Part shown: in pieces, positions 1-64,000 of the stretch | How positions within the stretch are numbered: the stretch's first letter is position 1 | How the letters are laid out: each line of letters starts with the position of its first letter | Source: Candidatus Poribacteria bacterium | GTDB lineage: Bacteria; Poribacteria; WGA-4E; WGA-3G | Assembly: GCA_965215265.1 (NCBI GenBank) | Contig: OZ244048.1 | Span: 3,552,001-3,616,000, forward strand | Reading direction: 5' to 3' | Length of the DNA stretch: 64,000 bases | Program-made: the position numbers and the translations under genes | Notes under the pieces: generated by a model | Databases searched by the model: none | Told to the model about the DNA's origin: nothing | The model's input: the letters and a program-made list of their open reading frames with translations, nothing else

Positions 1-954
1 TCTGACGGCATTGAGTAAGTAGCTACCGGCATCTTCGTCCTTGCTAGTATTCTGCCCCTTGGAGGTGCTGAGTAACGCGGTTTCGTTTGGGCTTTCGATG
101 CCGAGGAATACCATGTTGAACCCTGCATCGCTCATTGCGTCGAGCATTTCTGGTATTTCTACGAGGTTGACGCTGGCTTCGGTGTAAAGTGCGAAAGGGT
201 ACTGGCGTTTTTCTTGCCATTCTTGGACGGCAGGTAGGAGCCGCATGGCATCGCGCTTATTCCCTATGAAGTTATCGTCAACGACGAACATGGCACCGGA
301 CCAGCCGAGCTGGTATAGCATCTCAAATTCAGCCAGCATCTGCTCATTGGTTTTCGTGCGCGGAACTCTGCCGAAGAGTTTAGTGATGTCACAGAATTCA
401 CAGTTGAAGGGGCATCCGCGTGAAAATTGGAGTGCCATAGAACCATAGGCGTTGATATTAATCAGATCGTAGCGTGGTAAGGGTGCAATAGTAATAGATG
501 GCTTGCGTTTTTCGGGGTAAACGTCTTTAGCATTCCCGCTCTCGAAATCGGTTAAGAATTCTTCAAAGGTCTCCTCGACTTCCCCGAAAAGAAAGTGATC
601 TACGGTTCCGTTGCACTCTTCTCGAATGTTATCATGGTAAGAGGTCGGGTGTGGTCCGCCTGCGATGATCGGAATTCCGGCACGGTTGCATCGCTGCACG
701 ACCCCGTAGAAGGAGTCTTTCTGAACGATCATGGTTGAGGTAAGCACAACATCTGCCCACTCAAGGTGCGTGTCGGTGAGCGGTTCTATGTTCATATCAA
801 CGACTTTGAGCCGGTAGTTGTTGGGGAACATGCCGGCGATAGTTAATAAGCCGAGGGGTGGCATTGAGGATTTCTTTCCCAAAAATTCTAAGGCGTATTT
901 AAAGCCCCAATATGATGGTGGGAACTTCGGATAAACAAATAGGGCATTTGGCAT
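1..954 (-). CDS. B12-binding-domain radical SAM protein (DUF4070-type), 3' end beyond the window
   Basis: Manual translation from ATG 954: MPNALFVYPKFPPSYWGF...PPLGLLTIA...AGGPHPT...SRGCPFNCEFCDI (CxxxCxxC). Absent from the ORF track because it runs off the edge. Confidence 0.85.
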   Translation of the reverse strand, partial: MPNALFVYPKFPPSYWGFKYALEFLGKKSSMPPLGLLTIAGMFPNNYRLKVVDMNIEPLTDTHLEWADVVLTSTMIVQKDSFYGVVQRCNRAGIPIIAGGPHPTSYHDNIREECNGTVDHFLFGEVEETFEEFLTDFESGNAKDVYPEKRKPSITIAPLPRYDLININAYGSMALQFSRGCPFNCEFCDITKLFGRVPRTKTNEQMLAEFEMLYQLGWSGAMFVVDDNFIGNKRDAMRLLPAVQEWQEKRQYPFALYTEASVNLVEIPEMLDAMSDAGFNMVFLGIESPNETALLSTSKGQNTSKDEDAGSYLLNAVR

Positions 955-1302
955 AATCTGTGTGCATCTCCAATTTTAATCACTCTGAATTCTATAATAT
1001 CATTGGTTAAGATGGTATTACCTATAAATAAAAATAGATTTTAACACCCCGACCTCGTCACTTACCCTCGGGGTATTCCATGTTCAAGAACGAATTACAA
1101 TTGCACTTTATTCTTCACGACAGTACAAAGGGGTTCAATTCTCTTAAAGACAGTTTGTCAGAACCCAATGTGCTTAATAGGATACCACAATTTCCGTTTT
1201 TTTGCAATTCTTTTTGACGTTTACTTGTCTAGAACGTTTACGAAATAAGTTGGGTTCACGTTTCAAGCTGCTAAGATGTTAAAGTGAAATAGCTAATTAC
1301 TA

Positions 1303-2418
1303 ACCTAAGTTGCCAGCTATAAAAAAGTTGTAAATCCATGGGTTCTCCTTTATAGTGTTTATATCACAATAAAACCAAAGGAGCCCCCATGGACTTAACT
1401 ATTGTAGCAGTTTATACCCTTTGTGACGCTCCTTTACTCTCACTCGGACATCAAGAACATCTACAAACACAGATGACAGATGCAGAAGTGATGACTACCG
1501 CCCTTGTCGCCGCCAGAGACTTCGCAGGCACTCATCAAAATGCATGTTCTGCTTTGAAGACGCTCGGCTATATTCCAAATAGGCACCGAGCGTCTCGATA
1601 CAATCGTAGACTTCATCGAATCACACCGCTGTTTGAGGCACTCTTTGAACATCTCGCTCAAACCGCCAAAACGGAGAACGACAATAACATCTATTCGGTG
1701 GATACCTTTGCTGTCGCAGTCTGTGATAATATCCGTTTTTGTATATCTCCGTAAAGAATTGTCCCTGCTTGCAGGGTGAATTCTTGTCCGTCAACGCTTA
1801 TGATTTTGTTAAATCGTGTGTAAATTTCGTAGGAGATTCCCTTAGGCATAGCATAAAGCAAGCGGCTCTGGCGAGATTTTCACAGGGTTGTAAATAGCAG
1901 CAGCCTTTATTGGGCTGAAATATACGACATTTCTCGGTTTCGCAGGTATCAAGGCGAAGCCTACCTAGGGAAGATTGCCAGCAAACGGCGGCATTTCTAT
2001 GGGCTCAAAGTCCATCTGATGGTGTCTGAATCAGGGGCTATCGTTGAAGCTTTCTTCACACCGGGGAGCAGTAACGATGTGCTTGGCATGCGGTGTTATC
2101 GTTTTTACCTGCCTGCGGGTTCCGTGATGGACACCGATAAAGCATATTGCAACTATGCCATTGAAGATGCCCTGGGGGATATAGAGATTATGTTCAAACC
2201 GTTACGGAAGAAGAATGCCAAACGGCAGTATCCGCCGCCTGAAGTCTATCTACACCAGTCTTACAGAAAACGCGTTGAAGTGACAAAGAGTCTTGTTGAA
2301 AAACTCTTACCGAAGTCTATCCACGCGGTGGCGGCCCACGGATTTGAACTGAAACTTCTTTTATTTCTCATCGCCATAAATATAAAAATGCGATTTAAAG
2401 ATTCGTGGCAATCTAGGT
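1303..2418 (+). mobile_element. IS982-family insertion sequence, inactivated
   Basis: Imperfect terminal IRs ACCTAAGTTGCCA (1303) and TGGCAATCTAGGT (2418) flank an IS982-type DDE transposase. Confidence 0.85.
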
Positions 2419-2426
2419 TAATTTAA
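1389..2426 (+). pseudogene. IS982 transposase split by a 192-bp repeat insertion
   Basis: MTDAEVMT, SRYNRRLH and VDTFAVAVCDNIR, then the insert, then ISRFRRYQGEAYLGKIASKRRHFYGLKVHL, DKAY and RKRVE in the same frame. The insert 1737-1928 carries a stop codon. Confidence 0.85.
1737..1928. repeat. R1 inverted pair (MITE-like composite) with a nested R2 hairpin
   Basis: Left arm TTTTGTATATCTCCGTA...GTGTGTAAATTTCGT; right arm GGCGAGATTT...GGGCTGAAATATACG; nested hairpin AAGAATTGTCCCTGCTTGCAGGGTGAATTCTT. Same layout as 37441-37600. Confidence 0.85.
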
Positions 2427-2493
2427 TGTAAAAGGACACATAGCACAACGCTTAGCGTCTCAAAATCAGGATACGGAAGATAAAATCACAACG

Positions 2494-2567
2494 ATGTTAA
2501 CAATTGGTAACCTCCACATCCCCATTTTCCCCTCCTCCTTGCACCGATGGAAGATGTAAGCGATACG
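2494..2567 (+). pseudogene. dusB: 5' fragment of a tRNA-dihydrouridine synthase (DusB-like)
   Basis: MLTIGNLHI, a 1-nt frameshift, then HFPLLLAPMEDVSD matching the Dus N-terminal LAPM motif. Similarity stops after this. Confidence 0.6.
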
Positions 2568-2758
2568 ATACGGCTGCGCACTCCTATTGTCCAATCGCAT
2601 CATAGAATTTCATCAGAATTTCTCCGATTGATTGCGGGTGCATTTGTTGTAACCTTAATGATACTTTTTATCTGTTAAGATTGCAAGAAAAAAAATGAGC
2701 AAACGTTGACTTTTTTGCATACGCGCCCCCAATTCGCATTTTTTTGCAGAAAATGTTA

Positions 2759-2900
2759 AAAAATGATGATTTCTCCGAAAAAAAAGGATCTTTTGTTCGA
2801 CCCGGCTTGCATTTTTTTACGTCTTGTTCAGAAAAATGATCATTTTTCTGAAAAAACGGGTCTTTTGTTCGACCCGGCTTGCATTTTCCTACGTCTTGTT
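2759..2900 (+). repeat. 72-bp tandem duplication upstream of the ECF sigma gene; possible duplicated ECF promoter
   Basis: TCTTTTGTTCGACCCGGCTTGCATTTT..TACGTCTTGTT at 2789 and 2861. Each copy has GACCC-N16-CGTCTT. Confidence 0.75.
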
Positions 2901-3033
2901 ATTATGAAAGGCGCAGGAAAATACGAGCGAAAAATCGCCAAATGTGAAAAAACGGTGACTTCCTGCGACAAATTTAATCACTTGTAAGGTGGCGGGACAT
3001 ATTTCACTTTTTCCGACACCTTAAGAATAGCAC

Positions 3034-3618
3034 ATGGAACCTGAAACTTTGACAACGAATTCAGACACTCACTTACTTGAACGCATCCAAAAAGGGGACG
3101 ATACCGCCCTCGTAGCACTCATTGAAAGGTATAAACCTTTGATGATGACTATCGTGCGCGGTGAAGTCCCGGCTTATGCGGTAGAGGATGTGTATTTAGA
3201 TGCGCGTGCGGCGATGGTGGTTCGGTTTCGCAGGAATCCCGACGGCATCCGCACCGTGGACAAGTGGGTGAAGCAGGTGACGCGGAGCAAATGTCTCGAG
3301 TTCGGGCGGCAGCTTGCCAAAGAACAGGATGTGCGTGCTATTGCCGAAGACCTCTATAAAGCCGCAGAGGAGCGAGAGTTGCACCGGCATCTGTCTCGGG
3401 ACGTGCCTGATGAAGAAGAGGCGATGGCGGTTATCAAGGCACTAGGTTCCAAGTCTGTAGAAGTAGCCGTATTGCGTGCGGCGGGTTACACGTTGTCGGA
3501 GATAGGCAAACGGCTGAGAATTCCGAAGGACACGGCGAAGTCACGCTGGTGGAAGATTCGTGAGCGTGTTCATGAACATTTCGGATTGCCGTTTCCACCG
3601 AAAAACGAGAAGTCCTAA
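3034..3618 (+). CDS. ECF-type RNA polymerase sigma factor
   Basis: LLERIQKGDDTALVALIERY (region 2) and GYTLSEIGKRLRIPKDTAKSR (region 4 HTH). Confidence 0.8.
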   Translation: MEPETLTTNSDTHLLERIQKGDDTALVALIERYKPLMMTIVRGEVPAYAVEDVYLDARAAMVVRFRRNPDGIRTVDKWVKQVTRSKCLEFGRQLAKEQDVRAIAEDLYKAAEERELHRHLSRDVPDEEEAMAVIKALGSKSVEVAVLRAAGYTLSEIGKRLRIPKDTAKSRWWKIRERVHEHFGLPFPPKNEKS

Positions 3619-3785
3619 CGCGATTCAGGCTGCTTCCGGTTTATCCCTTTTTTGGATTCAAAAGGGGGAATGTATATTCACTTTCGTTGATTTATTTTGA
3701 TGCAGTGGACGTGTTATACTGAGTCACGGCGCCTCCTAATCAAAATGAGCGCTCTCATCTTTACCGTCCACAAGGAAAATCACTC

Positions 3786-4472
3786 ATGTTAAAGAACTAT
3801 TGGAAAACCGTCGCTGGTATGCTTCTCGTGCTGGTCCTCGGAGCGACAGGATATTTCCTCTGGTACCAACATCGGATGGCGCAGCTCCATGCGAACCCTG
3901 TCAAAATCTACAAGGGTACGATACGAGAAGCGACCGTGGTGCCAACCGCCACACCCTCTGCCGAGGCAGAGACTGTGCAAGGCGGGCATTGGCCTGGCGA
4001 GGAATGGCAGAGTGAATCACACACGATATCGCAACAGACAGATACTGTTGACACCATCGATACAACTGATGACACGATCGATACAGAGGAGATCGTTCCT
4101 TTTGAACCAACGGTTGAGGCGGATGTGCCTTGGGAAGAAACCGCAGAAGCCGAGCGGCTTTCACAGACATTGCTTCAGGATTGGAATGATTACTCCCAAA
4201 CTTTACTAGAGAAGTATCCAGCGATTTTTGATCCGGATGTACTTGAAAGAATGGCTCAGACTCAGGAGGGAAGAGCCTCGCTCAAATTACAAGCTGAATC
4301 TATGATAGAGGAGACTTTAGGTGAATTTGAGCGTCTGTTTAATCAACTTCCGAGAGAATTTGCACACGAAGTGCTTGATGTTTTGGAAGTTGAATTTCAA
4401 CAAAACCCACAAGGATTGCCCCCAGAATATATTCACCGAGCGCTAGGTAGAATGCGGGCAAGACTGAATTAA
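3786..4472 (+). CDS. Membrane-anchored hypothetical protein
   Basis: N-terminal TM helix, QGGHWPGEEW motif, acidic linker and helical C-terminus. AAGGA RBS. Confidence 0.7.
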   Translation: MLKNYWKTVAGMLLVLVLGATGYFLWYQHRMAQLHANPVKIYKGTIREATVVPTATPSAEAETVQGGHWPGEEWQSESHTISQQTDTVDTIDTTDDTIDTEEIVPFEPTVEADVPWEETAEAERLSQTLLQDWNDYSQTLLEKYPAIFDPDVLERMAQTQEGRASLKLQAESMIEETLGEFERLFNQLPREFAHEVLDVLEVEFQQNPQGLPPEYIHRALGRMRARLN

Positions 4473-4482
4473 TGGAGGTTAT

Positions 4483-4956
4483 ATGATGATTAGAGATTTT
4501 CATAAGACAAAAACACGAAGAAGCCTGGGAGTCGGTCTGCTGATGGTTTTCATGATAATGATAACACTGTCCCCCGTTTTTTCCGACGACTGGAGAGATT
4601 GGGTGGGTCACGGCGTAGCGGTTGTTGGCCTAGGGGTGGCTGTCGCCGGTACAGCTGTGACATCCCCTGTATGGGGACCTGCACTTACTGTTGGTGGATT
4701 TTGTGCGGCCGCGGTCGGTATAGGTATAGGTATCTTGGATACAATGGATGACTCCGATGAGGATGAGACTTGTAGTCGTTGTAATGTGACATATGCACGA
4801 GGGACGGATCATTATTGTATATATGATCATATAGATGAAGAGCATGGCGGTGATGAGTCTTCCGAAGGCTCTTACGGTTATAGTACTGGGGGTTACGGCT
4901 ATTGCCCCAATGGTCATTATTATTCTGGAGTACATTCCTGTTACAGTAGTGATTAA
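4483..4956 (+). CDS. Secreted hypothetical protein with a Gly-rich hydrophobic hairpin and a Cys/His-rich tail
   Basis: Signal-like N-terminus, GVAVVGLGVAVAG and AAAVGIGIG, CSRC..HYC and CPNGH..HSC. GGAGG RBS. Confidence 0.7.
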   Translation: MMIRDFHKTKTRRSLGVGLLMVFMIMITLSPVFSDDWRDWVGHGVAVVGLGVAVAGTAVTSPVWGPALTVGGFCAAAVGIGIGILDTMDDSDEDETCSRCNVTYARGTDHYCIYDHIDEEHGGDESSEGSYGYSTGGYGYCPNGHYYSGVHSCYSSD

Positions 4957-5065
4957 AGTCGTGAATAGTCGTGAGTTTACCTAGGTCGGGATGATTGCAC
5001 TTTTGGCTGCTTGTGCAAGTGACTTCGCCTGTACTCTTGCATCTATTGGCAGAAAAGAAAGATTT

Positions 5066-5113
5066 AAAAGTATACCTCTAAACATTTTCTTTAATGTTTA
5101 GAGGTATACTTTT
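5066..5113. terminator. Perfect 21-bp inverted repeat, likely intrinsic terminator
   Basis: AAAAGTATACCTCTAAACATT-ttcttt-AATGTTTAGAGGTATACTTTT followed by a T-tract. Confidence 0.6.
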
Positions 5114-5161
5114 TCTTTTTTGCCTGGCTCAGTATATTACATTATTTATTCGGGCGGATTT

Positions 5162-5208
5162 CAGGTGACGCGGAGCAAGTGTCTCGATTTCGGGCGGCAT
5201 CTTGCCAA
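5162..5208 (+). repeat. 47-bp copy of ECF sigma segment 3274-3320
   Basis: 44/47 identical; all three differences fall at third codon positions. Confidence 0.8.
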
Positions 5209-5409
5209 TGGCACCATCGGCATAAACAACGCAGCGTAGGTACATGTCTTAATTATCGGGCTAGTGGTACTAGGCAACATCGTCTTCTTCATTCAGAAAG
5301 GACGACAGAAAAAGCAAAAACCTTGAATCGGCAGGAACGGATTGGGGCTTTACGGGGATGAGGCTTTCTGCGGTGATATTAACATCGTGTGCCTCTTTTC
5401 TTTTTAATA

Positions 5410-5418
5410 TGCTATAAT
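5410..5418 (+). promoter_or_regulatory. Extended -10 promoter element
   Basis: TGCTATAAT about 60 bp upstream of ATG 5480. Confidence 0.45.
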
Positions 5419-5479
5419 TGCTATGTTTAATAAGATAGCAAAATAGTGTTTTTAAATTATAGCAGAATGGGGGTTTGAC

Positions 5480-6202
5480 ATGGCTCGCTTATCCATGATT
5501 GGAAATCATATTGAAAGTTTATTGTCTTTGTGTAAGAAGACACAAAAAATTGCGACGTTGTCGCGTGCGACGGGAGTCTCTGTGCATACGCTTTATCGCT
5601 GGCGTGATCGTGGGAAGTTAGAGGTATCAGGTCTTTATAGGGCTTTTTATGATGCGTTGACTTCGCCAGTAGGTGGCAGTAGCGGTGATGGCAAACTTGT
5701 AGAGCCGACGACGGCGAAAATTACATTAGAGCGAATAGATGCAATACTTGAAAAAGTCAAAATTGGCATGAGCTGGGATGCTATCGCACATGCTGTTGGG
5801 GTTTCGGCGGCGACGTTGTATCGGTGGATGCAGCGTGAGGGAACCGAACAGGCGGGGCTCTATCGCGAATTTTATGATAGGCTTGCTGAGTTGAAAATGA
5901 GTACAGAGTTATCTTTGATTGATTCGGTTATGAATAATGCTGTAGAAAGACAGGAGACTTTTACGAACAAGACGGTTACTAAAACAAAAGAGGGGAGGGT
6001 TGAATTTACATCAACCTCGAAGCCACCTAATGCTGAAATGGCTTTGAAAATGATGGAACGTATTAATCCTGTATTCTGGGCACCGATTGTGCCTCATCGT
6101 GTTGATGTTGATTGGGAGAAGACTGTGCGCGAGCAAGGTGGGGATCCGCGTGAGATTGAGGAGTTTGTTCGGTCGGAATTGGAGAAGGAGGGTTTAATTT
6201 AG
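5480..6202 (+). CDS. Tandem-HTH protein resembling phage terminase small subunits
   Basis: Two repeats, GVSVHTLYRWRDRG..GLYRAFYDAL and GVSAATLYRWMQRE..GLYREFYDRL. MALKMMERINPVFW resembles the AAAWxLERxxPxxW motif of TerS-like proteins (recalled, not searched). Confidence 0.65.
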   Translation: MARLSMIGNHIESLLSLCKKTQKIATLSRATGVSVHTLYRWRDRGKLEVSGLYRAFYDALTSPVGGSSGDGKLVEPTTAKITLERIDAILEKVKIGMSWDAIAHAVGVSAATLYRWMQREGTEQAGLYREFYDRLAELKMSTELSLIDSVMNNAVERQETFTNKTVTKTKEGRVEFTSTSKPPNAEMALKMMERINPVFWAPIVPHRVDVDWEKTVREQGGDPREIEEFVRSELEKEGLI

Positions 6203-6449
6203 AGTCAATGCATCGAACGGCTCAGACGAGATTTACACACGAGCTATCAAAACATAGATGTTGATGGTACGGAGATATAGAAATAAGCGTTGATTGGGAG
6301 AAAACGGTGCGGGATCAGGGTGGGGATCCTGCGGAGATTGAGGAGCTTGCGAGGAAGGTGATTGAGGAATCATAACCTAGTGAGGCTCAGACGAGATTTA
6401 CACACGAGTACCCACGACATAAGCGTTGATGGTACGGAGATATACGAGA
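6188..6449 (+). repeat. Two R1 copies separated by a diverged duplicate of the HTH gene 3' end
   Basis: GACGAGATTTACACACGAG...GTTGATGGTACGGAGATATA occurs twice. 6289-6375 encodes VDWEKTVRDQGGDPAEIEELARKVIEES*. Confidence 0.9.
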
Positions 6450-6453
6450 AGTC

Positions 6454-9400
6454 TTACTTAAGAACGACTATCTTCCCAACCTTTTGTTTTCGCTTATCGT
6501 CTTTACGTGCTGTGAACTTATAGAGATATACACCGTTTGCGAGCGGTTCTCCATCTGCATCTATGCCATCGTAGTGGAATTCGTTGTAAGAGACAGATGC
6601 ATCCAAGGTATCAATGGTAGAGATGAGGCGTCCGGTGAGGGTATAAATCTTGAGGCTGACCTGGTCAGCCCTTTCGGTGAGGTAATAGGCGAAATCAGTG
6701 CCGCGCCCGGGTCGGAAAGGATTGGGGAAATTCGCTATATTTTTAATTGCGAACTCGCCGGCTACGTTAGCTGTGTGCTCTGTGGAGGCGGGATTTCCGT
6801 TTGCATCTTGTGCTTGCAACCGGATGCGATATTCGCCTGCTTCTAAAACAGGTGTATAGGTTACGAGCAACACCCGGCTATTGACAGGTGACGAAGCGAT
6901 AACATACTCATCTTGTGGTACGCGCGCGCCGTTCTTCGTGATGAGAAGGTTTTCAGTCCGTGGATCTATTCCATTCGCATCCTCAATCCTCGCAGAGATA
7001 GTGGGGCTTTTGGAGACATAATCCCCATCAATAAAACCTTGATGTTCAACGGTCATCTCAAGTATGGGGGGGCGGGAATCTGCGTGGGATAACAGGGCAA
7101 ACGTCCCTGGCAGTGTAACTTGAGTTGAGATCTTCTCATCCGTGAGGGTTTCATTGCCGATGCGAATCCAATTGCGTGTCTCGGCATGGAGCATATAGAT
7201 GTGCGCGTCTGAATTTGCAGGTTTTATGAAGGAGGCTGTTGCCTTCAATTCGGCTGGCTCATTCACCGAAAAATGATAGGCTACGGAAGCATCTGCGACT
7301 GTTTCCCCGGAAGCATTTATCTCCACGATGGGAAAAATATCCGGCTGATTTGCAATGGATAATTCTCTTTGTTCAAACGTCATGACGGTGCTACTTTGAA
7401 GGCTTTCAGGCGAAACAGAGAGGTGCAAGGCCCCATCTACGCTTGTGATTTCGCGGTGTTTGGGTGTGAGCAGGATGCGATTGTTTTTAAACTGTCGTGC
7501 TGCGATGTTATTAAGTTCCCTGCGTTCAATAATATTCCCTTTTGGATGTGCTTGAGACGGCAGGTCAATAACAACCGTGACGAGGTAGTTTCCGAGTGGC
7601 GGCTGCCAGGGTACACTGACGATAACATGAGTCTCTGGTAGTACTTCCGCGAGCATCTGAACCTCGCCAATTTGAGTAGCATTTTGAAGTGCTTCAAGAG
7701 TCGGCGTGGTGGTTCCGGTATCTGCTTGTGTAGGCATTTGAAAAAAGTGCACCGATACATCTCGTGCGGGCATAGTGGCTCGGTTGCGGATTTGCGCCGA
7801 AAGTGTAAAGGGAGGTTCTATGTTCCAAGCAATCGTTTCCTGCAAAATCGTTAAGTCAACGTCAATCAAACCGAATTCATAAGTTTCTATTTCTGTTTGA
7901 AAGGTTTTCCCGCCGCGCACTTCGACTTCCAAGTAGTAGTCAATCAATTCTCTTGCCGGATAACCAGGGATCGGCTGCTCGCTTCTATAGGTTGAACCCG
8001 TGTGTTGGACAACCGGGATTGTTTCAAATTCAAAACCATCTAAGCTCCAAAAGAGTGTCATTGCTTCAATATCATTCTTGTTTCGCACCTCTGTGTAAAG
8101 ATGTACAGGTTGTTCTGGTTCAACGGGGTAAGGGACAATTCGGACGTTATCAAGGTATCGTTGTAGTGCATTATAATTTGCGTAACCGATGGCATCTTCC
8201 TCAGTGTTCCATGCGTAGGCTTGTATGTTTCCGTTATCAAATTGGCTATTCGCTGGCAGTAGGATTTCCGTGGTGAATTGTCCATTTACGACAGGGACAG
8301 TTTCTCGTTCTGGGGGTGGAGGTTCTATTTCTGTATCTCTTGAAGACTGGAGCGATCTTGGGAAGACAACAATTTCTGCGTTTCCGGTAAAATTGTGGTT
8401 GGCGAGTGCGCCGGAAACCATCATCGAGGTTTGATCTATATCTGCTGTTAGCTTCATCTGTGTATGCGGCAATCTGAGCTGAGTTGCGGGATCCCCGAAG
8501 AGTGTGAAAACTTCGGCGAGGTCAAAATAACTCGGTGCGTTAATAAGAAATAGCGTTTTGGCTTCGGCGAGGATGGCCCCAATATGCGATGTCTTATCCT
8601 TAAAGATAACGTCAAAAATAGCGCGATTGAGAATATAGTCTCCATCTAGCAATCCGATGCTGGTTCCGCCAATGACTGCAATAGCACCTCCATTTTGTGA
8701 GCGTAGCAATTCCTCAGCAAGGCAGCTGCTGTTACCATCAAAGTGAGCTGTGTAACAAGTCATACTGATAACAAAGGGGAGTTGCGCGATATTGGTTAGG
8801 TTCTGTTCAGGATCTTCCAGATCTAGCATGCGAGAAGATGACCAGACACCGCCGGCGCCATGGCCGATATAGTTAACAATGCTGACACCGTCATTGAATG
8901 CATCAATCACTTGTCTACCAACAAACAGATTGTTCTGCTCGCTAGCCGTTTCGGTTTGTGTAATTGGGGCATAGATGGGCGTAATTTCATATTTGGAACG
9001 GATCTCATTCTGTTTAAGCAGCCCCTCGGTTTGGCTGTGAAACCGCCAATCTGTGCCGGCGAGCATGAGGAGTCGCTTCTGCCAGGGGCCGATCTCGGCG
9101 TTGGTTTCATAGTTAATGGCATGCTCAACGAATGTCCGCACGTCAACGCGATTGGTTGCAGGTATCCTTCCAATGAGCATATCAGGAAAACTATCGTCGC
9201 CTCTGAAGGTTACGAATTGATGGTCGCTGGCACTTGAGCCGTATCCTGGAATTTGCACTTGTATCGTGGGTACAAAATTAGGGTGTGTTTTGGGACTGTT
9301 ATGCGTATCTCCTACCAGAAACACGTAGGTTGGCGCAGGGGGCTGCCAATTTTGGTAGGCATATTTAAGGAATTCTCTAACGGCGTACGGATTGACAATA

Positions 9401-11481
9401 CCGTAGTTGAACTCATCGTAAATGTTTTGAACATCAACAACTTTAGTGCGCATGCCGTTTTGTGCCCGGAAGTTAGCGAGCGCTTGTACGTCTGGAATAA
9501 AAAGCGTATCTGTAATGATGATGTAATCTGCGCCGTTGTGTGTACTGCGTAAGTTGGCGGGTCTATCTTTTTGTATTTCCGGTTTTAGAAATTGTTCCCG
9601 CGTCAGCGCGATGTATTGAATTGTTGTATTCTGTGGATGCGTGTTACCGGTTTGTGTGGTATCAAAAGCGAGTTTGTAGGTGCCTGCTGCTTCCTCATTG
9701 TCCACAATAGGATAGCCGATATAGCGGGTCCCATCAACACCGTAAATCTCAATGTTGGGAGTAGAAAAGTTTTTCAACCACTTTCTGGTGTTAGTCTGTT
9801 CCGGAAAAGGGGTGATTGAAAATGGGAGGACATCCGCTTTTGCCTCAAACGTTCGCCAGTATTCGACTTCAAACCAGTTAAACATGACTCTATCCAAGGT
9901 GCCATCTGAAGCGTCTCGGAGACTGACACGAAGCGTATTTGTTCCTTCTTGCAAAAAGGAGAGTGGGATTTCCTGATTCTCAAATTGGAATTCAATTTGT
10001 CCGTTCCATAGTGGGACTTCAAACCTGCGTTTGTCATTTAACCATAAGTTGACTTGATGTGGAGTGTTAGATCTTCCGTAGAACTGCACGCGTAGTGTTG
10101 CAAATAACCCGGTGCGTGCAACGCCGGGGAGCTCGAAAGGTAACGTTTTTGAACGTGTCGGTGGTACGGATATTGCCGGTAGAGGTGTCCAGAACCAACT
10201 GTCGCTTGGAAGTTCGGGTAGCTCTGTTAGGGTAAAGAAACGTTCCTGTAGTCCTGCACCAATTTGTAAGTACTCACTTCCTTCTGCGAGGTTTGCTTCC
10301 TCAAACCTTGCAAAATGCTGATCTTTCTCAAAATGCGCGCGTGTGAGAAAGCGTTGATAGAAGGGTGGAGGTGCCCCTGTTTCTGTTAACGCATCTCCTA
10401 TATCTGCTGGGGCTGTTTTCGTCCCCATTCGGATTCCGGGGGTGCCACTCCAAGTAAGCCAATAGATGTTTTCATCAGAAAAGGGATCGAAGTAAGTGGT
10501 TTCTCCGCGGTTCCGCTGGCCATAGAAAACAATCTCATCGTCTGGGTCAAAACTTCCATCGCTTTCGCCTCGCACAAAAATAGGTATCTGTCTACCTTTG
10601 TTTGACAGTTTAAACGTAGCTGGTACGATAGAGTCAATATCTTCTACGATGGCTTTTGCCAGGTCTCGTCCGGTGATGTGGTACATTCCATCTTGGCTGA
10701 TAACTATTTTATAGTGCGGGGTGACGGGTAAAACGGTTGTAGGGGCACCAGGTGCCGGTAGGGAAGCAGCACGCCACTGTTTTGCTGTGTGTGGATTGAT
10801 AAGCATATTCTCTAACATTGCGTCGTAAACAGGCGATTCGGGGCGTAGAAACCGGTGCATCGCAGGTGGCGCGCTTCCTGAGCGGTGAAACTGCACTTCA
10901 ACGATGAGCCGATGATAGAACTTAACCTCTCCAGTTACAGGGTTATACTGTACTGGGTTCAGTTGAATTGGGAGGACTCTATTCTCTCGAATCCAGCCTG
11001 CTGCTTTGATTTCAACGGCTCTGTCAGGAAAAAAACGGTTCTTAGAAGTTGTACGTGTTCTATGTTCTAGCGCAGCTACAGTGCGTATGCGAAAGTCACT
11101 TTGAACGATGCGGAGTGTAAAATCCGCGTCAGGTGGTACCCCGATTAACGCTGATTTTACGGGCATCGGCGGCATGCCCGGCTGGGTTGTGAAATCGGCA
11201 CCGGGGAACGAAAATGGAGAAATCGGAGATGGCGGGGAAAAGGTATTCTTCTCTGTCCTCGAGGACAGAGAAGGAAAACCGAACCCCGCTAATTGTGCAT
11301 CCGGTAGTGCAGCAACATTAAAATCAGTTTCCGGGATAATGAGTTGAATTTTTATGCTGTGCACGGTCGCACTGAGCAGTTCAATCTCTCCGCTTGACCG
11401 TGCAGTTTTTTTTCCATGTACACCGAACGTGGCTATGCCTAAGAGTAATAGAATCGTCGTGAATAAAAAGGTCTGTTTCAT
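6454..11481 (-). CDS. Peptidase C25 (gingipain-like) with propeptide and C-terminal FlgD-Ig-like sorting domain
   Basis: ADYIII, YVFLVGD, DMLIGRIP, VNYIGHG, SMTCYTAHFD, LFGDP, and C-terminal NFPNPF...LANGVYLYK. Confidence 0.9.
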   Translation of the reverse strand: MKQTFLFTTILLLLGIATFGVHGKKTARSSGEIELLSATVHSIKIQLIIPETDFNVAALPDAQLAGFGFPSLSSRTEKNTFSPPSPISPFSFPGADFTTQPGMPPMPVKSALIGVPPDADFTLRIVQSDFRIRTVAALEHRTRTTSKNRFFPDRAVEIKAAGWIRENRVLPIQLNPVQYNPVTGEVKFYHRLIVEVQFHRSGSAPPAMHRFLRPESPVYDAMLENMLINPHTAKQWRAASLPAPGAPTTVLPVTPHYKIVISQDGMYHITGRDLAKAIVEDIDSIVPATFKLSNKGRQIPIFVRGESDGSFDPDDEIVFYGQRNRGETTYFDPFSDENIYWLTWSGTPGIRMGTKTAPADIGDALTETGAPPPFYQRFLTRAHFEKDQHFARFEEANLAEGSEYLQIGAGLQERFFTLTELPELPSDSWFWTPLPAISVPPTRSKTLPFELPGVARTGLFATLRVQFYGRSNTPHQVNLWLNDKRRFEVPLWNGQIEFQFENQEIPLSFLQEGTNTLRVSLRDASDGTLDRVMFNWFEVEYWRTFEAKADVLPFSITPFPEQTNTRKWLKNFSTPNIEIYGVDGTRYIGYPIVDNEEAAGTYKLAFDTTQTGNTHPQNTTIQYIALTREQFLKPEIQKDRPANLRSTHNGADYIIITDTLFIPDVQALANFRAQNGMRTKVVDVQNIYDEFNYGIVNPYAVREFLKYAYQNWQPPAPTYVFLVGDTHNSPKTHPNFVPTIQVQIPGYGSSASDHQFVTFRGDDSFPDMLIGRIPATNRVDVRTFVEHAINYETNAEIGPWQKRLLMLAGTDWRFHSQTEGLLKQNEIRSKYEITPIYAPITQTETASEQNNLFVGRQVIDAFNDGVSIVNYIGHGAGGVWSSSRMLDLEDPEQNLTNIAQLPFVISMTCYTAHFDGNSSCLAEELLRSQNGGAIAVIGGTSIGLLDGDYILNRAIFDVIFKDKTSHIGAILAEAKTLFLINAPSYFDLAEVFTLFGDPATQLRLPHTQMKLTADIDQTSMMVSGALANHNFTGNAEIVVFPRSLQSSRDTEIEPPPPERETVPVVNGQFTTEILLPANSQFDNGNIQAYAWNTEEDAIGYANYNALQRYLDNVRIVPYPVEPEQPVHLYTEVRNKNDIEAMTLFWSLDGFEFETIPVVQHTGSTYRSEQPIPGYPARELIDYYLEVEVRGGKTFQTEIETYEFGLIDVDLTILQETIAWNIEPPFTLSAQIRNRATMPARDVSVHFFQMPTQADTGTTTPTLEALQNATQIGEVQMLAEVLPETHVIVSVPWQPPLGNYLVTVVIDLPSQAHPKGNIIERRELNNIAARQFKNNRILLTPKHREITSVDGALHLSVSPESLQSSTVMTFEQRELSIANQPDIFPIVEINASGETVADASVAYHFSVNEPAELKATASFIKPANSDAHIYMLHAETRNWIRIGNETLTDEKISTQVTLPGTFALLSHADSRPPILEMTVEHQGFIDGDYVSKSPTISARIEDANGIDPRTENLLITKNGARVPQDEYVIASSPVNSRVLLVTYTPVLEAGEYRIRLQAQDANGNPASTEHTANVAGEFAIKNIANFPNPFRPGRGTDFAYYLTERADQVSLKIYTLTGRLISTIDTLDASVSYNEFHYDGIDADGEPLANGVYLYKFTARKDDKRKQKVGKIVVLK

Positions 11482-11483
11482 AC

Positions 11484-11766
11484 TTTTATATATTTCCGTA
11501 CCATAAAGGGTTATGTTGTGTTAAATCCGATGTAGATCTCGTCGGAGGTTCCTGATGTAATGAATCTAAACCTAGAAGAGCTCAGACGAGTGGCAGGATA
11601 GGTAAGTTTACGAAACGAAATTGAGGGTGGTGCCCGCCCACCCGAATCCTTCTTTGTTTCTCCTGAAACCTGAGGTCAATACCTTACCCGTCAACCCAAT
11701 GGGTGGCGAGTAAAAGGTAGTGATAGCGTGTCCTTCAGGACTCGCGATACTACCTATCTCGCCACT
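11484..11766. repeat. R1 copy fused to an R2 composite
   Basis: TATATTTCCGTACCAT...GTAGATCTCGTCGG, then CTCAGACGAG joined to TGGCAGGATAGGTA, CCCGCCCACCCGAATCC, CCCAATGGGTGGCGAGTAAAAGGTAG and CTACCTATCTCGCCAC. Confidence 0.85.
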
Positions 11767-12370
11767 AATTTCGGGCGAGGTGGTAAACTTCAATCTCCCG
11801 GAGTTGGGCGATTGCAGGCTGTACGACTCGATAGTGCGGGTAGTACTGGCCGGCAAGTGTTGTGCGCCGGTCTAATACTTTATCGCCGGGCTCGGCAATA
11901 ATTTTGTTAACGATGATATCATCCACAGTGCGAGTGACGGTTACCCGAAGCATCTGGGTTTGAAAGTTCAATCGATCAAAGACGAACGTCGGTTGGGCAC
12001 TTTCTCCATCGAGATTGCGTCGCTGGATGATGGAATCAAAGGTTTCCCATTCACCGGTCTCCTCATTCAAATAGTCCATCTCGAACCGGAACAAGTTTCC
12101 GTTGTGGATGATAATTTTTCGTACTGGCTTGATTTCAGCAAATCGAATGATAAAGTTCCGATCATTTCGAGCTGGGAGAGTCGCTAAAGTTTCAACATTA
12201 CCGTCGTTTAAGCCGGGGTGGTTCGCTTCTGTGCCGTAATTTGTGAGGGCCATGTTTTCGCTGTACCGGGTTGATAAAACCTCAACGATTCTACAAGCGT
12301 TGAGTTGTAAGCAGATAATTAGAAGCCACAAAAGTATCACGGACTGGTATGCACTGCTACGGGGTACCAT
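11765..12370 (-). CDS. Putative lipoprotein with a discoidin-like domain
   Basis: Start re-set to ATG 12370 (GAGGAG RBS). Hydrophobic leader with LNAC, ENMAL..LNDGN, and C-terminal LREIEVY. Confidence 0.65.
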   Translation of the reverse strand: MVPRSSAYQSVILLWLLIICLQLNACRIVEVLSTRYSENMALTNYGTEANHPGLNDGNVETLATLPARNDRNFIIRFAEIKPVRKIIIHNGNLFRFEMDYLNEETGEWETFDSIIQRRNLDGESAQPTFVFDRLNFQTQMLRVTVTRTVDDIIVNKIIAEPGDKVLDRRTTLAGQYYPHYRVVQPAIAQLREIEVYHLARN

Positions 12371-12384
12371 TTTTTTCTCCTCTA

Positions 12385-12640
12385 TTTTCGTATACTGGAG
12401 CCCCATCAACGTCTCTGTTTTGATAACTCGTGTGTAAATCTCGCCAGAGCCATTCTAGGTTATGATTCTTCAATAACTTTTTTATTTTCGTATACTGGAG
12501 CCCCATCAACGTCTCTGTTTTGATAACTCGTGTGTAAATCTCGCCTTTTTCGTATATCTCCGTACCATCAACGCTTAGGTATTGACAGCTCGTGTGTAAA
12601 TCTCGTCGGAGATTCCTTAGGTTATGATTCTTCAATAACT
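12385..12640 (-). repeat. Three head-to-tail R1 copies
   Basis: 12383-12445 is identical to 12483-12545. Third copy from 12546. Tails CTAGGTTATGATTCTTCAATAAC. Confidence 0.9.
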
Positions 12641-12717
12641 TTTCTATTTTTAGTCACGGTCGGGTTGGTGTGAATGTTCCATCGATTCATCGTGTTAGAG
12701 ACTTTAAACAGATTACG

Positions 12718-12797
12718 TTTTTCTGTATCTCTCCGTAAAGAAGTTCTCCCTGCAAGTGGCAGGATAGGTATGGCTCCCACCCACCCAAATCCTTGAG
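12718..12797. repeat. R1 end joined to an R2 fragment
   Basis: GTATCTCTCCGTA joined to AAGAAGTTCTCCCTGCAAGTGGCAGGATAGGTA...CCCACCCACCCAAATCC. Confidence 0.75.
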
Positions 12798-13070
12798 TTA
12801 GCCTGCAACATCAAACCGGTCTACGATACCCATCACAAGTTCACGGATAGGGGCATTCTCAACCCCGAAGACTTCTTGTGCAACGCCGGGGCCTGCTCCA
12901 ACAATTACCGTGTCACCTTCACCGGCACCAACGTAATCAACAGCAATCGTTGGCGTACGGACTACCTCGGATTTTAGGCTTAGTGGTTGGATGAGCAGCA
13001 GTGTGCGATTTTGATACGCAGAATGCTTAATAACTGAAACAACTTTGCCAATGACTTTTGCTAGGTACAT
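12798..13070 (-). CDS. eutN: EutN/CcmL microcompartment vertex protein
   Basis: MYLAKVIGKVVSVIKH...AVDYVGAGEGDTV...MGIVD. Confidence 0.9.
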   Translation of the reverse strand: MYLAKVIGKVVSVIKHSAYQNRTLLLIQPLSLKSEVVRTPTIAVDYVGAGEGDTVIVGAGPGVAQEVFGVENAPIRELVMGIVDRFDVAG

Positions 13071-13110
13071 GTTTAGAATTTAGTTAATCGGATTGGACAG
13101 CATTTCTTCG

Positions 13111-13197
13111 TTTCTGTATATCTCCGTACCATCATCACTTATGTCACGATGTCTTATATGTAAATCTCGTCAGAGCCATTTGATGTATTGACTCTAA
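13111..13197 (-). repeat. R1 copy
   Basis: GTATATCTCCGTACCATCA...TGTAAATCTCGTCAGAGCC...GACTCTAA. Confidence 0.85.
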
Positions 13198-13236
13198 ACA
13201 TCATCCGTTGGTTGAAGGTGGTATTGGTTCAGTCTC

Positions 13237-13515
13237 CTATGGTGTATCATGCAAGGAGATAGAATCTACAATGCCAACAATTGCGACATCTACCGGCATC
13301 CGTTTACCAGGTAAAACCCCTGCAGCATCACCGCCGGTGACTATGTAGACTGTTTCGCCGATTCCTGCATCTTGTAAGGTATCCACTGCAACAATTGGTG
13401 TCGAAATGGGGTTGCGTTTTTGGTCCAAAGGTTGCACGAGGAGGAGACGGGTCCCCTCTAAGCTAGGATGTTTTCGGGTTGCAATGACGGTGCCGATGAC
13501 TTTTGCTATATCCAT
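13237..13515 (-). CDS. eutN: EutN/CcmL microcompartment vertex protein
   Basis: AKVIGTVIATRKHPSLEG...AVDTLQDAGIGE...VDVAIVGIVD. Confidence 0.9.
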   Translation of the reverse strand: MDIAKVIGTVIATRKHPSLEGTRLLLVQPLDQKRNPISTPIVAVDTLQDAGIGETVYIVTGGDAAGVLPGKRMPVDVAIVGIVDSISLHDTP

Positions 13516-13580
13516 TAGTGTTATCTTCCAATGATATAATTCATTTTTTATCTGCTTTGCTTCAGTCTATCTGGAGAAAA

Positions 13581-13724
13581 TTTGTATATCTCCGTACCAT
13601 CACGCTTTATGCTTTGTTAATGACAGTGTAAATCTCGTCTTTTTGTATATCTCCGTACCATCAACGTCTGTGTTTTGATGAGCCGTGTGTAAATCCCGTC
13701 GGAGATATCTTAGGTATAGCATAA
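13581..13724 (-). repeat. Two head-to-tail R1 copies
   Basis: Junction AAATCTCGTC then TTTTTGTATATCTCCG at 13639/13640. Confidence 0.9.
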
Positions 13725-13751
13725 AAATGTATCTGGGATAGGCGATAGCGA

Positions 13752-15194
13752 TTAGGTGAGTTCATATTCAATCAATTTTGTATGGAGCGTATTTCGGTTA
13801 ATGCCGAGTAGTTTTGCGGCCTTGCTCTGATTTTTTTTCGTATGTTCAAGTACAATTTTGAAGAGTGGTTTCTCAAAAATGGCGCGAATTTCAGCATAAA
13901 GTTCGCCATCTTCTGTTTCACGTTCTAGGTAGCGTTCAACTTGTGCGTAGAGAAGGGCATAAACCTGTTCGTCAAAATCGGCATCCTGCATGAAGGTACT
14001 GAGCTGTTCTGCCGTATCCCTTTGTGAGCTGCGTCCTACATGAGTGAAATGTTCGGGGAGTAACATCTGCCCGGAGCACATAACGAGTGAACGTTTGATG
14101 GCATTTTCTAGCTCGCGTACGTTGCCCGGCCACTCATAAACAGTGAGCTGCTCCATAGCGGCTGTTGAGATTCCGATGTGTGGTAATTTGTATTCTTCAA
14201 CAAACCTGCTGGTAAAAAGATCTACTAATTCGGGTATATCTTCTTTCCGTTCTCGGAGTGGTGGAATGACGATAGGAACAACATTCAAGCGATAATAGAG
14301 ATCTTCTCGAAATTCTTTCTGTTCGACTGCTGCTTTAAGGTGCCGGTTGGTTGCAGCAATAATCCGTACATTGACAGTGCGCAGTTCGTTTGAACCAACG
14401 GGCTCAACCTCTCGTTCTTGAAGAACACGTAAGAGTTTCATCTGTACTTCAGCAGGAAGTTCGCCGATTTCATCAAGAAAAATTGTGCCTCCATCTGCTT
14501 GTTCAAATTTCCCTGTCCGCGCTGTCCGTGCATCCGTATAAGCCCCTTTTACATGTCCAAAGAGAGCACTTTCAATGAGGGTTGGTGGGATAGCCCCACA
14601 ATCAACAATGACAAAGGGATTGTCGGCGCGCGGGCTATTGCGGTGAATCAGTTGCGACACCAATTCCTTGCCTGTTCCGCTTTCGCCAAGAATGAGCACA
14701 GTCTCGTCACTCACAGCGGCTCTACCTATCAGTTGGTAAACTGCCTGCATCGCGCTGCTCTGTCCGACTATCTTGCCTTGCCGCTCGATTTCAACAGGGA
14801 GCTGCGAAGTTTGTGCGTGCTTAGTTTGGTTTGAAGCCGATGCAGCACGTCCTACTAAATCCAGCAGTTGCTTTGTATCGACGGGTTTGGTAAGATATCC
14901 ATAAGCACGTTGCTTTGCTGCATCTATCGCGGTTTGCGTAGTGCCGTGGGCAGTGACGATAATAATTGAGGCACTCTTATTGTACTTCTGAATCTCCGTG
15001 ATTAATTCTAGTCCGTTCGCATCGCCCAAAAAGATGTCAAGTAGAATCACATCTGCATCCACTTTTTGAACAACGGCGAGTGTCTCTTTTCCATTTCGGG
15101 CTTTGACTGTATGGTAACCTGCCTTCTCAAGGACGGCAGCAAAGACGCGGCGGAGACTCTCATCGTCATCAGCAATAAGCACTAAGTTTTCCAT
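13752..15194 (-). CDS. Sigma-54-dependent response regulator (NtrC/AtoC family)
   Basis: REC (LIADDD..LLDIFL), GESGTGKE, GAYTDA, FLDEIGE, WPGNVRELEN and Fis HTH. Start re-set to ATG 15194 because the upstream in-frame extension is repeat-derived. Confidence 0.9.
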   Translation of the reverse strand: MENLVLIADDDESLRRVFAAVLEKAGYHTVKARNGKETLAVVQKVDADVILLDIFLGDANGLELITEIQKYNKSASIIIVTAHGTTQTAIDAAKQRAYGYLTKPVDTKQLLDLVGRAASASNQTKHAQTSQLPVEIERQGKIVGQSSAMQAVYQLIGRAAVSDETVLILGESGTGKELVSQLIHRNSPRADNPFVIVDCGAIPPTLIESALFGHVKGAYTDARTARTGKFEQADGGTIFLDEIGELPAEVQMKLLRVLQEREVEPVGSNELRTVNVRIIAATNRHLKAAVEQKEFREDLYYRLNVVPIVIPPLRERKEDIPELVDLFTSRFVEEYKLPHIGISTAAMEQLTVYEWPGNVRELENAIKRSLVMCSGQMLLPEHFTHVGRSSQRDTAEQLSTFMQDADFDEQVYALLYAQVERYLERETEDGELYAEIRAIFEKPLFKIVLEHTKKNQSKAAKLLGINRNTLHTKLIEYELT

Positions 15195-15352
15195 TTTTTT
15201 GTATATCTCCGTACCATCAACGTCTAGGTAATGATAGCTCGTGTGTAAATCTCGTTTTTTTGTATATTTCAGCCCGATAACGCCTGATGTATTGTCAATG
15301 ACTGTGTAAATCTCGTCGGAACCGTTCGATGTATTGTCTCTAAGATGCAACT
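15195..15352 (-). repeat. Two head-to-tail R1 copies between the kinase and regulator genes
   Basis: GTATATCTCCGTACC variant followed by GTATATTTCAGCCCG variant. Confidence 0.9.
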
Positions 15353-15357
15353 TCATC

Positions 15358-16971
15358 TTACCTGCCACCCATTGGGCGGGCTTCAATTCCGGGCAGTGTA
15401 ATAATAAATGCTGCGCCAACTGCCAGCCCGGCTTTTACGTCAATGCTACCGTTGTGTTCCTCAAGAATTTTTCGACTGATATAGAGCCCAAGTCCAGTGC
15501 CTTTCTGTTTTGTTGTATAGAAAGGATGGAAGAGCTGTGGCACCTCATCGGGCAAAATCCCGGGTCCCGTGTCTTGAACGCTAATGTATACTAATTTTTC
15601 CGCCTTTCGGTACTCTGTTCGAAGCGTCAGCGTTCCCCCCGCTTCCATAGCTTCTATCGCATTGTAGAATAGATTCAGGAGAACCTGCGTTATTCCATCA
15701 GGGTTAACGTTCACCTTCGGATAGGGCGACTGATATTTAGTCACTACCTGAATGGCGTACCGTTGCAATTCTGTTTCACAAATTGAGAGGCTGTCGGTAA
15801 GCAATTCGTGTATATCACAAGGTTTCGCGAATTCCATCGCTGGTTTACTGAAAGCAAGCAGCTGCTCAATAAACCGGTTGAGCCGGTCAACCTCTTTGAT
15901 AATAATTTCGGCATATTCGTCTGATTCGGATTCCGTTGTCTGCTGGAGGAGCTGCGTTCCCAAGCGTATACTGCTGAGTGGGTTACGAACCTCGTGAGCA
16001 ATTGTCCGGACTAACCTTCCGAGCGTTGCCAGACGTTCAGATTCAACAAGCGCTTCAATAGTCTGCTGGATTTTGACGCGCTGTGCGATGATGGATGCAA
16101 CAATCGTCAGTAGCTGCTGGTCATCTTCCGCTGAAAATTCGTCCGATGCCTTATCAATAGTCAAGGTTCCCACAACTTGTTCTTCGACGATAACAGGTAT
16201 ACACCAGAACGCGATTGCATCCTTTCCTCTTTTTTTTATTTCAGAGTTCCCATTTTCTGATATTTTCGTGATAACACTTGAATCTTCATCAGAAATTTCA
16301 GATCCGAGTTCGAAGAGTTTAACATAACTTCTTGGGAGTCGGGCGTGTGGGACTCCAACGGCTTTACCTGTTGCCAGTACACGTTTCTGAATATCCCCAA
16401 TCAGCCCATCAGTTCCACGTTTGAGTTCCGCCGGGGTTAGTCCGAGAACTACCTCAGCCGATGTAACAACTTTTTTCTCGTTGTAGAGATGCAAAGCTCC
16501 TCGGTAGATACCGAGGCGATTGGAGAGAATTTCAATAATCCGCTGAAAGAGTTCAGCGAGCTCAAGATTAGCATTCGCGGCTTGACTCACTTCAAAAAGC
16601 GTCGACAAATCTCTTACGCGCTTTTCTAAATCTGCATTGATATTATTTATCTGTTTCAACTGTTCTCCGTGAACGCCGCGCTCGGTTCGTAGTTGTCGGA
16701 TAATATGAATGACTCCGAGGACAAGAAACGGATAAAAAAAGGCAACGACAATGCTTTGTATTTGGATTGGCTGGTGAAAAGCATAGATTAAATTGGCTGC
16801 TGCTGTCAGCGTGAGCAAGAATTTCTGTCCCCATTCTCGATCGTATATCACAGCGAGCATCATCACGCCGTAGTAACTGTGGCTCAGTATTTGATAGTAC
16901 TGTGGCACGTGAAGTAGATATACCAGCAGATTTGAACCAAGCACTAAAAGTGCCAGCAGAAATGTTATCAT
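15358..16971 (-). CDS. Membrane GAF-domain sensor histidine kinase
   Basis: TM helices, GAF, AHEVRNPL, NLFYNAIEAM, DTGPG and GTGLGL. Confidence 0.9.
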   Translation of the reverse strand: MITFLLALLVLGSNLLVYLLHVPQYYQILSHSYYGVMMLAVIYDREWGQKFLLTLTAAANLIYAFHQPIQIQSIVVAFFYPFLVLGVIHIIRQLRTERGVHGEQLKQINNINADLEKRVRDLSTLFEVSQAANANLELAELFQRIIEILSNRLGIYRGALHLYNEKKVVTSAEVVLGLTPAELKRGTDGLIGDIQKRVLATGKAVGVPHARLPRSYVKLFELGSEISDEDSSVITKISENGNSEIKKRGKDAIAFWCIPVIVEEQVVGTLTIDKASDEFSAEDDQQLLTIVASIIAQRVKIQQTIEALVESERLATLGRLVRTIAHEVRNPLSSIRLGTQLLQQTTESESDEYAEIIIKEVDRLNRFIEQLLAFSKPAMEFAKPCDIHELLTDSLSICETELQRYAIQVVTKYQSPYPKVNVNPDGITQVLLNLFYNAIEAMEAGGTLTLRTEYRKAEKLVYISVQDTGPGILPDEVPQLFHPFYTTKQKGTGLGLYISRKILEEHNGSIDVKAGLAVGAAFIITLPGIEARPMGGR

Positions 16972-17669
16972 AGCGTTAAGAAATTGTTTAGCATTTTTAA
17001 ACCGACCTGACCGCTTTTTTCCAAGTGAAACTGAGTTGCGATAAGGTTATCGTGGGCGAGTGCGCTACAAAATTCGAGCCCGTACGTTGTCTGCCCGATC
17101 ACAACATCTGTTGCCTTTGGAACAGGATAATAGGAGTTGACGAAGTAGAAATGCGCGGGGTTTGGAATTCCTTCAAAAACCGGATGCGATCGGGTTTGAT
17201 GTACTTGATTCCAGCCGATTTGTGGGACCTTTAGTGCAAATCTTTTTTCCATTTCGAACCCGAGCGTTTTTGCTAGTGATGCTCCAGATTGTGGAGATAT
17301 TTTTTTGGTGCCCACCCACCCTTTTCCAGTCTCTCCTTTCAGGTTGGGGAATTTTTTCACGTGCCCTGGCAAGAATCCGAGGCAAGTAGTATCCTCCTCG
17401 TTACTGTGTTCAAAGAGGATCTGGATACCGATGCAGATGCCGAGCATCGGTTTACCGGTCTGATAAAAGTTCTCCAAAGTTTGGTCAAGTCCACGCTTCT
17501 GTAGCGTTTGCATCGTCGCTTTTGCTGCACCGACTCCAGGGAAGATGACCCGGTCGGCGGCTAAAATTGTTTCGGTTGCGTCTGTGATTTCATTTTCATA
17601 ACCGAGATGCGTTAAAGCGCGAGCAACACTCGTGAGGTTTCCAGCCTCATAGTCTATAATTGCAACCAT
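16968..17669 (-). CDS. hisH: Imidazole glycerol phosphate synthase subunit HisH, with in-frame insertion
   Basis: IIDYEAGNL, PGVG, LGICIG, KVPQIGWN and QFHLEKS. Confidence 0.93.
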   Translation of the reverse strand: MVAIIDYEAGNLTSVARALTHLGYENEITDATETILAADRVIFPGVGAAKATMQTLQKRGLDQTLENFYQTGKPMLGICIGIQILFEHSNEEDTTCLGFLPGHVKKFPNLKGETGKGWVGTKKISPQSGASLAKTLGFEMEKRFALKVPQIGWNQVHQTRSHPVFEGIPNPAHFYFVNSYYPVPKATDVVIGQTTYGLEFCSALAHDNLIATQFHLEKSGQVGLKMLNNFLTL

Positions 17670-17675
17670 GATTGA

Positions 17676-18158
17676 TTAAAACCCACCTGATTCAGACATT
17701 TGTTTATAAAGATTCGCCATCTCAATTCCAGCGACAGCGGCTTCAAAACCTTTGTTCCCGGCTTTTATGCCAGCCCGTTCAAGTGCTTGTTCTATCGTAT
17801 CCGTGGTGATAACACCATAGATGACCGGAGTGCTTGTATCCATAGCGGCGTGGGCAATACCTTTAGCACTTTCGCCGGCGACATAATCAAAATGCGGTGT
17901 TTGGCCGCGAATCACTGCCCCGATACAAAGAACCGCGTCGTAACGTCCGCTTTTTGCGAGCCGTTTCGCGATGCCGGGTATCTCAAAAGCGCCGGGTATC
18001 CAAAAGACATCAACTGTGTCTAAGTTAACCCCATGGCGCTGCAGTGCATCAAGCGCGCCTGCCAAGAGTTTTTCGGTAACAAAGCTATTGAATCGGCTTA
18101 CAACGATACCGAATGTCAAACCATCGCCGTTAAGGTGTCCTTCATAAACGTTAGGCAT
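17676..18158 (-). CDS. ribH: 6,7-dimethyl-8-ribityllumazine synthase
   Basis: [22 protein letters not shown] and GNKG. Confidence 0.97.
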
Positions 18159-18245
18159 GATTTGTCTCCGCCCACCCGCCCAATTCCTTCAAGTGTTTAA
18201 TATGTTTTAGTACTGTGAGCTGCTGATGTTTTTGTACTAAACCGC

Positions 18246-18279
18246 TTTTTGTATATTTCAGCCCGATAACGCCTGATGT
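18246..18279 (-). repeat. Truncated R1 copy
   Basis: TTTTTGTATATTTCAGCCCGATAACGCCTGATGT, identical to the start of the copies at 15256 and 31355. Confidence 0.8.
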
Positions 18280-18307
18280 TCAGTTTCGTATAGTCTCGTG
18301 CTATAAT

Positions 18308-19591
18308 TCACTCTTCTTCAGCATGCAAGAGTAGGTGTCCGAGTTTTGAACGTTTCGTTTGTAAATAAGCCCGGTTAAAACGGTTCGGGTTCGTCTGCAA
18401 CGGAATCCGCTCCACAATTTCCAATCCATATCCGGACAACCCTTTTACCTTTTGTGGGTTATTTGTCATCAACCGCATTCTTTTAACGCCTAGATCTACT
18501 AAGATTTGTGCACCGATGCCGTAATCGCGCAAATCAGCCGCGAAACCGAGGCGTTCGTTTGCCTCAACGGTATCCAAACCTTCCTTGTCTTGGAGCTGGT
18601 AGGCACGAAGTTTTTCTGTGAGTCCCATGCCCCTGCCTTCTTGTCGCATGTAGAGCAGTACACCCCTACCTTCCTTTTCAATCCTTTCAAGAGCGAGCTC
18701 CAACTGTTCTCCGCAATCACACCGTAGCGAGCCGAATACATCACCTGTTAAGCATTGCGAGTGTACCCTCACCAACAGAGGTGTTGCCTCTTCAAGGTTG
18801 CCCTTCGCTAAAGCGATGTGAGTCTTAGTCTCTTCACGCCCGCCCACCCGAATCCTCTCTCCTTTCAGGAGAGACGTGCTCGAGTCGCTGTTTGTTGTGT
18901 TGGTATAACGGCTTTCATAAGCATAGAGTTTAAATTGACCATGCGCGGTCGGAATATTGGCAGTTGCGACCTTTTTGACAAGGGTTTCAGTTCGCCGGCG
19001 GTACGCGATTAGATCTGAAATTGTAATAATCTTGAGATTGTGTTTTTGGGCAAACGCTATCAATTCGGGTACACGTGCCATAGTGCCATCATCGTTGAGG
19101 ACTTCACAAAGTACTCCGGCTGGATAGCAGCCGGCGAGTCTGGCTAGGTCTACGGTAGCTTCTGTATGTCCAGCGCGGCGAAGTACCCCGCCGGGTTTCG
19201 CTTCTAAAGGGAAGATGTGCCCTGGGCGTACAAAGTCTGAGGGTCTGGCTGTTTTATCCACAAATTTGCGAATTGTAAAAGCACGCTCTTGTGCGGAAAT
19301 GCCGGTGGTCACTTCTTTTGCGTCAATGGTTACCGTAAACGCTGTTTGCATTTGTGCAGTATTATCAATCACCATGGGGTGCAGCTCAAGTTCCGCAAGA
19401 CGTTCTGGACAGGTAGGCAGGCATATCAAACCACGTCCATGTTTCGCCATGAAATTAATAGCTTCTGCTGTCACGTTTTCGGCGGCCATAATCAGATCGC
19501 CTTCGTTTTCGCGATGCGGTTCATCAACGACGATAATCATCTCACCGTTTCGGATAGCTGAAAGCGCCTCTGGAATTGTGCTAAATGCCAT
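18308..19591 (-). CDS. ribBA: Bifunctional DHBP synthase / GTP cyclohydrolase II, with in-frame insertion
   Basis: [34 protein letters not shown] and MTNNP. Start re-set to ATG 19591. Confidence 0.95.
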
Positions 19592-19834
19592 TTTTTCTGT
19601 ATATCTCCGTACCGTCAACACCCAGTCGGTTGCGAGATCCCCGCCATCTATAGATAAAAGGTAGTGCAAGCGTGTCCTGAAGGACACGCGATGGGGATTC
19701 ATCCCCGCAAGCGGGGAGTTGCGAGATAGGTATTCAGTGTCTCTCCTGAAAGGAGAGACAAAGAATTCCTTTTACTCGCAACCCATTGGGAACTTCCCCT
19801 ACCTATCCTGCCACTCGTCAGGGCCTTCCTAGGT
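19592..19834. repeat. R1 copy interrupted by an R2 element that itself holds a nested R2 (19719-19790)
   Basis: R1 head 19592-19620 and tail TCGTCAGGGCCTTCCTAGGTT. The outer R2 is the inverse of 20692-20780. Confidence 0.85.
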
Positions 19835-19952
19835 TCAGTTCCTGATAGTTGTCTCAAAAAATTTAAATTTCCAAAGTTTTTGATGTCTTCGGTTGATAGA
19901 TGCACAATTGAGGTACCTAGATCTAATGTCCCTCGTACCAACGTGCACCGTT

Positions 19953-20624
19953 TTAATAGAATCCATGTTGTGCTAAGAACGCCATATCAAGCTGTCCGGA
20001 TTGATTTCGGTTTTTCTTCTGGCTGGAGAGTTCTGTTCTTGCTAACAACAGCGCCTCGACGTAGCGTGCAATCACATCTACTTCAAGATTGACACGTGCC
20101 CCTTCTCTTTTTGTCCCCAAAGTTGTAACCGACTTTGTGTGTGGAATTAAAGCGACTTCAAAGGTGTCGGCGAATACGTTCGCTATTGTTAAACTCACGC
20201 CGTCAACGGAAACAGAACCTTTATAGGCTATGTAAGGCTTAACATCTGCGTTCATTGTCACCTGCATAAGAGAGGAATCGCCTTCATCCTTCCATCCACT
20301 AATTACAACGACTGCATCAACATGCCCGAGGACGAGATGGCCTCCTAACCGCTGGCTCAACTGTAGAGAACGTTCTAAGTTAGCCCGGTCGCGAGGTTTT
20401 CGGTCTCCCAATGTTGTCCGACGTAGCGTTTCGGCAGAAATATCGGAGATGAATCCATCTGCCAACAATGCACGAATAGTAAGGCAGGCACCATCAACGG
20501 CAATGCTATCCCCTACTTTCGCGTCTGCGAGTACTTCAGTTGCCCTAATGTGAAGGGTCGCGCTTTGGGATGTACGTTTGATGTTAACAATAGTACCAAT
20601 CTCTTCAACGATTCCGGTAAACAT
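19953..20624 (-). CDS. ribE: Riboflavin synthase alpha chain
   Basis: MFTGIVEE, GDSIAVDGACLT, GGHLVLGHVD and VNLEVD. Confidence 0.97.
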   Translation of the reverse strand: MFTGIVEEIGTIVNIKRTSQSATLHIRATEVLADAKVGDSIAVDGACLTIRALLADGFISDISAETLRRTTLGDRKPRDRANLERSLQLSQRLGGHLVLGHVDAVVVISGWKDEGDSSLMQVTMNADVKPYIAYKGSVSVDGVSLTIANVFADTFEVALIPHTKSVTTLGTKREGARVNLEVDVIARYVEALLLARTELSSQKKNRNQSGQLDMAFLAQHGFY

Positions 20625-20691
20625 TTTTGTCTCTGGCTTAGCTCATGCGGGTTTGGCATAAATAGTTTAGGCACCACTCATTTTGATACAA

Positions 20692-20795
20692 AGTGGCAGG
20701 ATAGGTAGGGGAAGTTCTCCCCGCTTGCGGGGATGAATCCCCATCGCGTGTCCTCGAGGACACGCGATACTACCTTTTACCTGCCACCCACTGGG
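20692..20795. repeat. Complete R2 palindromic element overlapping the ribD stop
   Basis: AGTGGCAGGATAGGTAG...CCCCGCTTGCGGGG...CGCGTGTCCTCGAGGACACGCG...CTACCTTTTACCTGCCACCCACTGGG. Confidence 0.85.
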
Positions 20796-21895
20796 TACCC
20801 TTCAATTAGCAGATCGCCATCGCCACTTTGCACGTGTTGTACTGTTAGTCTTTGTAGCTGTGGTGCGGCTGCCAAGGGGTGTATTCCTGCACCGCCAAGT
20901 GGACCTGGAGCATGCGCACCGCCGATAAACTTAGGTGCAACAAAGCACATGAACTTATCAACAACTCCTGCTGTAACGGCCGAGGCATTCACTTCTGCGC
21001 CGCCTTCTATTAAGACGCTCGTTATATCGTGTGCCCCTAACATATCCATCAAGGTTTTGATACAGAGGTGTCCTTGATTTATAGGGAGCGTTATGACTTT
21101 CGCGCCGGCCGTTGTAAGAGCGTAGACGTTTTTGGCAGGTGCGTCTGGTCCAACTGCGATGATAACCTCAGCACGGCTTGAAGTGTTGAAAATTCGAGCA
21201 TCTGCCGGGGTTCTACCTTGTGAATCTAGTACGACTCGAACTGCATCCTTGCCTGAACGATGCAGGAGGCGCGTTGTTAATCGAGGATTGTCCCGGATAA
21301 CCGTGCCTATGCCGACAAGAATTGCATCGACTCCATCTCGTATCTCATGCACCAACTGTCGTGATGCAGTTGAGGTAATCCATTGTGATTCCCCCGAAGA
21401 AGTTGCAATTTTTCCATCCAGACTCATCGCAGTCTTCAATATGACAAAAGGTCTTCCTGTCCGGATGTATTTCCTATGAACCTCATTTAGGTGTGCGGCA
21501 TCTTCAGCACACACGCCTACATTGACGTAAATGCCAGCTGCCTCAAGTTGACGAATCCCCTTGCCTGCAACTTGTGGATTTACGTCTAGCTCCGCCACAT
21601 AAACCGCTGATATGCCTGCCTCAATGAGTGCATCGGTACAAGGAGGTGTGCGTCCCCAATGACAACACGGTTCCAGGTTTGTATAAAGCGTCGCCCCTTT
21701 AGCGGCCTCCCCTGCTGCTTGGAGTGCATGAATTTCTGCATGCGCGCCGCCTGCTCTCTGATGGTACCCTTCACCTATGCACTTACCGGCTTTAACAATG
21801 ACTGCGCCCACGAGAGGATTCGGACTTGTCCGTCCCTTTCCTTTCTTTGCCAAAGCCAGCGCGCGTTGCATAAACGCCACATGTCTCTCGTTCAT
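20777..21895 (-). CDS. ribD: Riboflavin biosynthesis deaminase/reductase RibD
   Basis: PNPLVG, HAE, EPCCH..PPC, SLDGKIA and IEGG. Start re-set to ATG 21895. Confidence 0.95.
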   Translation of the reverse strand: MNERHVAFMQRALALAKKGKGRTSPNPLVGAVIVKAGKCIGEGYHQRAGGAHAEIHALQAAGEAAKGATLYTNLEPCCHWGRTPPCTDALIEAGISAVYVAELDVNPQVAGKGIRQLEAAGIYVNVGVCAEDAAHLNEVHRKYIRTGRPFVILKTAMSLDGKIATSSGESQWITSTASRQLVHEIRDGVDAILVGIGTVIRDNPRLTTRLLHRSGKDAVRVVLDSQGRTPADARIFNTSSRAEVIIAVGPDAPAKNVYALTTAGAKVITLPINQGHLCIKTLMDMLGAHDITSVLIEGGAEVNASAVTAGVVDKFMCFVAPKFIGGAHAPGPLGGAGIHPLAAAPQLQRLTVQHVQSGDGDLLIEGYPVGGR

Positions 21896-22012
21896 CACCT
21901 TTGGCTCACTAAATAATAGTATATCATATTTCAACCGGAAATCAAAACCATTTTTTTTCGGCAAAACCGACGATCCGGAATTACACAAAAATTCATACAT
22001 CGCGTTTTCGTA

Positions 22013-22507
22013 TTATTTAGAACTCGCGACTAATTTCAGAGACTCAAGAATTTCTGTCTGCACTACCAAATCAAATTGGTGTGAACCAATGTACATATAC
22101 CTGATAATGCCGAGTTTGTCAATGATAAATGTCGCGGGCCGTGCAATATTGTAAGCCTCAAGACTGAGCCAGTGGTAGACACCGTAACTTTTGATAACAT
22201 TCCGCTCCTTATCTACTAATAAAGGATAGGTAATGCCGTTCTGTTTTGTATATCCACGGAGTTCACGGGGCCACTGTCCTGCAATGGCGAGGGGTATCGC
22301 ACTGTACGTTGTGTACTCGTCAACGTGCCCTTGGACTGCCGCCAACTGGCGACGGCTATTTGGTCACCAGGTCCCTCGAAAAAATGTTAAGATGACATGG
22401 TATTTCTCCCGATAAGATACCAGCGATACTTCTTGCCGCTGATGTGAAGGCAATGTGAACAAAGGCGCGGTATCACCGATGTTGAGGATTTTGTTTTTCC
22501 GTGGCAT
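22013..22507 (-). CDS. AhpC/TSA peroxiredoxin-like selenoprotein (UGA-Sec, UxxS)
   Basis: ATG 22507 MPRKNKILNIGDTAPLFTLPS...FFRGTW-TGA(22366-22364)-PNSRRQL continues in frame into ORF 22013-22345 (ARPATFIIDKLGIIRY). SECIS-like hairpin follows. Confidence 0.8.
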
Positions 22508-22554
22508 ACACCAATTTTCTCAAAAGTTGTGAGTTCTGTCAAGTACGAAAGGCT

Positions 22555-23679
22555 TTATAACAGTTCCATGAATAGTTCATTGGCTATAAAAAGCCCGCGA
22601 GCCGTCAGACGCAGATGAGTTGTCGAGCATTCCAGCAACTTCAAACTTTTCCATTTCTCGAGGAGTTCACCAAACTCCACTTTAGGTAGTTCACCAAAAC
22701 GGGTCCGGTAAGCGACAAGAGAAATGCCTTCCCGTTTACGGAACCCGAGCATGAGTGTTTCGGCTTTTTCTGCCCGGCCAGTGAGTTTCTCGGAATCCGC
22801 AATCGGTTTTATGCCTTGACGTAGTGCATCCATGTAATTAATAATGCCCCTCATGTTTGAATAGCGGACTCCGTCAATGTAACCGTAAGCGCCGGCACCC
22901 AATCCAATGTGGGCCTGATTGTTCCAATAGACAAGGTTATGCCTTGCAAAACGGTTCGGACGTGCAAAGTTACAGATTTCATAGTGTTCGTATCCGTGTC
23001 TGGTTAGTGTGTCAATCGCATACTGGAACATATCCGCCTCAGTGTCTTCTGTAGGGAGGTGCAGTGTGCCGGACTTCCACCACTCATAAAACGGTGTTGC
23101 CTCCTCCATGACGAGATTATAGACGGAAATATGCGCGGGCTTGAGTGCAAGTACTGCGGTTAAGGTATGCTGCCATGTTTCCAGTGTCTGCTTAGGGAGT
23201 GCGAAGATCAGATCGATGTTGATATTCTCAAAACCACACTCATGAGCAAGGTGATAACTCTGAAGAAAGTCAGCGACGGTGTGAATCCTGCCCAGCTGCG
23301 TCAATGTTTCATCTTGCATCGCTTGTACACCGAAACTGAGACGATTCACGCCTGCACCTTGCAAGATCTTTAGCTTCTCTCTATCAACCGTGCCAGGGTT
23401 ACATTCCACAGTGATTTCCGTGTCGGACTGTCTATCGAAATATGTCTGTAGATTGGCGAATATCTGAGTTAAGTCACTCGTAGAAAGAATGGAAGGTGTG
23501 CCACCCCCAATAAAGATTGTCCGTAAAGGGGCAGCCATCGGTGCATAGAGTTCCATCTCTATCTGGAGTGCTTGTAGATATGCCATCGCTTGTACTTTAT
23601 GAAACGTGTACGTATTGAAAGCACAATAGTAGCATTTTGTAGTACAAAACGGGATATGTATGTATAAAGAAGAAGCCAT
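22555..23679 (-). CDS. hemW: Radical SAM heme chaperone HemW (HemN-like)
   Basis: LYIHIPFCTTKCYYCAF, GGGTPS, YEICNFA and HNLVYW. Confidence 0.9.
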   Translation of the reverse strand: MASSLYIHIPFCTTKCYYCAFNTYTFHKVQAMAYLQALQIEMELYAPMAAPLRTIFIGGGTPSILSTSDLTQIFANLQTYFDRQSDTEITVECNPGTVDREKLKILQGAGVNRLSFGVQAMQDETLTQLGRIHTVADFLQSYHLAHECGFENINIDLIFALPKQTLETWQHTLTAVLALKPAHISVYNLVMEEATPFYEWWKSGTLHLPTEDTEADMFQYAIDTLTRHGYEHYEICNFARPNRFARHNLVYWNNQAHIGLGAGAYGYIDGVRYSNMRGIINYMDALRQGIKPIADSEKLTGRAEKAETLMLGFRKREGISLVAYRTRFGELPKVEFGELLEKWKSLKLLECSTTHLRLTARGLFIANELFMELL

Positions 23680-23693
23680 ATCCGGTTATCTCT

Positions 23694-24794
23694 TTAGTCA
23701 AATTCTAAGCCGACTCTGATTGCATTCCCGGTGTTGGCGTAAGCAAATGCCTCGTTAATCTGCTCAAACGGGAAGGTATGCGAGATAATTTTATGGAAAG
23801 GATACTTGTGTTGTGTTCGGCTTAGAAAATCAAGTGCGCGAGGGATAACCCAAGGTTCATAAACGATGACACCGCGAATCATCTTACTACATCGGACAAT
23901 ATTGCCTGGGTCGATTTGCGTAGGAAATCCGAGGTTAATGTTGCCTATCCAGAGGTACCGTCCACCCCAACGTAGCATTTCTATGCCTTCAGAGAGAACA
24001 CGCGGTGAACCGACAAACTCAGCGACAAGGTCGGCACCGAGTCCACCGGTCAGTTCGAGCACGTAAGAGACACGCTCATCAAGCTCGGCGGTGTCAACAT
24101 TGATAACATAGTCTGCGCCAAATTCACGTGCGAGCTGCAGACGCGCCGGGTGCCGCTCTAAGACAATAATTTTGCCTGCACCCATTTCCTTTGCAACGGC
24201 AGTCGCATAAAGTCCAAGTCCCCCGGCACCTTGGATAACGACTGTATCCCCGAGCGTAATACCAATCTGGTTGAGCCCGTAAATGACTTCGGATAACGCA
24301 CAGTTGATAGGTGATACGAGCACGTCCGGTAGTTCATCCGGAACCTTGAAAATCCAATGTCCCGGTTTCATGTAGTAGTACTCTCCGTAGGCACCGTGGA
24401 AGTGAGGAGTTTGCTCACTGGATACGCCGAGCCAATCCCGATAACGGTTTGGGCATCCGGGCGTACTATTGAGGCACATCCAGCAGTGCTGACATGGTTT
24501 GAAATAGGAATACGCGATCCGGTCGCCTTCAGTCAAAGGCCGCCCAGTACTGTCGATTCCGATATTTTTCCCTAATTCCGCGATTGTACCAACCATTTCA
24601 TGCCCAAGTACTTGTGGAATACCACTAGCGATTTTGGGACCGTGTCCACGCCAGAAATGTAAATCGGAGCCACAGATGTTCGCCATACGGATGTGTACGA
24701 GCATGTCATCACTACTGACAGATGGTACCGGATACTCCCGGAATTCCATGGGTGCTTGTGGTTGTGTAAAAACAGCGACTTTTCCAGTTTTCAT
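23694..24794 (-). CDS. Zinc-binding alcohol dehydrogenase family protein
   Basis: CGSD, GHE, CxxCxxC..C and GAGGLG. Confidence 0.9.
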   Translation of the reverse strand: MKTGKVAVFTQPQAPMEFREYPVPSVSSDDMLVHIRMANICGSDLHFWRGHGPKIASGIPQVLGHEMVGTIAELGKNIGIDSTGRPLTEGDRIAYSYFKPCQHCWMCLNSTPGCPNRYRDWLGVSSEQTPHFHGAYGEYYYMKPGHWIFKVPDELPDVLVSPINCALSEVIYGLNQIGITLGDTVVIQGAGGLGLYATAVAKEMGAGKIIVLERHPARLQLAREFGADYVINVDTAELDERVSYVLELTGGLGADLVAEFVGSPRVLSEGIEMLRWGGRYLWIGNINLGFPTQIDPGNIVRCSKMIRGVIVYEPWVIPRALDFLSRTQHKYPFHKIISHTFPFEQINEAFAYANTGNAIRVGLEFD

Positions 24795-24913
24795 AGTTCC
24801 GATCTTTTTCTTATTCTGATATAAGAGCGAGCTAGTACAGTCAGATTTCTGTGAGTATGGATTTTAGGAGTCACTCCACCGGAACTATCCGTTGCGTCGT
24901 CCTCGCCCTGTTA

Positions 24914-25309
24914 TCAATACTCATCAAAGTTAGTAACCTTCCACTTTCCCTCAACGTTTTCGGTGTAAATCACCACGTTTCGCGAAGATGTTGCAATCCC
25001 AGGATTTTCGATAGTCAACTTGTAGTTAAATATTGCTTGTCCCTTACCTCTGTTTTCTTGTGCGACACGTTCGTATTTAATCTGTGGAATTTGGTCAATA
25101 GGTTGTCCTGGCATCCGCACCTCAAGTAAACGGGCAATTTCATCTTCCAATTTCTCAGACGCGAGTCCATAGCTGAGCATGAGTGCCGCCTGCTGATCAG
25201 CCCGTTGATAGTAGTTATAGATAAAGTCTTCGCTCACTGCTTGTGGTGTATTTCTATTTGAACAAGCGAGTAGCGTTAACATGAATACGAGGACGTATTC
25301 TATTTTCAT
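24914..25309 (-). CDS. Putative lipoprotein
   Basis: LLAC lipobox and an NTF2-like C-terminus (GKWKV). Confidence 0.65.
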   Translation of the reverse strand: MKIEYVLVFMLTLLACSNRNTPQAVSEDFIYNYYQRADQQAALMLSYGLASEKLEDEIARLLEVRMPGQPIDQIPQIKYERVAQENRGKGQAIFNYKLTIENPGIATSSRNVVIYTENVEGKWKVTNFDEY

Positions 25310-25386
25310 TTGGAAAGGTACCGCCTTTACAGGTACTTGTATTGTAGTGAATCTATCCTGTTATAAGCCTTTTACCTTTATCAAGT

Positions 25387-26685
25387 TTACGGTTGCTGTG
25401 TAACTGCCCGAATCATTGCGATGTTGAAGATGCGCCGTTCGTAACCGTGTGACGGATTGTTGACAACTTCGCCCAATGCCCATAAGGTTGAGGAGCTTCC
25501 GCCGTCAAAGTTAATAGCATTCTTGATGCCGAGTTCTCGAAAGAATTGAGCCATTTGGTAGAGCGTCATTCCCATGCTATATCCGGGTTGCCGTCCATCG
25601 ACAGCGATGAGAAAGAGTTTTTCATCGTTAAAACCTAAGGCACTCCGTGGATTGCGACGGGCAGCGTTGCGATGACTTGAGCCCGTTCTCCCACGTGATG
25701 CGTTAAATTGTAGCAGTTCAGGTTCAATGTTACCATGCCGTAAAAGCCGTAGATTTCCGCCGATTCCGGAATGGACAGACTGCCATTTTTGTGGTGTGAG
25801 CGCGATTTCAAGTTCTCCTGTTGTAGATTCGGCGAACCTATCTTGCCAGGACCTTGCGATGTTTGAAGTTATTGCAACGACAACGCCACGTGGCGGGATG
25901 AGGCTGTTACCACGTGAAGATACAGAAGTGATGACAAAACGGCTGCGATATTTCCCTGTGAGCGGAAGTTCCAATTTCATTAAAGTGATTTCATAGCACC
26001 GGCGAGTCAATGTGCGCTTGCCAAAGCGCGGTGTGTATATTACAACTGGACACAACGAATCACAGATTTGGTTAATACCGTTTATCGTGAGTTTTTTTTC
26101 GCCAATCTGAAGTATCCCGTTTAACTGTACGGTATCCAAGAGGAACTCACCATCAGAAGTTACACCGAAACTGGTTTCGCCCCAAGGTGAAGGCGGTGAA
26201 TAGCCCCATCTATTGAGTTGTGTAGGAATGCTAACGAGTTCTCTATTTTGGATATGGAGGTTGAAAATCATTCCGCCTCGTCCGCGCCCGTCTTCGCGAA
26301 TCCCGAAACTTCCATTGACTCCGGCTAAGGGCAGCATCTGTTTTTGCATCAGTCTTTTGGCGGCGCGACTGATGGTTTCACGTCCCAAGATACGGGTGTT
26401 GGCGAGTTCTACATCAAATCTTATATTTTTTGCGGCGCGTTCCATCTCCGCAACGTAAACCGCAGCACCCCCTTTCCACCAATACCGATGCAGACGAAAG
26501 CCCTTCGGCCAACGTGCGCCTTTCAGTTTATCACGCCGTTTGACAGATTCAGGGAGCTTGTCTATTTTTCCGACAAGCGATGGACGTTCCAAACCACGCA
26601 GCGCACTAACAACCAATATAAAAAAAACAAGTAAACTGCAAATCGTGATAAGTCTGCGGATATGAAAACTATTTTCTTTCAACAT
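25387..26685 (-). CDS. Phosphodiester glycosidase (NAGPA-like) family protein
   Basis: GVNGSF, NPRSALG, AVDGRQ and AINFDGGSS. Confidence 0.85.
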   Translation of the reverse strand: MLKENSFHIRRLITICSLLVFFILVVSALRGLERPSLVGKIDKLPESVKRRDKLKGARWPKGFRLHRYWWKGGAAVYVAEMERAAKNIRFDVELANTRILGRETISRAAKRLMQKQMLPLAGVNGSFGIREDGRGRGGMIFNLHIQNRELVSIPTQLNRWGYSPPSPWGETSFGVTSDGEFLLDTVQLNGILQIGEKKLTINGINQICDSLCPVVIYTPRFGKRTLTRRCYEITLMKLELPLTGKYRSRFVITSVSSRGNSLIPPRGVVVAITSNIARSWQDRFAESTTGELEIALTPQKWQSVHSGIGGNLRLLRHGNIEPELLQFNASRGRTGSSHRNAARRNPRSALGFNDEKLFLIAVDGRQPGYSMGMTLYQMAQFFRELGIKNAINFDGGSSSTLWALGEVVNNPSHGYERRIFNIAMIRAVTQQP

Positions 26686-26688
26686 TTT

Positions 26689-27864
26689 CTATAATGCCTT
26701 TAAGCCGATACCTGTGAGGATTGAAACCGTCAATTCACCCTCGCTAATGATACCGGTGTCGCGAAACTTTTCAGACGCTTTGACGACTACAGCGGAAGTT
26801 GGTTCAACGTAAAGCCCCCGGGTTGCAAGGATTTTCAGTCCAGACTTGATGTCGGCTTCGTCAACAGTGATAAATGCCCCGTTCGTGTCACGGATTGCGT
26901 CCATAATCATTTTCCTGCGAATAGGCAGTTCCGCTGTAATTCCTTCAGCAAGCGTCGTCCGCGTTTGTACCATCCGAGAAATATCAGATGTTTTACTAAG
27001 GTAAGCGTTATAAATCGGACAACACGCTGCGGATTGAACACCGAGTAAGTGGGGGAACTGTTCAATAACACCTTGTACGTGCAATTCGCGAAATCCGAGG
27101 TACAAACCCAGGTAAATACTGCCGAATCCGACAGGACAGATAACGTGAACCGGTGCCTTTCCGCCTAATTGCTCAACAATCTCAAATGCTAAGGTCTTTG
27201 TGCCTTCTAAGAAGAACGGGTGCCAATTATGAGAAGCATAACATGTCGTTTCTGCTGCATACTTTACTGCTTCTGTTGTTGCCATGCGATTGCCTTCTAC
27301 TAGCTCCAATTCAGCACCATACGCGGAGATCTGGGTTAATTTGCTTTTTGAAGTAGTTTTCGGACAGTAAATAGTACACCGGATGCCCGCACGGGCACTG
27401 TAGGCAGCTATTGCTGCGCCGGCATTTCCGGACGAATCCTCAACAATCTCTTCAACGCCGAGTGCCTTCAAATGGGTTAGTAACACAGAAGCCCCCCGGT
27501 CTTTATAGGAACCTGTGGGGCAGAGGTAGTCCAGTTTCACATAGTGTTCTGCAGTATTCGTTCCTACTGTGGAACGTAGGCTTGCGTTTTGTCCATAACT
27601 TGCTGCATCAAAGGGTATCAACGGTGTCATTCCTTCGCCGAGTGTTACGATTTCGGCATCCGTAGGAATTGGGAGTGCTTCACGATACCGCCACATGCTG
27701 TGTTCATGGGGTGCCTCTTGTTTTCGGAATATGGGTTTGGAGGTTTCGTATTCCGGCTTTTCAAGCGTCAACGGTGAACTACAGTCACACTGATAGCGTA
27801 ATGCCGACACTGGATATGTTTGAGCACATTGGCTGCAGATATTTCGCAAAACGTATTTTTCCAT
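26689..27864 (-). CDS. thrC: Threonine synthase-like PLP enzyme
   Basis: LGEGMTPL, PTGSYKDRG, EDSSGNAG, EPTSA and LTGIGLK. Substrate uncertain; a second paralogue is present. Confidence 0.75.
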   Translation of the reverse strand: MEKYVLRNICSQCAQTYPVSALRYQCDCSSPLTLEKPEYETSKPIFRKQEAPHEHSMWRYREALPIPTDAEIVTLGEGMTPLIPFDAASYGQNASLRSTVGTNTAEHYVKLDYLCPTGSYKDRGASVLLTHLKALGVEEIVEDSSGNAGAAIAAYSARAGIRCTIYCPKTTSKSKLTQISAYGAELELVEGNRMATTEAVKYAAETTCYASHNWHPFFLEGTKTLAFEIVEQLGGKAPVHVICPVGFGSIYLGLYLGFRELHVQGVIEQFPHLLGVQSAACCPIYNAYLSKTSDISRMVQTRTTLAEGITAELPIRRKMIMDAIRDTNGAFITVDEADIKSGLKILATRGLYVEPTSAVVVKASEKFRDTGIISEGELTVSILTGIGLKAL

Positions 27865-27916
27865 ACTGCCTTATTCAGGACTATGGGACCCCAAAAGTCG
27901 AAAATTCATGAATTGG

Positions 27917-28939
27917 CTAGACAGACGCGACCTTCTCCTCATCCCAAGGTAAAGGAATACCGAGTCTTTCACTAACAGCCCGCGCCGACGCTTGTTCCAT
28001 CTCCCCGTATCGGATTCCGTCCTGTCTGTGAAGTTCTGTCTGCTCCAGTTCGATGGCACCTGGAAGAAGTGCCTTATCTGTCCCGGGCATCGGTTCATAG
28101 GTATTGCGTACATCACGTACCAGTCGATCGACTTCAGCATGAAAGAGACCTGGAGAGACAACCGATGCAATATCTATCGCTAATACCATTCCGCCCATGC
28201 GTCCTCCGCTCCACTGGGCGGTGTCTTCCGGGGGTGCTTCCGTGAATCCGGTCAGTGCGCCGCCGAGGAGGCACGCGATAGCGGTGTAACCGATACTCTT
28301 GAAAAAAGCTGCAGGAATAAGTGAAAGCAAGGCATCAAAATCGGGGCCGCGCTGGTAGTCTGCCATGATACATGTCGCTGCATCAAGTACAACAGGCGGT
28401 TCATCTCCGGAGGGGATAGCGAAACAGATCGGCGGGTTCCCGTAGTAGCCGAGTTGCGGCTTCGGTTCTTGATTTTGGGCGTTGCCGTGCTTCTGATAAC
28501 CTTGTACCGAGAAACCGATGCATCCGGCTTCATTGCAGATTCGTGCATAATGTCCGGCGGAGCCGTAATGCCCAATATAGCGTACCAAGCCCATCCCAAT
28601 GCCGACTTCTTTGGCTTTAGCAATAGCGTGTTCGGTTGCGCGTACCATCGGAAGATAGCCAAGTGTCCCGTTTCCATCAAGTACAACAGTCGTTGGAGTT
28701 TCATGGAGAGTCCGGATATCAGGGCGCGGATTGTGGCTCCCGTTTTCAAAGCCGCTACAATAACCGCTCACTGTCCGTGTACCGTGACTACGGACACCAC
28801 GCAAATCGGAATTTACCAGCAGACGGCTAATAAGGGTGGCGTGCGCCTGCGTGAGCCCTACTTTTTCAAAGCAAGCTGTGCTGAAGTTGAGCAGCCGTTC
28901 TTCGTCGACACGAACAAAGGTTTCTGGCGGTTTATTCAT
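27917..28939 (-). CDS. Ldh_2 family (malate/L-lactate dehydrogenase-like) oxidoreductase
   Basis: DLRGVRSHG, DGNGTLG, HYGSAGHY and GNPPI. Confidence 0.85.
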   Translation of the reverse strand: MNKPPETFVRVDEERLLNFSTACFEKVGLTQAHATLISRLLVNSDLRGVRSHGTRTVSGYCSGFENGSHNPRPDIRTLHETPTTVVLDGNGTLGYLPMVRATEHAIAKAKEVGIGMGLVRYIGHYGSAGHYARICNEAGCIGFSVQGYQKHGNAQNQEPKPQLGYYGNPPICFAIPSGDEPPVVLDAATCIMADYQRGPDFDALLSLIPAAFFKSIGYTAIACLLGGALTGFTEAPPEDTAQWSGGRMGGMVLAIDIASVVSPGLFHAEVDRLVRDVRNTYEPMPGTDKALLPGAIELEQTELHRQDGIRYGEMEQASARAVSERLGIPLPWDEEKVASV

Positions 28940-29278
28940 CTTTGTCTCCTTTTCTGTCTCTGCGAGCGATAAGACAAGATTGACATGCGTGTCCCGCTGC
29001 CCATCTCATCAGAGACATTTCGGCTCATACGTTTATGGCTCCAGATTTAGTTCTTTCTTTTATTTAACGTTTCTGCTACAATTTATCAGAACTGTTAGGA
29101 AATATTAACAGACATATTCCGGTGTATTAGGTTAACGCCGCCGTAAAGCAAACAACTTTTAGTCAGGTTACCGGACTAATCTATTATTATTATCCTTTAA
29201 TTCGTAAGGATTGTCAAGAAATTTTACAAGATCTGACATAGAGCGAAACTTGCAAGTTTTCCATTATTGAAAAAAACT

Positions 29279-30034
29279 ATGGCATTAATCACAGTAATAG
29301 GGCGAGGTCACTCGGGGACGCGTGCCATTTCTCATACATTATACGCGAGCGGGGTCTTCATGGGCAATCAGTTGAATCCGTCCGGAGATAAGATTCCACC
29401 GCATGAGATGTACGATGCTTGCCGTGTCATCGCACAATACGTCACTTGGAAGGGTGGACTCTGTTGGGATTTTGATGCACTGTTTACTATGCCGATCGAT
29501 CCAGAATTTAAGCGTCTAATCAATGCATATTTATCAGATGTCTTCCGGAGTTCATCTGCTAACAAAGGCTGGAAGATTCCAGAAACGACGCTTGTCTACC
29601 CGTGGATAGCCCGGATGTTTCCGCAGATAAAGTTTATCCATTGGATTCGCGATCCGAGGGATTGTATCCGTGGTGCACACAAAACGGACGATTTGCGTAA
29701 ATTTGGTATTAATTACCCGCGAACTGATAATGTCTATGAAATGCGGGCGATTTCTTGGTACTATCAATATCAGTTGATGAAAGCAACACTGACTCCTGAA
29801 AACGTCATTCAAATCCGATTTGAAGATTTTGTTTTGAAACAGGAAGAGACGCTCAAACGGCTCGAGACATTTCTAGGGATTCCGCTGGGACGGATTGTCG
29901 TGCGGCAAGACGCTGTCGGGCGCTGGAAAGGTGATCTTGTTGATGGAGCATTTTTACTTCCCTACGATTTTGAATTCCTTGAACCAGCAATCGTGGAAAA
30001 TGGCTATCCAACCACAGCCAATTTTACCGCGTAG
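29279..30034 (+). CDS. Sulfotransferase family protein
   Basis: GRGHSGT, GWKIP, IRDPRD and IRFEDF. Confidence 0.8.
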   Translation: MALITVIGRGHSGTRAISHTLYASGVFMGNQLNPSGDKIPPHEMYDACRVIAQYVTWKGGLCWDFDALFTMPIDPEFKRLINAYLSDVFRSSSANKGWKIPETTLVYPWIARMFPQIKFIHWIRDPRDCIRGAHKTDDLRKFGINYPRTDNVYEMRAISWYYQYQLMKATLTPENVIQIRFEDFVLKQEETLKRLETFLGIPLGRIVVRQDAVGRWKGDLVDGAFLLPYDFEFLEPAIVENGYPTTANFTA

Positions 30035-30054
30035 CGAGAAAAGAAGGACGAAAC

Positions 30055-31080
30055 ATGTCAAAAAACAGTAATTACCGTGTTGGACTTGTCGGCACCGGCG
30101 GTATCGCCCGGGCACACGGCAAGGCATGTCAATTGGCAGAACATGCCGAATTGGCTGCGATTTGTGATGTATCGGAGCAGGCATTAGCCAATTTCGGTGA
30201 GCAGTTTGAAGTGGCTACTGATAACCGGTACCTCTGTTTAGATGAGATGTTGGCATCTGAAAATTTGGACATTGCAATTATCTGTACTTGGGGTGCCTAT
30301 CACGCTGAAACCGGTATTCAGATAGCTGAGTCCAGAGCGGTTAAGGCGATTTTGTGTGAAAAACCGTTCACTTCAACAGCAGCAGAAGCAGAGGCTTTTG
30401 TAGATGCGGCACAGGCCAATGGAGTGCTCGTCGCGGAGGCCTTCAAGTTCCGGCACCATCCGATGCACCTCAAAGCGAAGGAACTCATCGATTCAGGTGC
30501 AATCGGTGATTTTATGACGCTGCGCAGTACTTTCTGTACAGGTGGTGGTGGCGGCGGTCCAGAGAAACGTCGACCTGAGGCGAATTGGCGGTTCAACAAA
30601 GCAAAAGGGGGCGGTAGTATCTACGACCTCGGTTGTTACTGCATCCACCATGCACGTTTTATGTTTGATGCTGAACCGATTCGGGTTTCGGGTGCGTCGC
30701 AAGCCGGATTAGAAGTCGACGATGCGGCGTATCTACTCTTAGTTTTCCCCGGTAACCGCACTGCGCAGCTCTCTGTCGGCTTTAATTGCGCCGGAGGACA
30801 GTACGTGGAAATGTCCGGTACCGGTGGCATGTGCAGGCTCGACCGGGTGTGGAACAATGAAGATTCTCCTGTTAACATAGAATTGACCACGCGAAATGGA
30901 CACGAAGTCATTGATATTGAACCATGTTTTCAGTTTGCATTACAATTAGAGCATATGTGTGAATGTCTCGCGACAGGAAAACCACATCGTATTTCACCAG
31001 AGAGTTGTGTAAATCAGATGCGGGTCATTGATGCTGCCTTTGAAGCCATGGCAACAGGCAGAACGGTCGAATTGGGTTAG
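30055..31080 (+). CDS. Gfo/Idh/MocA oxidoreductase
   Basis: GTGGIA, LCEKP and GGSIYDLGCY. Confidence 0.9.
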   Translation: MSKNSNYRVGLVGTGGIARAHGKACQLAEHAELAAICDVSEQALANFGEQFEVATDNRYLCLDEMLASENLDIAIICTWGAYHAETGIQIAESRAVKAILCEKPFTSTAAEAEAFVDAAQANGVLVAEAFKFRHHPMHLKAKELIDSGAIGDFMTLRSTFCTGGGGGGPEKRRPEANWRFNKAKGGGSIYDLGCYCIHHARFMFDAEPIRVSGASQAGLEVDDAAYLLLVFPGNRTAQLSVGFNCAGGQYVEMSGTGGMCRLDRVWNNEDSPVNIELTTRNGHEVIDIEPCFQFALQLEHMCECLATGKPHRISPESCVNQMRVIDAAFEAMATGRTVELG

Positions 31081-31145
31081 GTTCCCCAGAACTATGGTAG
31101 TCGGCGAGTGAGCACGTCAGAGCTCACCCACGGAAAATATGTCTA

Positions 31146-31230
31146 TTCGTATATCTCCGTACCATCAACCTCTATGTTTTGATAGCTCGTGTATAAATCT
31201 CGTCTGAGCCTCTTGATGTTTTGTCTCTAA
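31146..31230 (-). repeat. R1 copy
   Basis: GTATATCTCCGTACCATCAACC...ATAAATCTCGTCTGAGCC...TCTCTAA. Confidence 0.9.
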
Positions 31231-31258
31231 ATAGAGAGAAGAGAGAGATGAACAGATT

Positions 31259-32055
31259 ATGGCACATTTTTCTGATATTAAAGTCCTTACGTTTGACTTA
31301 TTCGGAACGATTTTAGACCTCGGTAGTAGCCTTACACCGTTTATTGAAGAATCATTTTTTTGTATATTTCAGCCCGATAACGCCTGATGTATTGTCAATG
31401 ACTGTATAAATCTCGTCTGAGCTTCTTGATGTTTTGACTCTAAATTAAACCCGCCTTAACTGTGCGCGGGGCCAACGTATCGCCGGGTACATTTTGGGAA
31501 CAGTGGCGGTACCGTCAGCGGATTGAGCAATATCAGGACACGATTACGATGCTTGGGCATAGCGGTTATTTAGAAACAGTGCGTCGTGCCTTGCACTATA
31601 CACTGAGAGGCAACGGTGTTGATGCCTCCCCCGAGACTGTAGAAGAATTTATGCAAGGTTGGCATCACCTTTCTCCATTTCAAGAAGTTTTAGTAGCCCT
31701 CAAACGTTTGCAAATTCGCTATCAGTTAGTCGTGCTCTCCAACGGGGATGCGGATTTTTTAGCTTACCTCGTTAGCGAAAGGGTTGATTGGCAATTTGAT
31801 CAGGTAATTTCGGTTACATCCTTCGGCGCGTTTAAACCGCATCCGGCTGTCTACCGCGGTGCTGCTGGAAAACTTGGTGTTGATGTCAACGCGTGCATGA
31901 TGGTATCGGCAAATTCGTTTGACATCATGGGGGCGCGGGCGTGTGGGTACAAAGGTGCATTTGTAAACCGCTATCGCCTACCCTATGAGGATACCCTTTA
32001 TCAACCTGATTTAACAGTAAACGATTTTACGGAATTGGCAGCAGCATTGCTGTAA
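31259..32055 (+). pseudogene. Haloacid dehalogenase type II interrupted by a 101-bp R1 insertion
   Basis: MAHFSDIKVLTFDLFGTILD...FIEES, insert 31355-31455, then LTVRGANV...LSNG..FKPHP..SANSFD. The insert shifts the frame and contains stops. Confidence 0.85.
31355..31455 (-). repeat. R1 copy inside the HAD gene
   Basis: Ends GACTCTAAATTAAACCC, the reverse complement of the last codons of the 5480-6202 gene (GGGTTTAATTTAGAGTC). Confidence 0.9.
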
Positions 32056-32101
32056 ATGAAAGTAGCTCGTTCAAGGACTGCCCGGAAAGGTGACGGTAGT
32101 T

Positions 32102-34702
32102 TCAATTATTTTCTAATGCTTTAGCAACTAGCACAAGGTCAAGAATGTTGACAATGCCATCTCTATTTAGATCTGCTAGGTTTTCCTCTCCGGGTTCTCC
32201 AAACTGCGACGAAACCAGCATCAAATCCTGAAGAGTGACAACACCGTCGCCATTGATATCTTCGGGCCGTTGTAGAGTTGGCGGTGCCTTGCGTTCCGGG
32301 TAACTAAAGTATTCTTTAATGCGGGGCGCATCTTTGAAAAACATCAGATTTTCCTCAGAGATGCTATCGATCTTCTGAATAAGCCATCTATCATTTTTTT
32401 TCACTAAGTAAATGTACGTCTCTCCAGGGTAGGCACCTTTGAAGCAATTGGGGCCCTTCGCGCTGGCCTCTGTTGGAAGTATCCAGAAATTTGTGAGTGC
32501 ATCATCTGGTCCCCACTTATCGTCTCTAGTCCCGAAACCGTTCCATAAGCCTTTAAATGCTACTGTGACATCGTCCCAACCTCTTGCGATAGGGATCCAT
32601 GCACTGCGCGAAAACACAGTACCAAATTGGGGTTCTGAGGTATCAAATGTTGCTGCGACCTTATCGATATCTTTATCGTTAAAGGCACGATAAAAGTCAC
32701 TATAAACTTTCTGGATTTCAATTTTCGCTGCCTCAAATTCAATCGGCGGTAGTGCTGCTGTAGCTGCTGGTTCAAAAGACGAGGCTTCCTGCATCATGTT
32801 GTTTGCAAGTGTATGTTGCGAAATTATATTGCCTAAATCCCAGAATAACACCGTACCATCTTCATTTCCGGAGGCGAGTGTTTGCCCGTCAGGGCTAAAA
32901 AAGAGGGATACGATACCGGCAGGTCCGGCGAATGAGCCTTTGAGTGCACCAGAATGGGTATCCCACAATAGCACTGTCCCTATTCTACTTCCACTTGCGA
33001 GTACGTTCCCATCTAGACTGAAGGTAACACTCCAGACATCATCTGTATGCCCAAGGAGCGTCGTTTTGAGTTTAGCGGTGCTTATATCCCATAGGAGAAC
33101 AGTTTTCCGGCTTCCACTTGCAAGCGTGCGGCCGTCAGGGCTGAAGGCAAGGCTTCGAATCCTGTCTCTATGTCCGGTGAGTGTAACTTTGTGATGTCCA
33201 CTTGGAACATCCCATAGACGTACCGCTCCTCGACTTCCACTTGCAAGCGTCTGTCCATCCGGACTGAAAACAACACTCGGGGTGCCATCTATATGCGCAA
33301 GGAGCGTTCTTTTATGGTGCCCACTGATAGTATCCCACAAGCAGACCTTAGTATCTGCACTCCCACTGGCAAGAATGCGCCCATCTGGACTGAATGCAAG
33401 GCTTCGGACACCCCGCGTATGTCCAACGAAGGTATTTTTATGTTTTCCTGTTTCTACATCCCATAACCGGATCGTGTGGTCTCTAGAGCCCCCAGCACTT
33501 GCAAGCGTCTGCCCATCCGGACTGAAGACGACAGCTTGAATATAACTTGTATGGCCAGTGAGAACGGCTTTTTGCCGTCCCGTGCCAACATCCCACAACC
33601 GCACTGTCTTATCATCACTTGCCGCGGCCAGTGTGCGCCAATTAGGCGTGAAGGTAAAAGTTTCGCCACTCATTGCATGGCCCGTAATCGTAGTTTCACG
33701 CGTACCAGTGATACTATCCCACAGATACACCGTGCCATCCCAACCTACACTCGCAAGCGTGCGTCCATCTGGTGCGAACGCAACGCTTGAGACGCTATCT
33801 GTATGAGATAACGTGTTTCTATAGGTGGCACTAGGGAAGTCCCACAAACACACCGTGCCGTCCGAGCTCGCACTAGCAAGCGTCCGTTCATCGGTACTGA
33901 AGTCGAGACTATAGACTTGGGCTGTATGCCCCGTGAGAGTGGCTTTGTGTTTACCTGTGACAACATCCCAGAGACGCACTGTCGTGTCAAAACTTGCACT
34001 GGCAAGCGTTTTCCCATCCGGACTGAAAGCGATTGAAGTGAGCTCATTCGTATGGCCTGTTAGTCTTAATTTGACACGTCCCGTGACAGTATCCCGGAGT
34101 TGTATCGTGTCATTTTCCCAACCATCAGTTGCAAATGTGCGACCGTCCGGACTAAAGACAAGGTTCTTTACTGAATCCGTATTCCCGCGAAACGTCGCTT
34201 TATGTTCGCCCGTGACAGCATCCCAGAATCGCACTGTGTTGTCGTGCCCTCCCGTACTAGCAAGGGTCCGCCCATCAGGACTGAAAGTGACACTTGCAAT
34301 CCGGGATTTATGCTCCGTGCGTATGGTTTTATGTTCACTTGTGATAGTATCCCAGAGCCGTAACGTCTTATCAGACGCAGCTGCACTTGCAAGTACATGC
34401 CCATCGGGACTGAAAGCAATGCTCATAATACCGCCTATCTGCCCGGTAAGCAAGTTTAGTTCTTCATACGTGTGTGTATCGTAGAGCCAGATACCGATGG
34501 TCGTTGCAACTGCAAGCCGAGTGCCATCCGGAGAGAAGATGACATTCCCAAATATCCAGCCTTTCCCAATGCGCTGTTTGGCTCCTTGTGGTAATTTCCA
34601 CTGTGTATAATCTGCAACAGAGGCGAACGTAAAAAATACAAAAAAGGTAAGTAGCGTTAATATAGCGGTTTGCAGGCTTCGTGTGAGTCGCCGCATTTCC
34701 AT
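32102..34702 (-). CDS. Secreted WD40-repeat protein with an NTF2-like insert and C-terminal dockerin
   Basis: Signal peptide, LPQGAKQRIGKG, many GH..FSPDG..WD repeats, and DINGDG..DLNRDGIVNILDL. Confidence 0.9.
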   Translation of the reverse strand: MEMRRLTRSLQTAILTLLTFFVFFTFASVADYTQWKLPQGAKQRIGKGWIFGNVIFSPDGTRLAVATTIGIWLYDTHTYEELNLLTGQIGGIMSIAFSPDGHVLASAAASDKTLRLWDTITSEHKTIRTEHKSRIASVTFSPDGRTLASTGGHDNTVRFWDAVTGEHKATFRGNTDSVKNLVFSPDGRTFATDGWENDTIQLRDTVTGRVKLRLTGHTNELTSIAFSPDGKTLASASFDTTVRLWDVVTGKHKATLTGHTAQVYSLDFSTDERTLASASSDGTVCLWDFPSATYRNTLSHTDSVSSVAFAPDGRTLASVGWDGTVYLWDSITGTRETTITGHAMSGETFTFTPNWRTLAAASDDKTVRLWDVGTGRQKAVLTGHTSYIQAVVFSPDGQTLASAGGSRDHTIRLWDVETGKHKNTFVGHTRGVRSLAFSPDGRILASGSADTKVCLWDTISGHHKRTLLAHIDGTPSVVFSPDGQTLASGSRGAVRLWDVPSGHHKVTLTGHRDRIRSLAFSPDGRTLASGSRKTVLLWDISTAKLKTTLLGHTDDVWSVTFSLDGNVLASGSRIGTVLLWDTHSGALKGSFAGPAGIVSLFFSPDGQTLASGNEDGTVLFWDLGNIISQHTLANNMMQEASSFEPAATAALPPIEFEAAKIEIQKVYSDFYRAFNDKDIDKVAATFDTSEPQFGTVFSRSAWIPIARGWDDVTVAFKGLWNGFGTRDDKWGPDDALTNFWILPTEASAKGPNCFKGAYPGETYIYLVKKNDRWLIQKIDSISEENLMFFKDAPRIKEYFSYPERKAPPTLQRPEDINGDGVVTLQDLMLVSSQFGEPGEENLADLNRDGIVNILDLVLVAKALENN

Positions 34703-34723
34703 GGATTCGGTCTCCTGTTTGAT

Positions 34724-36790
34724 TTAATTTTGTGATTTTTGTATTACTGCAGCGATCAGCACAAGATCTGCAATATTGATAACTCCGTCCTCATTGACAT
34801 CCGCGAGGTTATCTGTACTCGGCTGCCCGAATAGTTCAGCAACAACAGTCAGATCCAGTAGATCTACAACACCGTCACGGTTGACATCTTCACGGAATTG
34901 CCGAATTTCTTCTTCACCATCCACTGTTTGCGGAATGTCCCAGAGTAGCACCGCTGCTCCACTACTTGCCAGGGTGTTGCCATCCGGACTAAACATGATA
35001 CTATAAATTGAACCTGCATTCGGGCTGAGCGTTGCTTTAATCTCACCCATGGTAGCATCCCAGAAGTGTACCTTCTGGTCTCCGCGAGCACCGCCGGCAC
35101 TCGCGAGGATCCGGCCGCCCGGACGATAGGTAACGCTATTGACTGGACCTGTATGTCCGATGAGAGAGATTTTGAGCATACCACTCCGAGTATCCCAGAG
35201 TCGGACGGTGTTATCGTCACTTCCACTCGCAATAGTACGACTATCTGGACTAAAAGCGACGCTATTGACTCGTTCTGTATGTCCGATGAGGACGACTTTT
35301 TGCGTACCAGCAGCGACATCCCAGAGTCGGACGGTGTTATCGTCACTTCCACTCGCAATAGTACGACTATCTGGACTGAAAACGACTGAAGTAACACCCC
35401 TTATATGCCCACGCAGTGTGCTTTTGTGTGTGCGAGCGGCATAGTACAACTGCACTGTACTCTGGCTACTGCCACTAGCGAAGAGTAGACCGTCCGGACT
35501 AAAGGCGATTGAGGCAATCCCTGAACCACTGGCCCTATTGCCGGTATAACCTTTGATGGTTGCTCTGTGAGTACTGTTAGAAACATCCCACAGACGTATA
35601 TGCCATCCAATACCACTTGCCAGTGTCTTGCCATCCGGACTGAAAGTCAAAGAGTTACCTGACTCCTCAGTGAGTGTTGCTTTGTGGACACCTATGGTGG
35701 GATGCCACAAGTTTATCTCCCTCCAACCTCTAGCGGCAAGTATGTTACCCTCAGGATTGAAAGCGACTGAAGAAACACCCGGTGTATGCCCCATAATTGC
35801 CCCTATTTGTGCCCCATTCCCAGCATCCCACAGATACAGCTCACCCGTTCCACCACTTGCTAAAGTCTTACCGTCCGGACTAAAGGCAATTGCATAAACG
35901 CTAATGCTTGACAGATGGCCGGTGAGCGTAGCTTTATGTGCACCTGTAGTTGCTTCCCATAGATTCAATTCGCCCCAGCCGCTGCTAGCAAGGGTCCTAC
36001 CATCCGGACTGAACAAAACGTACGACATACGTTTAGGGAGAGTTGCCTTGTGTTCGCCAGTTGCAACGTCCCAGATCCCACCATTTCCGTTCCAACTCCC
36101 AGTTGCAAGTGTTTTGCTATCCGGACTGAAATCGATCCCCCAAACATCTTCCGTATCTACCGTGAGTACCGTTCTAAGCTGCCAATTCGTGATATCCCAC
36201 AAACGTACTGTGTTGTCCTTGTAGCCCCCACCGGTTGCAAGCATCTGGCCATCCGAACTAAAGACAACAGAGTGTACACTCCCCTCATGTCCTGTGAGCG
36301 TGGTTTTGTGTTGTTCACTCACAACATCCCATACACGCACGGTACGGTCTCCACTTCCACTGGCTAGGGTGCGGCTGTCCGGACTAAAGTCCAAACTATA
36401 GACATCGCGCTCATGCCCTATAAGTGTGGTTTTGAGTTGTCCGCTGACAGTAGCCCACACCCGCACTGTACCATCATAACCCCCACTTGCGAGCCTCTGG
36501 CCGTCTGGACTGTATGCGATACAGCTAACACCGCCCGTATGTCCGGTGAGTAGATCGAGTTCTTCACCGGTGGATGTATCGTAACTCCAAATTCCGATGG
36601 TAGTGGCTACGGCGAGGCGGTTTCCATCAGAGGTATAGGCTAAGTCACTGATACTCCCCTTGCCTAACCGCGCTTTAGCACCCTCAGGTAAGCCCCATTC
36701 GGTGTAATTTTGAGAAAAAACAGTTGGAGTAGAGATTGTTAAAGTTAATATCGTCTGCAGTAAGATGTGCACTAATTGCCTTATTTTCAT
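34724..36790 (-). CDS. Secreted WD40-repeat protein with C-terminal dockerin
   Basis: LPEGAKARLGKG, WD40 repeats, and DVNRDG..DVNEDGVINIADL. Confidence 0.9.
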   Translation of the reverse strand: MKIRQLVHILLQTILTLTISTPTVFSQNYTEWGLPEGAKARLGKGSISDLAYTSDGNRLAVATTIGIWSYDTSTGEELDLLTGHTGGVSCIAYSPDGQRLASGGYDGTVRVWATVSGQLKTTLIGHERDVYSLDFSPDSRTLASGSGDRTVRVWDVVSEQHKTTLTGHEGSVHSVVFSSDGQMLATGGGYKDNTVRLWDITNWQLRTVLTVDTEDVWGIDFSPDSKTLATGSWNGNGGIWDVATGEHKATLPKRMSYVLFSPDGRTLASSGWGELNLWEATTGAHKATLTGHLSSISVYAIAFSPDGKTLASGGTGELYLWDAGNGAQIGAIMGHTPGVSSVAFNPEGNILAARGWREINLWHPTIGVHKATLTEESGNSLTFSPDGKTLASGIGWHIRLWDVSNSTHRATIKGYTGNRASGSGIASIAFSPDGLLFASGSSQSTVQLYYAARTHKSTLRGHIRGVTSVVFSPDSRTIASGSDDNTVRLWDVAAGTQKVVLIGHTERVNSVAFSPDSRTIASGSDDNTVRLWDTRSGMLKISLIGHTGPVNSVTYRPGGRILASAGGARGDQKVHFWDATMGEIKATLSPNAGSIYSIMFSPDGNTLASSGAAVLLWDIPQTVDGEEEIRQFREDVNRDGVVDLLDLTVVAELFGQPSTDNLADVNEDGVINIADLVLIAAVIQKSQN

Positions 36791-36853
36791 AGTACCGGTC
36801 TCCAGTTAGCAAGATATTGTGTGCTGTGATTATTGCAAATATTATGCCAATAG

Positions 36854-37600
36854 TTTCTTGTATATTTAAGCCCCATCAACGCTTAGGTATTGACAGCCCG
36901 TGTGTAAATCTCGTCGGAGCCTCTTGATGTATAGTAAAACAGCACTGCTATCTTTCTATCTTATCAGGAAGCACATGATTGTCCAGAATTTGAACATTTC
37001 ATGCTAATAATCTGTAAACCGAGGGTGGACGTGGGGCGAATAACGGGATGGTGGGAGTTGATCTCTATAAGTAGGGAAAGATATTTATCAAATCAGTTTT
37101 TTTTGTATATCTCCGTACCATCAACGTCTAGGTAATGATAGCTCGTGTATAAATCTCATCGGAGACTCTTGATGTTTTGTCTCTAAGATGCAACTTTTTT
37201 GTATATCTCCGTACCATCATCTGCAGTTGCCCTATATTGTGCAAAGACATCAGGATTGCCCGTTTTTGTGCAAATTATTTTTGATGTTTTTTTCGTATAT
37301 CTCCGTACCATCACTGCTTATGCATTGTTTAATCGTGTGTAAATCTCGTCGGAGACTCCTTAGGTATAGTCTTTTAAAATCAAAACCTAAAATCGCTCAG
37401 AAGTTCGGGCGGAGTACACTCCGCCCGTATGTGAGAAAGGTTTTCGTATATCTCCGTACCGTCAACGTCTATGCTTTTGAGGGCTCGTGTGTAAATCTCG
37501 TCGGAGATATCTTAGGCATAGCGTAGCATAAAGCGGCTCTGGCGAGATTTGTATAGGCCTTATCAAAGCAGCAACCTTTATGGTACTGCAGTAGACGAAA
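36854..37600. repeat. Cluster of six R1 copies, the last two forming an inverted pair
   Basis: Copies at about 36854, 37097, 37195, 37287 and 37441, plus the inverted arm 37530-37600. GC hairpin CGGGCGGAGTACACTCCGCCCG at 37406-37427. Confidence 0.9.
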
Positions 37601-37680
37601 GGATATAGGAATATGGGTACAGATGCCGTTAAAACCTAATGGATACAGGTCATCAATACAACTGAAGAGAGAAAACGGTG

Positions 37681-38517
37681 TTAAGACCAGACGAACACTT
37701 CGTCATCGTCAGCGGAATAGCCGATGAAAACTGCCAAGACAATCCGTGCGCGATTTCCTGCAACGGGTGGCACCTCGTGGATACATCGCGTGTTGAAAAA
37801 GTAGAGATCGCCCTGCTCTAAATCGACTTGGTAATTCTCTACGCCGTTTTCTGCTGCGTACTTGTCAAAGGTTTCCTCTGCAATGTGGGGCTGAATGTCT
37901 TCTGACCAGAGGCATCGATGCAAAATGGCCTGGGTGCCTGTTCCGCGTTCGTCAGCGTTTTGGACGCACAAAACCCCTGCAAACTGATGCTCAAAACGGT
38001 AGACGGCATAATCTGTGCGATGTTCCCGATATTTAACGTGATCTATATGTGGCTTGTAACTATGCGTCTCATAATGCACTCGGAAAATGGCAGGTCCGTA
38101 GAGTGCGCCGTCGGGTTCGCGTGCTACTTTAACCTTCTTCCCGGGTGCGAGGGCTGAAAGGGATTCATAGATGAGGTTAACGGGATTATCAAATCCGTTA
38201 AATAGAAATTTGAAGAGGTGGTGCGTCTCTTTTGCGTGTGTTAAAAAACGGGTTTTATCGTTGCCACGGTTGCCAAGACTCGTGCCGATGTCGATTCGGG
38301 TTCGTTTGTCGTGGGAGTTGATGTCTGCTTCATCGCGCATTAATCCCATGTTGGTGAACCGGCGGATAAGCTTATCACATTGTTCCGGTGGATATGCTTG
38401 CCGCAAAATAATCGCCGGTACTTCCGCTTGAGAAAGTGCATAAATCGGATCAGGGTAAGTTTCACAGACTGTTTTAAGGTCAGGTTGAGCCGGAAGCCAA
38501 TTGGTTGAAGCGTGCAT
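37681..38517 (-). CDS. Putative 2OG-Fe(II) oxygenase-fold protein
   Basis: PHID...GDLYFFN..IHEV..R pattern (HxD...H...R). Confidence 0.7.
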   Translation of the reverse strand: MHASTNWLPAQPDLKTVCETYPDPIYALSQAEVPAIILRQAYPPEQCDKLIRRFTNMGLMRDEADINSHDKRTRIDIGTSLGNRGNDKTRFLTHAKETHHLFKFLFNGFDNPVNLIYESLSALAPGKKVKVAREPDGALYGPAIFRVHYETHSYKPHIDHVKYREHRTDYAVYRFEHQFAGVLCVQNADERGTGTQAILHRCLWSEDIQPHIAEETFDKYAAENGVENYQVDLEQGDLYFFNTRCIHEVPPVAGNRARIVLAVFIGYSADDDEVFVWS

Positions 38518-38601
38518 ATTAACCTCATTGTGTAGAAAGTCCTGATATAGTTAGGAATCAGTTTGAAACCAACAGGAAGAAAAATAACTGTTGCATCAAA
38601 T

Positions 38602-39426
38602 TTAGAAACTGGGATAAAAAAGATAATCCTCCAGTTTTTCGTCAACAAATTCTGCATTTGGGTCAAGGTCACTGTTTTCAAAGGCTGCTTCGCATCCGTT
38701 TCTATATTTTAGGCGGCGGTTAGAGCGGAGCCATCGGACGCGGTGAATCATCGCAATCATGTGCCGTGGTTCGTCGGACAGGTTGGGTACCCCTCGGTGC
38801 CAAAGCCGTATGTCTCGAATCAGGGCGCTGCCCTTCTTTGCATTTCCGCGGATAGGTGGCACGATTTTGCGGCGTGCTTCTTCTGCTTCTGCCTCTATCC
38901 GTCGGCTACTGACATCAAAGTGCGAGCCGGGCCAGAGCTCTACACTGCCATTCTCCTCGGTGGTATCCTGCGGGGAAATATTAACGACGACTTCTGCTGG
39001 CGGATGTGCTACCTCTTGTTGAAGCCACAGCTGATCGCCGTCCCTATGCAGCGGTTGTGTTGTGCTACCGGGGCAGTTGGTGTTGCCGTTGTAAAAGTTG
39101 TTGTAAACGCCAGCGCCGAGTAGCGCCTTCGTTACCTGCACGATGTAAGGGTTTGCAACGATGTCGTTGAAGATATAGGGGGCGAATGGCGGAGGGCCCT
39201 GTTGTAGGTGTCCTTTAAGCCGTCCGGCCCCGCCCCATTTCTCGGCTTTAATTAGGCGTTGTGAATCGGCATCCATCCGTTCACGCAAAATGTCCAAATG
39301 TTGATGAGAGATAACGTTCTCCAAGACAACATAACCATCAACACGAATGGCATTAACGGCTTGGATGACATGGGATTCTGTTAGTTCACCAGCTGCCAAT
39401 TCTTCAGGTTGTACTGTTATTTCCAT
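38602..39426 (-). CDS. Phytanoyl-CoA dioxygenase (PhyH) family protein
   Basis: DGYVVL, QPLHRD, ENGSVELWPGSH and WHRG. Confidence 0.9.
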   Translation of the reverse strand: MEITVQPEELAAGELTESHVIQAVNAIRVDGYVVLENVISHQHLDILRERMDADSQRLIKAEKWGGAGRLKGHLQQGPPPFAPYIFNDIVANPYIVQVTKALLGAGVYNNFYNGNTNCPGSTTQPLHRDGDQLWLQQEVAHPPAEVVVNISPQDTTEENGSVELWPGSHFDVSSRRIEAEAEEARRKIVPPIRGNAKKGSALIRDIRLWHRGVPNLSDEPRHMIAMIHRVRWLRSNRRLKYRNGCEAAFENSDLDPNAEFVDEKLEDYLFYPSF

Positions 39427-39427
39427 G

Positions 39428-40795
39428 TTAATTTTCCTCGGTGCTATCAAAAAATTCATCGTAGAGGGCTTGCACCGCTGTCTCCATATTCTCCGATTTT
39501 ATACCGAACATCATACTGACTTCATTAGAACCTTGGTTAATCATCTCAATATTGACGTTTGCTCCTGCTAATGCGTGCGTGGCTCGTGCAGCAATTCCGA
39601 CAGTATGTTGCATTCCTTCACCAACGACCATGATTAGCGAACGTCCACGTGCTACTGAGACATCTTCAGGCGCGAGTTTCTGTCGAATCTGTTCAACGAC
39701 GTTTTTCTCTTTCGCTGCAGGTAAGTTGTCTTCACGAATGATGATCGACATATTATCTATGCCTGAGGGGACATGCTCAAAAGAGATGTCCTCGGCTTCC
39801 AATACTTGCAATAACCTCCGCCCGAACCCGATTTGACGGTTCATGAGATACTTACTGAGATAAACGCAGCAGACATTATCCATAGCAGCGATACCGACAA
39901 CCGGAAAGCTCTTCAAGGGGCGTTCCGGGACAATCCGCGTACCAAATGCTTTTGGGTTATTGGTATTTCGGATATGCACCGGTACTTGCGCGCGATACAC
40001 AGGTTCCAATGCTTCATCATGGAAGACAGAAAACCCGGCGTAAGAGAGTTCGCGCATTTCACGATAGGTCAACTCCATAATTGCAGCAGGATTATTAATG
40101 ATTGACGGGTTCGCCGCGAAGACGGAATCTACATCCGTAAAATTTTCATAAACATGTGCACGAACGGCGCTGGCGAGAATTGCCCCCGTGATGTCCGAGC
40201 CGCCGCGCGAAAACGTAACAATATTGCCCGCTTTGGAATAACCGAAGAATCCGGGGAATACCGTGATGCCTGGGCGTTCGCGAAGTTCTCGCAAATAGGT
40301 ATATGCTTCCGGGAGAACTTGAGCGTTTCCGGGTTCATCTGATAGCAGCAACCCGGCATCTTTCGGATTAACGTAGTGCGCTTCTACACCATGCGCCCGT
40401 AAAATTTCTGCTATGAGTTTGGCACAGTTATCTTCACCGCCGGCCTTCATCGTATCCATGTATAAATCAGCATCGGCAGTACTGTTTTCCAGCCGTTCAG
40501 TGAAGTCTTGCGCTACAACATCGACACTTTCTGGCGGCAAGCCTAATTCAGAGGCGATGCTTCTGTAACGTTCAATGGCTTCTGCACATTCTGATGCTCC
40601 AATTTTGCCCATTAACCTCTCTGAGGCCGCCGAAATGAGCAGATCGGTGACTTTGATGTCTTGGCTATGTCGTTTTCCAGGTGCCGAGACAACGATTAAT
40701 CGTCGTGCCGGGTCAGCAGTGATGATGTCACAGACCTGGCGGACTTGCTCTGCTGATGCGAGGGAGCTCCCGCCAAATTTCGATACTTTTAACAA
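39428..40795 (-). CDS. lysC: Aspartate kinase
   Basis: KFGGSSLA, VVSAPG, FSRGGSD, TDVD and C-terminal ACT domains. Confidence 0.92.
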   Translation of the reverse strand: MLKVSKFGGSSLASAEQVRQVCDIITADPARRLIVVSAPGKRHSQDIKVTDLLISAASERLMGKIGASECAEAIERYRSIASELGLPPESVDVVAQDFTERLENSTADADLYMDTMKAGGEDNCAKLIAEILRAHGVEAHYVNPKDAGLLLSDEPGNAQVLPEAYTYLRELRERPGITVFPGFFGYSKAGNIVTFSRGGSDITGAILASAVRAHVYENFTDVDSVFAANPSIINNPAAIMELTYREMRELSYAGFSVFHDEALEPVYRAQVPVHIRNTNNPKAFGTRIVPERPLKSFPVVGIAAMDNVCCVYLSKYLMNRQIGFGRRLLQVLEAEDISFEHVPSGIDNMSIIIREDNLPAAKEKNVVEQIRQKLAPEDVSVARGRSLIMVVGEGMQHTVGIAARATHALAGANVNIEMINQGSNEVSMMFGIKSENMETAVQALYDEFFDSTEEN

Positions 40796-40839
40796 TCCGG
40801 TTCCTCCAATTCTTCCGTGGTTACAGTAGTAAAACCCAT

Positions 40840-40977
40840 CTATTCAAAAAGTTGCACAACCTGATAAGAGAGGCCTTCGATGACGTTCGCGCTGTCAAGA
40901 AATTCTTCCAACGTCATCTTCATAGATTCAAGAGGCAGTTTCCGTGCTTGCGCGAATTGGTACTTTTCCAGATGCAT
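40840..40977 (-). pseudogene. Possible internally deleted Uma2-family endonuclease remnant
   Basis: MTLEEFL (Uma2-like start) is fused directly to VIEGLSYQVVQLFE (Uma2-like end), with no PD-(D/E)xK core. Confidence 0.45.
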
Positions 40978-41263
40978 TATCTTCTCTCTCTGCGATGGAA
41001 CACTGCCTGCTTGCCTACAGCGTTGTGCCGGAGTTCTCTTACCCACGAGGTTCACTCAAGTTTAACACAAATTGGTTGTACGTGTCAAGGATTTTTCGCA
41101 TTCGCATTTACCGTGACTTTGGGCAACTAATGTGGTATACTACTAGCAATTGTCTCATCGCTTCGGTATGGGCTCGCAGCGCGACAAGCAGTTTGCCCGC
41201 GCTCTCGGTTCTGATGAGATGCCTTTTACATACAAAATTTTAGTCTATGGAGTTTAATTTTTG

Positions 41264-42199
41264 ATGAAAAACGAATGGGTTGTTTATGAAGGAAACGAGG
41301 GACCCGGAAAAGGGAAGCATATTGTGCTTGTCAGCGGCGATGAGGAGTATCGCTCTGAAGAGGCCCTGCCGATGCTCGGCAAGGTGTTAGCAATTCACCA
41401 TGGATTTCGATGCACGGTGTTATTCGCCATTAATCCGGAAACCGGTGAAATTGATCCAGAGACGCAGACGAATATCCCAGGACTACATCATCTGGAATCC
41501 GCTGATATGATGGTGTTGTTTACACGGTTCCGCGAGTTACCGGATGAACAGATGAAATATATCGTGGATTATACCAACGCTGGCAAACCGGTAATGGGTT
41601 TGCGCACCGCTACGCACGCTTTTAGTTATTCACGGAACTTGGAGAGTCCGTACGCTAAATATAGCCATAATAACAAAGCGTTTGAAGGCGGTTACGGCCG
41701 CCAAGTGCTTGGTGAGACATGGGTTAACCACCACGGACACCACGGCAAAGAGAGTGCACGCGGTGTAATTGATGCAGCCATGAAAACCCATCCTATCCTC
41801 AAAGGTGTGGAGGATATCTGGGGACCGTCGGATGTCTACGGTATTACGGAATTGACAGGCGATGCACAGGTGCTCGTCCACGGCCAAGTCCTCGTCGGAA
41901 TGGAGCCGACGGATGCTCCGAAACCGGATACACCAACGATGCCGATGGCATGGATTAAAACTTATACCGGCGAAGAAGGCAACACATCACGTGTGTTTTG
42001 CACTACGATGGGAGCTTCGGTAGATTTGGAGAGCGAAGGTCTTCGCCGGCTCCTCATCAACGGTTGTTACTGGTGTATGGAGATGGAGGACGAAATTCCT
42101 GAAAAAAGTGTTGTTGATTATGTCCAAGATTACACACCGATGTTCTTTGGCTTCGGGACCTTTAAGCGCGGGATCCGCCCGGCGGACTATCAACTTTAG
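41264..42199 (+). CDS. ThuA-like domain protein
   Basis: GDEEYRSEE, GLRTATHAF and RVFCTTMG. Confidence 0.75.
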   Translation: MKNEWVVYEGNEGPGKGKHIVLVSGDEEYRSEEALPMLGKVLAIHHGFRCTVLFAINPETGEIDPETQTNIPGLHHLESADMMVLFTRFRELPDEQMKYIVDYTNAGKPVMGLRTATHAFSYSRNLESPYAKYSHNNKAFEGGYGRQVLGETWVNHHGHHGKESARGVIDAAMKTHPILKGVEDIWGPSDVYGITELTGDAQVLVHGQVLVGMEPTDAPKPDTPTMPMAWIKTYTGEEGNTSRVFCTTMGASVDLESEGLRRLLINGCYWCMEMEDEIPEKSVVDYVQDYTPMFFGFGTFKRGIRPADYQL

Positions 42200-42503
42200 G
42201 TTTCCAATCAAAAGATAACTTGTAACTATTGTCGTGTAAACTACTCCTTTGCACATATTGTCAGGACAGGAAAGGTTTCCCCTGATTCAAACTTGCGGCG
42301 GATCTTCGTATCCGCCTACCAACTTACGTTATAGCAAATTTTAGAATGGCTTATACATTCGACAACGCAGACTGAACCGATAGGCAGCAAGTACAGCGAG
42401 GTTGCAAACCGTGTCTATTGGGTAAGGATTGTCCGCGGTGCCATGATGTCAGTGTATAAATAATTGTAGATTTTACTATAAAAGACAATTGGAGTTGAAA
42501 ATC

Positions 42504-43613
42504 ATGCTAAATAAAAAAAGACTTCAAGCCGCGCAGCTACTTATGCAACAACAAGGAATTGATGCCTATCTGATTCTAACCCACGATGACTACATCTACT
42601 TTTTCGGCGAGGACCGGTACCAACCGCGGGCAATTGTACCAGCAAGAGGCATGCCTATTATTGTCACCTTTACCGGAGAAGAAGATGAGGTCAGGGAATC
42701 TCTGGGTGTGGAAGATGTGCGCATTTTTGGTTCTGTCGGGCAGCAAATCAAAGATGTCGTTCAAGTGATGCGTCAGATGAAAGGTCAAAAAGAGACATTG
42801 ACTATTGGTGTGCAGATGTGGTTTTCGACACCTGCCTTCCTTTTAAATCTGTTTCAAAAAGCGAACCCTTACGTTGAAGTTGTTGACATCGCTCCAGTGA
42901 TGGACGAGCTCCGGATGGTGAAGGATGCCGGTGAAGTTGCTCTGATGCAGCGTGCTGCCGAAATTGCTGGCATCGGCATGGAAGCAGCAGTGAAGAACCT
43001 CAAGGCCGGTGTAACAGAAAACGAGGTTGCGGCCGAAGTGGAATACGCGATGCGAAAATCAGGCGGACACGGTGTAGCAACCCCGGTGTTCGTTAACTCA
43101 GGGATTCGTTCCGGATGGTTACACGGTACCGCGACAGATAAACGAATAGAACCCGGAGATTTAATCGTTCTCGACTTAGTCCCGCGTTACAAAGGCTATT
43201 GTGCGAATCTGTGCCGCACCTTTGTTGTTGGGACTCCAACCGCAAAGCAGCAGGAGATGTTCGACACCTACAAACGCGCGCAAGCAGCAGGACGAGAGGC
43301 ACTAAAACCGGGCGCGCGGGTACGGGACATGGATGCAGCAGCGAAGAAAGTTTATGAAGAAGCAGGCTATGGTGAATTCTATGTTGCAGGAATTGGCCAC
43401 AGTATTGGGTTAATGTTTGAAGAGGCACCGGCTCCAACGATTCACCCCGGCGACTCCGGGATTCAGATTCGTGAGGGCATGACAGTGACGGTGGGGCATC
43501 CGGTGCTTTCTGTACCTGGAGTCGGTGGGGTTCGATTAGAGGACACCTTCCACATTTCAGAAGGTGCCGCTCAACCACTCACGAATTTCCGAACAGATTT
43601 CCAGGTTGGCTGA
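42504..43613 (+). CDS. Xaa-Pro peptidase family (M24) protein
   Basis: LRMVKD, GHSIGL and GVRLED. Some metal ligands are substituted (CANLCRT, TVGHP). Confidence 0.85.
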   Translation: MLNKKRLQAAQLLMQQQGIDAYLILTHDDYIYFFGEDRYQPRAIVPARGMPIIVTFTGEEDEVRESLGVEDVRIFGSVGQQIKDVVQVMRQMKGQKETLTIGVQMWFSTPAFLLNLFQKANPYVEVVDIAPVMDELRMVKDAGEVALMQRAAEIAGIGMEAAVKNLKAGVTENEVAAEVEYAMRKSGGHGVATPVFVNSGIRSGWLHGTATDKRIEPGDLIVLDLVPRYKGYCANLCRTFVVGTPTAKQQEMFDTYKRAQAAGREALKPGARVRDMDAAAKKVYEEAGYGEFYVAGIGHSIGLMFEEAPAPTIHPGDSGIQIREGMTVTVGHPVLSVPGVGGVRLEDTFHISEGAAQPLTNFRTDFQVG

Positions 43614-43645
43614 TGGTTCTTCTACAAAGCGACAGGACGCGCCGG

Positions 43646-44410
43646 TTATAGTGAAAGGATCCCACCTTCAATCAGCATCGGCGCGCCTGTCATATATTTG
43701 GATTCATCAGAGGCTAAATAAACAGCTGCCCAAGCGATGTCTTCGGGTTCTCCAATGCCTAAAGGATGCATCTCTTCAATCTCTCTATTTACCGCGTCCG
43801 GATCTGGCTGCTGCGCTAAGAATTCTTGATAGAGCTCGGTGTTAATAGTGCCGGGGCAGAGACTGTTGACACGGATATTATCTTCAGCATATCGAACGGC
43901 CATGCTCCGAGTGAGATGTACAACAGCTGCTTTGGAAGAAGTGTAGGCTGGATGCATAGGGAATCCGACGTAGGCAGACTCACTCCCCATATTAATAATA
44001 GTACCACCGCCTGCTTCGCGCATCAACGGAATGATGGCACGCGAGACAAGGTAGATACTCTTAACGTTGACGGCGTATTGACGTTCCCAGTCGTCTTCAG
44101 AAATCTGCTCTAGTTCTCCTACCACAGCAATGCCCGCGTTATTAAAAAGGACGTTGGGCATCCCCAATTCTGATTGGACGTGGGCAGCGGCACGTTCAAT
44201 CTGTACTGCATCGGTTACATCGCAGTGGCAAAAAATCGCTTTGCCGCCTTGGGCTTGAATCTGCTGTGTGGTTTCTTGCCCGCGTTCTGCGTGAAGATCC
44301 CAGAGAGCTACAGCGGCCCCTTCTTGTGCGAAAAACTGCGCGCTCTTCGCACCGATGCCACGGGCGGCTCCGGTAATAATAGCAATTTTATTTTTTAATC
44401 GATTCGGCAT
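43646..44410 (-). CDS. SDR family oxidoreductase
   Basis: TGAARGIG, NNAG, YTSSK and RVNSLCPG. Confidence 0.92.
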   Translation of the reverse strand: MPNRLKNKIAIITGAARGIGAKSAQFFAQEGAAVALWDLHAERGQETTQQIQAQGGKAIFCHCDVTDAVQIERAAAHVQSELGMPNVLFNNAGIAVVGELEQISEDDWERQYAVNVKSIYLVSRAIIPLMREAGGGTIINMGSESAYVGFPMHPAYTSSKAAVVHLTRSMAVRYAEDNIRVNSLCPGTINTELYQEFLAQQPDPDAVNREIEEMHPLGIGEPEDIAWAAVYLASDESKYMTGAPMLIEGGILSL

Positions 44411-44424
44411 GTTTCGTCGGTTCT

Positions 44425-45252
44425 CTAAAGGCTTTGCAACAAGGTGACCCACCGTTTCCATGCTGCTTTCGTGGCGGTTTTCTGCGTTTCGCTCGCATCC
44501 TCAGCCATACCGCGTCTCAAGAAAGCATGCCCAACGTTTTCGTAAATGACAGGTTCATAGGTAACTTCTGCTGCATCGGCTGCTGCTTTAGTGGCATCAA
44601 TTGTTGCGTTGATACGGTTATCACTTTCGCCATAAAACCCGTAGACGGGAGCGGAGAGCTTCGGAATGTCCGCCTCTGGCGGTGCCGAACCGTAAAAGAC
44701 AAAGGCCCCGGCGATCTCATCAGAATGAACAGCGAAACGGAAGGTCTGGGCGCCTCCCCAACAGAACCCGGAAACTGCGACCTTTTGGTTCGTTGCAGGC
44801 AAGCCGCGGACATAGGTTAGCACGGCATCCAGATCTGATTTAACTTGAGCTGCAGGGAGTTCTCGGATAGTTCGCCGGACATCGTCTCCGGAGTTGAAAC
44901 TTTCTGTTCCGCCGCCGTCCGGGCCCATACCAGAAAGCAGATCAGGACAAATCGCGACGTATCCTTCAGCAGCAAGCCTATCTGCAACCAGACGGATCCA
45001 ATCTGTAAGGCCGAAGATCTCATGAATTACAATGACAGAAGTGGCAGCTTCCTTAACCTCTGGATAAACAACAAAGGCGTTGACATTGCGTGCATCGGAT
45101 GCCGTTATTTTCACCCATTCTCCGTGCCGCGGCGATTTTTCGAGCTCTGTCTTTACGTTATCAGCTGCTACGTTGGTTGGGTGCAAGATACTGATTCCAA
45201 CAATACCGACCAGAATAATGTTTAACATTGTGGTTTCTAACTCCTTAAACAC
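44425..45252 (-). CDS. Dienelactone hydrolase family protein
   Basis: IHEIFGL, GFCWGG and GHAF. Confidence 0.9.
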   Translation of the reverse strand: MFKELETTMLNIILVGIVGISILHPTNVAADNVKTELEKSPRHGEWVKITASDARNVNAFVVYPEVKEAATSVIVIHEIFGLTDWIRLVADRLAAEGYVAICPDLLSGMGPDGGGTESFNSGDDVRRTIRELPAAQVKSDLDAVLTYVRGLPATNQKVAVSGFCWGGAQTFRFAVHSDEIAGAFVFYGSAPPEADIPKLSAPVYGFYGESDNRINATIDATKAAADAAEVTYEPVIYENVGHAFLRRGMAEDASETQKTATKAAWKRWVTLLQSL

Positions 45253-45264
45253 AGTTTTCTCCTT

Positions 45265-46380
45265 TTACTTCTTTTTTGTGATGTGAATGATAGATTCTAT
45301 TACCTTCAGCATTTCATGAGCAGGCATCTCACTGAGTAGGAAGAAGTCAATATCTCCGCTAGCCCAACCGAAGGCGTGTGTCAAACCCCGCTCGTGTTTA
45401 TACACAGTCGTCCCGCTCAGTTCAAGCGTCCGCCAGCCTTTCCGCGGTTCACCACTCCAGCGAGTTGGGGGCTGTGTCGTTTCAAACAGTGAAAACCCCA
45501 ACAATCCATCTGTATAGATAAGATAGACTGTCGCTTTCCGGTCTTTGATGACCTGCACATCTTGAAGTTGGAACCCCATCGGTAAATAGTCCGGCTGAAC
45601 GAGTTCGCACTTGAGTCGTGATTCCGCTTCGTCAAGTGAAATTGATTGGTTCCGTCTTGGCTCGGGTTTTATCTCTTGTTCATGTGCCTCCCACTTATGT
45701 TTCATCGTTTCAGGTTCGAAACTAATCCAGGTGTAGACAAACATTTCTCGAAGTGTATCTTCAGAGTCCAGATCCTTCACCTGTAATATAATCCCGTTTT
45801 CACGTGCAAAGGAGATATATTTGGTAGGTCTGCCGGGGAGTTTTGGCGTAATAATTAAAAGGTCAGTTTCATAGTCTGCAATTTTTTCGTCAGAGGTTCG
45901 CGTTTCTAAGTGGTAGTTTTTCGCAATGAGTTCAATCTCTTTTGTAGAAAATTGGCTCCTGTCGCGTCTCCATCTATGGAATTCTCGGTTTCTATTTCTT
46001 CTCGAGCTTTCATTATCGGATTCGTCACCTCTCCGGTTCCTACTTCTTCTACGGTTATTTTCAGCGTTTCCCTCTCGTTGCTGTTTACGAGTACGCTCAG
46101 GTTTGCCGGACTTCCGTTCTCCAACGACATCCAGGACTTTTTTGTAGGAAGATTCTGCAGATTTATGGATGACGAATTCAGTCATTGTGAGTGCTCCGCG
46201 CGATGTACTGGTTGTCTTGAGGCGGACACCTACATAACCGATTTCGCGTTCGGCTTTAGCAATACGGTCCAGTGTAGCAATATCAGCAAACAGACTAAAC
46301 GGAAAAGTTAAAATAAAAAAACAGCTGAGATGTAAATACTTAAGCATTTTGTGTTGCCTGTTAGAAAGATTTTGGAACAC
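45265..46380 (-). CDS. RseB/MucB-like periplasmic sigma regulator
   Basis: Signal peptide, PDYLPMGFQL and YTDGLLGFSLFE; third gene of the ECF operon. Confidence 0.7.
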   Translation of the reverse strand: MFQNLSNRQHKMLKYLHLSCFFILTFPFSLFADIATLDRIAKAEREIGYVGVRLKTTSTSRGALTMTEFVIHKSAESSYKKVLDVVGERKSGKPERTRKQQREGNAENNRRRSRNRRGDESDNESSRRNRNREFHRWRRDRSQFSTKEIELIAKNYHLETRTSDEKIADYETDLLIITPKLPGRPTKYISFARENGIILQVKDLDSEDTLREMFVYTWISFEPETMKHKWEAHEQEIKPEPRRNQSISLDEAESRLKCELVQPDYLPMGFQLQDVQVIKDRKATVYLIYTDGLLGFSLFETTQPPTRWSGEPRKGWRTLELSGTTVYKHERGLTHAFGWASGDIDFFLLSEMPAHEMLKVIESIIHITKKK

Positions 46381-46962
46381 TTAATCGCCTAAATAGAGAT
46401 CAAGAAATAATTCGGTATCGTCTACGGTGTCCAGAGTAGAGACTGGGGTACTAATCAAGGGCATGCCAACGTTTGACTTAAGTGGATTTCCTGAGATCTG
46501 CTCGGTATGAATCCCGAAGTAAACATCAAGCGCGTCTTCATAGTGTGGAGTAGTCGGATAAAAGTAGAGGAATCCTAAAAGCAGTGCAAGTGTCAAAACC
46601 CCAGTCGCGCCTGCCGTTAGGGGGCGGAAGTACCAGGGCCTTGTGCCGCATGCTGCCTTTGTACAATCTATCAAGTAGCGGGCAGTTCGCCTCAGTGAGC
46701 CGGTTAACCATTCAAAACGTGAAAAACCGTCAGTAGCGGCTGGTGCCGTTTGTGCGCGAATGTGTGCCATCACTGCGTCCTTAATCGGTGGAGCTGGATG
46801 GACGAGCGATGCGAACTGTCGACGGTTCTTCTGAAACGCCGATAACATATCTCGACACTCGCTACAAACAAGGAGGTGTTCTTCAACATGCGCCTGCATA
46901 ACGGGCGTTAATTCATCATCTAAATAGGCTGATAATTGGTTCTGAATCCGTTTATGGTTCAT
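46381..46962 (-). CDS. Zinc-finger (HxxxCxxC) anti-sigma factor
   Basis: LSAYLDDEL..HLLVCSEC and one TM helix. Confidence 0.88.
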   Translation of the reverse strand: MNHKRIQNQLSAYLDDELTPVMQAHVEEHLLVCSECRDMLSAFQKNRRQFASLVHPAPPIKDAVMAHIRAQTAPAATDGFSRFEWLTGSLRRTARYLIDCTKAACGTRPWYFRPLTAGATGVLTLALLLGFLYFYPTTPHYEDALDVYFGIHTEQISGNPLKSNVGMPLISTPVSTLDTVDDTELFLDLYLGD

Positions 46963-46978
46963 ATCTTTGTACCATTCG

Positions 46979-47617
46979 TTACCAATCAACTTTTTCCAAT
47001 TCTGCTTTTAGTGCTTTTCGGGCTTCGTGCAGTCGAGATTTGACCCGTCCCAACGTACATCCGAGGATTTCGGAGATTTCTTGATAGGAAAGTTCGCGAA
47101 GTTCCCTCAAAACCAAGATGGTTCTATGGCTCTCCTTCAGTTTTGCCAGGGCGGCGTGAACGATTTCCCGGGCTTCTGCACGGAGTACCAAGTCCTCCGG
47201 AGTCTCCCTGTGAAGTGGTACCCATGGCTGGGTATCGTCAATTTCCATAGGGTCCGTTTTTCGGCGCTGGTACTGATCGGTTAGATTAAGTGCCTTATTT
47301 TTTACAATTCGGTAGAGCCATGTAGAAAAGCGGGAGCGGAACTTAAACCGCCCAATGTTTTCCCACACAGAGAGGAACGCATCCTGTGTGACATCTTGCG
47401 CGTCCTCGTGATGCCCGAGAATCCCGTAAGCGATATTGTAAGCCCAATGTTGATATCGAATCACAAGGATTTCCATCGCGTTTGCATCGCCATCTTGGCA
47501 CCGCAAAACGAGCTCACGTTCCTGTTCAAGGTCAAGATTATCTTGGGCATCCTGTTTAGAGATTGCTCCTACCTCTGAGTAAGTATCCATATCCGCTGTT
47601 AGGATTGCAATAGACAT
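46979..47617 (-). CDS. ECF sigma factor (RpoE/SigW-like)
   Basis: DAQDVTQDAF, FSTWLYRI and SYQEISEILGCTLGRVKSRL. Confidence 0.93.
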   Translation of the reverse strand: MSIAILTADMDTYSEVGAISKQDAQDNLDLEQERELVLRCQDGDANAMEILVIRYQHWAYNIAYGILGHHEDAQDVTQDAFLSVWENIGRFKFRSRFSTWLYRIVKNKALNLTDQYQRRKTDPMEIDDTQPWVPLHRETPEDLVLRAEAREIVHAALAKLKESHRTILVLRELRELSYQEISEILGCTLGRVKSRLHEARKALKAELEKVDW

Positions 47618-47667
47618 TTTCCCTCCGGAAGCGGTAGTGCTTCATCTGAAATTTGCTTTTAGTGCAG

Positions 47668-47694
47668 TTAGACAGCAGTAAAAATAAAAGGTTC
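47668..47694 (-). promoter_or_regulatory. ECF-type autoregulatory promoter
   Basis: Minus strand GAACC-N16-GTCTAA about 50 bp upstream of the sigma gene. Confidence 0.7.
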
Positions 47695-47707
47695 GTTTTT
47701 TAGTACA

Positions 47708-49279
47708 CTACCATCGATGTGTCCGAAAAGGTGATGCTGGCAATCCTGCGTTGTTTATCAAATTCGGTTCTGCAGTATGATGCCAACCGAACCTCACAGC
47801 AACCGGATGCAGAACAGTGTCACTTGAAACAACGATTGTATTTCCATCAATCGTTGCGACGGCTTCAACGAAATGTTTGTCCTGACCGGCAATCTCGAAA
47901 CGTGTGAGTGGTTCTCCATCACGGCTCATTAAGCCGCCGGTAGCATAGTCGAAAAGAATCCGGATAGTGTTGTTTTCGACCTTCATCGACTTATAAAGTG
48001 GTCCGGAATAGGTAATATCCGTTCGATTGTACGTTTTAGCAAGTGCGAACAGTGCGAGCCTCCTGCCGACCGCCTGCTTATTTCTTGGATGAATATCTTT
48101 GGGATTTCCGATATCTGTTGTCACTGCCATGCCTGTATGTGGGACAGTGGCCCATGTCGCTGTTTGTGCCTCCCAAATTTCTGGAAGCAGAAACGGACTG
48201 ACATCCCATCCGCTATAATCGTACGGGGCTAGCTGCACAAAATAGAAAGGGAATTCACCTTGTCGCCAGACTTTCCGCCACCCGGTAATGAGTGCCTTCA
48301 TCTTCTCATGGTACATCATGCTGTCTCTGAGATTCGATTCTCCTTGATACCAAATTGCACCGCGTATTGCAAAAGGCACCAATGGATGCACCATGCCGTT
48401 GTAGAGCCCCGTCGGCCGTGCGTGATGTGCTAGCGGATGTCTGTTTTCAGGCATCGGAACAGTGACATCTCCTGCTGCTAACGCCTCACGGGTTTCTGCT
48501 ATCCATGCTTCGATAGCCTTAATTTTCCTTGGAAGTTCCTTCCGGTACGTATACGTAGCATTATTTGTCTGAACCTCCTTAGCGACGGATTCAAGTGCGG
48601 GTACCGTCTGAAAACCGATAAGCGGTGTCCACGGTTCGATACGCGTACCGCCCCAAGATGTGTTAATTAAGCCGATTGGTACATTGAGATTTTCGTAGAG
48701 TTTTCTGCCAAAATAGTAGGCAACAGCAGAGAAATTTTCTATTGTCTCAGGTGTCGTGAGGTGCCATTTAGCGTTGACATCGTACATAGCGAGTCCAGAC
48801 GGTTTGTGCGGTACATCAAAGAGTCGAATCATCGGGTAGATTGCAGCGGCAATTTCTGTGTCACTGTCCTTTGAGGCTCTGACTGGCCATTCCATGTTTG
48901 ATTGTCCAGAGCACACCCATACTTCACCGAAAAGGACATTCTCATACACAAGCGCATTCGTCGCAGCGACATGAAGGGTGTAAGGTCCGCCCGCGGGTGT
49001 AACTGGAAGCGTAACTTGCCATTTGCCCTTCGCGTCAGCAGTGGTTGTGGTGTTATAAGTCGCTTCTGCATCACTACCTTGTAATGTTACGGTAACCTCT
49101 TCACCGGCAGCAGCCCAGCCCCAAATAGGGACGGGGACATCACGTTGTAGTACCATGTTATCGCTGATAACGTTTGGTAGTGTCACCTCGGCGTGTACTA
49201 AGGTTTGCAAGGATAGGAATACGCAACCGAGCAGCAATATTATGGATATCTGTCCCGGAATAATTATTCGTCGTTTCAT
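47708..49279 (-). CDS. Sialate O-acetylesterase
   Basis: SDNMVLQR, GEVWVCSGQSNM, WYQGESN and DIHP. Start re-set to ATG 49279. Confidence 0.9.
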   Translation of the reverse strand: MKRRIIIPGQISIILLLGCVFLSLQTLVHAEVTLPNVISDNMVLQRDVPVPIWGWAAAGEEVTVTLQGSDAEATYNTTTTADAKGKWQVTLPVTPAGGPYTLHVAATNALVYENVLFGEVWVCSGQSNMEWPVRASKDSDTEIAAAIYPMIRLFDVPHKPSGLAMYDVNAKWHLTTPETIENFSAVAYYFGRKLYENLNVPIGLINTSWGGTRIEPWTPLIGFQTVPALESVAKEVQTNNATYTYRKELPRKIKAIEAWIAETREALAAGDVTVPMPENRHPLAHHARPTGLYNGMVHPLVPFAIRGAIWYQGESNLRDSMMYHEKMKALITGWRKVWRQGEFPFYFVQLAPYDYSGWDVSPFLLPEIWEAQTATWATVPHTGMAVTTDIGNPKDIHPRNKQAVGRRLALFALAKTYNRTDITYSGPLYKSMKVENNTIRILFDYATGGLMSRDGEPLTRFEIAGQDKHFVEAVATIDGNTIVVSSDTVLHPVAVRFGWHHTAEPNLINNAGLPASPFRTHRW

Positions 49280-49310
49280 TTTCTTCTCCTTAGATTGCAA
49301 AAAAATCGAG

Positions 49311-51617
49311 TTAAATGGACATGAGTGGTTCTGATTTAATCTGTCCGGCCTGTAGTCGTTCCGCAAGGTACGTATTCCGTTCCATGACTTGATTATTCCT
49401 GATACAGATACCAATTGCGCGTTTCGTTCCAACAAGCACGACCCGTTCCTTAGCACGGGTGATGCCTGTGTAAAGTAAGTTGCGTTGTAACATCAGGTAA
49501 TGTTGCGTGTGCAAAGGGATAACAACCGCCGGGTATTCGCTGCCTTGTGCCTTGTGGATAGTTGTGGCGTATGCTAATACAAGTTCGTTCAAATCTGCCA
49601 TATCGTAATCTACGACTTTATCCGGAAACTGGATCCTTACCTTCTTGTCAACCGCGTTGATACCAATAATCCGCCCAATATCACCGTTAAAGACATCATA
49701 GTCGTAGTTATTGCGTACCTGCATGACCTTATCCCCGACGCGAAATGCCTGCCATCCACGGACGGCTTGTTCAGCATTTGGGTTTAACAGTGCTTGGAGC
49801 CGTTTGTTGAGGTTTTCAGAACCGAGCGTCCCGCGTCGCATCGGACATAAAAGTTGAATATCATCTATGGGATGGTAATTGAAGTGCCGTGGTAAACGCT
49901 CCGCAATTAAAGTGCCTATCAATTCTGCCGCTGCCTCCGGTTCCTCTTCTTCAATAAAGAAAAAATTTCTATTTGTGGCACCCGTGAGTTTTGGAAATTC
50001 TCCGGCGTTAATTTGGTGTGCGTTGGTGACAATCAGGCTCTGCTGTGCCTGCCGAAAAATCTCTGTCAATTTAATCACGGGTATTTTTTCGGAATCGATC
50101 AGGCATCTCAGCACATTTCCGGCACCGACGGAAGGGAGTTGGTCTATATCTCCAATGAGAATGACGGTGGTACCTGGACGAATCGCCTGCATGAAACGAT
50201 TCATCAACACAAGTTCTACCATCGACATTTCGTCTACAATCACCACGTCTGCCTCTAAAGGGTTTTGCCGATTACGTTTAAACGCGTTCCCCTGCGGTGA
50301 AAATTCGAGCAAACGATGTATCGTTTTTGCCTCACGTCCCGTCGTTTCGCTGAGCCGTTTAGCGGCACGTCCGGTTGGCGCTGTCAAAGCAATTCGCCTA
50401 CCTTCTAGTTCAAATAGTCGAATCATTCCAACGGTGGTGGTGGTTTTTCCGGTGCCGGGACCGCCGGTGAGTATCATAGCTTGCTCAGAAAGTGCTGTGT
50501 GAATTGCCTCCCGCTGCTGAAGCGCGAACCGGATGTCCATCTCAGATTCCAATTGGGCCAAGGAGGTGTCAATGTCTGTGCGAGTGTCTGAACCTTGGCT
50601 GTTATTGCTTAACAGCCTCAAAAATTGGTTTGCTACCCCCAACTCAGCATAGTAAAAAGGGGCGAGGTAAACAGCCGTATCTCTCGCTTGGTATTCCTCT
50701 ATAGATTCAACTTCGTATTCTAACGTTTCTTCGTCTAAATCTGGTTCCTCCGGAATTTCTACGACTCCCTTAACGTCTGGCATAGGTACGGCCTTATCAA
50801 TTAAAGGCTGTTCTTCTGGTAGGATAATCTCTTCTTTTTCAGCAAGTGCGGCGATGCCAGCATCAATGGCGATCGGAGCCAGTTCGAGCATTGTTTGACA
50901 TGCCGTAATCAGTTCTGTCTGATGTTGAAAGACATGTCCTTCATCAGCCTTTTGACTGAGTACGTATTTGATACCAGCCTGCACGCGGTGGGGGGAGTCC
51001 TTATCTACACCGAGTTTTTGTGCGATTGTATCGGCGGTTACGAAACCGATGCCATAAATGTCATCAGCGAGACGGTACGGATTCTCACGAACCAGCGCAA
51101 TCGCCTCATTTTGGTAGGTCTTGTAAATTTTTGCAGCATGTGCCGTGCTGACATCGTGCGATTGCAAAAAGAGCATAACATTTTTAATTTCGCGTTGTGC
51201 CTCCCACGCTTGCTGAATACTCTTCACCCGTTTTCTGCCGATACCGGGCACGCGTGCTAAGTTGCCGGGTGCTTGCTCAATGACATCCATCGTATCCATC
51301 CCGAATGTGTTGACAATCCGGGTAGCCATTTTTGGGCCAATACCTTTAATCAGGCCGGAACCGAGATATTTTCTCAAACCGACGACATTAGCAGGGAGAA
51401 TGGTTTCGTACTTTTCAATTTTGAACTGCCTGCCATACCTCGGACTTTCTACCCAATTGCCTTGTAGGAGTAAACTTTCGCCTGGATTGACAGAGGCCAA
51501 GTTCCCGACAATCGTGACAAGTTCAGGGTACTCACGCGAGGAAAGCCTGCCCACAGTGTAGCCGTTATCAGGATTTTCAAAAACAATACGTTCAAGAATG
51601 CCGCGAAGCGTTTCCAT
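49311..51617 (-). CDS. recD2: ATP-dependent RecD-like DNA helicase
   Basis: GIGPK HhH, GGPGTGKT, DEMSM and TIHKAQGSE. Confidence 0.93.
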   Translation of the reverse strand: METLRGILERIVFENPDNGYTVGRLSSREYPELVTIVGNLASVNPGESLLLQGNWVESPRYGRQFKIEKYETILPANVVGLRKYLGSGLIKGIGPKMATRIVNTFGMDTMDVIEQAPGNLARVPGIGRKRVKSIQQAWEAQREIKNVMLFLQSHDVSTAHAAKIYKTYQNEAIALVRENPYRLADDIYGIGFVTADTIAQKLGVDKDSPHRVQAGIKYVLSQKADEGHVFQHQTELITACQTMLELAPIAIDAGIAALAEKEEIILPEEQPLIDKAVPMPDVKGVVEIPEEPDLDEETLEYEVESIEEYQARDTAVYLAPFYYAELGVANQFLRLLSNNSQGSDTRTDIDTSLAQLESEMDIRFALQQREAIHTALSEQAMILTGGPGTGKTTTTVGMIRLFELEGRRIALTAPTGRAAKRLSETTGREAKTIHRLLEFSPQGNAFKRNRQNPLEADVVIVDEMSMVELVLMNRFMQAIRPGTTVILIGDIDQLPSVGAGNVLRCLIDSEKIPVIKLTEIFRQAQQSLIVTNAHQINAGEFPKLTGATNRNFFFIEEEEPEAAAELIGTLIAERLPRHFNYHPIDDIQLLCPMRRGTLGSENLNKRLQALLNPNAEQAVRGWQAFRVGDKVMQVRNNYDYDVFNGDIGRIIGINAVDKKVRIQFPDKVVDYDMADLNELVLAYATTIHKAQGSEYPAVVIPLHTQHYLMLQRNLLYTGITRAKERVVLVGTKRAIGICIRNNQVMERNTYLAERLQAGQIKSEPLMSI

Positions 51618-51624
51618 GAGGCAC

Positions 51625-52857
51625 CTATTCAAGTTTAGACATAAGCTTCCGAAAAGCGTTCAATTGTGGTAGAATGACGTGTGGTTCATCCGTTTGCTTC
51701 TCAAGTGCTTCCACAGTTTTGAGTCCGTTCCCTGTAATAGCGACAACGATCCGTTCATCACGTCCGATGCACCCAGTCTCAATAAGTTTTTTCGCTGCAG
51801 CGAGCGTTACACCGCCTGCGGTCTCTGTGAAAATCCCCTCTGTAGAGGCGAGGAGTTTTATCGCTTCAATAATCTCGTCATCAGTGGCATGTTCACCGGC
51901 ACCGCCCGATTTACGGACTGTATCCGCTGCATAGATACCATCGGCAGGATTACCAATTGCTAACGACTTAGCAATGGTATTCGGTTTAACCGGTTTGACA
52001 AAATCACTTTCTTCTTTAAGTGTGTTGACAATTGGGCCACAACCTTCCGCTTGCGCGACGTGAATCTGGGTTGTGGGTTTATCTATTAAACCCAACAAGT
52101 GGAATTCCTTCAGTGCCTTGCCAATTTTTGTGATAAGTGAGCCGCCAGCTGCAGGTGCGATGATGTGGTCCGGTGCCGCCCAACCGAGCTGCTCGATTAA
52201 TTCAAAACAGAGGGTTTTAGAACCTTCTGCGTAGAAGGGCCGGATATTAATGTTTACAAACGCCCAAGGATAGACACCGGCAATCTCACTGCACAGACGG
52301 TTGACTTCATCGTAGGAACCCATGATGCCAACTACGGTAGGCGCGTAAACCAGCGAAGCAACAACTTTCCCTAGTTCCAAGTCTGCAGGGATAAAAATAT
52401 AACAATTTAAATTAGCAATTGCAGCATGCGCAGCGACTGAATTCGCCAAGTTGCCTGTAGATGCACACGATACCGTATCAAAATCAAATTCCTTTGCTTT
52501 GCTTAGGGCAATCGCCACAACCCGGTCCTTGAAAGAGAGCGTCGGATGGCAGACCGAATCGTCTTTTATATAAAGGTGTTTCACACCCAGCGCGTCACCG
52601 AGATTTTTTGCATGAATGAACGGAGTAAAGCCTGAGTTCAAACCATCTGTCGGTTCTCCATCAATGGGCAGCAAATCAATGTAGCGCCACAAACTTGCAG
52701 GTCCTCGCTCAATTGAACGTCTTGAGATTTTTTTTTGAATTACTTCATAATTATAGTCCACTTCTAGTGGACCGAAACAGAACTCGCAAACGTGAAACGG
52801 TGCTTTTGGGTACTTCCGTTCACATTCACGGCATTTTAAGCCCAATACTTTTTCCAT
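51625..52857 (-). CDS. thrC: Threonine synthase
   Basis: PTLSFKDR, ASTGNLA and TGNGLK. Confidence 0.9.
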   Translation of the reverse strand: MEKVLGLKCRECERKYPKAPFHVCEFCFGPLEVDYNYEVIQKKISRRSIERGPASLWRYIDLLPIDGEPTDGLNSGFTPFIHAKNLGDALGVKHLYIKDDSVCHPTLSFKDRVVAIALSKAKEFDFDTVSCASTGNLANSVAAHAAIANLNCYIFIPADLELGKVVASLVYAPTVVGIMGSYDEVNRLCSEIAGVYPWAFVNINIRPFYAEGSKTLCFELIEQLGWAAPDHIIAPAAGGSLITKIGKALKEFHLLGLIDKPTTQIHVAQAEGCGPIVNTLKEESDFVKPVKPNTIAKSLAIGNPADGIYAADTVRKSGGAGEHATDDEIIEAIKLLASTEGIFTETAGGVTLAAAKKLIETGCIGRDERIVVAITGNGLKTVEALEKQTDEPHVILPQLNAFRKLMSKLE

Positions 52858-52980
52858 TTTTAATATATGCCTCGTACTATCAAAGTGCTTTTTTCGCGAT
52901 TTTGCCAGGTAGAATTTTCATCACCAGAGGTCTTGATTTATCGCACAGGACATCACCATTTTAATGTAGAATGCAGGAAA

Positions 52981-54285
52981 CTAAATGGTTAAGATAATTT
53001 CGAAATCGTTGTTTCCGGGCTGCAATGCGATGCGCGCAAACAGTAGATGTGCACCTATCCAAGTGACATCCTCCACGTTAGACTCTGCTAACTGTAAACC
53101 GACGTGGTCTCCCCAGAGTGCTACACCGTAGGGCATCGGCTTCGTAGATTCAATATTAAAGGCGATGTGCAATCGAGACCTGTTTCTGCGGGTCATAAAC
53201 TGTGCCATCTTCGGCAAATGATACTCACTTCCGTGGGATACAACAGTCGTCTCAGAGACAGGCGGTGAAATGTAGTTTTTCATCTCAATCGGCTCCATCG
53301 CATCCTCGGTAAATGTGAACTGACATTCTGCATCATAATAAAAAAACGTTGTTTTCTCTGTTTCAGGTACAGGGGCTCCGTTGTACATACATGGATGTGC
53401 GAGTACACAAGTTGGCTCGGTCTGCTGGCAATTTTTCTGGTAATCGTTAACCATTTTCGAGACGGGTAGGAGCGTTGTGTTTTCTCCGCGGGACACATGT
53501 GCCAAATACGAATCCAATCGTTCTAACATCTCCGTTCCTAACTCAATAACTTCAAGGGCATTGAGATGTTGAACGTAGCTTAACCATCGATTCCAGTCCG
53601 TATTCTGCAGGTAGACATCGTAACTTTTCATACCCTTTAAGAGAGATGCCCGGAGATTACCCTCACCATTATCGATAGAAGCGGATGATAGATACGGAAT
53701 GCCCACTATTCCTGGTGCTGACGGTGCGCTGAAATTATGCTGTTCGGCAGACGGATAAAAACAGCCGAACGGGCATCCTGCATCGGTTTCTGTATCGGCG
53801 TGATTGTACCCCCATAAACCCTTAAACTGTGCTGTTTCCAAAGCGTGCAACAGAACATGGTGTTTCCAAGTCGCGCCTGCAACAATCGGTGTCGTGCAAG
53901 GAATTGCGCGTTTAAGTTTATCGCATTCGTTACTAACAAATTGCGGCAGTTTTTCGCGCATTCTGACGAGATGTTCTGCAGCTGCCGTGGTGGTAACTGG
54001 CGTGTTGATTAGACTCTCGAAATCGTCGACACCTTCCGCTGCCAGGTCCGCGTCCCATAAAGGTTTAACATCTAGCATAAGCAACGGTTCGTCGCCATAT
54101 TCGGTATGCCACGTGTTAATATCATTCGCTAAAAATCTGGCGGATTCAGCTGTGCATGCCCATGTTATCGGGATGCCGTATTTGTGTGCCATTTTTGCTA
54201 ACAGACGTGTACCATCACGCAGCTTCCGCCGGTTGTTCTCGTCTGAAGCGGCTGCGATAGCAGTGCTTACGAGTGCGTAGTTCAT
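52981..54285 (-). CDS. Hypothetical protein (possible polysaccharide-deacetylase-like fold)
   Basis: 434-aa ORF with HKYGIPITWA and GCPFGCFYPS. No firm family call. Confidence 0.6.
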   Translation of the reverse strand: MNYALVSTAIAAASDENNRRKLRDGTRLLAKMAHKYGIPITWACTAESARFLANDINTWHTEYGDEPLLMLDVKPLWDADLAAEGVDDFESLINTPVTTTAAAEHLVRMREKLPQFVSNECDKLKRAIPCTTPIVAGATWKHHVLLHALETAQFKGLWGYNHADTETDAGCPFGCFYPSAEQHNFSAPSAPGIVGIPYLSSASIDNGEGNLRASLLKGMKSYDVYLQNTDWNRWLSYVQHLNALEVIELGTEMLERLDSYLAHVSRGENTTLLPVSKMVNDYQKNCQQTEPTCVLAHPCMYNGAPVPETEKTTFFYYDAECQFTFTEDAMEPIEMKNYISPPVSETTVVSHGSEYHLPKMAQFMTRRNRSRLHIAFNIESTKPMPYGVALWGDHVGLQLAESNVEDVTWIGAHLLFARIALQPGNNDFEIILTI

Positions 54286-54290
54286 CTTTT

Positions 54291-54998
54291 CTATTCTAAA
54301 AACACGGTAACACCCATCTCTGCATACTTTTCGCGTGTGCTCGGGTTGCCGTTTCTAAAGCAGACAGCGGTAGGACTGCCGTCTAACGCTTTGACAACGT
54401 ACTCAACACAAGCATCCACGGTTTGGAGCGCGTGATGTGGATGACTTTCAATGCTAAACGTCAAATCCGCCGGCCCGAAGGAGAGACAATCAACGCCTGC
54501 TTTTGCGAGTCTACTAGCATGTGTTACCGCCTCAATTGATTCTATTTGCATCCAGAGAATGCCGTAATTATTCCACCAGTCTGCATATTCAAGCCGTTCC
54601 TGACCGGCTGAATTTTTTCTCGCCGCGCCCCCCCAACTGCGGAGGCCCTGCTGCGGATAGTAAAATGCCTCCACGGCCTCATCCACCGTCGACTCTAATT
54701 CCACCTGCGGCACCTCAATCCCAGAGGGCCCCAAGTCGAGATAGTTCCCGATGAGATAGGCATTTCGGGTGTGTTTAATCCGAAAGTTGACCTGGATATC
54801 CAGTTCATCTGCCAGATCACAGAAAGCAACGAGCCGATCTTCACTGTAGGCAGAATGTTGGCTATCCACTGCAACAAAGTCGTACCCACCCTCTTCAACT
54901 CTTTTGGCTAGACTGTCGCGGGGTGTCATCATTGAGACAGAAGCACCGTACACATGCTCGCCATCGCGAATCCGCTGTTTCAAATTTTTTGTTGACAT
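54291..54998 (-). CDS. HpcH/HpaI aldolase family protein
   Basis: VDSQHS, LDLG..VPQVE, QIES and FGPADL. Confidence 0.88.
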   Translation of the reverse strand: MSTKNLKQRIRDGEHVYGASVSMMTPRDSLAKRVEEGGYDFVAVDSQHSAYSEDRLVAFCDLADELDIQVNFRIKHTRNAYLIGNYLDLGPSGIEVPQVELESTVDEAVEAFYYPQQGLRSWGGAARKNSAGQERLEYADWWNNYGILWMQIESIEAVTHASRLAKAGVDCLSFGPADLTFSIESHPHHALQTVDACVEYVVKALDGSPTAVCFRNGNPSTREKYAEMGVTVFLE

Positions 54999-55282
54999 AG
55001 GTTGGTCTCCCTTACTAACCTGTTCCCATTTAACTTCGTTTGATAAATCCGTTGGATAGTTTCCCTATAATTATACCCTAAAAAACGGTGTTACGTCAAC
55101 TGATTTATAGAGTGCTCCCAAATTTTCACTTCCCCACCATTTTTTGTAGAACGCTTCCGAGAAAGCGGTTGAGCAGATACCGCTTTTGGGATGACTTGAC
55201 ACGGTACCTCACACAGACACCCCGCCATCGCACCTACTGTCAACTCACAAAAAAATGGGGTAAATGAAGTTCCCAAATTCGC

Positions 55283-55312
55283 TTGACAAATTCCCATTTT
55301 TTATCCTATACT
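55283..55312 (+). promoter_or_regulatory. Sigma70-type promoter
   Basis: TTGACA-N18-TATACT upstream of the AAGGAG RBS of 55349. Confidence 0.55.
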
Positions 55313-55348
55313 TTAAGACACGACCTGAAATAAGAAGGAGCTGTCCCA

Positions 55349-56374
55349 ATGTATCGTGTCGGTATTATAGGTTTAGGCAACATTGCTTCGCGCTATTCAA
55401 ATCCTGATAATCCTTATCCGTATTGCCACGTCGGTGGTATCCGTTTTTGTGAAACGACCGAATTGACAGCCGTCGCAGACATGTCCCATGAACGTCAGAC
55501 AGAGTTCCGACAGACGTGGGGCCCCGCATTTCCAGAGCACACTATCAACTACTACGAAACAGACGTAGAGATGCTCGAAAACGAAAGTTTAGATATCGTG
55601 GCTGTCTGTGTCCGCGGACCTCATCATTACAAAGTGATGCAAAACGTATTGAAGGCGGATATCAAGGCAATCTTTCTTGAAAAACCGGCAGGCTGTTCGC
55701 TTGAAGAAGTGGATGCGATGACATCCGGTGCTGACGCAAAAGGAATTCCTATTATTGTGGATTATACGCGGCATTGGGGCCCGTATCTCATTCACCTGCA
55801 ATCACTTATCCGAGATGGCCTTATCGGTGAGGTCCAAAGCGTTATCGGCTACTGTGGAGGTGGTGTCCTATCATTCGCCATCCATACAACAGACATGATC
55901 TGCCAATTCGCGGGCTATGACCCAATTTCAGTAACCGGATTTGTGGAAGGCGGCGGAAACGTTCCTGAACCTTACGAACCGGAACCCGCGATTGTCGGTT
56001 CAACGATTCGCTTTGCAACGGGTGTTGTCGCTCACCACTTAGGAAACCATGGTGCACGAGTCCCTTTTTCCGTTGATATCTTCGGCAGTAAAGGAACCGT
56101 GAGCACGGGTTTTTATACGAACACGGTTATACATGCAGAAGGAGAATTGGTTGACACGAGCAGGCTCGGTTTTCCTGAAAACGCGAGTCCTTTCAAAGTC
56201 GCTTACAAACAGATTACGGATTACCTGGATGGCGGACCACTCCCGGATTGTGCACGTGATGATTATACGGCCGTTAACGAGCTCGGTTTCGCTACAATTG
56301 AGAGTGGGTTAACAGCTCAAACGATACAGCTGCCGTGCCGAAACAGGAAACGGCTCATCTTCGCGAACGGCTGA
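55349..56374 (+). CDS. Gfo/Idh/MocA oxidoreductase
   Basis: GIIGLGNI and FLEKP. Confidence 0.88.
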   Translation: MYRVGIIGLGNIASRYSNPDNPYPYCHVGGIRFCETTELTAVADMSHERQTEFRQTWGPAFPEHTINYYETDVEMLENESLDIVAVCVRGPHHYKVMQNVLKADIKAIFLEKPAGCSLEEVDAMTSGADAKGIPIIVDYTRHWGPYLIHLQSLIRDGLIGEVQSVIGYCGGGVLSFAIHTTDMICQFAGYDPISVTGFVEGGGNVPEPYEPEPAIVGSTIRFATGVVAHHLGNHGARVPFSVDIFGSKGTVSTGFYTNTVIHAEGELVDTSRLGFPENASPFKVAYKQITDYLDGGPLPDCARDDYTAVNELGFATIESGLTAQTIQLPCRNRKRLIFANG

Positions 56375-56430
56375 TACGATGAAGTCCGGACGAGCCTCGC
56401 TACCAAATCAGGAAGTGATAAGGTACACAC

Positions 56431-57165
56431 ATGGCATCTTTCAAGGAACTGAATCTCACATCCCGTCTCTTTATGATGAGTTACGGTTACAAACGTTACC
56501 ACACAACCCCGTGTGCGCCGCTGCAGCTGCCGCTGAGCCGATGCCGGGTCGCGCTGATTACGACTGCCGGTTTCTATCTCCCTGAGCAACAGCCTTTTGA
56601 TAAAGCGGTGAGGAGCGGTGATTTTTCATATCGTGAGATTCCGAATACCGTTGCAACCCAAACGCTCTATCACGCGCATAAGACAGAAATCTACCATGAA
56701 AGTGCGAAGCTATTCGATCCAAACCTCGTCTTTCCGCTAGATCGATTTCGTGAATTGGAGGACAGCAGCACAATCGGGGGACTCAACCACAGACACTTCA
56801 GTTTTATGGGTTCCATCCTGCAACCGCGGCAGCTAATTGTAGAAACTGCCCCAGAAGTTGCACGGCACCTTGTAGCAGATAACGTGGACATAGTGTTTCT
56901 GACCCCCTTCTGACCGATGTGCAATCAATCTGTAGGATTGATACAACGTGCTATTGAAGAGAACGGTATCTCCACGGTCTCAATCGCGCTTGTTAAGAGT
57001 ATTGCAAGGAAGGTCAAACCTCCACGTGCACTGTTAGTGCCTTATCAATTCGGGCATCCGCTTGGAGAACCGGACAACCCTAAGTTACAACACGAGATTA
57101 TCGCTGAAGCGCTCGCGCTGCTACAGGATGAATCCCCAGTGCCGATTCTACGAGAAAAAACGTGA
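56431..57165 (+). CDS. GrdB/PrdB-like reductase selenoprotein B family (UGA-Sec, UxxC)
   Basis: VALITTAG, DPNLVFPLDR and SFMG, then LTPF-TGA(56911)-PMCNQSVGLIQRAIEENGISTV in frame. SECIS-like hairpin ATCAATC-TGTAG-GATTGAT. Confidence 0.85.
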
Positions 57166-57193
57166 TCGGTGAAAAAAAAAGGAGCCGATTCAA

Positions 57194-58255
57194 ATGGATA
57201 AACTCAGAGTTGGTATTATTGGATGCGGTGGCATATTCCGAAGTCTACACGCGCCGTATTATGAAGAACCGACGCGACACGGTGATATCGTTGCCGTCGC
57301 TGACCTCAACGAAGCCGCTGCGACAGAACAAGCCGCCCGCTTCGGGGCAGAGGCGTATACCGATTATCGTGCACTGCTTGACAACTCGGATATAGATGCC
57401 GTCGATGTGTGTGTGCACCCGCGGCCGCATTGTGAGATAACGCACGCTGCTGCCGCCGCAGGCAAACACATTCTGATGGAAAAGCCGATGTGTTGCAACG
57501 TCACCGAGGGCGATGAAATGATTAGCGCCGCTGAAAATGCCGGAGTCCTTTTGATGGTGGCATACATGATGCGGTTCGATCCGGGACATAAGAAGTTAAA
57601 GGCGTTACTGGATGATGGGACACTTGGCACTTTGGAGATGGCGTATTCTAATCAGGTGAGCTGGTTTTCACCGGAGCGGCACCCTTGGCTTTTTGTCAAG
57701 GCGGAATCCGGAGGCATGCTCGTTGAACAAGCCATCCACCATCTGGATATCTGGTTGTGGTTATACGGGGCCGCAGAATCTGTCTACGGTGTCACAAGCC
57801 ATGTACCGTTAGGGGGAACTTACCCGGAACCAGACGAAGCAGTCGAGAACAACGCAGTGCTAACCATCCGTTTCAAAAACGGGGGCGTTGGTATGATGAT
57901 TAAGAGTTGGGCAGCGCAAATTGGGAATAGCGGGAACGGGCTCGTTGCTAGCAACGGCTCCGCAACCCTCATCCGACATGGGCTGCGGTGGCAAACACAC
58001 GAGATGCCGGCAGCAGAAGAATTCACTGCTTCGGTACCCGATGATGCTACATACCGCAATATCCCGCCAGCACAACGGGAACAACGGTATTGGAGCGTAG
58101 CGGCGAAAGGGGCAAGTATTGCACATTGGCTGGAGTGCATTGCCGGCGAAGCAGAGCCGACAACCCATGGCAGTATCGGGCGCGCCGGCATTGAGTTGGC
58201 AGAGGCGGTGTATCGCTCCGCGGATACCGGCACACCTATCGTACTCCCGCTGTAG
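57194..58255 (+). CDS. Gfo/Idh/MocA oxidoreductase
   Basis: GIIGCGGI, MEKP and GGMLVEQAIHHLD. Confidence 0.9.
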   Translation: MDKLRVGIIGCGGIFRSLHAPYYEEPTRHGDIVAVADLNEAAATEQAARFGAEAYTDYRALLDNSDIDAVDVCVHPRPHCEITHAAAAAGKHILMEKPMCCNVTEGDEMISAAENAGVLLMVAYMMRFDPGHKKLKALLDDGTLGTLEMAYSNQVSWFSPERHPWLFVKAESGGMLVEQAIHHLDIWLWLYGAAESVYGVTSHVPLGGTYPEPDEAVENNAVLTIRFKNGGVGMMIKSWAAQIGNSGNGLVASNGSATLIRHGLRWQTHEMPAAEEFTASVPDDATYRNIPPAQREQRYWSVAAKGASIAHWLECIAGEAEPTTHGSIGRAGIELAEAVYRSADTGTPIVLPL

Positions 58256-58263
58256 TACCGCCA

Positions 58264-59349
58264 TTAGACCTCAGGCACCCTCACTGCGACCTCTTTCCCA
58301 GCTTCATGCGAACGGAAAATCCCGTCCATGATGACATTCGTGAGCAGCACGCCGTCCGGTGGTATCAGTGAGGGGCGCTCCGCTTTTACCGCTTCACGGA
58401 ACGCGGTCATCTGCGCTTCCCAGACATCAACCTCTGGAAATCCACTAAAGCGGATTGTCGTCATGCCCTCCGGCGGATTCGCTTCAGCCGTGAGTCCCTC
58501 TGCTGCGACGAGTTTCTTGAGCTCATCGGTGTACGCATCAGCATACACAACAGGTCCGTCTAAAGAGATGCCTGCCTCTCTGCCCAAGCAGAAACTACCG
58601 CCGAGCGAATCTTGATGGACCGCCCAAGAGATTTTAAACACCATTACACCACCGTTCTCAAACCGGACCCAGGCGGCACCGAACTCTTCGACATCCATAA
58701 TCCCACGCCATCTCGGATCTTGCTGGGAGATATAATCCTCTGTGATAGCAGAGACACGCACCGGTTTTGGATACCCCATTGCATATAAGGAGTTATGCAT
58801 GTTGTATACCCCGATATCAACCGTTGCCCCCGCGCCGGCTGTTTCTTTATAAATGAATGTACGCCCCGGGTTCCCACGCCGCCGGCATCCTGCCGATTCA
58901 GAATAATAGATGTCACCGAGTAATCCGGCATCAACGACTTTTTTAGCAAATTGGAGCCTCGGATTAAACGTACTATGGATGCCGATCTGTAAGATTTTAC
59001 CCGAGGCCTTCGCCGCACGTACCATAGCTGCTGCGTCCGATAGCCTTGCCGCCATCGGTTTCTCACAGAAAACGTGCTTACCTGCATTCAACGCTGCAAC
59101 TGTGGGCCGGCGATGCCCCTGATTGTAAGTACAAACGCTGACCGTGTCAATCTCGTCCATTTCAAGCATCTTGTTGTAACTTCTGAAGACATGTTTCTTC
59201 GGGACACCCCACTCTTCGGCTGCCTTTCGTGCCTTACCTTGAAAAATATCACACACAGCGACAATCTCAAAACCGCCGGCTTTCTGATAGGCTCTCTGGT
59301 GTGCACGTGAAATTCCACCCGTACCAACGATACCTACTCGAATAGTCAT
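58264..59349 (-). CDS. Gfo/Idh/MocA oxidoreductase
   Basis: GIVGTGGI, CEKP and DIGVY. Confidence 0.9.
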   Translation of the reverse strand: MTIRVGIVGTGGISRAHQRAYQKAGGFEIVAVCDIFQGKARKAAEEWGVPKKHVFRSYNKMLEMDEIDTVSVCTYNQGHRRPTVAALNAGKHVFCEKPMAARLSDAAAMVRAAKASGKILQIGIHSTFNPRLQFAKKVVDAGLLGDIYYSESAGCRRRGNPGRTFIYKETAGAGATVDIGVYNMHNSLYAMGYPKPVRVSAITEDYISQQDPRWRGIMDVEEFGAAWVRFENGGVMVFKISWAVHQDSLGGSFCLGREAGISLDGPVVYADAYTDELKKLVAAEGLTAEANPPEGMTTIRFSGFPEVDVWEAQMTAFREAVKAERPSLIPPDGVLLTNVIMDGIFRSHEAGKEVAVRVPEV

Positions 59350-59629
59350 GTTGTCATTTCCTTATCGGTTATCTGCCTTCGCAAGAGGCACCGCTCTCTC
59401 TTTCTATGATGATGTGATTGTCAGAGAACGTTATCTCCAGCGCTACAAAAAATTGAATTGATGCCTAATTATAAATGAGACTCGGGTAGAATGCAAGAGA
59501 AAAATAGACCTCACTTCCCCCGATTTTTGTAGCAGGCTGTTGAGAAACGGGTTGAGACGAAAAAAGAGAGACAATCCCCTAATACCCGTTATTAGGGGGC
59601 CGATACGGTTCCCTCTGCCGACCTTATTT

Positions 59630-59989
59630 TCACTTGAGCTTGTAACGATTTGTCTCGGGTTGCCACTCGCGAATGAGTTGCGTTTCTAAGGCGAGCGTCT
59701 GCTCCCGATCTTCGGTGAATGTCACAGAAAAGTGAACCCACTCACCGAACATGCGGAGTTGGTTACGAAGCTCAGGATTCTTCTCATCGGAAAGATGCTG
59801 TAGCAGCCGCCGCCGAACACAAGTGGTAGACACACCCGCGTAGAGACGTTCATAGGCTGTTTCTTCACCGTCATTGGTGAGGAGCCATAGTGCGTAGAGT
59901 CCACACCGCCCTTTTGGCAGCTGCAACACTGCCTCGCGGGTAAACGACTCACGCTTCTGCTCAAGCTGATATTTGATATTAAAAAGCAT
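59630..59989 (-). CDS. GIY-YIG nuclease family protein
   Basis: GLYAL...LYAGVS..VRRRLLQH...LETQLI..PETN. Confidence 0.75.
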   Translation of the reverse strand: MLFNIKYQLEQKRESFTREAVLQLPKGRCGLYALWLLTNDGEETAYERLYAGVSTTCVRRRLLQHLSDEKNPELRNQLRMFGEWVHFSVTFTEDREQTLALETQLIREWQPETNRYKLK

Positions 59990-60016
59990 CGTATATGAGA
60001 TTCCGGATTGGTTCGT

Positions 60017-62851
60017 CTATTCAGTTGGAAGACTCAATTGTTCGTCCTGTTCCATTCCTCCCTCAATTGAGTCCCACGATGTCACGAGACTATTGAAAAG
60101 CACGGCATTATCAGAATCACCTATCCTGTCGTAATGGCTATAGAGAAGGCGCGCGAGTTGCTCTACTGACATAACAGAATCAGATATCGCGTTGTTCTTC
60201 ATGGCAAGCCCAACCTCCACAGCACCCGGCACATCTCTGCCCGCCTCATTCTTAGGGTTGAGATGGTACGCCATCAAGTGACACGCTTCCCATGTAGTCA
60301 TTTGTAACAGGGACAGCCCCGAGTTCGGATGGTTATCATCGTAAGCATCCGGGGATAGTAATCGGACCTTGCCTCTTTCTGCAATTAGCACACGCCCTTG
60401 CATTGAGGCTATTCCTATGTCGTTTGCCTTGGCCAATGTCTCCGCATCGCCATACTCACCCTCTGCGAAGCCGTGTTGCTTAAACCAGGTGAGACAAAAG
60501 CGGGTATACAGATCAAATGCCCCCTCCTGTTCTGCGTGGTATCTGTCAATTTCGTTGTTTATTTCAACCAACGCCTCACGTACCGAGACATCTACAAGAT
60601 TTCCATCTCGTGTTGTTTTGACACTTTTGTATCTGGAATAAATCTCCATGCCGGGTCCGATGGCGGCTTGTGCGAGGTCTACGGGGGCGATATGTGCCTC
60701 GTGCGTGAGTCTGTCAAGTGCAGCAGGCATCTCGTTCCTGAGTGCAGTCAGGAATCCACCGAGGCTGATGTTCTGTGCTAAGTCGGGGCGCGGGCGGCAG
60801 ACGAGAACGATAGATGAGGCTAATGCGTTTTTATGTGTCTTGAGTGCTCTTGATTGTTCCGTGCGCATCGGCCATGTAGCGACTATCTGAAAACCTACAT
60901 TGACGATTGCAGTGAGTATTGTTTCCCACCCCGTAGAGGTTCTGCCATCCTGTTCCTCCTCCAATTGTTTGTATGCGTAGAAGATGGATGCAGGAAACTC
61001 TTGAGGACAGTGTTGCCGCAGCCGGCGAAGTACTTTTTCCATCAATTTTTCAAAACGAATATGAGAGTTTTCAAAGCGAGATTTATTCACAACCATTTCT
61101 TCATCTTTGGGAGTACTCATACTCCAGAACAGTTCCGGATAGATATCCCGAAGCAGAGGTCTTAGCCAAATGTAGAAAAAATCTGATAAGTCAGCATAGC
61201 CTATATTATCGTAGTAGGGCGGGTCTGTAACGATAACAAATCCATCACAAGCATGCCTTGTGGTAGTTGCATCTGCTTGGTACACCGTGGAAGCATTCGC
61301 TGAAACCGGTAGATTCGCAACGGCCTTTGCAACTAACTCAATCTGGGACATCCAATTTTGTCTGGAATCCGAGAACGGATTTGCTTCAGGGAAATTCCAC
61401 ATCATCGGAATAAATTGGCGAGCGAAGAGTCCTACAACTCGATCACTAGAGTTGTACCAGAACGTGAAACTAGAATGTCCGTCAGCAGTCCGATCAATAG
61501 CAAAAGCAAGGTAAGTACAAACAGCATCAGCATATTTGGATTCTGCTCCGGCCTGTAAGACACGGTGACGAACTTCCGTAAGGAGATCTCCAAAAGTTGT
61601 GAGAGCGGTTAACTGTCTTTCCGTAAAAAGTTGATGCCAATCGGTGATTCCATAACCGAGGACGGCCAAATTCGCTGCTTGTCTAGACAATTTACCTCTA
61701 GGTCTTCGCGTGGGTTCGGCCGACAAGGCCATTTGGATGTGTTCTTCGGTCGGAGATAGGAATAATTTTTTGAGGCTACTCTCAGCAACTATCGCTGTCA
61801 GTATTTCTTCCATCTTGCCGATCTCCGCTTGCTGGCGAATACGTTCTAACTTGACAGGCTGTCTGCAGGCGACACAGACTGCACCATTACGGTTCACAGT
61901 ACCGTTTTCAGGAATGCCTGTATTGTGATTTTGTACCATGAAAGAGAGCGCCTTTGTCTCTTGATTCACAATTGGGCGGGTCCAGTGCTCGTTCCCTATT
62001 CTCGTGGATAATTGAAACGTTTTTATTAGCGGCATAGGGATGCGGCAAGCAGGATTGGCGCATGGCACTGTACGCGCCCAGAGCCACGCAATAACGGTGG
62101 CTTCCGTGCCGTCTGGCAACTTTGCCTTCGGGTAGAGGTGGCCGATGCGTTTGTATGCTTCCTCGCGCATCCAGCGGCCGTAGTAGCGGATGTCGGCTGC
62201 TAACCCCGCGGTGCCGCGCCACGGCACTTGTGCTCTGTTTTTGCCGCTTCCGACGAATATCCCCATCGGATCTGCGTCCGGATTAACGGGCGGTTTATCG
62301 CGGAAGGGGTGTGGCAAGTCTACCATCGCCTTGTTGATAAGCACGGCGACAGGGTTGAGATCGGAAGCAACAGCGCGGAGTCCAAGCCGTTGTGCCTCAA
62401 GCGGGATAGAACCGCCTCCACAGAAGGGATCGTAGACGGGTGGTACCTTTTCGCTTAGGTAGTGCAAGATTTCATCCGCATTCGTAGGAGCGATTTCACG
62501 GTGGGAACGCGCCACCGAACGTGCGATCTCGTGGCGTGCCTCAGCGAGGAGAACTTCGTTGTTGCTATTTTTCCATGCTACGAGTTGCTTAATAAGCTTA
62601 TGGAGCCTTTCCCGTTCCGCTTCCTGTTCTGATTCAGTTGGAAATTCCTCTGGGCATGCCGAGGGATCGTCTACCATGCTGGCGAAGATGACAGCGCGGC
62701 AGGTTGCAAGGGGCCGACGTGCCCAATACCTATGGAGAGTAGAAGGGTGTCCCTGGGTAATAGAAGCATCACGCGCAGATTCACGGTTGATGGCATCTAG
62801 TGGCAAATCGACTTCAATGAGTTTTTTTCGGTATGGAGTTGGGCTATTCAT
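60017..62851 (-). CDS. DUF1156 adenine-specific DNA methyltransferase
   Basis: KKLIEV, LHRYWARRPL, DPFCGGGSIPLEA and TDPPYYDNI. Confidence 0.92.
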   Translation of the reverse strand: MNSPTPYRKKLIEVDLPLDAINRESARDASITQGHPSTLHRYWARRPLATCRAVIFASMVDDPSACPEEFPTESEQEAERERLHKLIKQLVAWKNSNNEVLLAEARHEIARSVARSHREIAPTNADEILHYLSEKVPPVYDPFCGGGSIPLEAQRLGLRAVASDLNPVAVLINKAMVDLPHPFRDKPPVNPDADPMGIFVGSGKNRAQVPWRGTAGLAADIRYYGRWMREEAYKRIGHLYPKAKLPDGTEATVIAWLWARTVPCANPACRIPMPLIKTFQLSTRIGNEHWTRPIVNQETKALSFMVQNHNTGIPENGTVNRNGAVCVACRQPVKLERIRQQAEIGKMEEILTAIVAESSLKKLFLSPTEEHIQMALSAEPTRRPRGKLSRQAANLAVLGYGITDWHQLFTERQLTALTTFGDLLTEVRHRVLQAGAESKYADAVCTYLAFAIDRTADGHSSFTFWYNSSDRVVGLFARQFIPMMWNFPEANPFSDSRQNWMSQIELVAKAVANLPVSANASTVYQADATTTRHACDGFVIVTDPPYYDNIGYADLSDFFYIWLRPLLRDIYPELFWSMSTPKDEEMVVNKSRFENSHIRFEKLMEKVLRRLRQHCPQEFPASIFYAYKQLEEEQDGRTSTGWETILTAIVNVGFQIVATWPMRTEQSRALKTHKNALASSIVLVCRPRPDLAQNISLGGFLTALRNEMPAALDRLTHEAHIAPVDLAQAAIGPGMEIYSRYKSVKTTRDGNLVDVSVREALVEINNEIDRYHAEQEGAFDLYTRFCLTWFKQHGFAEGEYGDAETLAKANDIGIASMQGRVLIAERGKVRLLSPDAYDDNHPNSGLSLLQMTTWEACHLMAYHLNPKNEAGRDVPGAVEVGLAMKNNAISDSVMSVEQLARLLYSHYDRIGDSDNAVLFNSLVTSWDSIEGGMEQDEQLSLPTE

Positions 62852-62866
62852 TCAGGTGAGTCACCT

Positions 62867-64000
62867 CTATTCACTGCTAGTTTTCACTTCAACGTCGAGC
62901 TCAACGCTGTTCTCTTTTACAGAACGTTCAATGTTTTGAGAGAAGCCATCCGCCTTATAGGCGGTAATGGTAATTTCCACGGTGACTTCGCCGCCGTCGG
63001 TGTTGAGGGGTTCAATAATTTCTTGTCGGAGGTCGTTCATGTCGTCAAGGGAAAGCTCACCTTGGACAGTTTTCCGTGCGATAATCCGTCTGGAGCCAAC
63101 TCTCGACTTATCTTTTTCAAGGGCTGCTACTTTGGGATCCACAAGCAATCCTTCAGGTATTACGGTCTCTGGTGCTAGCGAATCCAGGGAGAGGGGTGGC
63201 TTGTGCTTTGCAATTTCAGGTTTAACGAGTAGGCCGTTCATCTCTACAGAAGGCACAGCTTGAGCGAAGCACATACCTCGGTAGGCTCGTTGTTCGCCAT
63301 CATAATCCTCCGCGTATCCGAACGTTCCGTTCTTCACCCCTTCCTTGATGCAAGTGATGAGGACAGACCTGTTTAGGAGTCTTGGCATATAGACGTAGCA
63401 CGTCATCATGTTCCACAAATCGCTAATGCTGATGTGGTTTTGGTTATCCCAGACGTATTCTTTCAAGCGTGCATCGAGTGCTTCCGGAGTTTCGTATTCA
63501 ATGAGTGCTTCTCTCGCCTTGAACGTCTTAAACGCGCTCTCAACGATGTCCCCGTTCTCCAAAATACGGGTTTGCTCAGGGGACAGAGAGAATTTGTTGC
63601 ACTGCGGGTCCTGTTGTGCTGGTGCAATTGCCCATCTGTATGTCTTGGGTATCGTCCGTCGGATTGCCTCGTCTGCCTTTCGGACTTCGGCTTGTGCCTG
63701 TTTCAATCGTTCGCCGGTGAGATTTTGGATGCGGCGTTCTCCGTGGATGATAGATTTCCATGAAAGAGAGTTGCGTACAATATTTTTCAGAGCTCGGATA
63801 CCGTCAGTTTTTGCGGTCAAAAAGAGTAACACATTTCTATGGGTGCGTTCGACATCTGCACGATGTGTGAGAATTTGTAAAGCGGTTGGTGTTGCCTCAT
63901 CGGTTTCAGAGGCTCGACTCGGTAGCGATTTATCCGGCGGCAGGATAATCAACCGGAGTTCATCTGTCTCCTGAATTGAATATAGCTCTTTGGAACAGAT
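62867..64000 (-). CDS. DUF499 ATPase-family protein, C-terminal part (5' end beyond the window)
   Basis: HRNVLLFL, YVYMPRL..VL..IKEGV..FGYA and RSVKENS; immediately upstream of DUF1156. Confidence 0.75.
   Translation of the reverse strand: MCSKELYSIQETDELRLIILPPDKSLPSRASETDEATPTALQILTHRADVERTHRNVLLFLTAKTDGIRALKNIVRNSLSWKSIIHGERRIQNLTGERLKQAQAEVRKADEAIRRTIPKTYRWAIAPAQQDPQCNKFSLSPEQTRILENGDIVESAFKTFKAREALIEYETPEALDARLKEYVWDNQNHISISDLWNMMTCYVYMPRLLNRSVLITCIKEGVKNGTFGYAEDYDGEQRAYRGMCFAQAVPSVEMNGLLVKPEIAKHKPPLSLDSLAPETVIPEGLLVDPKVAALEKDKSRVGSRRIIARKTVQGELSLDDMNDLRQEIIEPLNTDGGEVTVEITITAYKADGFSQNIERSVKENSVELDVEVKTSSE

Follow-up and report, generated by a model that had tools for sequence, protein, structure and literature searches.

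The R1 copies of the window

The window, i.e. the whole 64,000-nucleotide stretch of DNA analysed here, carries an HTH gene and numerous copies of a short repeat, R1, which are arranged as follows.

1737-1927, + (left arm) and - (right arm, unit 1870-1925): tail-to-tail inverted R1 pair
5480-6202, +: single-copy HTH gene for a 240-aa double-HTH protein resembling the phage terminase small subunit (terS-like)
6196-6294, -: R1 copy (unit 6225-6280) directly after the HTH stop codon, the "master" arrangement M1
6289-6375, +: truncated second HTH 3′ end (about aa 208-236) with the variant-2 ending ...GAATCATAA
6353-6456, -: R1 copy (unit 6390-6445) following this truncated HTH end
11475-11598, +: diverged R1 copy (unit 11488-11543)
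12382-12635, +: three R1 units, 12390-12445 with a tail, 12490-12545 without, 12552-12607 with a tail
13109-13211, +: single R1 between two EutN/CcmL genes
13581-13723, +: two tandem R1 units of 61-nt period, tail on the second
15189-15350, +: two unlike tandem R1 units and a tail
18246-18279, +: 34-nt fragment with the same sequence as 15257-15290, comprising the T-run, box 1 and the first part of the core
19592-19617, +: box-1-only fragment, directly adjoining the native start codon of ribBA on the - strand (ATG, 19591-19589)
31139-31233, +: single R1 in the spacer ahead of a HAD gene
31355-31455, +: 101-nt R1 in a HAD hydrolase gene (7 T, unit 31362-31417, 38-nt tail)
36853-37602: R1 cluster with copies at 36853-36936 (+), 37096-37186 (+) and 37261-37407 (+) and a box-1-only fragment at 37201-37219
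37441-37552 (+) and 37493-37602 (-): inverted pair ending this cluster

An IS982-family transposase gene flanks the first inverted pair in two pieces (1389-1754 and 2019-2426), and the left arm of the pair is broken at 1754-1787 by a 34-nt palindromic insert, which is another small repeat. The truncated HTH end (6289-6375) lies in tandem behind the first R1 copy. At 15189-15350, a sigma-54-type response regulator gene has its native ATG (15194-15192) immediately next to the R1 fixed end and 6 A, as read on the - strand.

A profile search (nhmmer) detected 21 R1 matches in the window, all inside 1788-37602. Fragments were found in addition at 18246-18279, 19592-19617, 37201-37219 (box 1 only) and 1737-1753, so that the "about 24 copies" of the sequence-only reading is a fair count of a real repeat. 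Box 2 with at most 2 mismatches had 20 matches (0.52 expected), 19 of them within 1818-37502 and one at 59144, and box 1 with at most 3 mismatches had 14 (0.00 expected). The whole 4.83-Mb genome of this sponge-associated bacterium yielded 787 nhmmer matches. A looser definition gave 551 candidate units, about 46 of which are expected by chance according to our estimate; 20 lay in the window, two of them without nhmmer support. The copies are not assembly artefacts, as contigs of four runs from four other studies cover the region. These contigs break at R1 repeats, and one contig of run X6 extends from 20795 through the 31139 copy into the 31355 copy.

A sharp end and a ragged, gene-derived tail

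In the 56-nt R1 unit, a 23-nt core separates box 1 from box 2. The element has one sharp end and one ragged end, an asymmetry missed by the sequence-only reading. The sharp end is GTATA(T/C) with 5-7 T in front (on the opposite strand, GTATAC followed by a run of 5-7 A), and column conservation begins abruptly at the T-run. No target tetranucleotide was seen adjoining this fixed end. The opposite end is a gene-derived tail of variable length. Counting box-2-like matches with an exact GTATA upstream, the distance from GTATA to box 2 was 42 nt in 267 cases, 43 nt in 35 and 41 nt in 16 genome-wide. The constant core spacing noted earlier was thus confirmed, but this distance makes the core 23 nt rather than about 21 nt. 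To call the core hypervariable was an overstatement: it is divergent and the most variable part of the unit, yet a consensus is clearly visible in its columns (positions 26-29 and 32-33 are almost fixed, and many columns have two alleles), and recent substitutions are not concentrated in it. The unit consensus has a G+C content of 39% (genome, 48%). R1 shows a BOX-like modularity, in which one to six units with a 60-62-nt period (51 such tandem junctions) are followed by one tail; single units make up 264 of the 377 loci.

The tail reproduces, in reverse complement, the DNA just downstream of the HTH gene together with its stop codon and final codons; tails penetrate this gene (5480-6202) by about 5 to 190 nt. 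That they originate from a gene 3′ end had also gone unnoticed. In an alignment, the gene ending occurs in two variants, which correspond to the two principal types of tail. With box 2 as the anchor, 147 of 500 tail-bearing candidate units aligned to the two masters, whose stop codons are 22 and 14 nt away from that box; the other 353 had no anchored match, and the extents are from BLAST, whose local alignments can stop early. The 92 M1-type tails (master included) measured 5-24 nt in 20 cases, 25-29 nt in 43, 30-44 nt in 23 and at least 45 nt in 6. The 55 M2-type tails (master included) measured 15-29 nt in 30 cases, 30-39 nt in 12, 55-64 nt in 5 and 80-134 nt in 6, the longest being one of about 190 nt and one of about 300 nt.

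A tblastn search of the genome recovered one full HTH gene and seven fragments restricted to the C-terminal part of the protein, starting at aa 190-215 and ending at aa 221-240. All had an R1 match within about 45 nt of the end of the tblastn match, in the same relative orientation. Being 58-86% identical to the HTH protein, the long fragments could be decayed gene duplicates instead of fresh truncated copies. The far junction of one of them has a possible AAAATG microhomology (n = 1). An otherwise unrelated 199-aa homologue conserves the C-terminal domain, indicating that this domain is native to the HTH protein. The HTH gene was not found in the same-genus genome G001, and among 175 other genomes of the phylum only weak relatives turned up, in 8 of them.

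Restriction to one species, recent copies and orientation

Searches of 175 other genomes of the phylum, G001 among them, detected no R1, and neither did a search of 40 relatives. A strict R1 pattern had no match in the genome-contig and metagenome-contig collections; a looser one had three single matches, which is about the chance rate by our estimate. G001 has conserved gene order with about 78% identity and short spacers. Its spacers of 39, 44, 136 and 76 nt correspond here to 121, 191, 464 and 167 nt (the first three being those of 13109-13211, 13581-13723 and 12382-12635), and the difference is filled by R1. R1 has also entered a gene. The 101-nt copy at 31355-31455 lies between two adjacent codons of the HAD hydrolase gene and introduces a stop codon and a frameshift, and the gene is intact in all four aligned orthologues (the G001, G011, G003 and G009 loci). 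No target duplication longer than TT was present at this site, which is the single clean one, as intergenic junctions are too diverged from G001 to be read.

Many copies are recent. For 206 of 421 units, a copy located over 5 kb away differed at no more than 2 of 56 nt, and 61 units have an identical distant twin. The recent spread proposed earlier is borne out within the window, where the copies at 15255 and 31355 differ at one of 60 positions. Module shuffling was confirmed as well: the 37098 copy is 98% identical to the 15194 copy over 60 nt, with tctctaagatgcaact common to both loci, and in 217 near-identical unit pairs the identity usually extends as far as the T-run at one end (mode 5 nt) and 0-6 nt past box 2 at the other. 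Neighbouring units in a tandem, by contrast, are dissimilar, with 12.9 differences on average. The 280 substitutions on the 217 links between close copies comprised 175 transitions and 105 transversions, with 5.1, 7.2, 5.0 and 3.7 changes per consensus A, C, G and T site, respectively, and box 2 was conserved even among recent copies. These are ordinary changes with no adenine or thymine excess, and adenine-targeted mutagenesis of the DGR type, which had been raised for the core, is therefore rejected. Nor is R1 a DGR variable/template repeat, as the differences are not concentrated at the adenines of one strand.

In gaps between same-direction genes, the A-run end pointed with the genes in 361 R1 matches and against them in 195. 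An ORF of at least 100 aa began within 400 nt past the A-run end in 171 of 267 units and on the other side in 63. The reading direction that matters functionally is mostly the reverse complement, toward downstream genes, another feature that had been overlooked. In 26 of the 551 candidate units the A-run lies exactly 6 nt before an ATG; the genes concerned include efp and gyrA, and those slightly farther away include rph (13 nt) and tsf (25 nt), all named by reading N-termini. The start codons were native in both cases checked. No excess of promoter- or terminator-like sites was detected at R1. The A-run end, often with GGAG, could serve as an A-rich leader directly before a start codon, and copies may survive mainly where the A-run faces the next gene because of this capacity.

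The transposase content of the genome consists of IS982-family fragments, one adjoining an inverted pair, and weak DDE_Tnp_1 matches; an intact one was not found. The genome (G000) gave no match to IS110, rve or the TnpB zinc ribbon, nor to PF01797 (Y1_Tnp), whose control was positive in 6 of 14 genomes. PF04986 (Y2 HUH) also had no match, yet its control was negative in all 14 genomes. The sole RVT_1 match is a DGR reverse transcriptase accompanied by bAvd and an FGE-sulfatase-type target. YhgA/Transposase_31 nucleases are present in multiple copies. An integron attC array was considered and rejected, since the one Phage_integrase match of the genome contains an in-frame TGA and the repeats lie in conserved operons, not in cassettes.

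How R1 may have multiplied

R1 probably represents species-specific, small, non-autonomous, selfish repeats that recently multiplied in one genome. Copying would start at the fixed end and run a variable distance, in a one-ended, copy-and-paste manner, and new copies would be placed in spacers without target duplication. The conserved boxes may then allow gene conversion or template switching between copies, a reshuffling that would explain why 61-nt tandem arrays contain unlike units and why one unit can occur with different tails. Their possible use as leaders would make them tolerable ahead of genes.

An alternative that we regard as unlikely is that R1 is a two-ended MITE, an inverted pair of about 160 nt moved in trans by a DDE transposase, e.g. 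of the IS982 family, with singles and arrays as products of decay and recombination. Correia/NEMIS, ERIC and RUP elements are MITE examples; they are non-autonomous, insert beside genes and change leaders. R1 is likewise non-autonomous, about 100-160 nt long, moderately AT-rich and located beside genes. The 63 tail-to-tail pairs, with preferred gaps of 33, 41 and 48-49 nt and TIR-like ends (T-run plus GTATAY...), resemble ordinary inverted-repeat elements; 40 of them fold, at a mean of about -48 kcal/mol, and the genome retains IS982-family fragments. However, the terminal inverted repeats occur only in these pairs. The predominant singles end in the variable gene-derived tail without an inverted repeat, near-identical single units occur at distant loci, and the one clean insertion is a single without duplication. 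Inverted ends and target duplication are the defining features of MITEs (PMC3049150). Furthermore, pair arms are 60.5% alike, below the 67.2% of random units, and an intact transposase was not found in the genome.

Spread through RNA, in the manner of SINEs or 5′-truncated LINEs, is quite improbable. Reverse transcription of A-run-ended transcripts would begin at their 3′ end, at nicked targets, early stops would leave ragged 5′ ends, and template jumps would join unlike units at 61 nt. Eukaryotic SINEs and 5′-truncated LINEs have a fixed A-rich 3′ end, a ragged 5′ end and chimeric head-to-tail joins. In outline R1 matches them by its fixed A-run end and graded truncation into the upstream gene; the precise period of its 51 tandem junctions with unlike neighbours, the bias toward the transcribed orientation and the possible AAAATG microhomology at one long fragment (n = 1) also fit. 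Against this, there is no partner reverse transcriptase, the only one present belonging to a DGR, and R1 lacks adenine-specific changes; no target duplication was seen at the clean site, and the A-run is very short (5-7 nt). A more specific form of the idea, speculative and again rather improbable, is that R1 is a bacterial counterpart of SINEs, made by template-directed synthesis from the A-run end of a terS-like-gene transcript or single strand, with early stops and template jumps, by a polymerase not recognised as a reverse transcriptase or transposase, and possibly at YhgA/Transposase_31 nicks. We know of no SINE-like elements of such a kind in bacteria.

It is very unlikely that the host keeps R1 for a function, either as binding sites for a terS-like HTH or nucleoid protein or as structured leader or spacer RNA. 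The constant 42-nt spacing, the conservation of box 2 among recent copies and the two copies directly behind the HTH gene would suit such a role. So would one strongly covarying position pair, 21:41 (C:G to G:C), which recurs in several box-1 classes with a mutual information of 0.82-0.89 (at most 0.58 with other partners); this pair is the sole hint of the protein-binding or recombination sites suggested by the sequence-only reading. A structure chosen by eye paired in 77.3% of cells in 18 window copies and in 70.5% after shuffling, but it was drawn from the same sequences. RNAalifold found no consensus fold for R1, the mean folding-energy z-scores were 0.24 (+) and -0.15 (reverse complement) in 80 of 248 distinct units, and Rfam had no match at gathering score in the 64-kb window. 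The lack of promoter- or terminator-like excess, the split HAD gene and the failure to find R1 in the 175 other genomes searched, a sister species with the same operons included, also argue against a host function. Finally, a core diversified by DGR-type adenine mutagenesis, or copies that are assembly artefacts, is hardly credible: a DGR does exist elsewhere in the genome and no part of the unit varies more than the core, but the 280 recent changes show no A/T excess, 61 units have identical distant twins and contigs of four independent studies carry copies.

The preferred reading, selfish repeats multiplied by one-ended copying, can be compared with other known systems. IS91, ISCR and Helitrons move by rolling-circle transposition, with one fixed end, a variable other end that may include sequence of adjoining genes and no target duplication. 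R1 shares the fixed end, the variable end with gene sequence and the missing target duplication, but has neither a Y1 match nor a target tetranucleotide by its fixed end. BIMEs are known mosaic clusters of the REP type. REP and REPIN sequences with their RAYT transposases amount to hundreds of short extragenic repeats (PMC3116915). R1 resembles REP, BIME and REPIN in its singlets, inverted doublets, mosaic clusters and lineage-specific character; unlike them it has no Y1/RAYT gene, its 56-nt unit is not a hairpin, singlets dominate and doublet arms are unlike. BOX elements of Streptococcus pneumoniae are composed of boxA, a variable number of boxB and boxC, and have terminal inverted repeats, target duplications and a candidate IS partner, according to PMC3049150. 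R1 is like BOX in being a small, interspersed, modular, intergenic repeat with a tandem internal module of variable number. Further points of likeness are that BOX is confined to one species and its closest kin, is judged parasitic, is transcribed together with genes and can change gene ends. In contrast to BOX, R1 has singles with one defined end, no duplication at the one clean site, a gene-derived tail and no candidate partner.

Small interspersed repeats are common in bacteria, and for most of these families we know of neither the origin nor the enzyme. In R1, the origin of one part can be read directly, as the 3′ end of one rare phage-like gene. R1 therefore lends itself well to studying the origin and movement of such repeats, with its one sharp and one ragged end and in a genome in which the usual transposases were not found. 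It shows a selfish repeat replacing the native spacers and leaders of conserved operons, those of essential genes included. If true, the SINE-like reading would constitute a new mode of DNA multiplication in bacteria.

Copy number, species range and anatomy of R1

The genome that contains the window (G000) is a single contig of 4,833,177 bases with 48.1% G+C. R1, a small repeat with a 56-nt unit made of box 1, a core and box 2, gave 787 profile matches across this genome, amounting to 76,271 bases in all. A loose rule yielded 551 candidate units at 377 loci, among which about 46 chance matches are expected by our own estimate (two of the 20 window units lacked profile support), and a strict set comprised 267 units. 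Long ORFs hold 14.3% of the R1 bases compared with 83.8% of the genome bases. R1 was found neither in 40 relatives nor in the phylum's 175 other genomes. The strict R1 pattern had no match in genome and metagenome collections, where a looser pattern gave three single matches, about the chance rate by our own estimate. For Poribacteria, we found no paper treating miniature inverted-repeat elements, and a combined literature search on intergenic repeats and complete genomes returned only unrelated papers.

In the window, a profile derived from the genome copies gave 21 matches, all within 1788-37602, in addition to four short fragments. The two boxes described in the sequence-only reading are real, as both occur far above chance: 20 matches to box 2 (at most two mismatches) were found against 0.52 expected, and 14 matches to box 1 (at most three mismatches) against 0.00 expected. 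The reported near-identity of the distant copies at 15255 and 31355 was reproduced (one of 60 positions differs), and so was the likeness of the copy at 37098 to that at 15194 (98% identical, with tctctaagatgcaact terminating both loci). The core had been described as hypervariable and of a near-constant length of about 21 nt. The spacing is indeed constant, but because GTATA usually lies 42 nt before box 2 (267 cases, with 43 nt in 35 and 41 nt in 16), the core measures 23 nt. Hypervariability was not borne out: the core has a clear consensus in which positions 26-29 and 32-33 are nearly fixed, and many of its columns have two alleles that mark subfamilies. Recent spread of the family, also proposed from the sequence, is evident in 421 units: a counterpart more than 5 kb away is identical for 61 of them, differs at one base for 82 and at two for 63. 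The copies are not assembly artefacts, since contigs of four other studies contain them; the short-read contigs of four runs end at R1 repeats.

On the strand as read, R1 conservation begins abruptly with 5-7 T and then GTATA; box 1, the core and box 2 follow, then in most cases GGAG, and finally a tail. Single units prevail among the loci, and the remainder form pairs and arrays.

Arrangement of R1 units by number of loci
Single unit: 264
Tail-to-tail pair: 41
Tandem of two units: 31
Pair with an additional tandem unit: 16
Tandem of three units: 10
Other arrangements (arrays of up to six units): 15

The tandem period is 60-62 nt at 51 junctions, and tails are absent from internal units. Neighbours within arrays are dissimilar (mean of 12.9 differences per 56 nt), and the two arms of a tail-to-tail pair resemble each other less than random units do. 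Positions 21 and 41 covary from C:G to G:C far above background in several box-1 classes. This pair is much stronger than any other, and the neighbours of the two positions do not keep pairing.

Insertion sites and candidate identities

From 6451 onwards, the window is collinear with a same-genus genome (G001) at about 78% identity. Four spacers of 39, 44, 136 and 76 nt in G001 are 121, 191, 464 and 167 nt here, the difference being R1. A 101-nt copy (31355-31455) interrupts a HAD hydrolase gene between neighbouring codons, where it adds a stop and a frameshift, with at most TT repeated across both junctions. This gene is intact in all four aligned orthologues (those of the genomes G001, G011, G003 and G009). 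No target motif adjoining the T-run of R1 was found. Replication-strand bias of R1 showed no pattern, the GC skew being unclear. All three candidates for empty sites at paralogous loci were array rearrangements.

Features of the window near R1 copies and other small repeats
1389-1754 and 2019-2426: IS982-family transposase in two ORFs (matching profile positions 1-88 and 120-242), separated by an R1 inverted pair
1754-1787: box 1 of an R1 copy interrupted by a second small repeat, the body of which is palindromic (AAGAATT...AATTCTT)
11711-11748, 15350-15388, 19655-19692 and 20731-20807: further small repeat families (D14, D18)
12796-13515: two genes for microcompartment vertex proteins of EutN/CcmL type; their conserved operon also contains a sigma-54 response regulator and a GAF histidine kinase, and R1 has filled every spacer of the operon
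31259-32055: HAD-family hydrolase whose N-terminal DxFGT motif is cut off from the remainder by the R1 insert; the start of the insert is also present in a contig of an independent run
32073-37681: 5.6-kb block absent in G001, where only 6 nt separate its flanks; it contains two large genes with WD40 repeats (866 and 688 aa), and its right edge has R1 copies

The C-terminal piece of the IS982 transposase has a second copy at G000:3346891, and an alignment of the IS982 copy ends showed no empty site. The junction at 1754-1787, GTAT.TCTCCGTA and then AAGAA, recurs at 12722 (12722-12760), suggesting that small repeats of one kind were inserted within those of the other. An 11.5-kb contig of X6, one of four runs from other studies covering the region, lacks the 102-nt segment 20693-20794, so the small repeat family there is polymorphic between strains.

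Several identities of R1 were considered. It lies within 300 nt of five of the six copies of a YhgA-like 327-aa family and of three of four methylase copies, as would the end of an element carrying these multi-copy genes; R1 is part of a duplicated block there, and this identity was rejected. The 327-aa protein is related to Transposase_31, and five of its six copies in G000 have R1 just upstream. Multi-copy genes of G000 without classical transposases encode an MgtE_N-domain protein (16 copies) and Transposase_31 (YhgA-like) proteins (15 + 8). A structure drawn on 18 window copies of R1 pairs somewhat better than controls, although it was derived from those same sequences; a structured or known RNA was rejected on the lack of an Rfam match (none in the window at gathering thresholds), the lack of a consensus fold and z-scores near 0. 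DGR-type mutagenesis of the core, raised in the sequence-only reading, is contradicted by 280 recent changes (175 transitions and 105 transversions) with no A/T excess. The single reverse transcriptase of G000 sits in a normal DGR cassette away from the window; this complete-looking system (G000:C1:1418596-1422237) comprises a target with an FGE-sulfatase domain, bAvd and the 354-aa reverse transcriptase, the sole RVT_1 match. A REP/RAYT system and a derivative of IS200/605, IS110 or IS3 type were rejected, as the corresponding enzymes were not found. A CRISPR-like reading, with box 2, the T-run and box 1 as repeat and the core as spacer, was rejected, since individual "spacers" are found again at many loci.

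Tail sequences, the HTH gene and a proposed copying mechanism

R1 tails derive from a gene. In two array comparisons, they continue into ...AAACCCTCCTTCTCCAATTCAGAC, the reverse complement of the end of ORF 5480-6202, which encodes a 240-aa protein with two HTH motifs. A tblastn search with this protein found one full copy and seven fragments of its C-terminal part only, starting at aa 190-215 and ending at aa 221-240, and each of these matches has an R1 copy no more than about 45 nt from its end, always in one relative orientation. By alignment, two variants of the gene ending correspond to the two main R1 tail types. Anchored at box 2, 147 of 500 tail-bearing candidate units align to two masters (reference R1 arrangements with stop codons 22 and 14 nt from box 2), the other 353 having no anchored match. 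Extents of the 147 aligned tails peak just past the stop codon and taper off towards about 190 nt. The HAD insert has a 38-nt tail that ends 13 nt inside the coding sequence. The longest variant-2 fragment (G000:C1:1271324-1271464), with an A-run before it and R1 after it, is an open 46-codon frame (MERINPVFWAPP...) equivalent to the C-terminal domain of the HTH protein and might be expressed as a small protein.

A large protein set contained one distant homologue of the HTH protein, of 199 aa. Since this homologue from elsewhere conserves DWE.TVREQGGDPREIEE, the C-terminal domain is native to the HTH protein. The protein resembles phage terminase small subunits by a PHROGs match (1.4e-11) and language-model features, which are leads and not proof. 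Its gene lies in the part of the window (1-6450) without a counterpart in the G001 segment compared, and was not found in G001; among the phylum's 175 other genomes, eight have weak relatives only, and none were detected in viral or metagenome contig collections. The predicted structure has a mean pLDDT of 39, and PDB sequence searches with two neighbouring ORFs gave no matches.

Four features of R1 call for a common explanation: one sharp end with one ragged end reaching into a neighbouring gene, no target duplication at the one clean site (n = 1), precise yet unlike tandem units, and the joining of the same unit to different tails. We propose that R1 would spread by one-ended copy-and-paste synthesis from its fixed end, and that its copies would then exchange sequence through gene conversion or template switching. 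This scheme accounts for the four features better than a cut-and-paste element whose two ends are both recognised. Of DNA and RNA as possible templates, RNA is disfavoured by the lack of a suitable reverse transcriptase. The only abundant enzyme candidates are the YhgA/Transposase_31 genes (15 + 8 copies).

Orientation towards gene starts

The T-run end is, on the other strand, an A-run end (GTATAC + A). In same-direction gene gaps, this end points with the genes for 361 R1 matches against 195, the matches not being independent. An ORF of at least 100 aa starts within 400 nt beyond the A-run end in 171 of the 267 strict units; beyond the opposite end this holds for 63 of 267. ATG follows GTATAC at a distance of exactly 6 nt in 26 of the 551 candidates, and in 39 the distance is 4-8 nt. 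These genes are unrelated and, by their N-termini, include efp and gyrA; rph lies 13 nt and tsf 25 nt away. The ATG near R1 is the native start in both cases checked, where the repeats replace the spacer of G001. We infer that the A-run end may serve as a leader. The reading as a promoter or terminator module was rejected: 4 promoter-like and 4 terminator-like sites were present where 7.0 and 3.7 would be expected, which is no excess.

R1 is a real, species-specific and recently active family of small selfish repeats. Its general kind is already known, its one-ended architecture is unusual, and its origin is readable in a phage-like gene.

Follow-up and report, generated by a model that had tools for sequence, protein, structure and literature searches.

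A repeat family of a Poribacteria genome shares its junction with the 3′ ends of a TerS-like gene lineage

A repeat family of about 700 units, here called R1, can be linked through its sequence to the 3′ terminus of a single lineage of protein genes, and the relics that record this tie combine one-sided truncation with the traces of purifying selection in several source genes. The gene at positions 5480–6202 of the window (the whole 64,000-nt stretch analysed, G000:C1:3552001-3616000, in the Poribacteria genome G000, a single contig of 4.83 Mb with 48% G+C) appears to be the last intact survivor of that lineage. Based on these findings, we propose, with a probability of roughly 40%, that R1 is the non-autonomous partner of an element carrying a TerS-like gene and is copied inwards from its A-run end. 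Many bacterial genomes are full of small interspersed repeats, and for most such families we know of neither an established origin nor an established copying route; the link between R1 and the gene tail offers a concrete candidate for the parent element and its DNA-binding protein, through which the copying mechanism becomes testable.

The TerS-like gene and its relatives

By its sequence, the 240-aa product of the gene is most probably a member of the small-terminase (TerS) family of phages. It matched the PHROG family phrog_4102, 'terminase small subunit', with an E-value of 1.4e-11, and phrog_4102 and phrog_309 were matched by 24 and 23 of the 29 aligned family members, respectively. Pfam reported HTH families only, with HTH_23 (E 2.2e-10) covering two stretches, and Sf6_terminase scored 17.1 bits, under its 27-bit cut-off. 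Two HTH modules, at about residues 9–60 and 84–136, are 42% identical over 52 aa (E 4e-13), which indicates that they arose by internal duplication. An exhaustive HMMER search recovered 226 proteins with E≤1e-3, of which the typical relative has 160–200 aa and one HTH and aligns to query residues 79–235; the C-terminal region is common to these one-HTH TerS-like proteins, and in its aligned C-terminal stretch W212 is nearly invariant and G220 invariant. The AlphaFold model (pLDDT 80) had an SPP1-like TerS as its best, weak, Foldseek match (E 0.04), and VIA-align gave the middling Z-values of 6.1 with 2ao9 and 5.7 with the Sf6 TerS over 117 residues, while a PDB sequence search with the family profile returned nothing under E 0.004.

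The gene is preceded by an ECF-sigma-like gene and a pair of unknown genes and followed, on the opposite strand, by a C25 peptidase gene; no TerL, capsid, integrase or replication gene was found nearby, nor any phage or satellite gene at the locus. In the whole genome, three TerL families of Pfam (Terminase_6N, TerL_ATPase and Terminase_3) had no match, and therefore the gene is an orphan genome-wide. The first-pass annotation, made from the letters alone, had described an orphan TerS-like gene with tandem HTHs and no large terminase, capsid or integrase nearby, and the phrog_4102 match, the duplicated HTH, the lack of TerL and these neighbours all agree with it.

Members of the family were detected by its profile in 18 of 176 genomes of the phylum, the own genome counted. 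The homologue in G083 overlaps the start of a Terminase_3 gene, another ORF begins on the stop codon of the homologue in G115, and distant TerS relatives in other Poribacteria stand beside TerL with no R1 downstream. Homologues generally lacking R1 downstream had been named beforehand as an argument against a tie between gene and repeat; this pattern was found among the distant homologues of the wider family, which are R1-less and adjoin TerL. The close lineage includes P0002 (199 aa), P0003 (103 aa) and P0020 (a 46-aa tail ORF). By BLAST, the 240-aa protein occurs in two of 61 genomes (its own and one weak match), and the 89-nt R1 unit in its own genome only, being absent from 60 related genomes, the same-genus G001 included, so that the co-occurrence of gene and R1 refers to one genome. 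Related loci were found neither by searches of genome contigs with the 240-aa protein and with P0002 nor by a search of viral contigs with P0026, and tblastn against 50,697 phage records gave a single unannotated match of 28.6% identity. An exact R1 21-mer had no match in genome contigs and one in a metagenome contig, where the R1 model is weak and partial. Across contigs from four sequencing studies the gene is unchanged and the assemblies break at R1, leaving no usable joints. The titles and abstract openings surveyed held nothing relevant on MITEs of Poribacteria or on a small terminase together with a MITE or transposon.

The R1 family and its junction with the gene tail

With an nhmmer profile built from 14 window copies (threshold E<1e-3), 713 R1 units of about 90 nt were found genome-wide, amounting to 1.27% of the genome, and 21 of them lie in the window (Table 1), in keeping with the dispersed family first noticed there. 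Chance is excluded as the cause of this recurrence: an R1 25-mer occurs 8 times in the window, where 0 matches are expected, and for a 20-mer 14 occurrences compare with an expectation of 0.01. On a crude map of greedily chosen longest ORFs, 557 of the 713 units are intergenic. The 713 units form 438 clusters, with 263 units standing alone, and adjacent units meet head-to-head at 127 junctions, head-to-tail at 136 and tail-to-tail at 12. The arms of most head-to-head junctions overlap by 6–15 nt, and such pairs mostly join two unlike core types; in head-to-tail arrays, TATAC plus an A-run closes every unit. Several core types exist, with 75–100% identity between nearest neighbours and a mean pairwise identity of 65%, the latter indicating that the family is old. 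One and the same tail type is joined to differing cores, which indicates that the units are mosaic. R1 thus appears, from its sequence relations, to be one unit type of a very large, old, mosaic and mostly intergenic repeat family.

Table 1. Location of the TerS-like gene, its tails and the R1 units in the window
Feature	Position	Strand	Basis or remark
Predicted orphan TerS-like gene	5480..6202	+	240-aa ORF
Gene 3′ 'tail', aa ~190–240	6047..6202	+	tblastn and blastn on own genome
R1 unit 1	6198..6291	+	nhmmer score 85.8, E 4e-24
Putative relic of second, diverged TerS-like gene, tail type B	6289..6375	+	84% identity to 6107–6167; translation
R1 unit 2	6363..6455	+	nhmmer score 83.2
R1 head-to-head pair, 195 nt	1736..1930		Inside IS982-family transposase gene
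Intergenic R1 units	11484–11570, 13109–13199, 13581–13727, 15191–15345	-	nhmmer; G001 comparison
Array of three R1 units	12382..12635	-	nhmmer; not at syntenic site of G001
R1 unit upstream of HAD gene start	31139..31232	-	nhmmer
Single ~105-nt unit: last 18 nt of type A tail + R1 + A7	31352..31457	-	Inside HAD hydrolase gene 31247–32055 (+)
Five-unit R1 cluster	36850..37600	4 on -, 1 on +	nhmmer; last two units head-to-head

Among 560 scored outer ends, 366 read TATAC and 108 TAGAC, and the purine run measures 2–9 nt, mostly 5–6; the fixed end GGAGATATAC plus an A-run, earlier ascribed to all copies, is true of the largest subfamily and not of every copy. GATT stands directly after the A-run in 10% of cases against 3%, probably marking undetected neighbouring units. 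The box pair of R1 follows the pattern GAGAT(T/A)TAC and is named GAGATTTAC and GAGATATAC; GACGAGATTT occurs 382 times in the genome against about 9 expected, 342 of the occurrences being inside R1, and the second box is confined to the largest subfamily. With RNAalifold, neither strand of 200 sampled units yielded a consensus structure, Rfam at the gathering threshold had no match in the window, and the orientation of R1 relative to GC skew had no replication-linked pattern. Two further readings of the repeat were rejected, that of an integron attC site on the ground that no conserved pairing exists within a single unit, and that of a hairpin telomere on the ground that the gene borders on the palindrome at its centre and not at its outer side.

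At the locus itself, R1 unit 1 opens with TTTAGAG at its inner end, and the TAG inside it is the stop codon of the gene, as the first reading of the sequence had it. The boxes GAGATTTAC (6229–6237) and GAGATATAG (6272–6280) follow, and then the purine-rich end; two related boxes are therefore present as described, with their starts 43 nt apart at this locus and not the 44 bp given earlier. The type B relic beyond them, flanked by R1 on either side, comprises the last 29 codons of what was probably a second gene and ends EELARKVIEES-stop (stop at 6373–6375); its portion 6289–6349 is a diverged copy of 6107–6167 (84% identity over 61 nt), and its last codons and TAA stop overlap the inner end of R1 unit 2, so the diverged second tail of about 30 codons followed by another R1 is real.

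Elsewhere in the genome, tblastn found no further full-length copy of the gene and many copies of its last 20–50 residues. The tails fall into type A, that of gene 5480–6202, which ends ELEKEGLI; type B, the commonest, which ends ELARKVIEES; and type C, whose acidic end resembles the end of P0002. All 18 credible tblastn pieces, the gene's own tail counted, run into R1 in the same register, and no credible piece without R1 was found in the genome. By blastn with three references, 46 units, a count that includes the gene, carry 18 nt or more of tail, and 21 units besides the gene carry at least 30 nt (the second tail of the locus counted), with tail lengths varying continuously from 18 to about 150 nt. 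The tail copies have no common flanks past the tail, and no credible piece of residues 1–139 was found by tblastn elsewhere in the genome; the single mid-gene relic, at genome positions 246899–247127, joins residues ~142–154 to the last codons with R2 elements between. In the window, two of the three units of the 12382–12635 array start with 22–24 nt of type B tail, AAAAGTTATTGAAGAATCATAACC. The claim that remote copies carry gene tails and are truncated on one side is upheld by these roughly 45 units with collinear 3′ pieces, among which none lacks R1 and none is a credible N-terminal piece; it had named copies near 12385 and 12546, where the units 12382–12473 and 12545–12635 carry ATTGAAGAATCATAACCTA, and a copy in the HAD gene, which ends in the last six codons of gene 5480–6202.

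Two controls indicate that the junction is specific to the TerS-like lineage. For the 472 units whose inner end is complete, the collinear inner-flank families were inverted R1 (298 units), the R2 repeat (15), the TerS tail (12), a local array (5) and eight two-unit families, of which the three inspected were repeat-derived DNA or the short type C tail; in the families inspected, no gene other than the TerS-like one had its tail joined to the R1 inner end. Moreover, just 13 of 399 R1 inner ends have an ORF stop codon within about 10 nt.

The C-terminal tail motif also occurs in relatives of 160–200 aa, including distant ones with no R1, and therefore the tail is native to the protein family, while the gene overlaps R1 in no more than its stop codon and its final few codons. 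On both grounds, the possibility, raised at the outset as a refutation, that repeat sequence had replaced the C-terminus of the gene fails. Compared with one another, the tails have pS of 0.43–0.72 and pN/pS of 0.03–0.28 (0.12 for seven type B tails summed); the mostly synonymous differences indicate that the relics derive from several long-diverged, once-functional genes and were not copied from the gene at 5480–6202. The first-pass annotation had seen in this gene the source locus of the family, which is contradicted by the finding that most pieces belong to the two other types, differing at 66–72% of synonymous sites with pN/pS of 0.2–0.3; as judged from these substitutions, the gene is apparently a survivor and not the source. 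The type A and type B ends align mutually and with the R1 inner end, which points to one old junction.

Insertions and their junctions

Comparison with G001 reveals what an insertion looks like. The HAD gene is uninterrupted in G001 and split in the window by the unit at 31352–31457, in agreement with the first reading, and in ORF 31462–32055 the Pfam match to the HAD domain is limited to the C-terminal two thirds of the domain. Relative to G001, no more than a few nt are changed at the junctions of the unit, no second arm is present, the DNA at both junctions is unique, and G001 has no earlier R1 at the site; this clean one-arm insertion indicates that a single inner-truncated unit is insertable as such. 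In the IS982-family transposase gene, the two halves match profile positions 1–87 and 91–242, and removal of the 195 nt restores one frame of 281 aa. The region 10800–16400 of the window is syntenic with G001, the R1 arrays being extra DNA in G000: the intergenic units between 11484 and 15345 occupy gaps that are short or different in G001, and in one gap the arrays extend from close to a stop codon as far as the following start codon. Between the conserved uvrC stop and the next gene stand a 72-nt tail and three units, where G001 has an unrelated spacer.

No consistent target-site duplication was found genome-wide, flank matches being barely above those of a control that paired flanks of different loci. 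At the copy at 3006692, a microhomology of 4–6 nt can be read at the 5′ junction against G001, and the 31 nt between the A-run and a possible duplication are unique in the genome and hence give no sign of 3′ transduction. R1 has several outer-flank families, among them an Rpn-like gene at 5 loci and, at 6 loci, the 3′ end of a putative DNA methylase-like gene, in which the R1 junction is duplicated along with the gene; the Rpn-like gene has been duplicated as a unit with its upstream R1 at 89–95% identity; R1 and neighbouring genes are therefore duplicated by other routes too. Among 20 inverted R1 pairs 150–9000 nt apart, none holds a recurring element, and no partner IS with a transposase was found.

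Proposed copying route, alternatives and known systems

New R1 copies are inserted as single pieces whose A-run end is complete and whose opposite end is truncated, and this completeness at one end only would account for the dozens of units that keep a gene tail and for none keeping a gene front. Under the proposal, the full-length mobile element would consist of the TerS-like gene plus R1, with the stop codon inside the R1 inner end, and R1 alone would be its short non-autonomous derivative, much as SINEs and their LINEs have a common 3′ end. Copying would start at the A-run end and proceed inwards, the two-HTH TerS-like protein may serve as the DNA-recognition protein of the element on the GAGAT(T/A)TAC boxes, and the catalytic enzyme would be host-encoded or lost. 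A tentative and rather unlikely extension is that this is a new bacterial mobile element whose only protein is a TerS-like DNA binder, copied inwards from the A-rich end by a host polymerase or nuclease or by an unrecognised enzyme, and often stopping short so as to leave both the 5′-truncated relics and the 700-copy short units.

Several findings weigh against the element. No fitting enzyme was found in the genome: its one RVT_1 gene lies about 2.1 Mb from the locus beside bAvd and FGE-sulfatase genes, flanks which identify the sole RT as that of a DGR, and Y1 HUH (PF01797, whose control gave matches in 6 genomes), TnpB (PF07282) and IS110 (PF01548) had no match, while the search with PF04986 (Y2), whose control was silent everywhere, carries no weight as a negative. 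Retroposition-like or rolling-circle-like copying, as first suggested, is hypothetical, the RT being that of a DGR and Y1 HUH having no match. Involvement of the DGR itself was rejected, since the differences between 6107–6167 and 6289–6349 affect all bases and are not adenine-specific and the RT is so distant; adenines are among the conserved R1 columns, and thus A-mutagenesis of the DGR type is not seen. To our knowledge, TerS-like proteins have no catalytic role in DNA mobility. Also at odds with the element are the lack of a consistent target-site duplication, the head-to-head pairs of unlike cores, which simple end-anchored copying does not predict, the duplications of R1 with Rpn-like and methylase-like neighbours by other routes, the R1-less and TerL-adjoining state of distant Poribacteria relatives, and the knowledge of gene and R1 together from one genome.

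Every other explanation covers part of the data and is defeated by the HAD insertion, by the missing 5′ pieces or by the two together. One-sided recombination anchored in R1, in which phage or satellite DNA carrying terS and R1 recombines with a chromosomal R1 and joins illegitimately on the other side, would explain the fixed register of R1 beside a variable extent of tail, the tails from several long-diverged functional genes and the microhomology at 3006692; orphan TerS genes are, besides, typical of phage satellites. We consider it unlikely, because the HAD insertion has unique junction DNA and no prior R1 in G001, the other R1 flank of the donor would be expected equally often and no matching family was seen, and the locus of the gene has no phage or satellite genes. 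Less likely still is coincident decay, whereby terS genes of prophages or satellites were each struck by R1 at the terS/terL junction and then eroded by deletions and R2. That longer copies do erode is evident from the relic at 246899–247127 with R2 between its pieces, and terL overlaps the terS stop codon in relatives; however, neither 5′ pieces of terL on the outer side of R1 nor 5′ pieces of terS were found, TerL is absent genome-wide by three Pfam families, the 105-nt unit was inserted cleanly into the HAD gene, and the alignment of the A and B last codons with the R1 inner end favours one old junction over three independent strikes.

A domesticated TerS acting on dispersed pac-like sites, in packaging, in the nucleoid or in regulation, with R1 spread by an unrelated MITE-type route, would suit a TerS-like family with HTH modules and boxes that are strongly over-represented and nearly all inside R1, the more so as, in many phages, the repeated sites bound by TerS lie inside the terS gene or close to it. 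The travelling of gene tails with R1 is left unexplained by it, the second box is restricted to one subfamily, and no TerL was found; the absence of the three TerL families from the genome weakens this alternative, already put forward in the first-pass annotation, and we regard it as improbable. Similarly improbable is mere adjacency, namely that R1 is an ordinary MITE- or BIME-like repeat with no functional tie to the gene, which landed by a multi-copy gene family and had its junction spread by segmental duplication. The Rpn-like gene duplicated together with its upstream R1 provides a precedent, but the tail copies lack common flanks beyond the tails, their truncation points vary continuously, pS of 0.43–0.72 under purifying selection is a misfit for recent segmental duplication, and only 13 of 399 R1 inner ends lie close to an ORF stop.

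Eukaryotic SINE/LINE pairs share a 3′ end, and 5′-truncated, 'dead-on-arrival' LINE copies exist. R1 resembles them in that a short, abundant, non-coding unit and the 3′ end of a coding element have their terminal ~90 nt in common, that copies are complete at an A-rich 3′ end with variable 5′ truncation, that the relics differ by changes under purifying selection and stem from several source lineages, and that head-to-tail arrays are joined at the A-run. However, the bacterial host of R1 has no suitable RT, its only one being that of the DGR, target-site duplication is not consistent, many units form head-to-head pairs, and the coding partner is a 240-aa HTH protein and not a polymerase or endonuclease.

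Among bacterial repeats, BIME/REP clusters, the pneumococcal BOX and mycobacterial MIRUs are modular intergenic repeats, with which R1 shares hundreds of intergenic modular units of 60–90 nt in alternating or tandem order, the filling of some stop-to-start gaps and the restriction to one species among those searched; R1 differs by the lack of a conserved hairpin in the single unit, by the lack of a RAYT or Y1 transposase, and by an inner end that is homologous to the 3′ end of a protein-gene family and carries pieces of it. Correia/NEMIS elements are MITEs derived from insertion sequences. Like them, R1 would be a non-autonomous derivative sharing ends with a coding element, inserts in and between genes, and forms long inverted repeats as pairs, whereas no partner IS has R1 ends, single units insert alone, and target-site duplication is not regular. 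Phage TerS has its pac or cosB site, and phage satellites (PICI/SaPI) encode orphan TerS or Rpp proteins; the protein studied here is likewise an HTH protein of the TerS family whose gene adjoins short repeated boxes and stands alone with no TerL, but its locus has no TerL, capsid, integrase or replication gene, its 'site' R1 exists in 713 chromosomal copies, and its HTH module is duplicated.

If copying is end-anchored and dependent on the TerS-like protein, it would represent a new mobility mechanism and a new fate for a phage packaging protein, and if the new-element reading is true, R1 and its partner would be a prokaryotic counterpart of the LINE/SINE relation. Even otherwise, R1 remodels gene ends: it supplies stop codons, splits the HAD and IS982 genes, and replaces spacers.

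Tail-bearing units and the second repeat R2

The longest relic of the TerS-like gene tail, that is, of the 3′ gene piece found joined to the ~90-nt repeat R1, marks the left-hand border of a 1.24-kb block at locus L014, and the syntenic site in the same-genus genome G001 is without this block, which also contains a 351-aa ORF for a putative M23-like peptidase. At the HAD hydrolase gene, which is split by a tail plus R1 unit, the flank adjoining the inserted unit (window 31458-31470) is ACTGTGCGCG and shows full identity to a 10-nt stretch (6121-6130) within the TerS tail, in the orientation opposite to that of the inserted unit; this match could have arisen by chance, through microhomology or from a small inverted piece.

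A second palindromic repeat, R2, the ends of which resemble CCAGTGGGTGGCAGG...CCTGCCACTG, was located within R1 at the identical point, between GGCTCC and GACGAG, in three tail-bearing loci. Additionally, a histidine kinase gene that extends further in G001 takes its stop codon from R2 at window 15358.

Positions of the repeats and associated loci (genome, coordinates on G000:C1)
Feature	Window	Genome	Description
Locus of longest tail relic (L014)		1269815-1272958	relic ~147 nt; 46-codon frame from ATG
R2	11570-11760; 15345-15390	4215255; 1595394; 246899	second palindromic repeat
Recurring unit (L051)		3745200-3747600; also 2453810, 2773738, 4280741	~1.1 kb: R1, promoter-like site TTGACT-N17-TATAAT, ~307-aa gene
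R1 outer end/gene 3′ end junction		223291; 550145; 819493; 1397095; 4115455; 4830765	gene ending ...GEETVVTE
Diversity-generating retroelement (L001)		1414000-1427000 (outside window)	two FGE-sulfatase-domain genes, bAvd, RT
Palindrome	5068-5113		near-perfect; stem GTATACCTCTAAACATT; A-run and T-run on flanks; upstream of TerS-like gene
Inverted arms	19670-20765		two 49-nt arms, 96% complementary, 998 nt apart
Tandem coding repeats	32863-36520 (minus strand)		~24 repeats, period ~123-129 nt

Genes duplicated together with R1, and a diversity-generating retroelement

Copies of the recurring unit represented by L051 share 89-95% identity, and ~37 genome loci match its ~307-aa protein or the C-terminal part thereof. 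This protein has no Pfam or NCBIfam match, and its grouping in the protein atlas with the Rpn-family recombination-promoting nucleases/putative transposases (score 0.97) is taken as a lead only. Elsewhere, the R1 outer end meets the 3′-end of a gene at the same junction at six loci outside the window, and the gene product is a putative DNA methyltransferase. The diversity-generating retroelement looks complete and is followed by two YhgA-like (Transposase_31) genes.

Surroundings of the TerS-like gene and other repeats in the window

The palindrome carries motifs of both R1 ends, TTTAGAG and GTATAC, and may be just a terminator. Between it and the TerS-like gene, ~270 nt upstream of the latter, 47 nt of the ECF-sigma-like gene (window 3274-3320) occur in a second copy (window 5162-5208) with 94% identity. 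On the downstream side, synteny with G001 breaks off where the C25 peptidase gene has its 3′-end, at window ~6451. For window 5370-5669, run X1 contains an identical contig and one 302-nt contig of lower depth with 41 differing positions and 4 gaps, and this variant probably corresponds to the diverged allele that P0003, a protein of 103 aa with 89% identity, represents.

The inverted arms probably form the inverted ends of one more small mobile element, and the tandem coding repeats overlap an 866-aa ORF (32102-34702) and extend past it.
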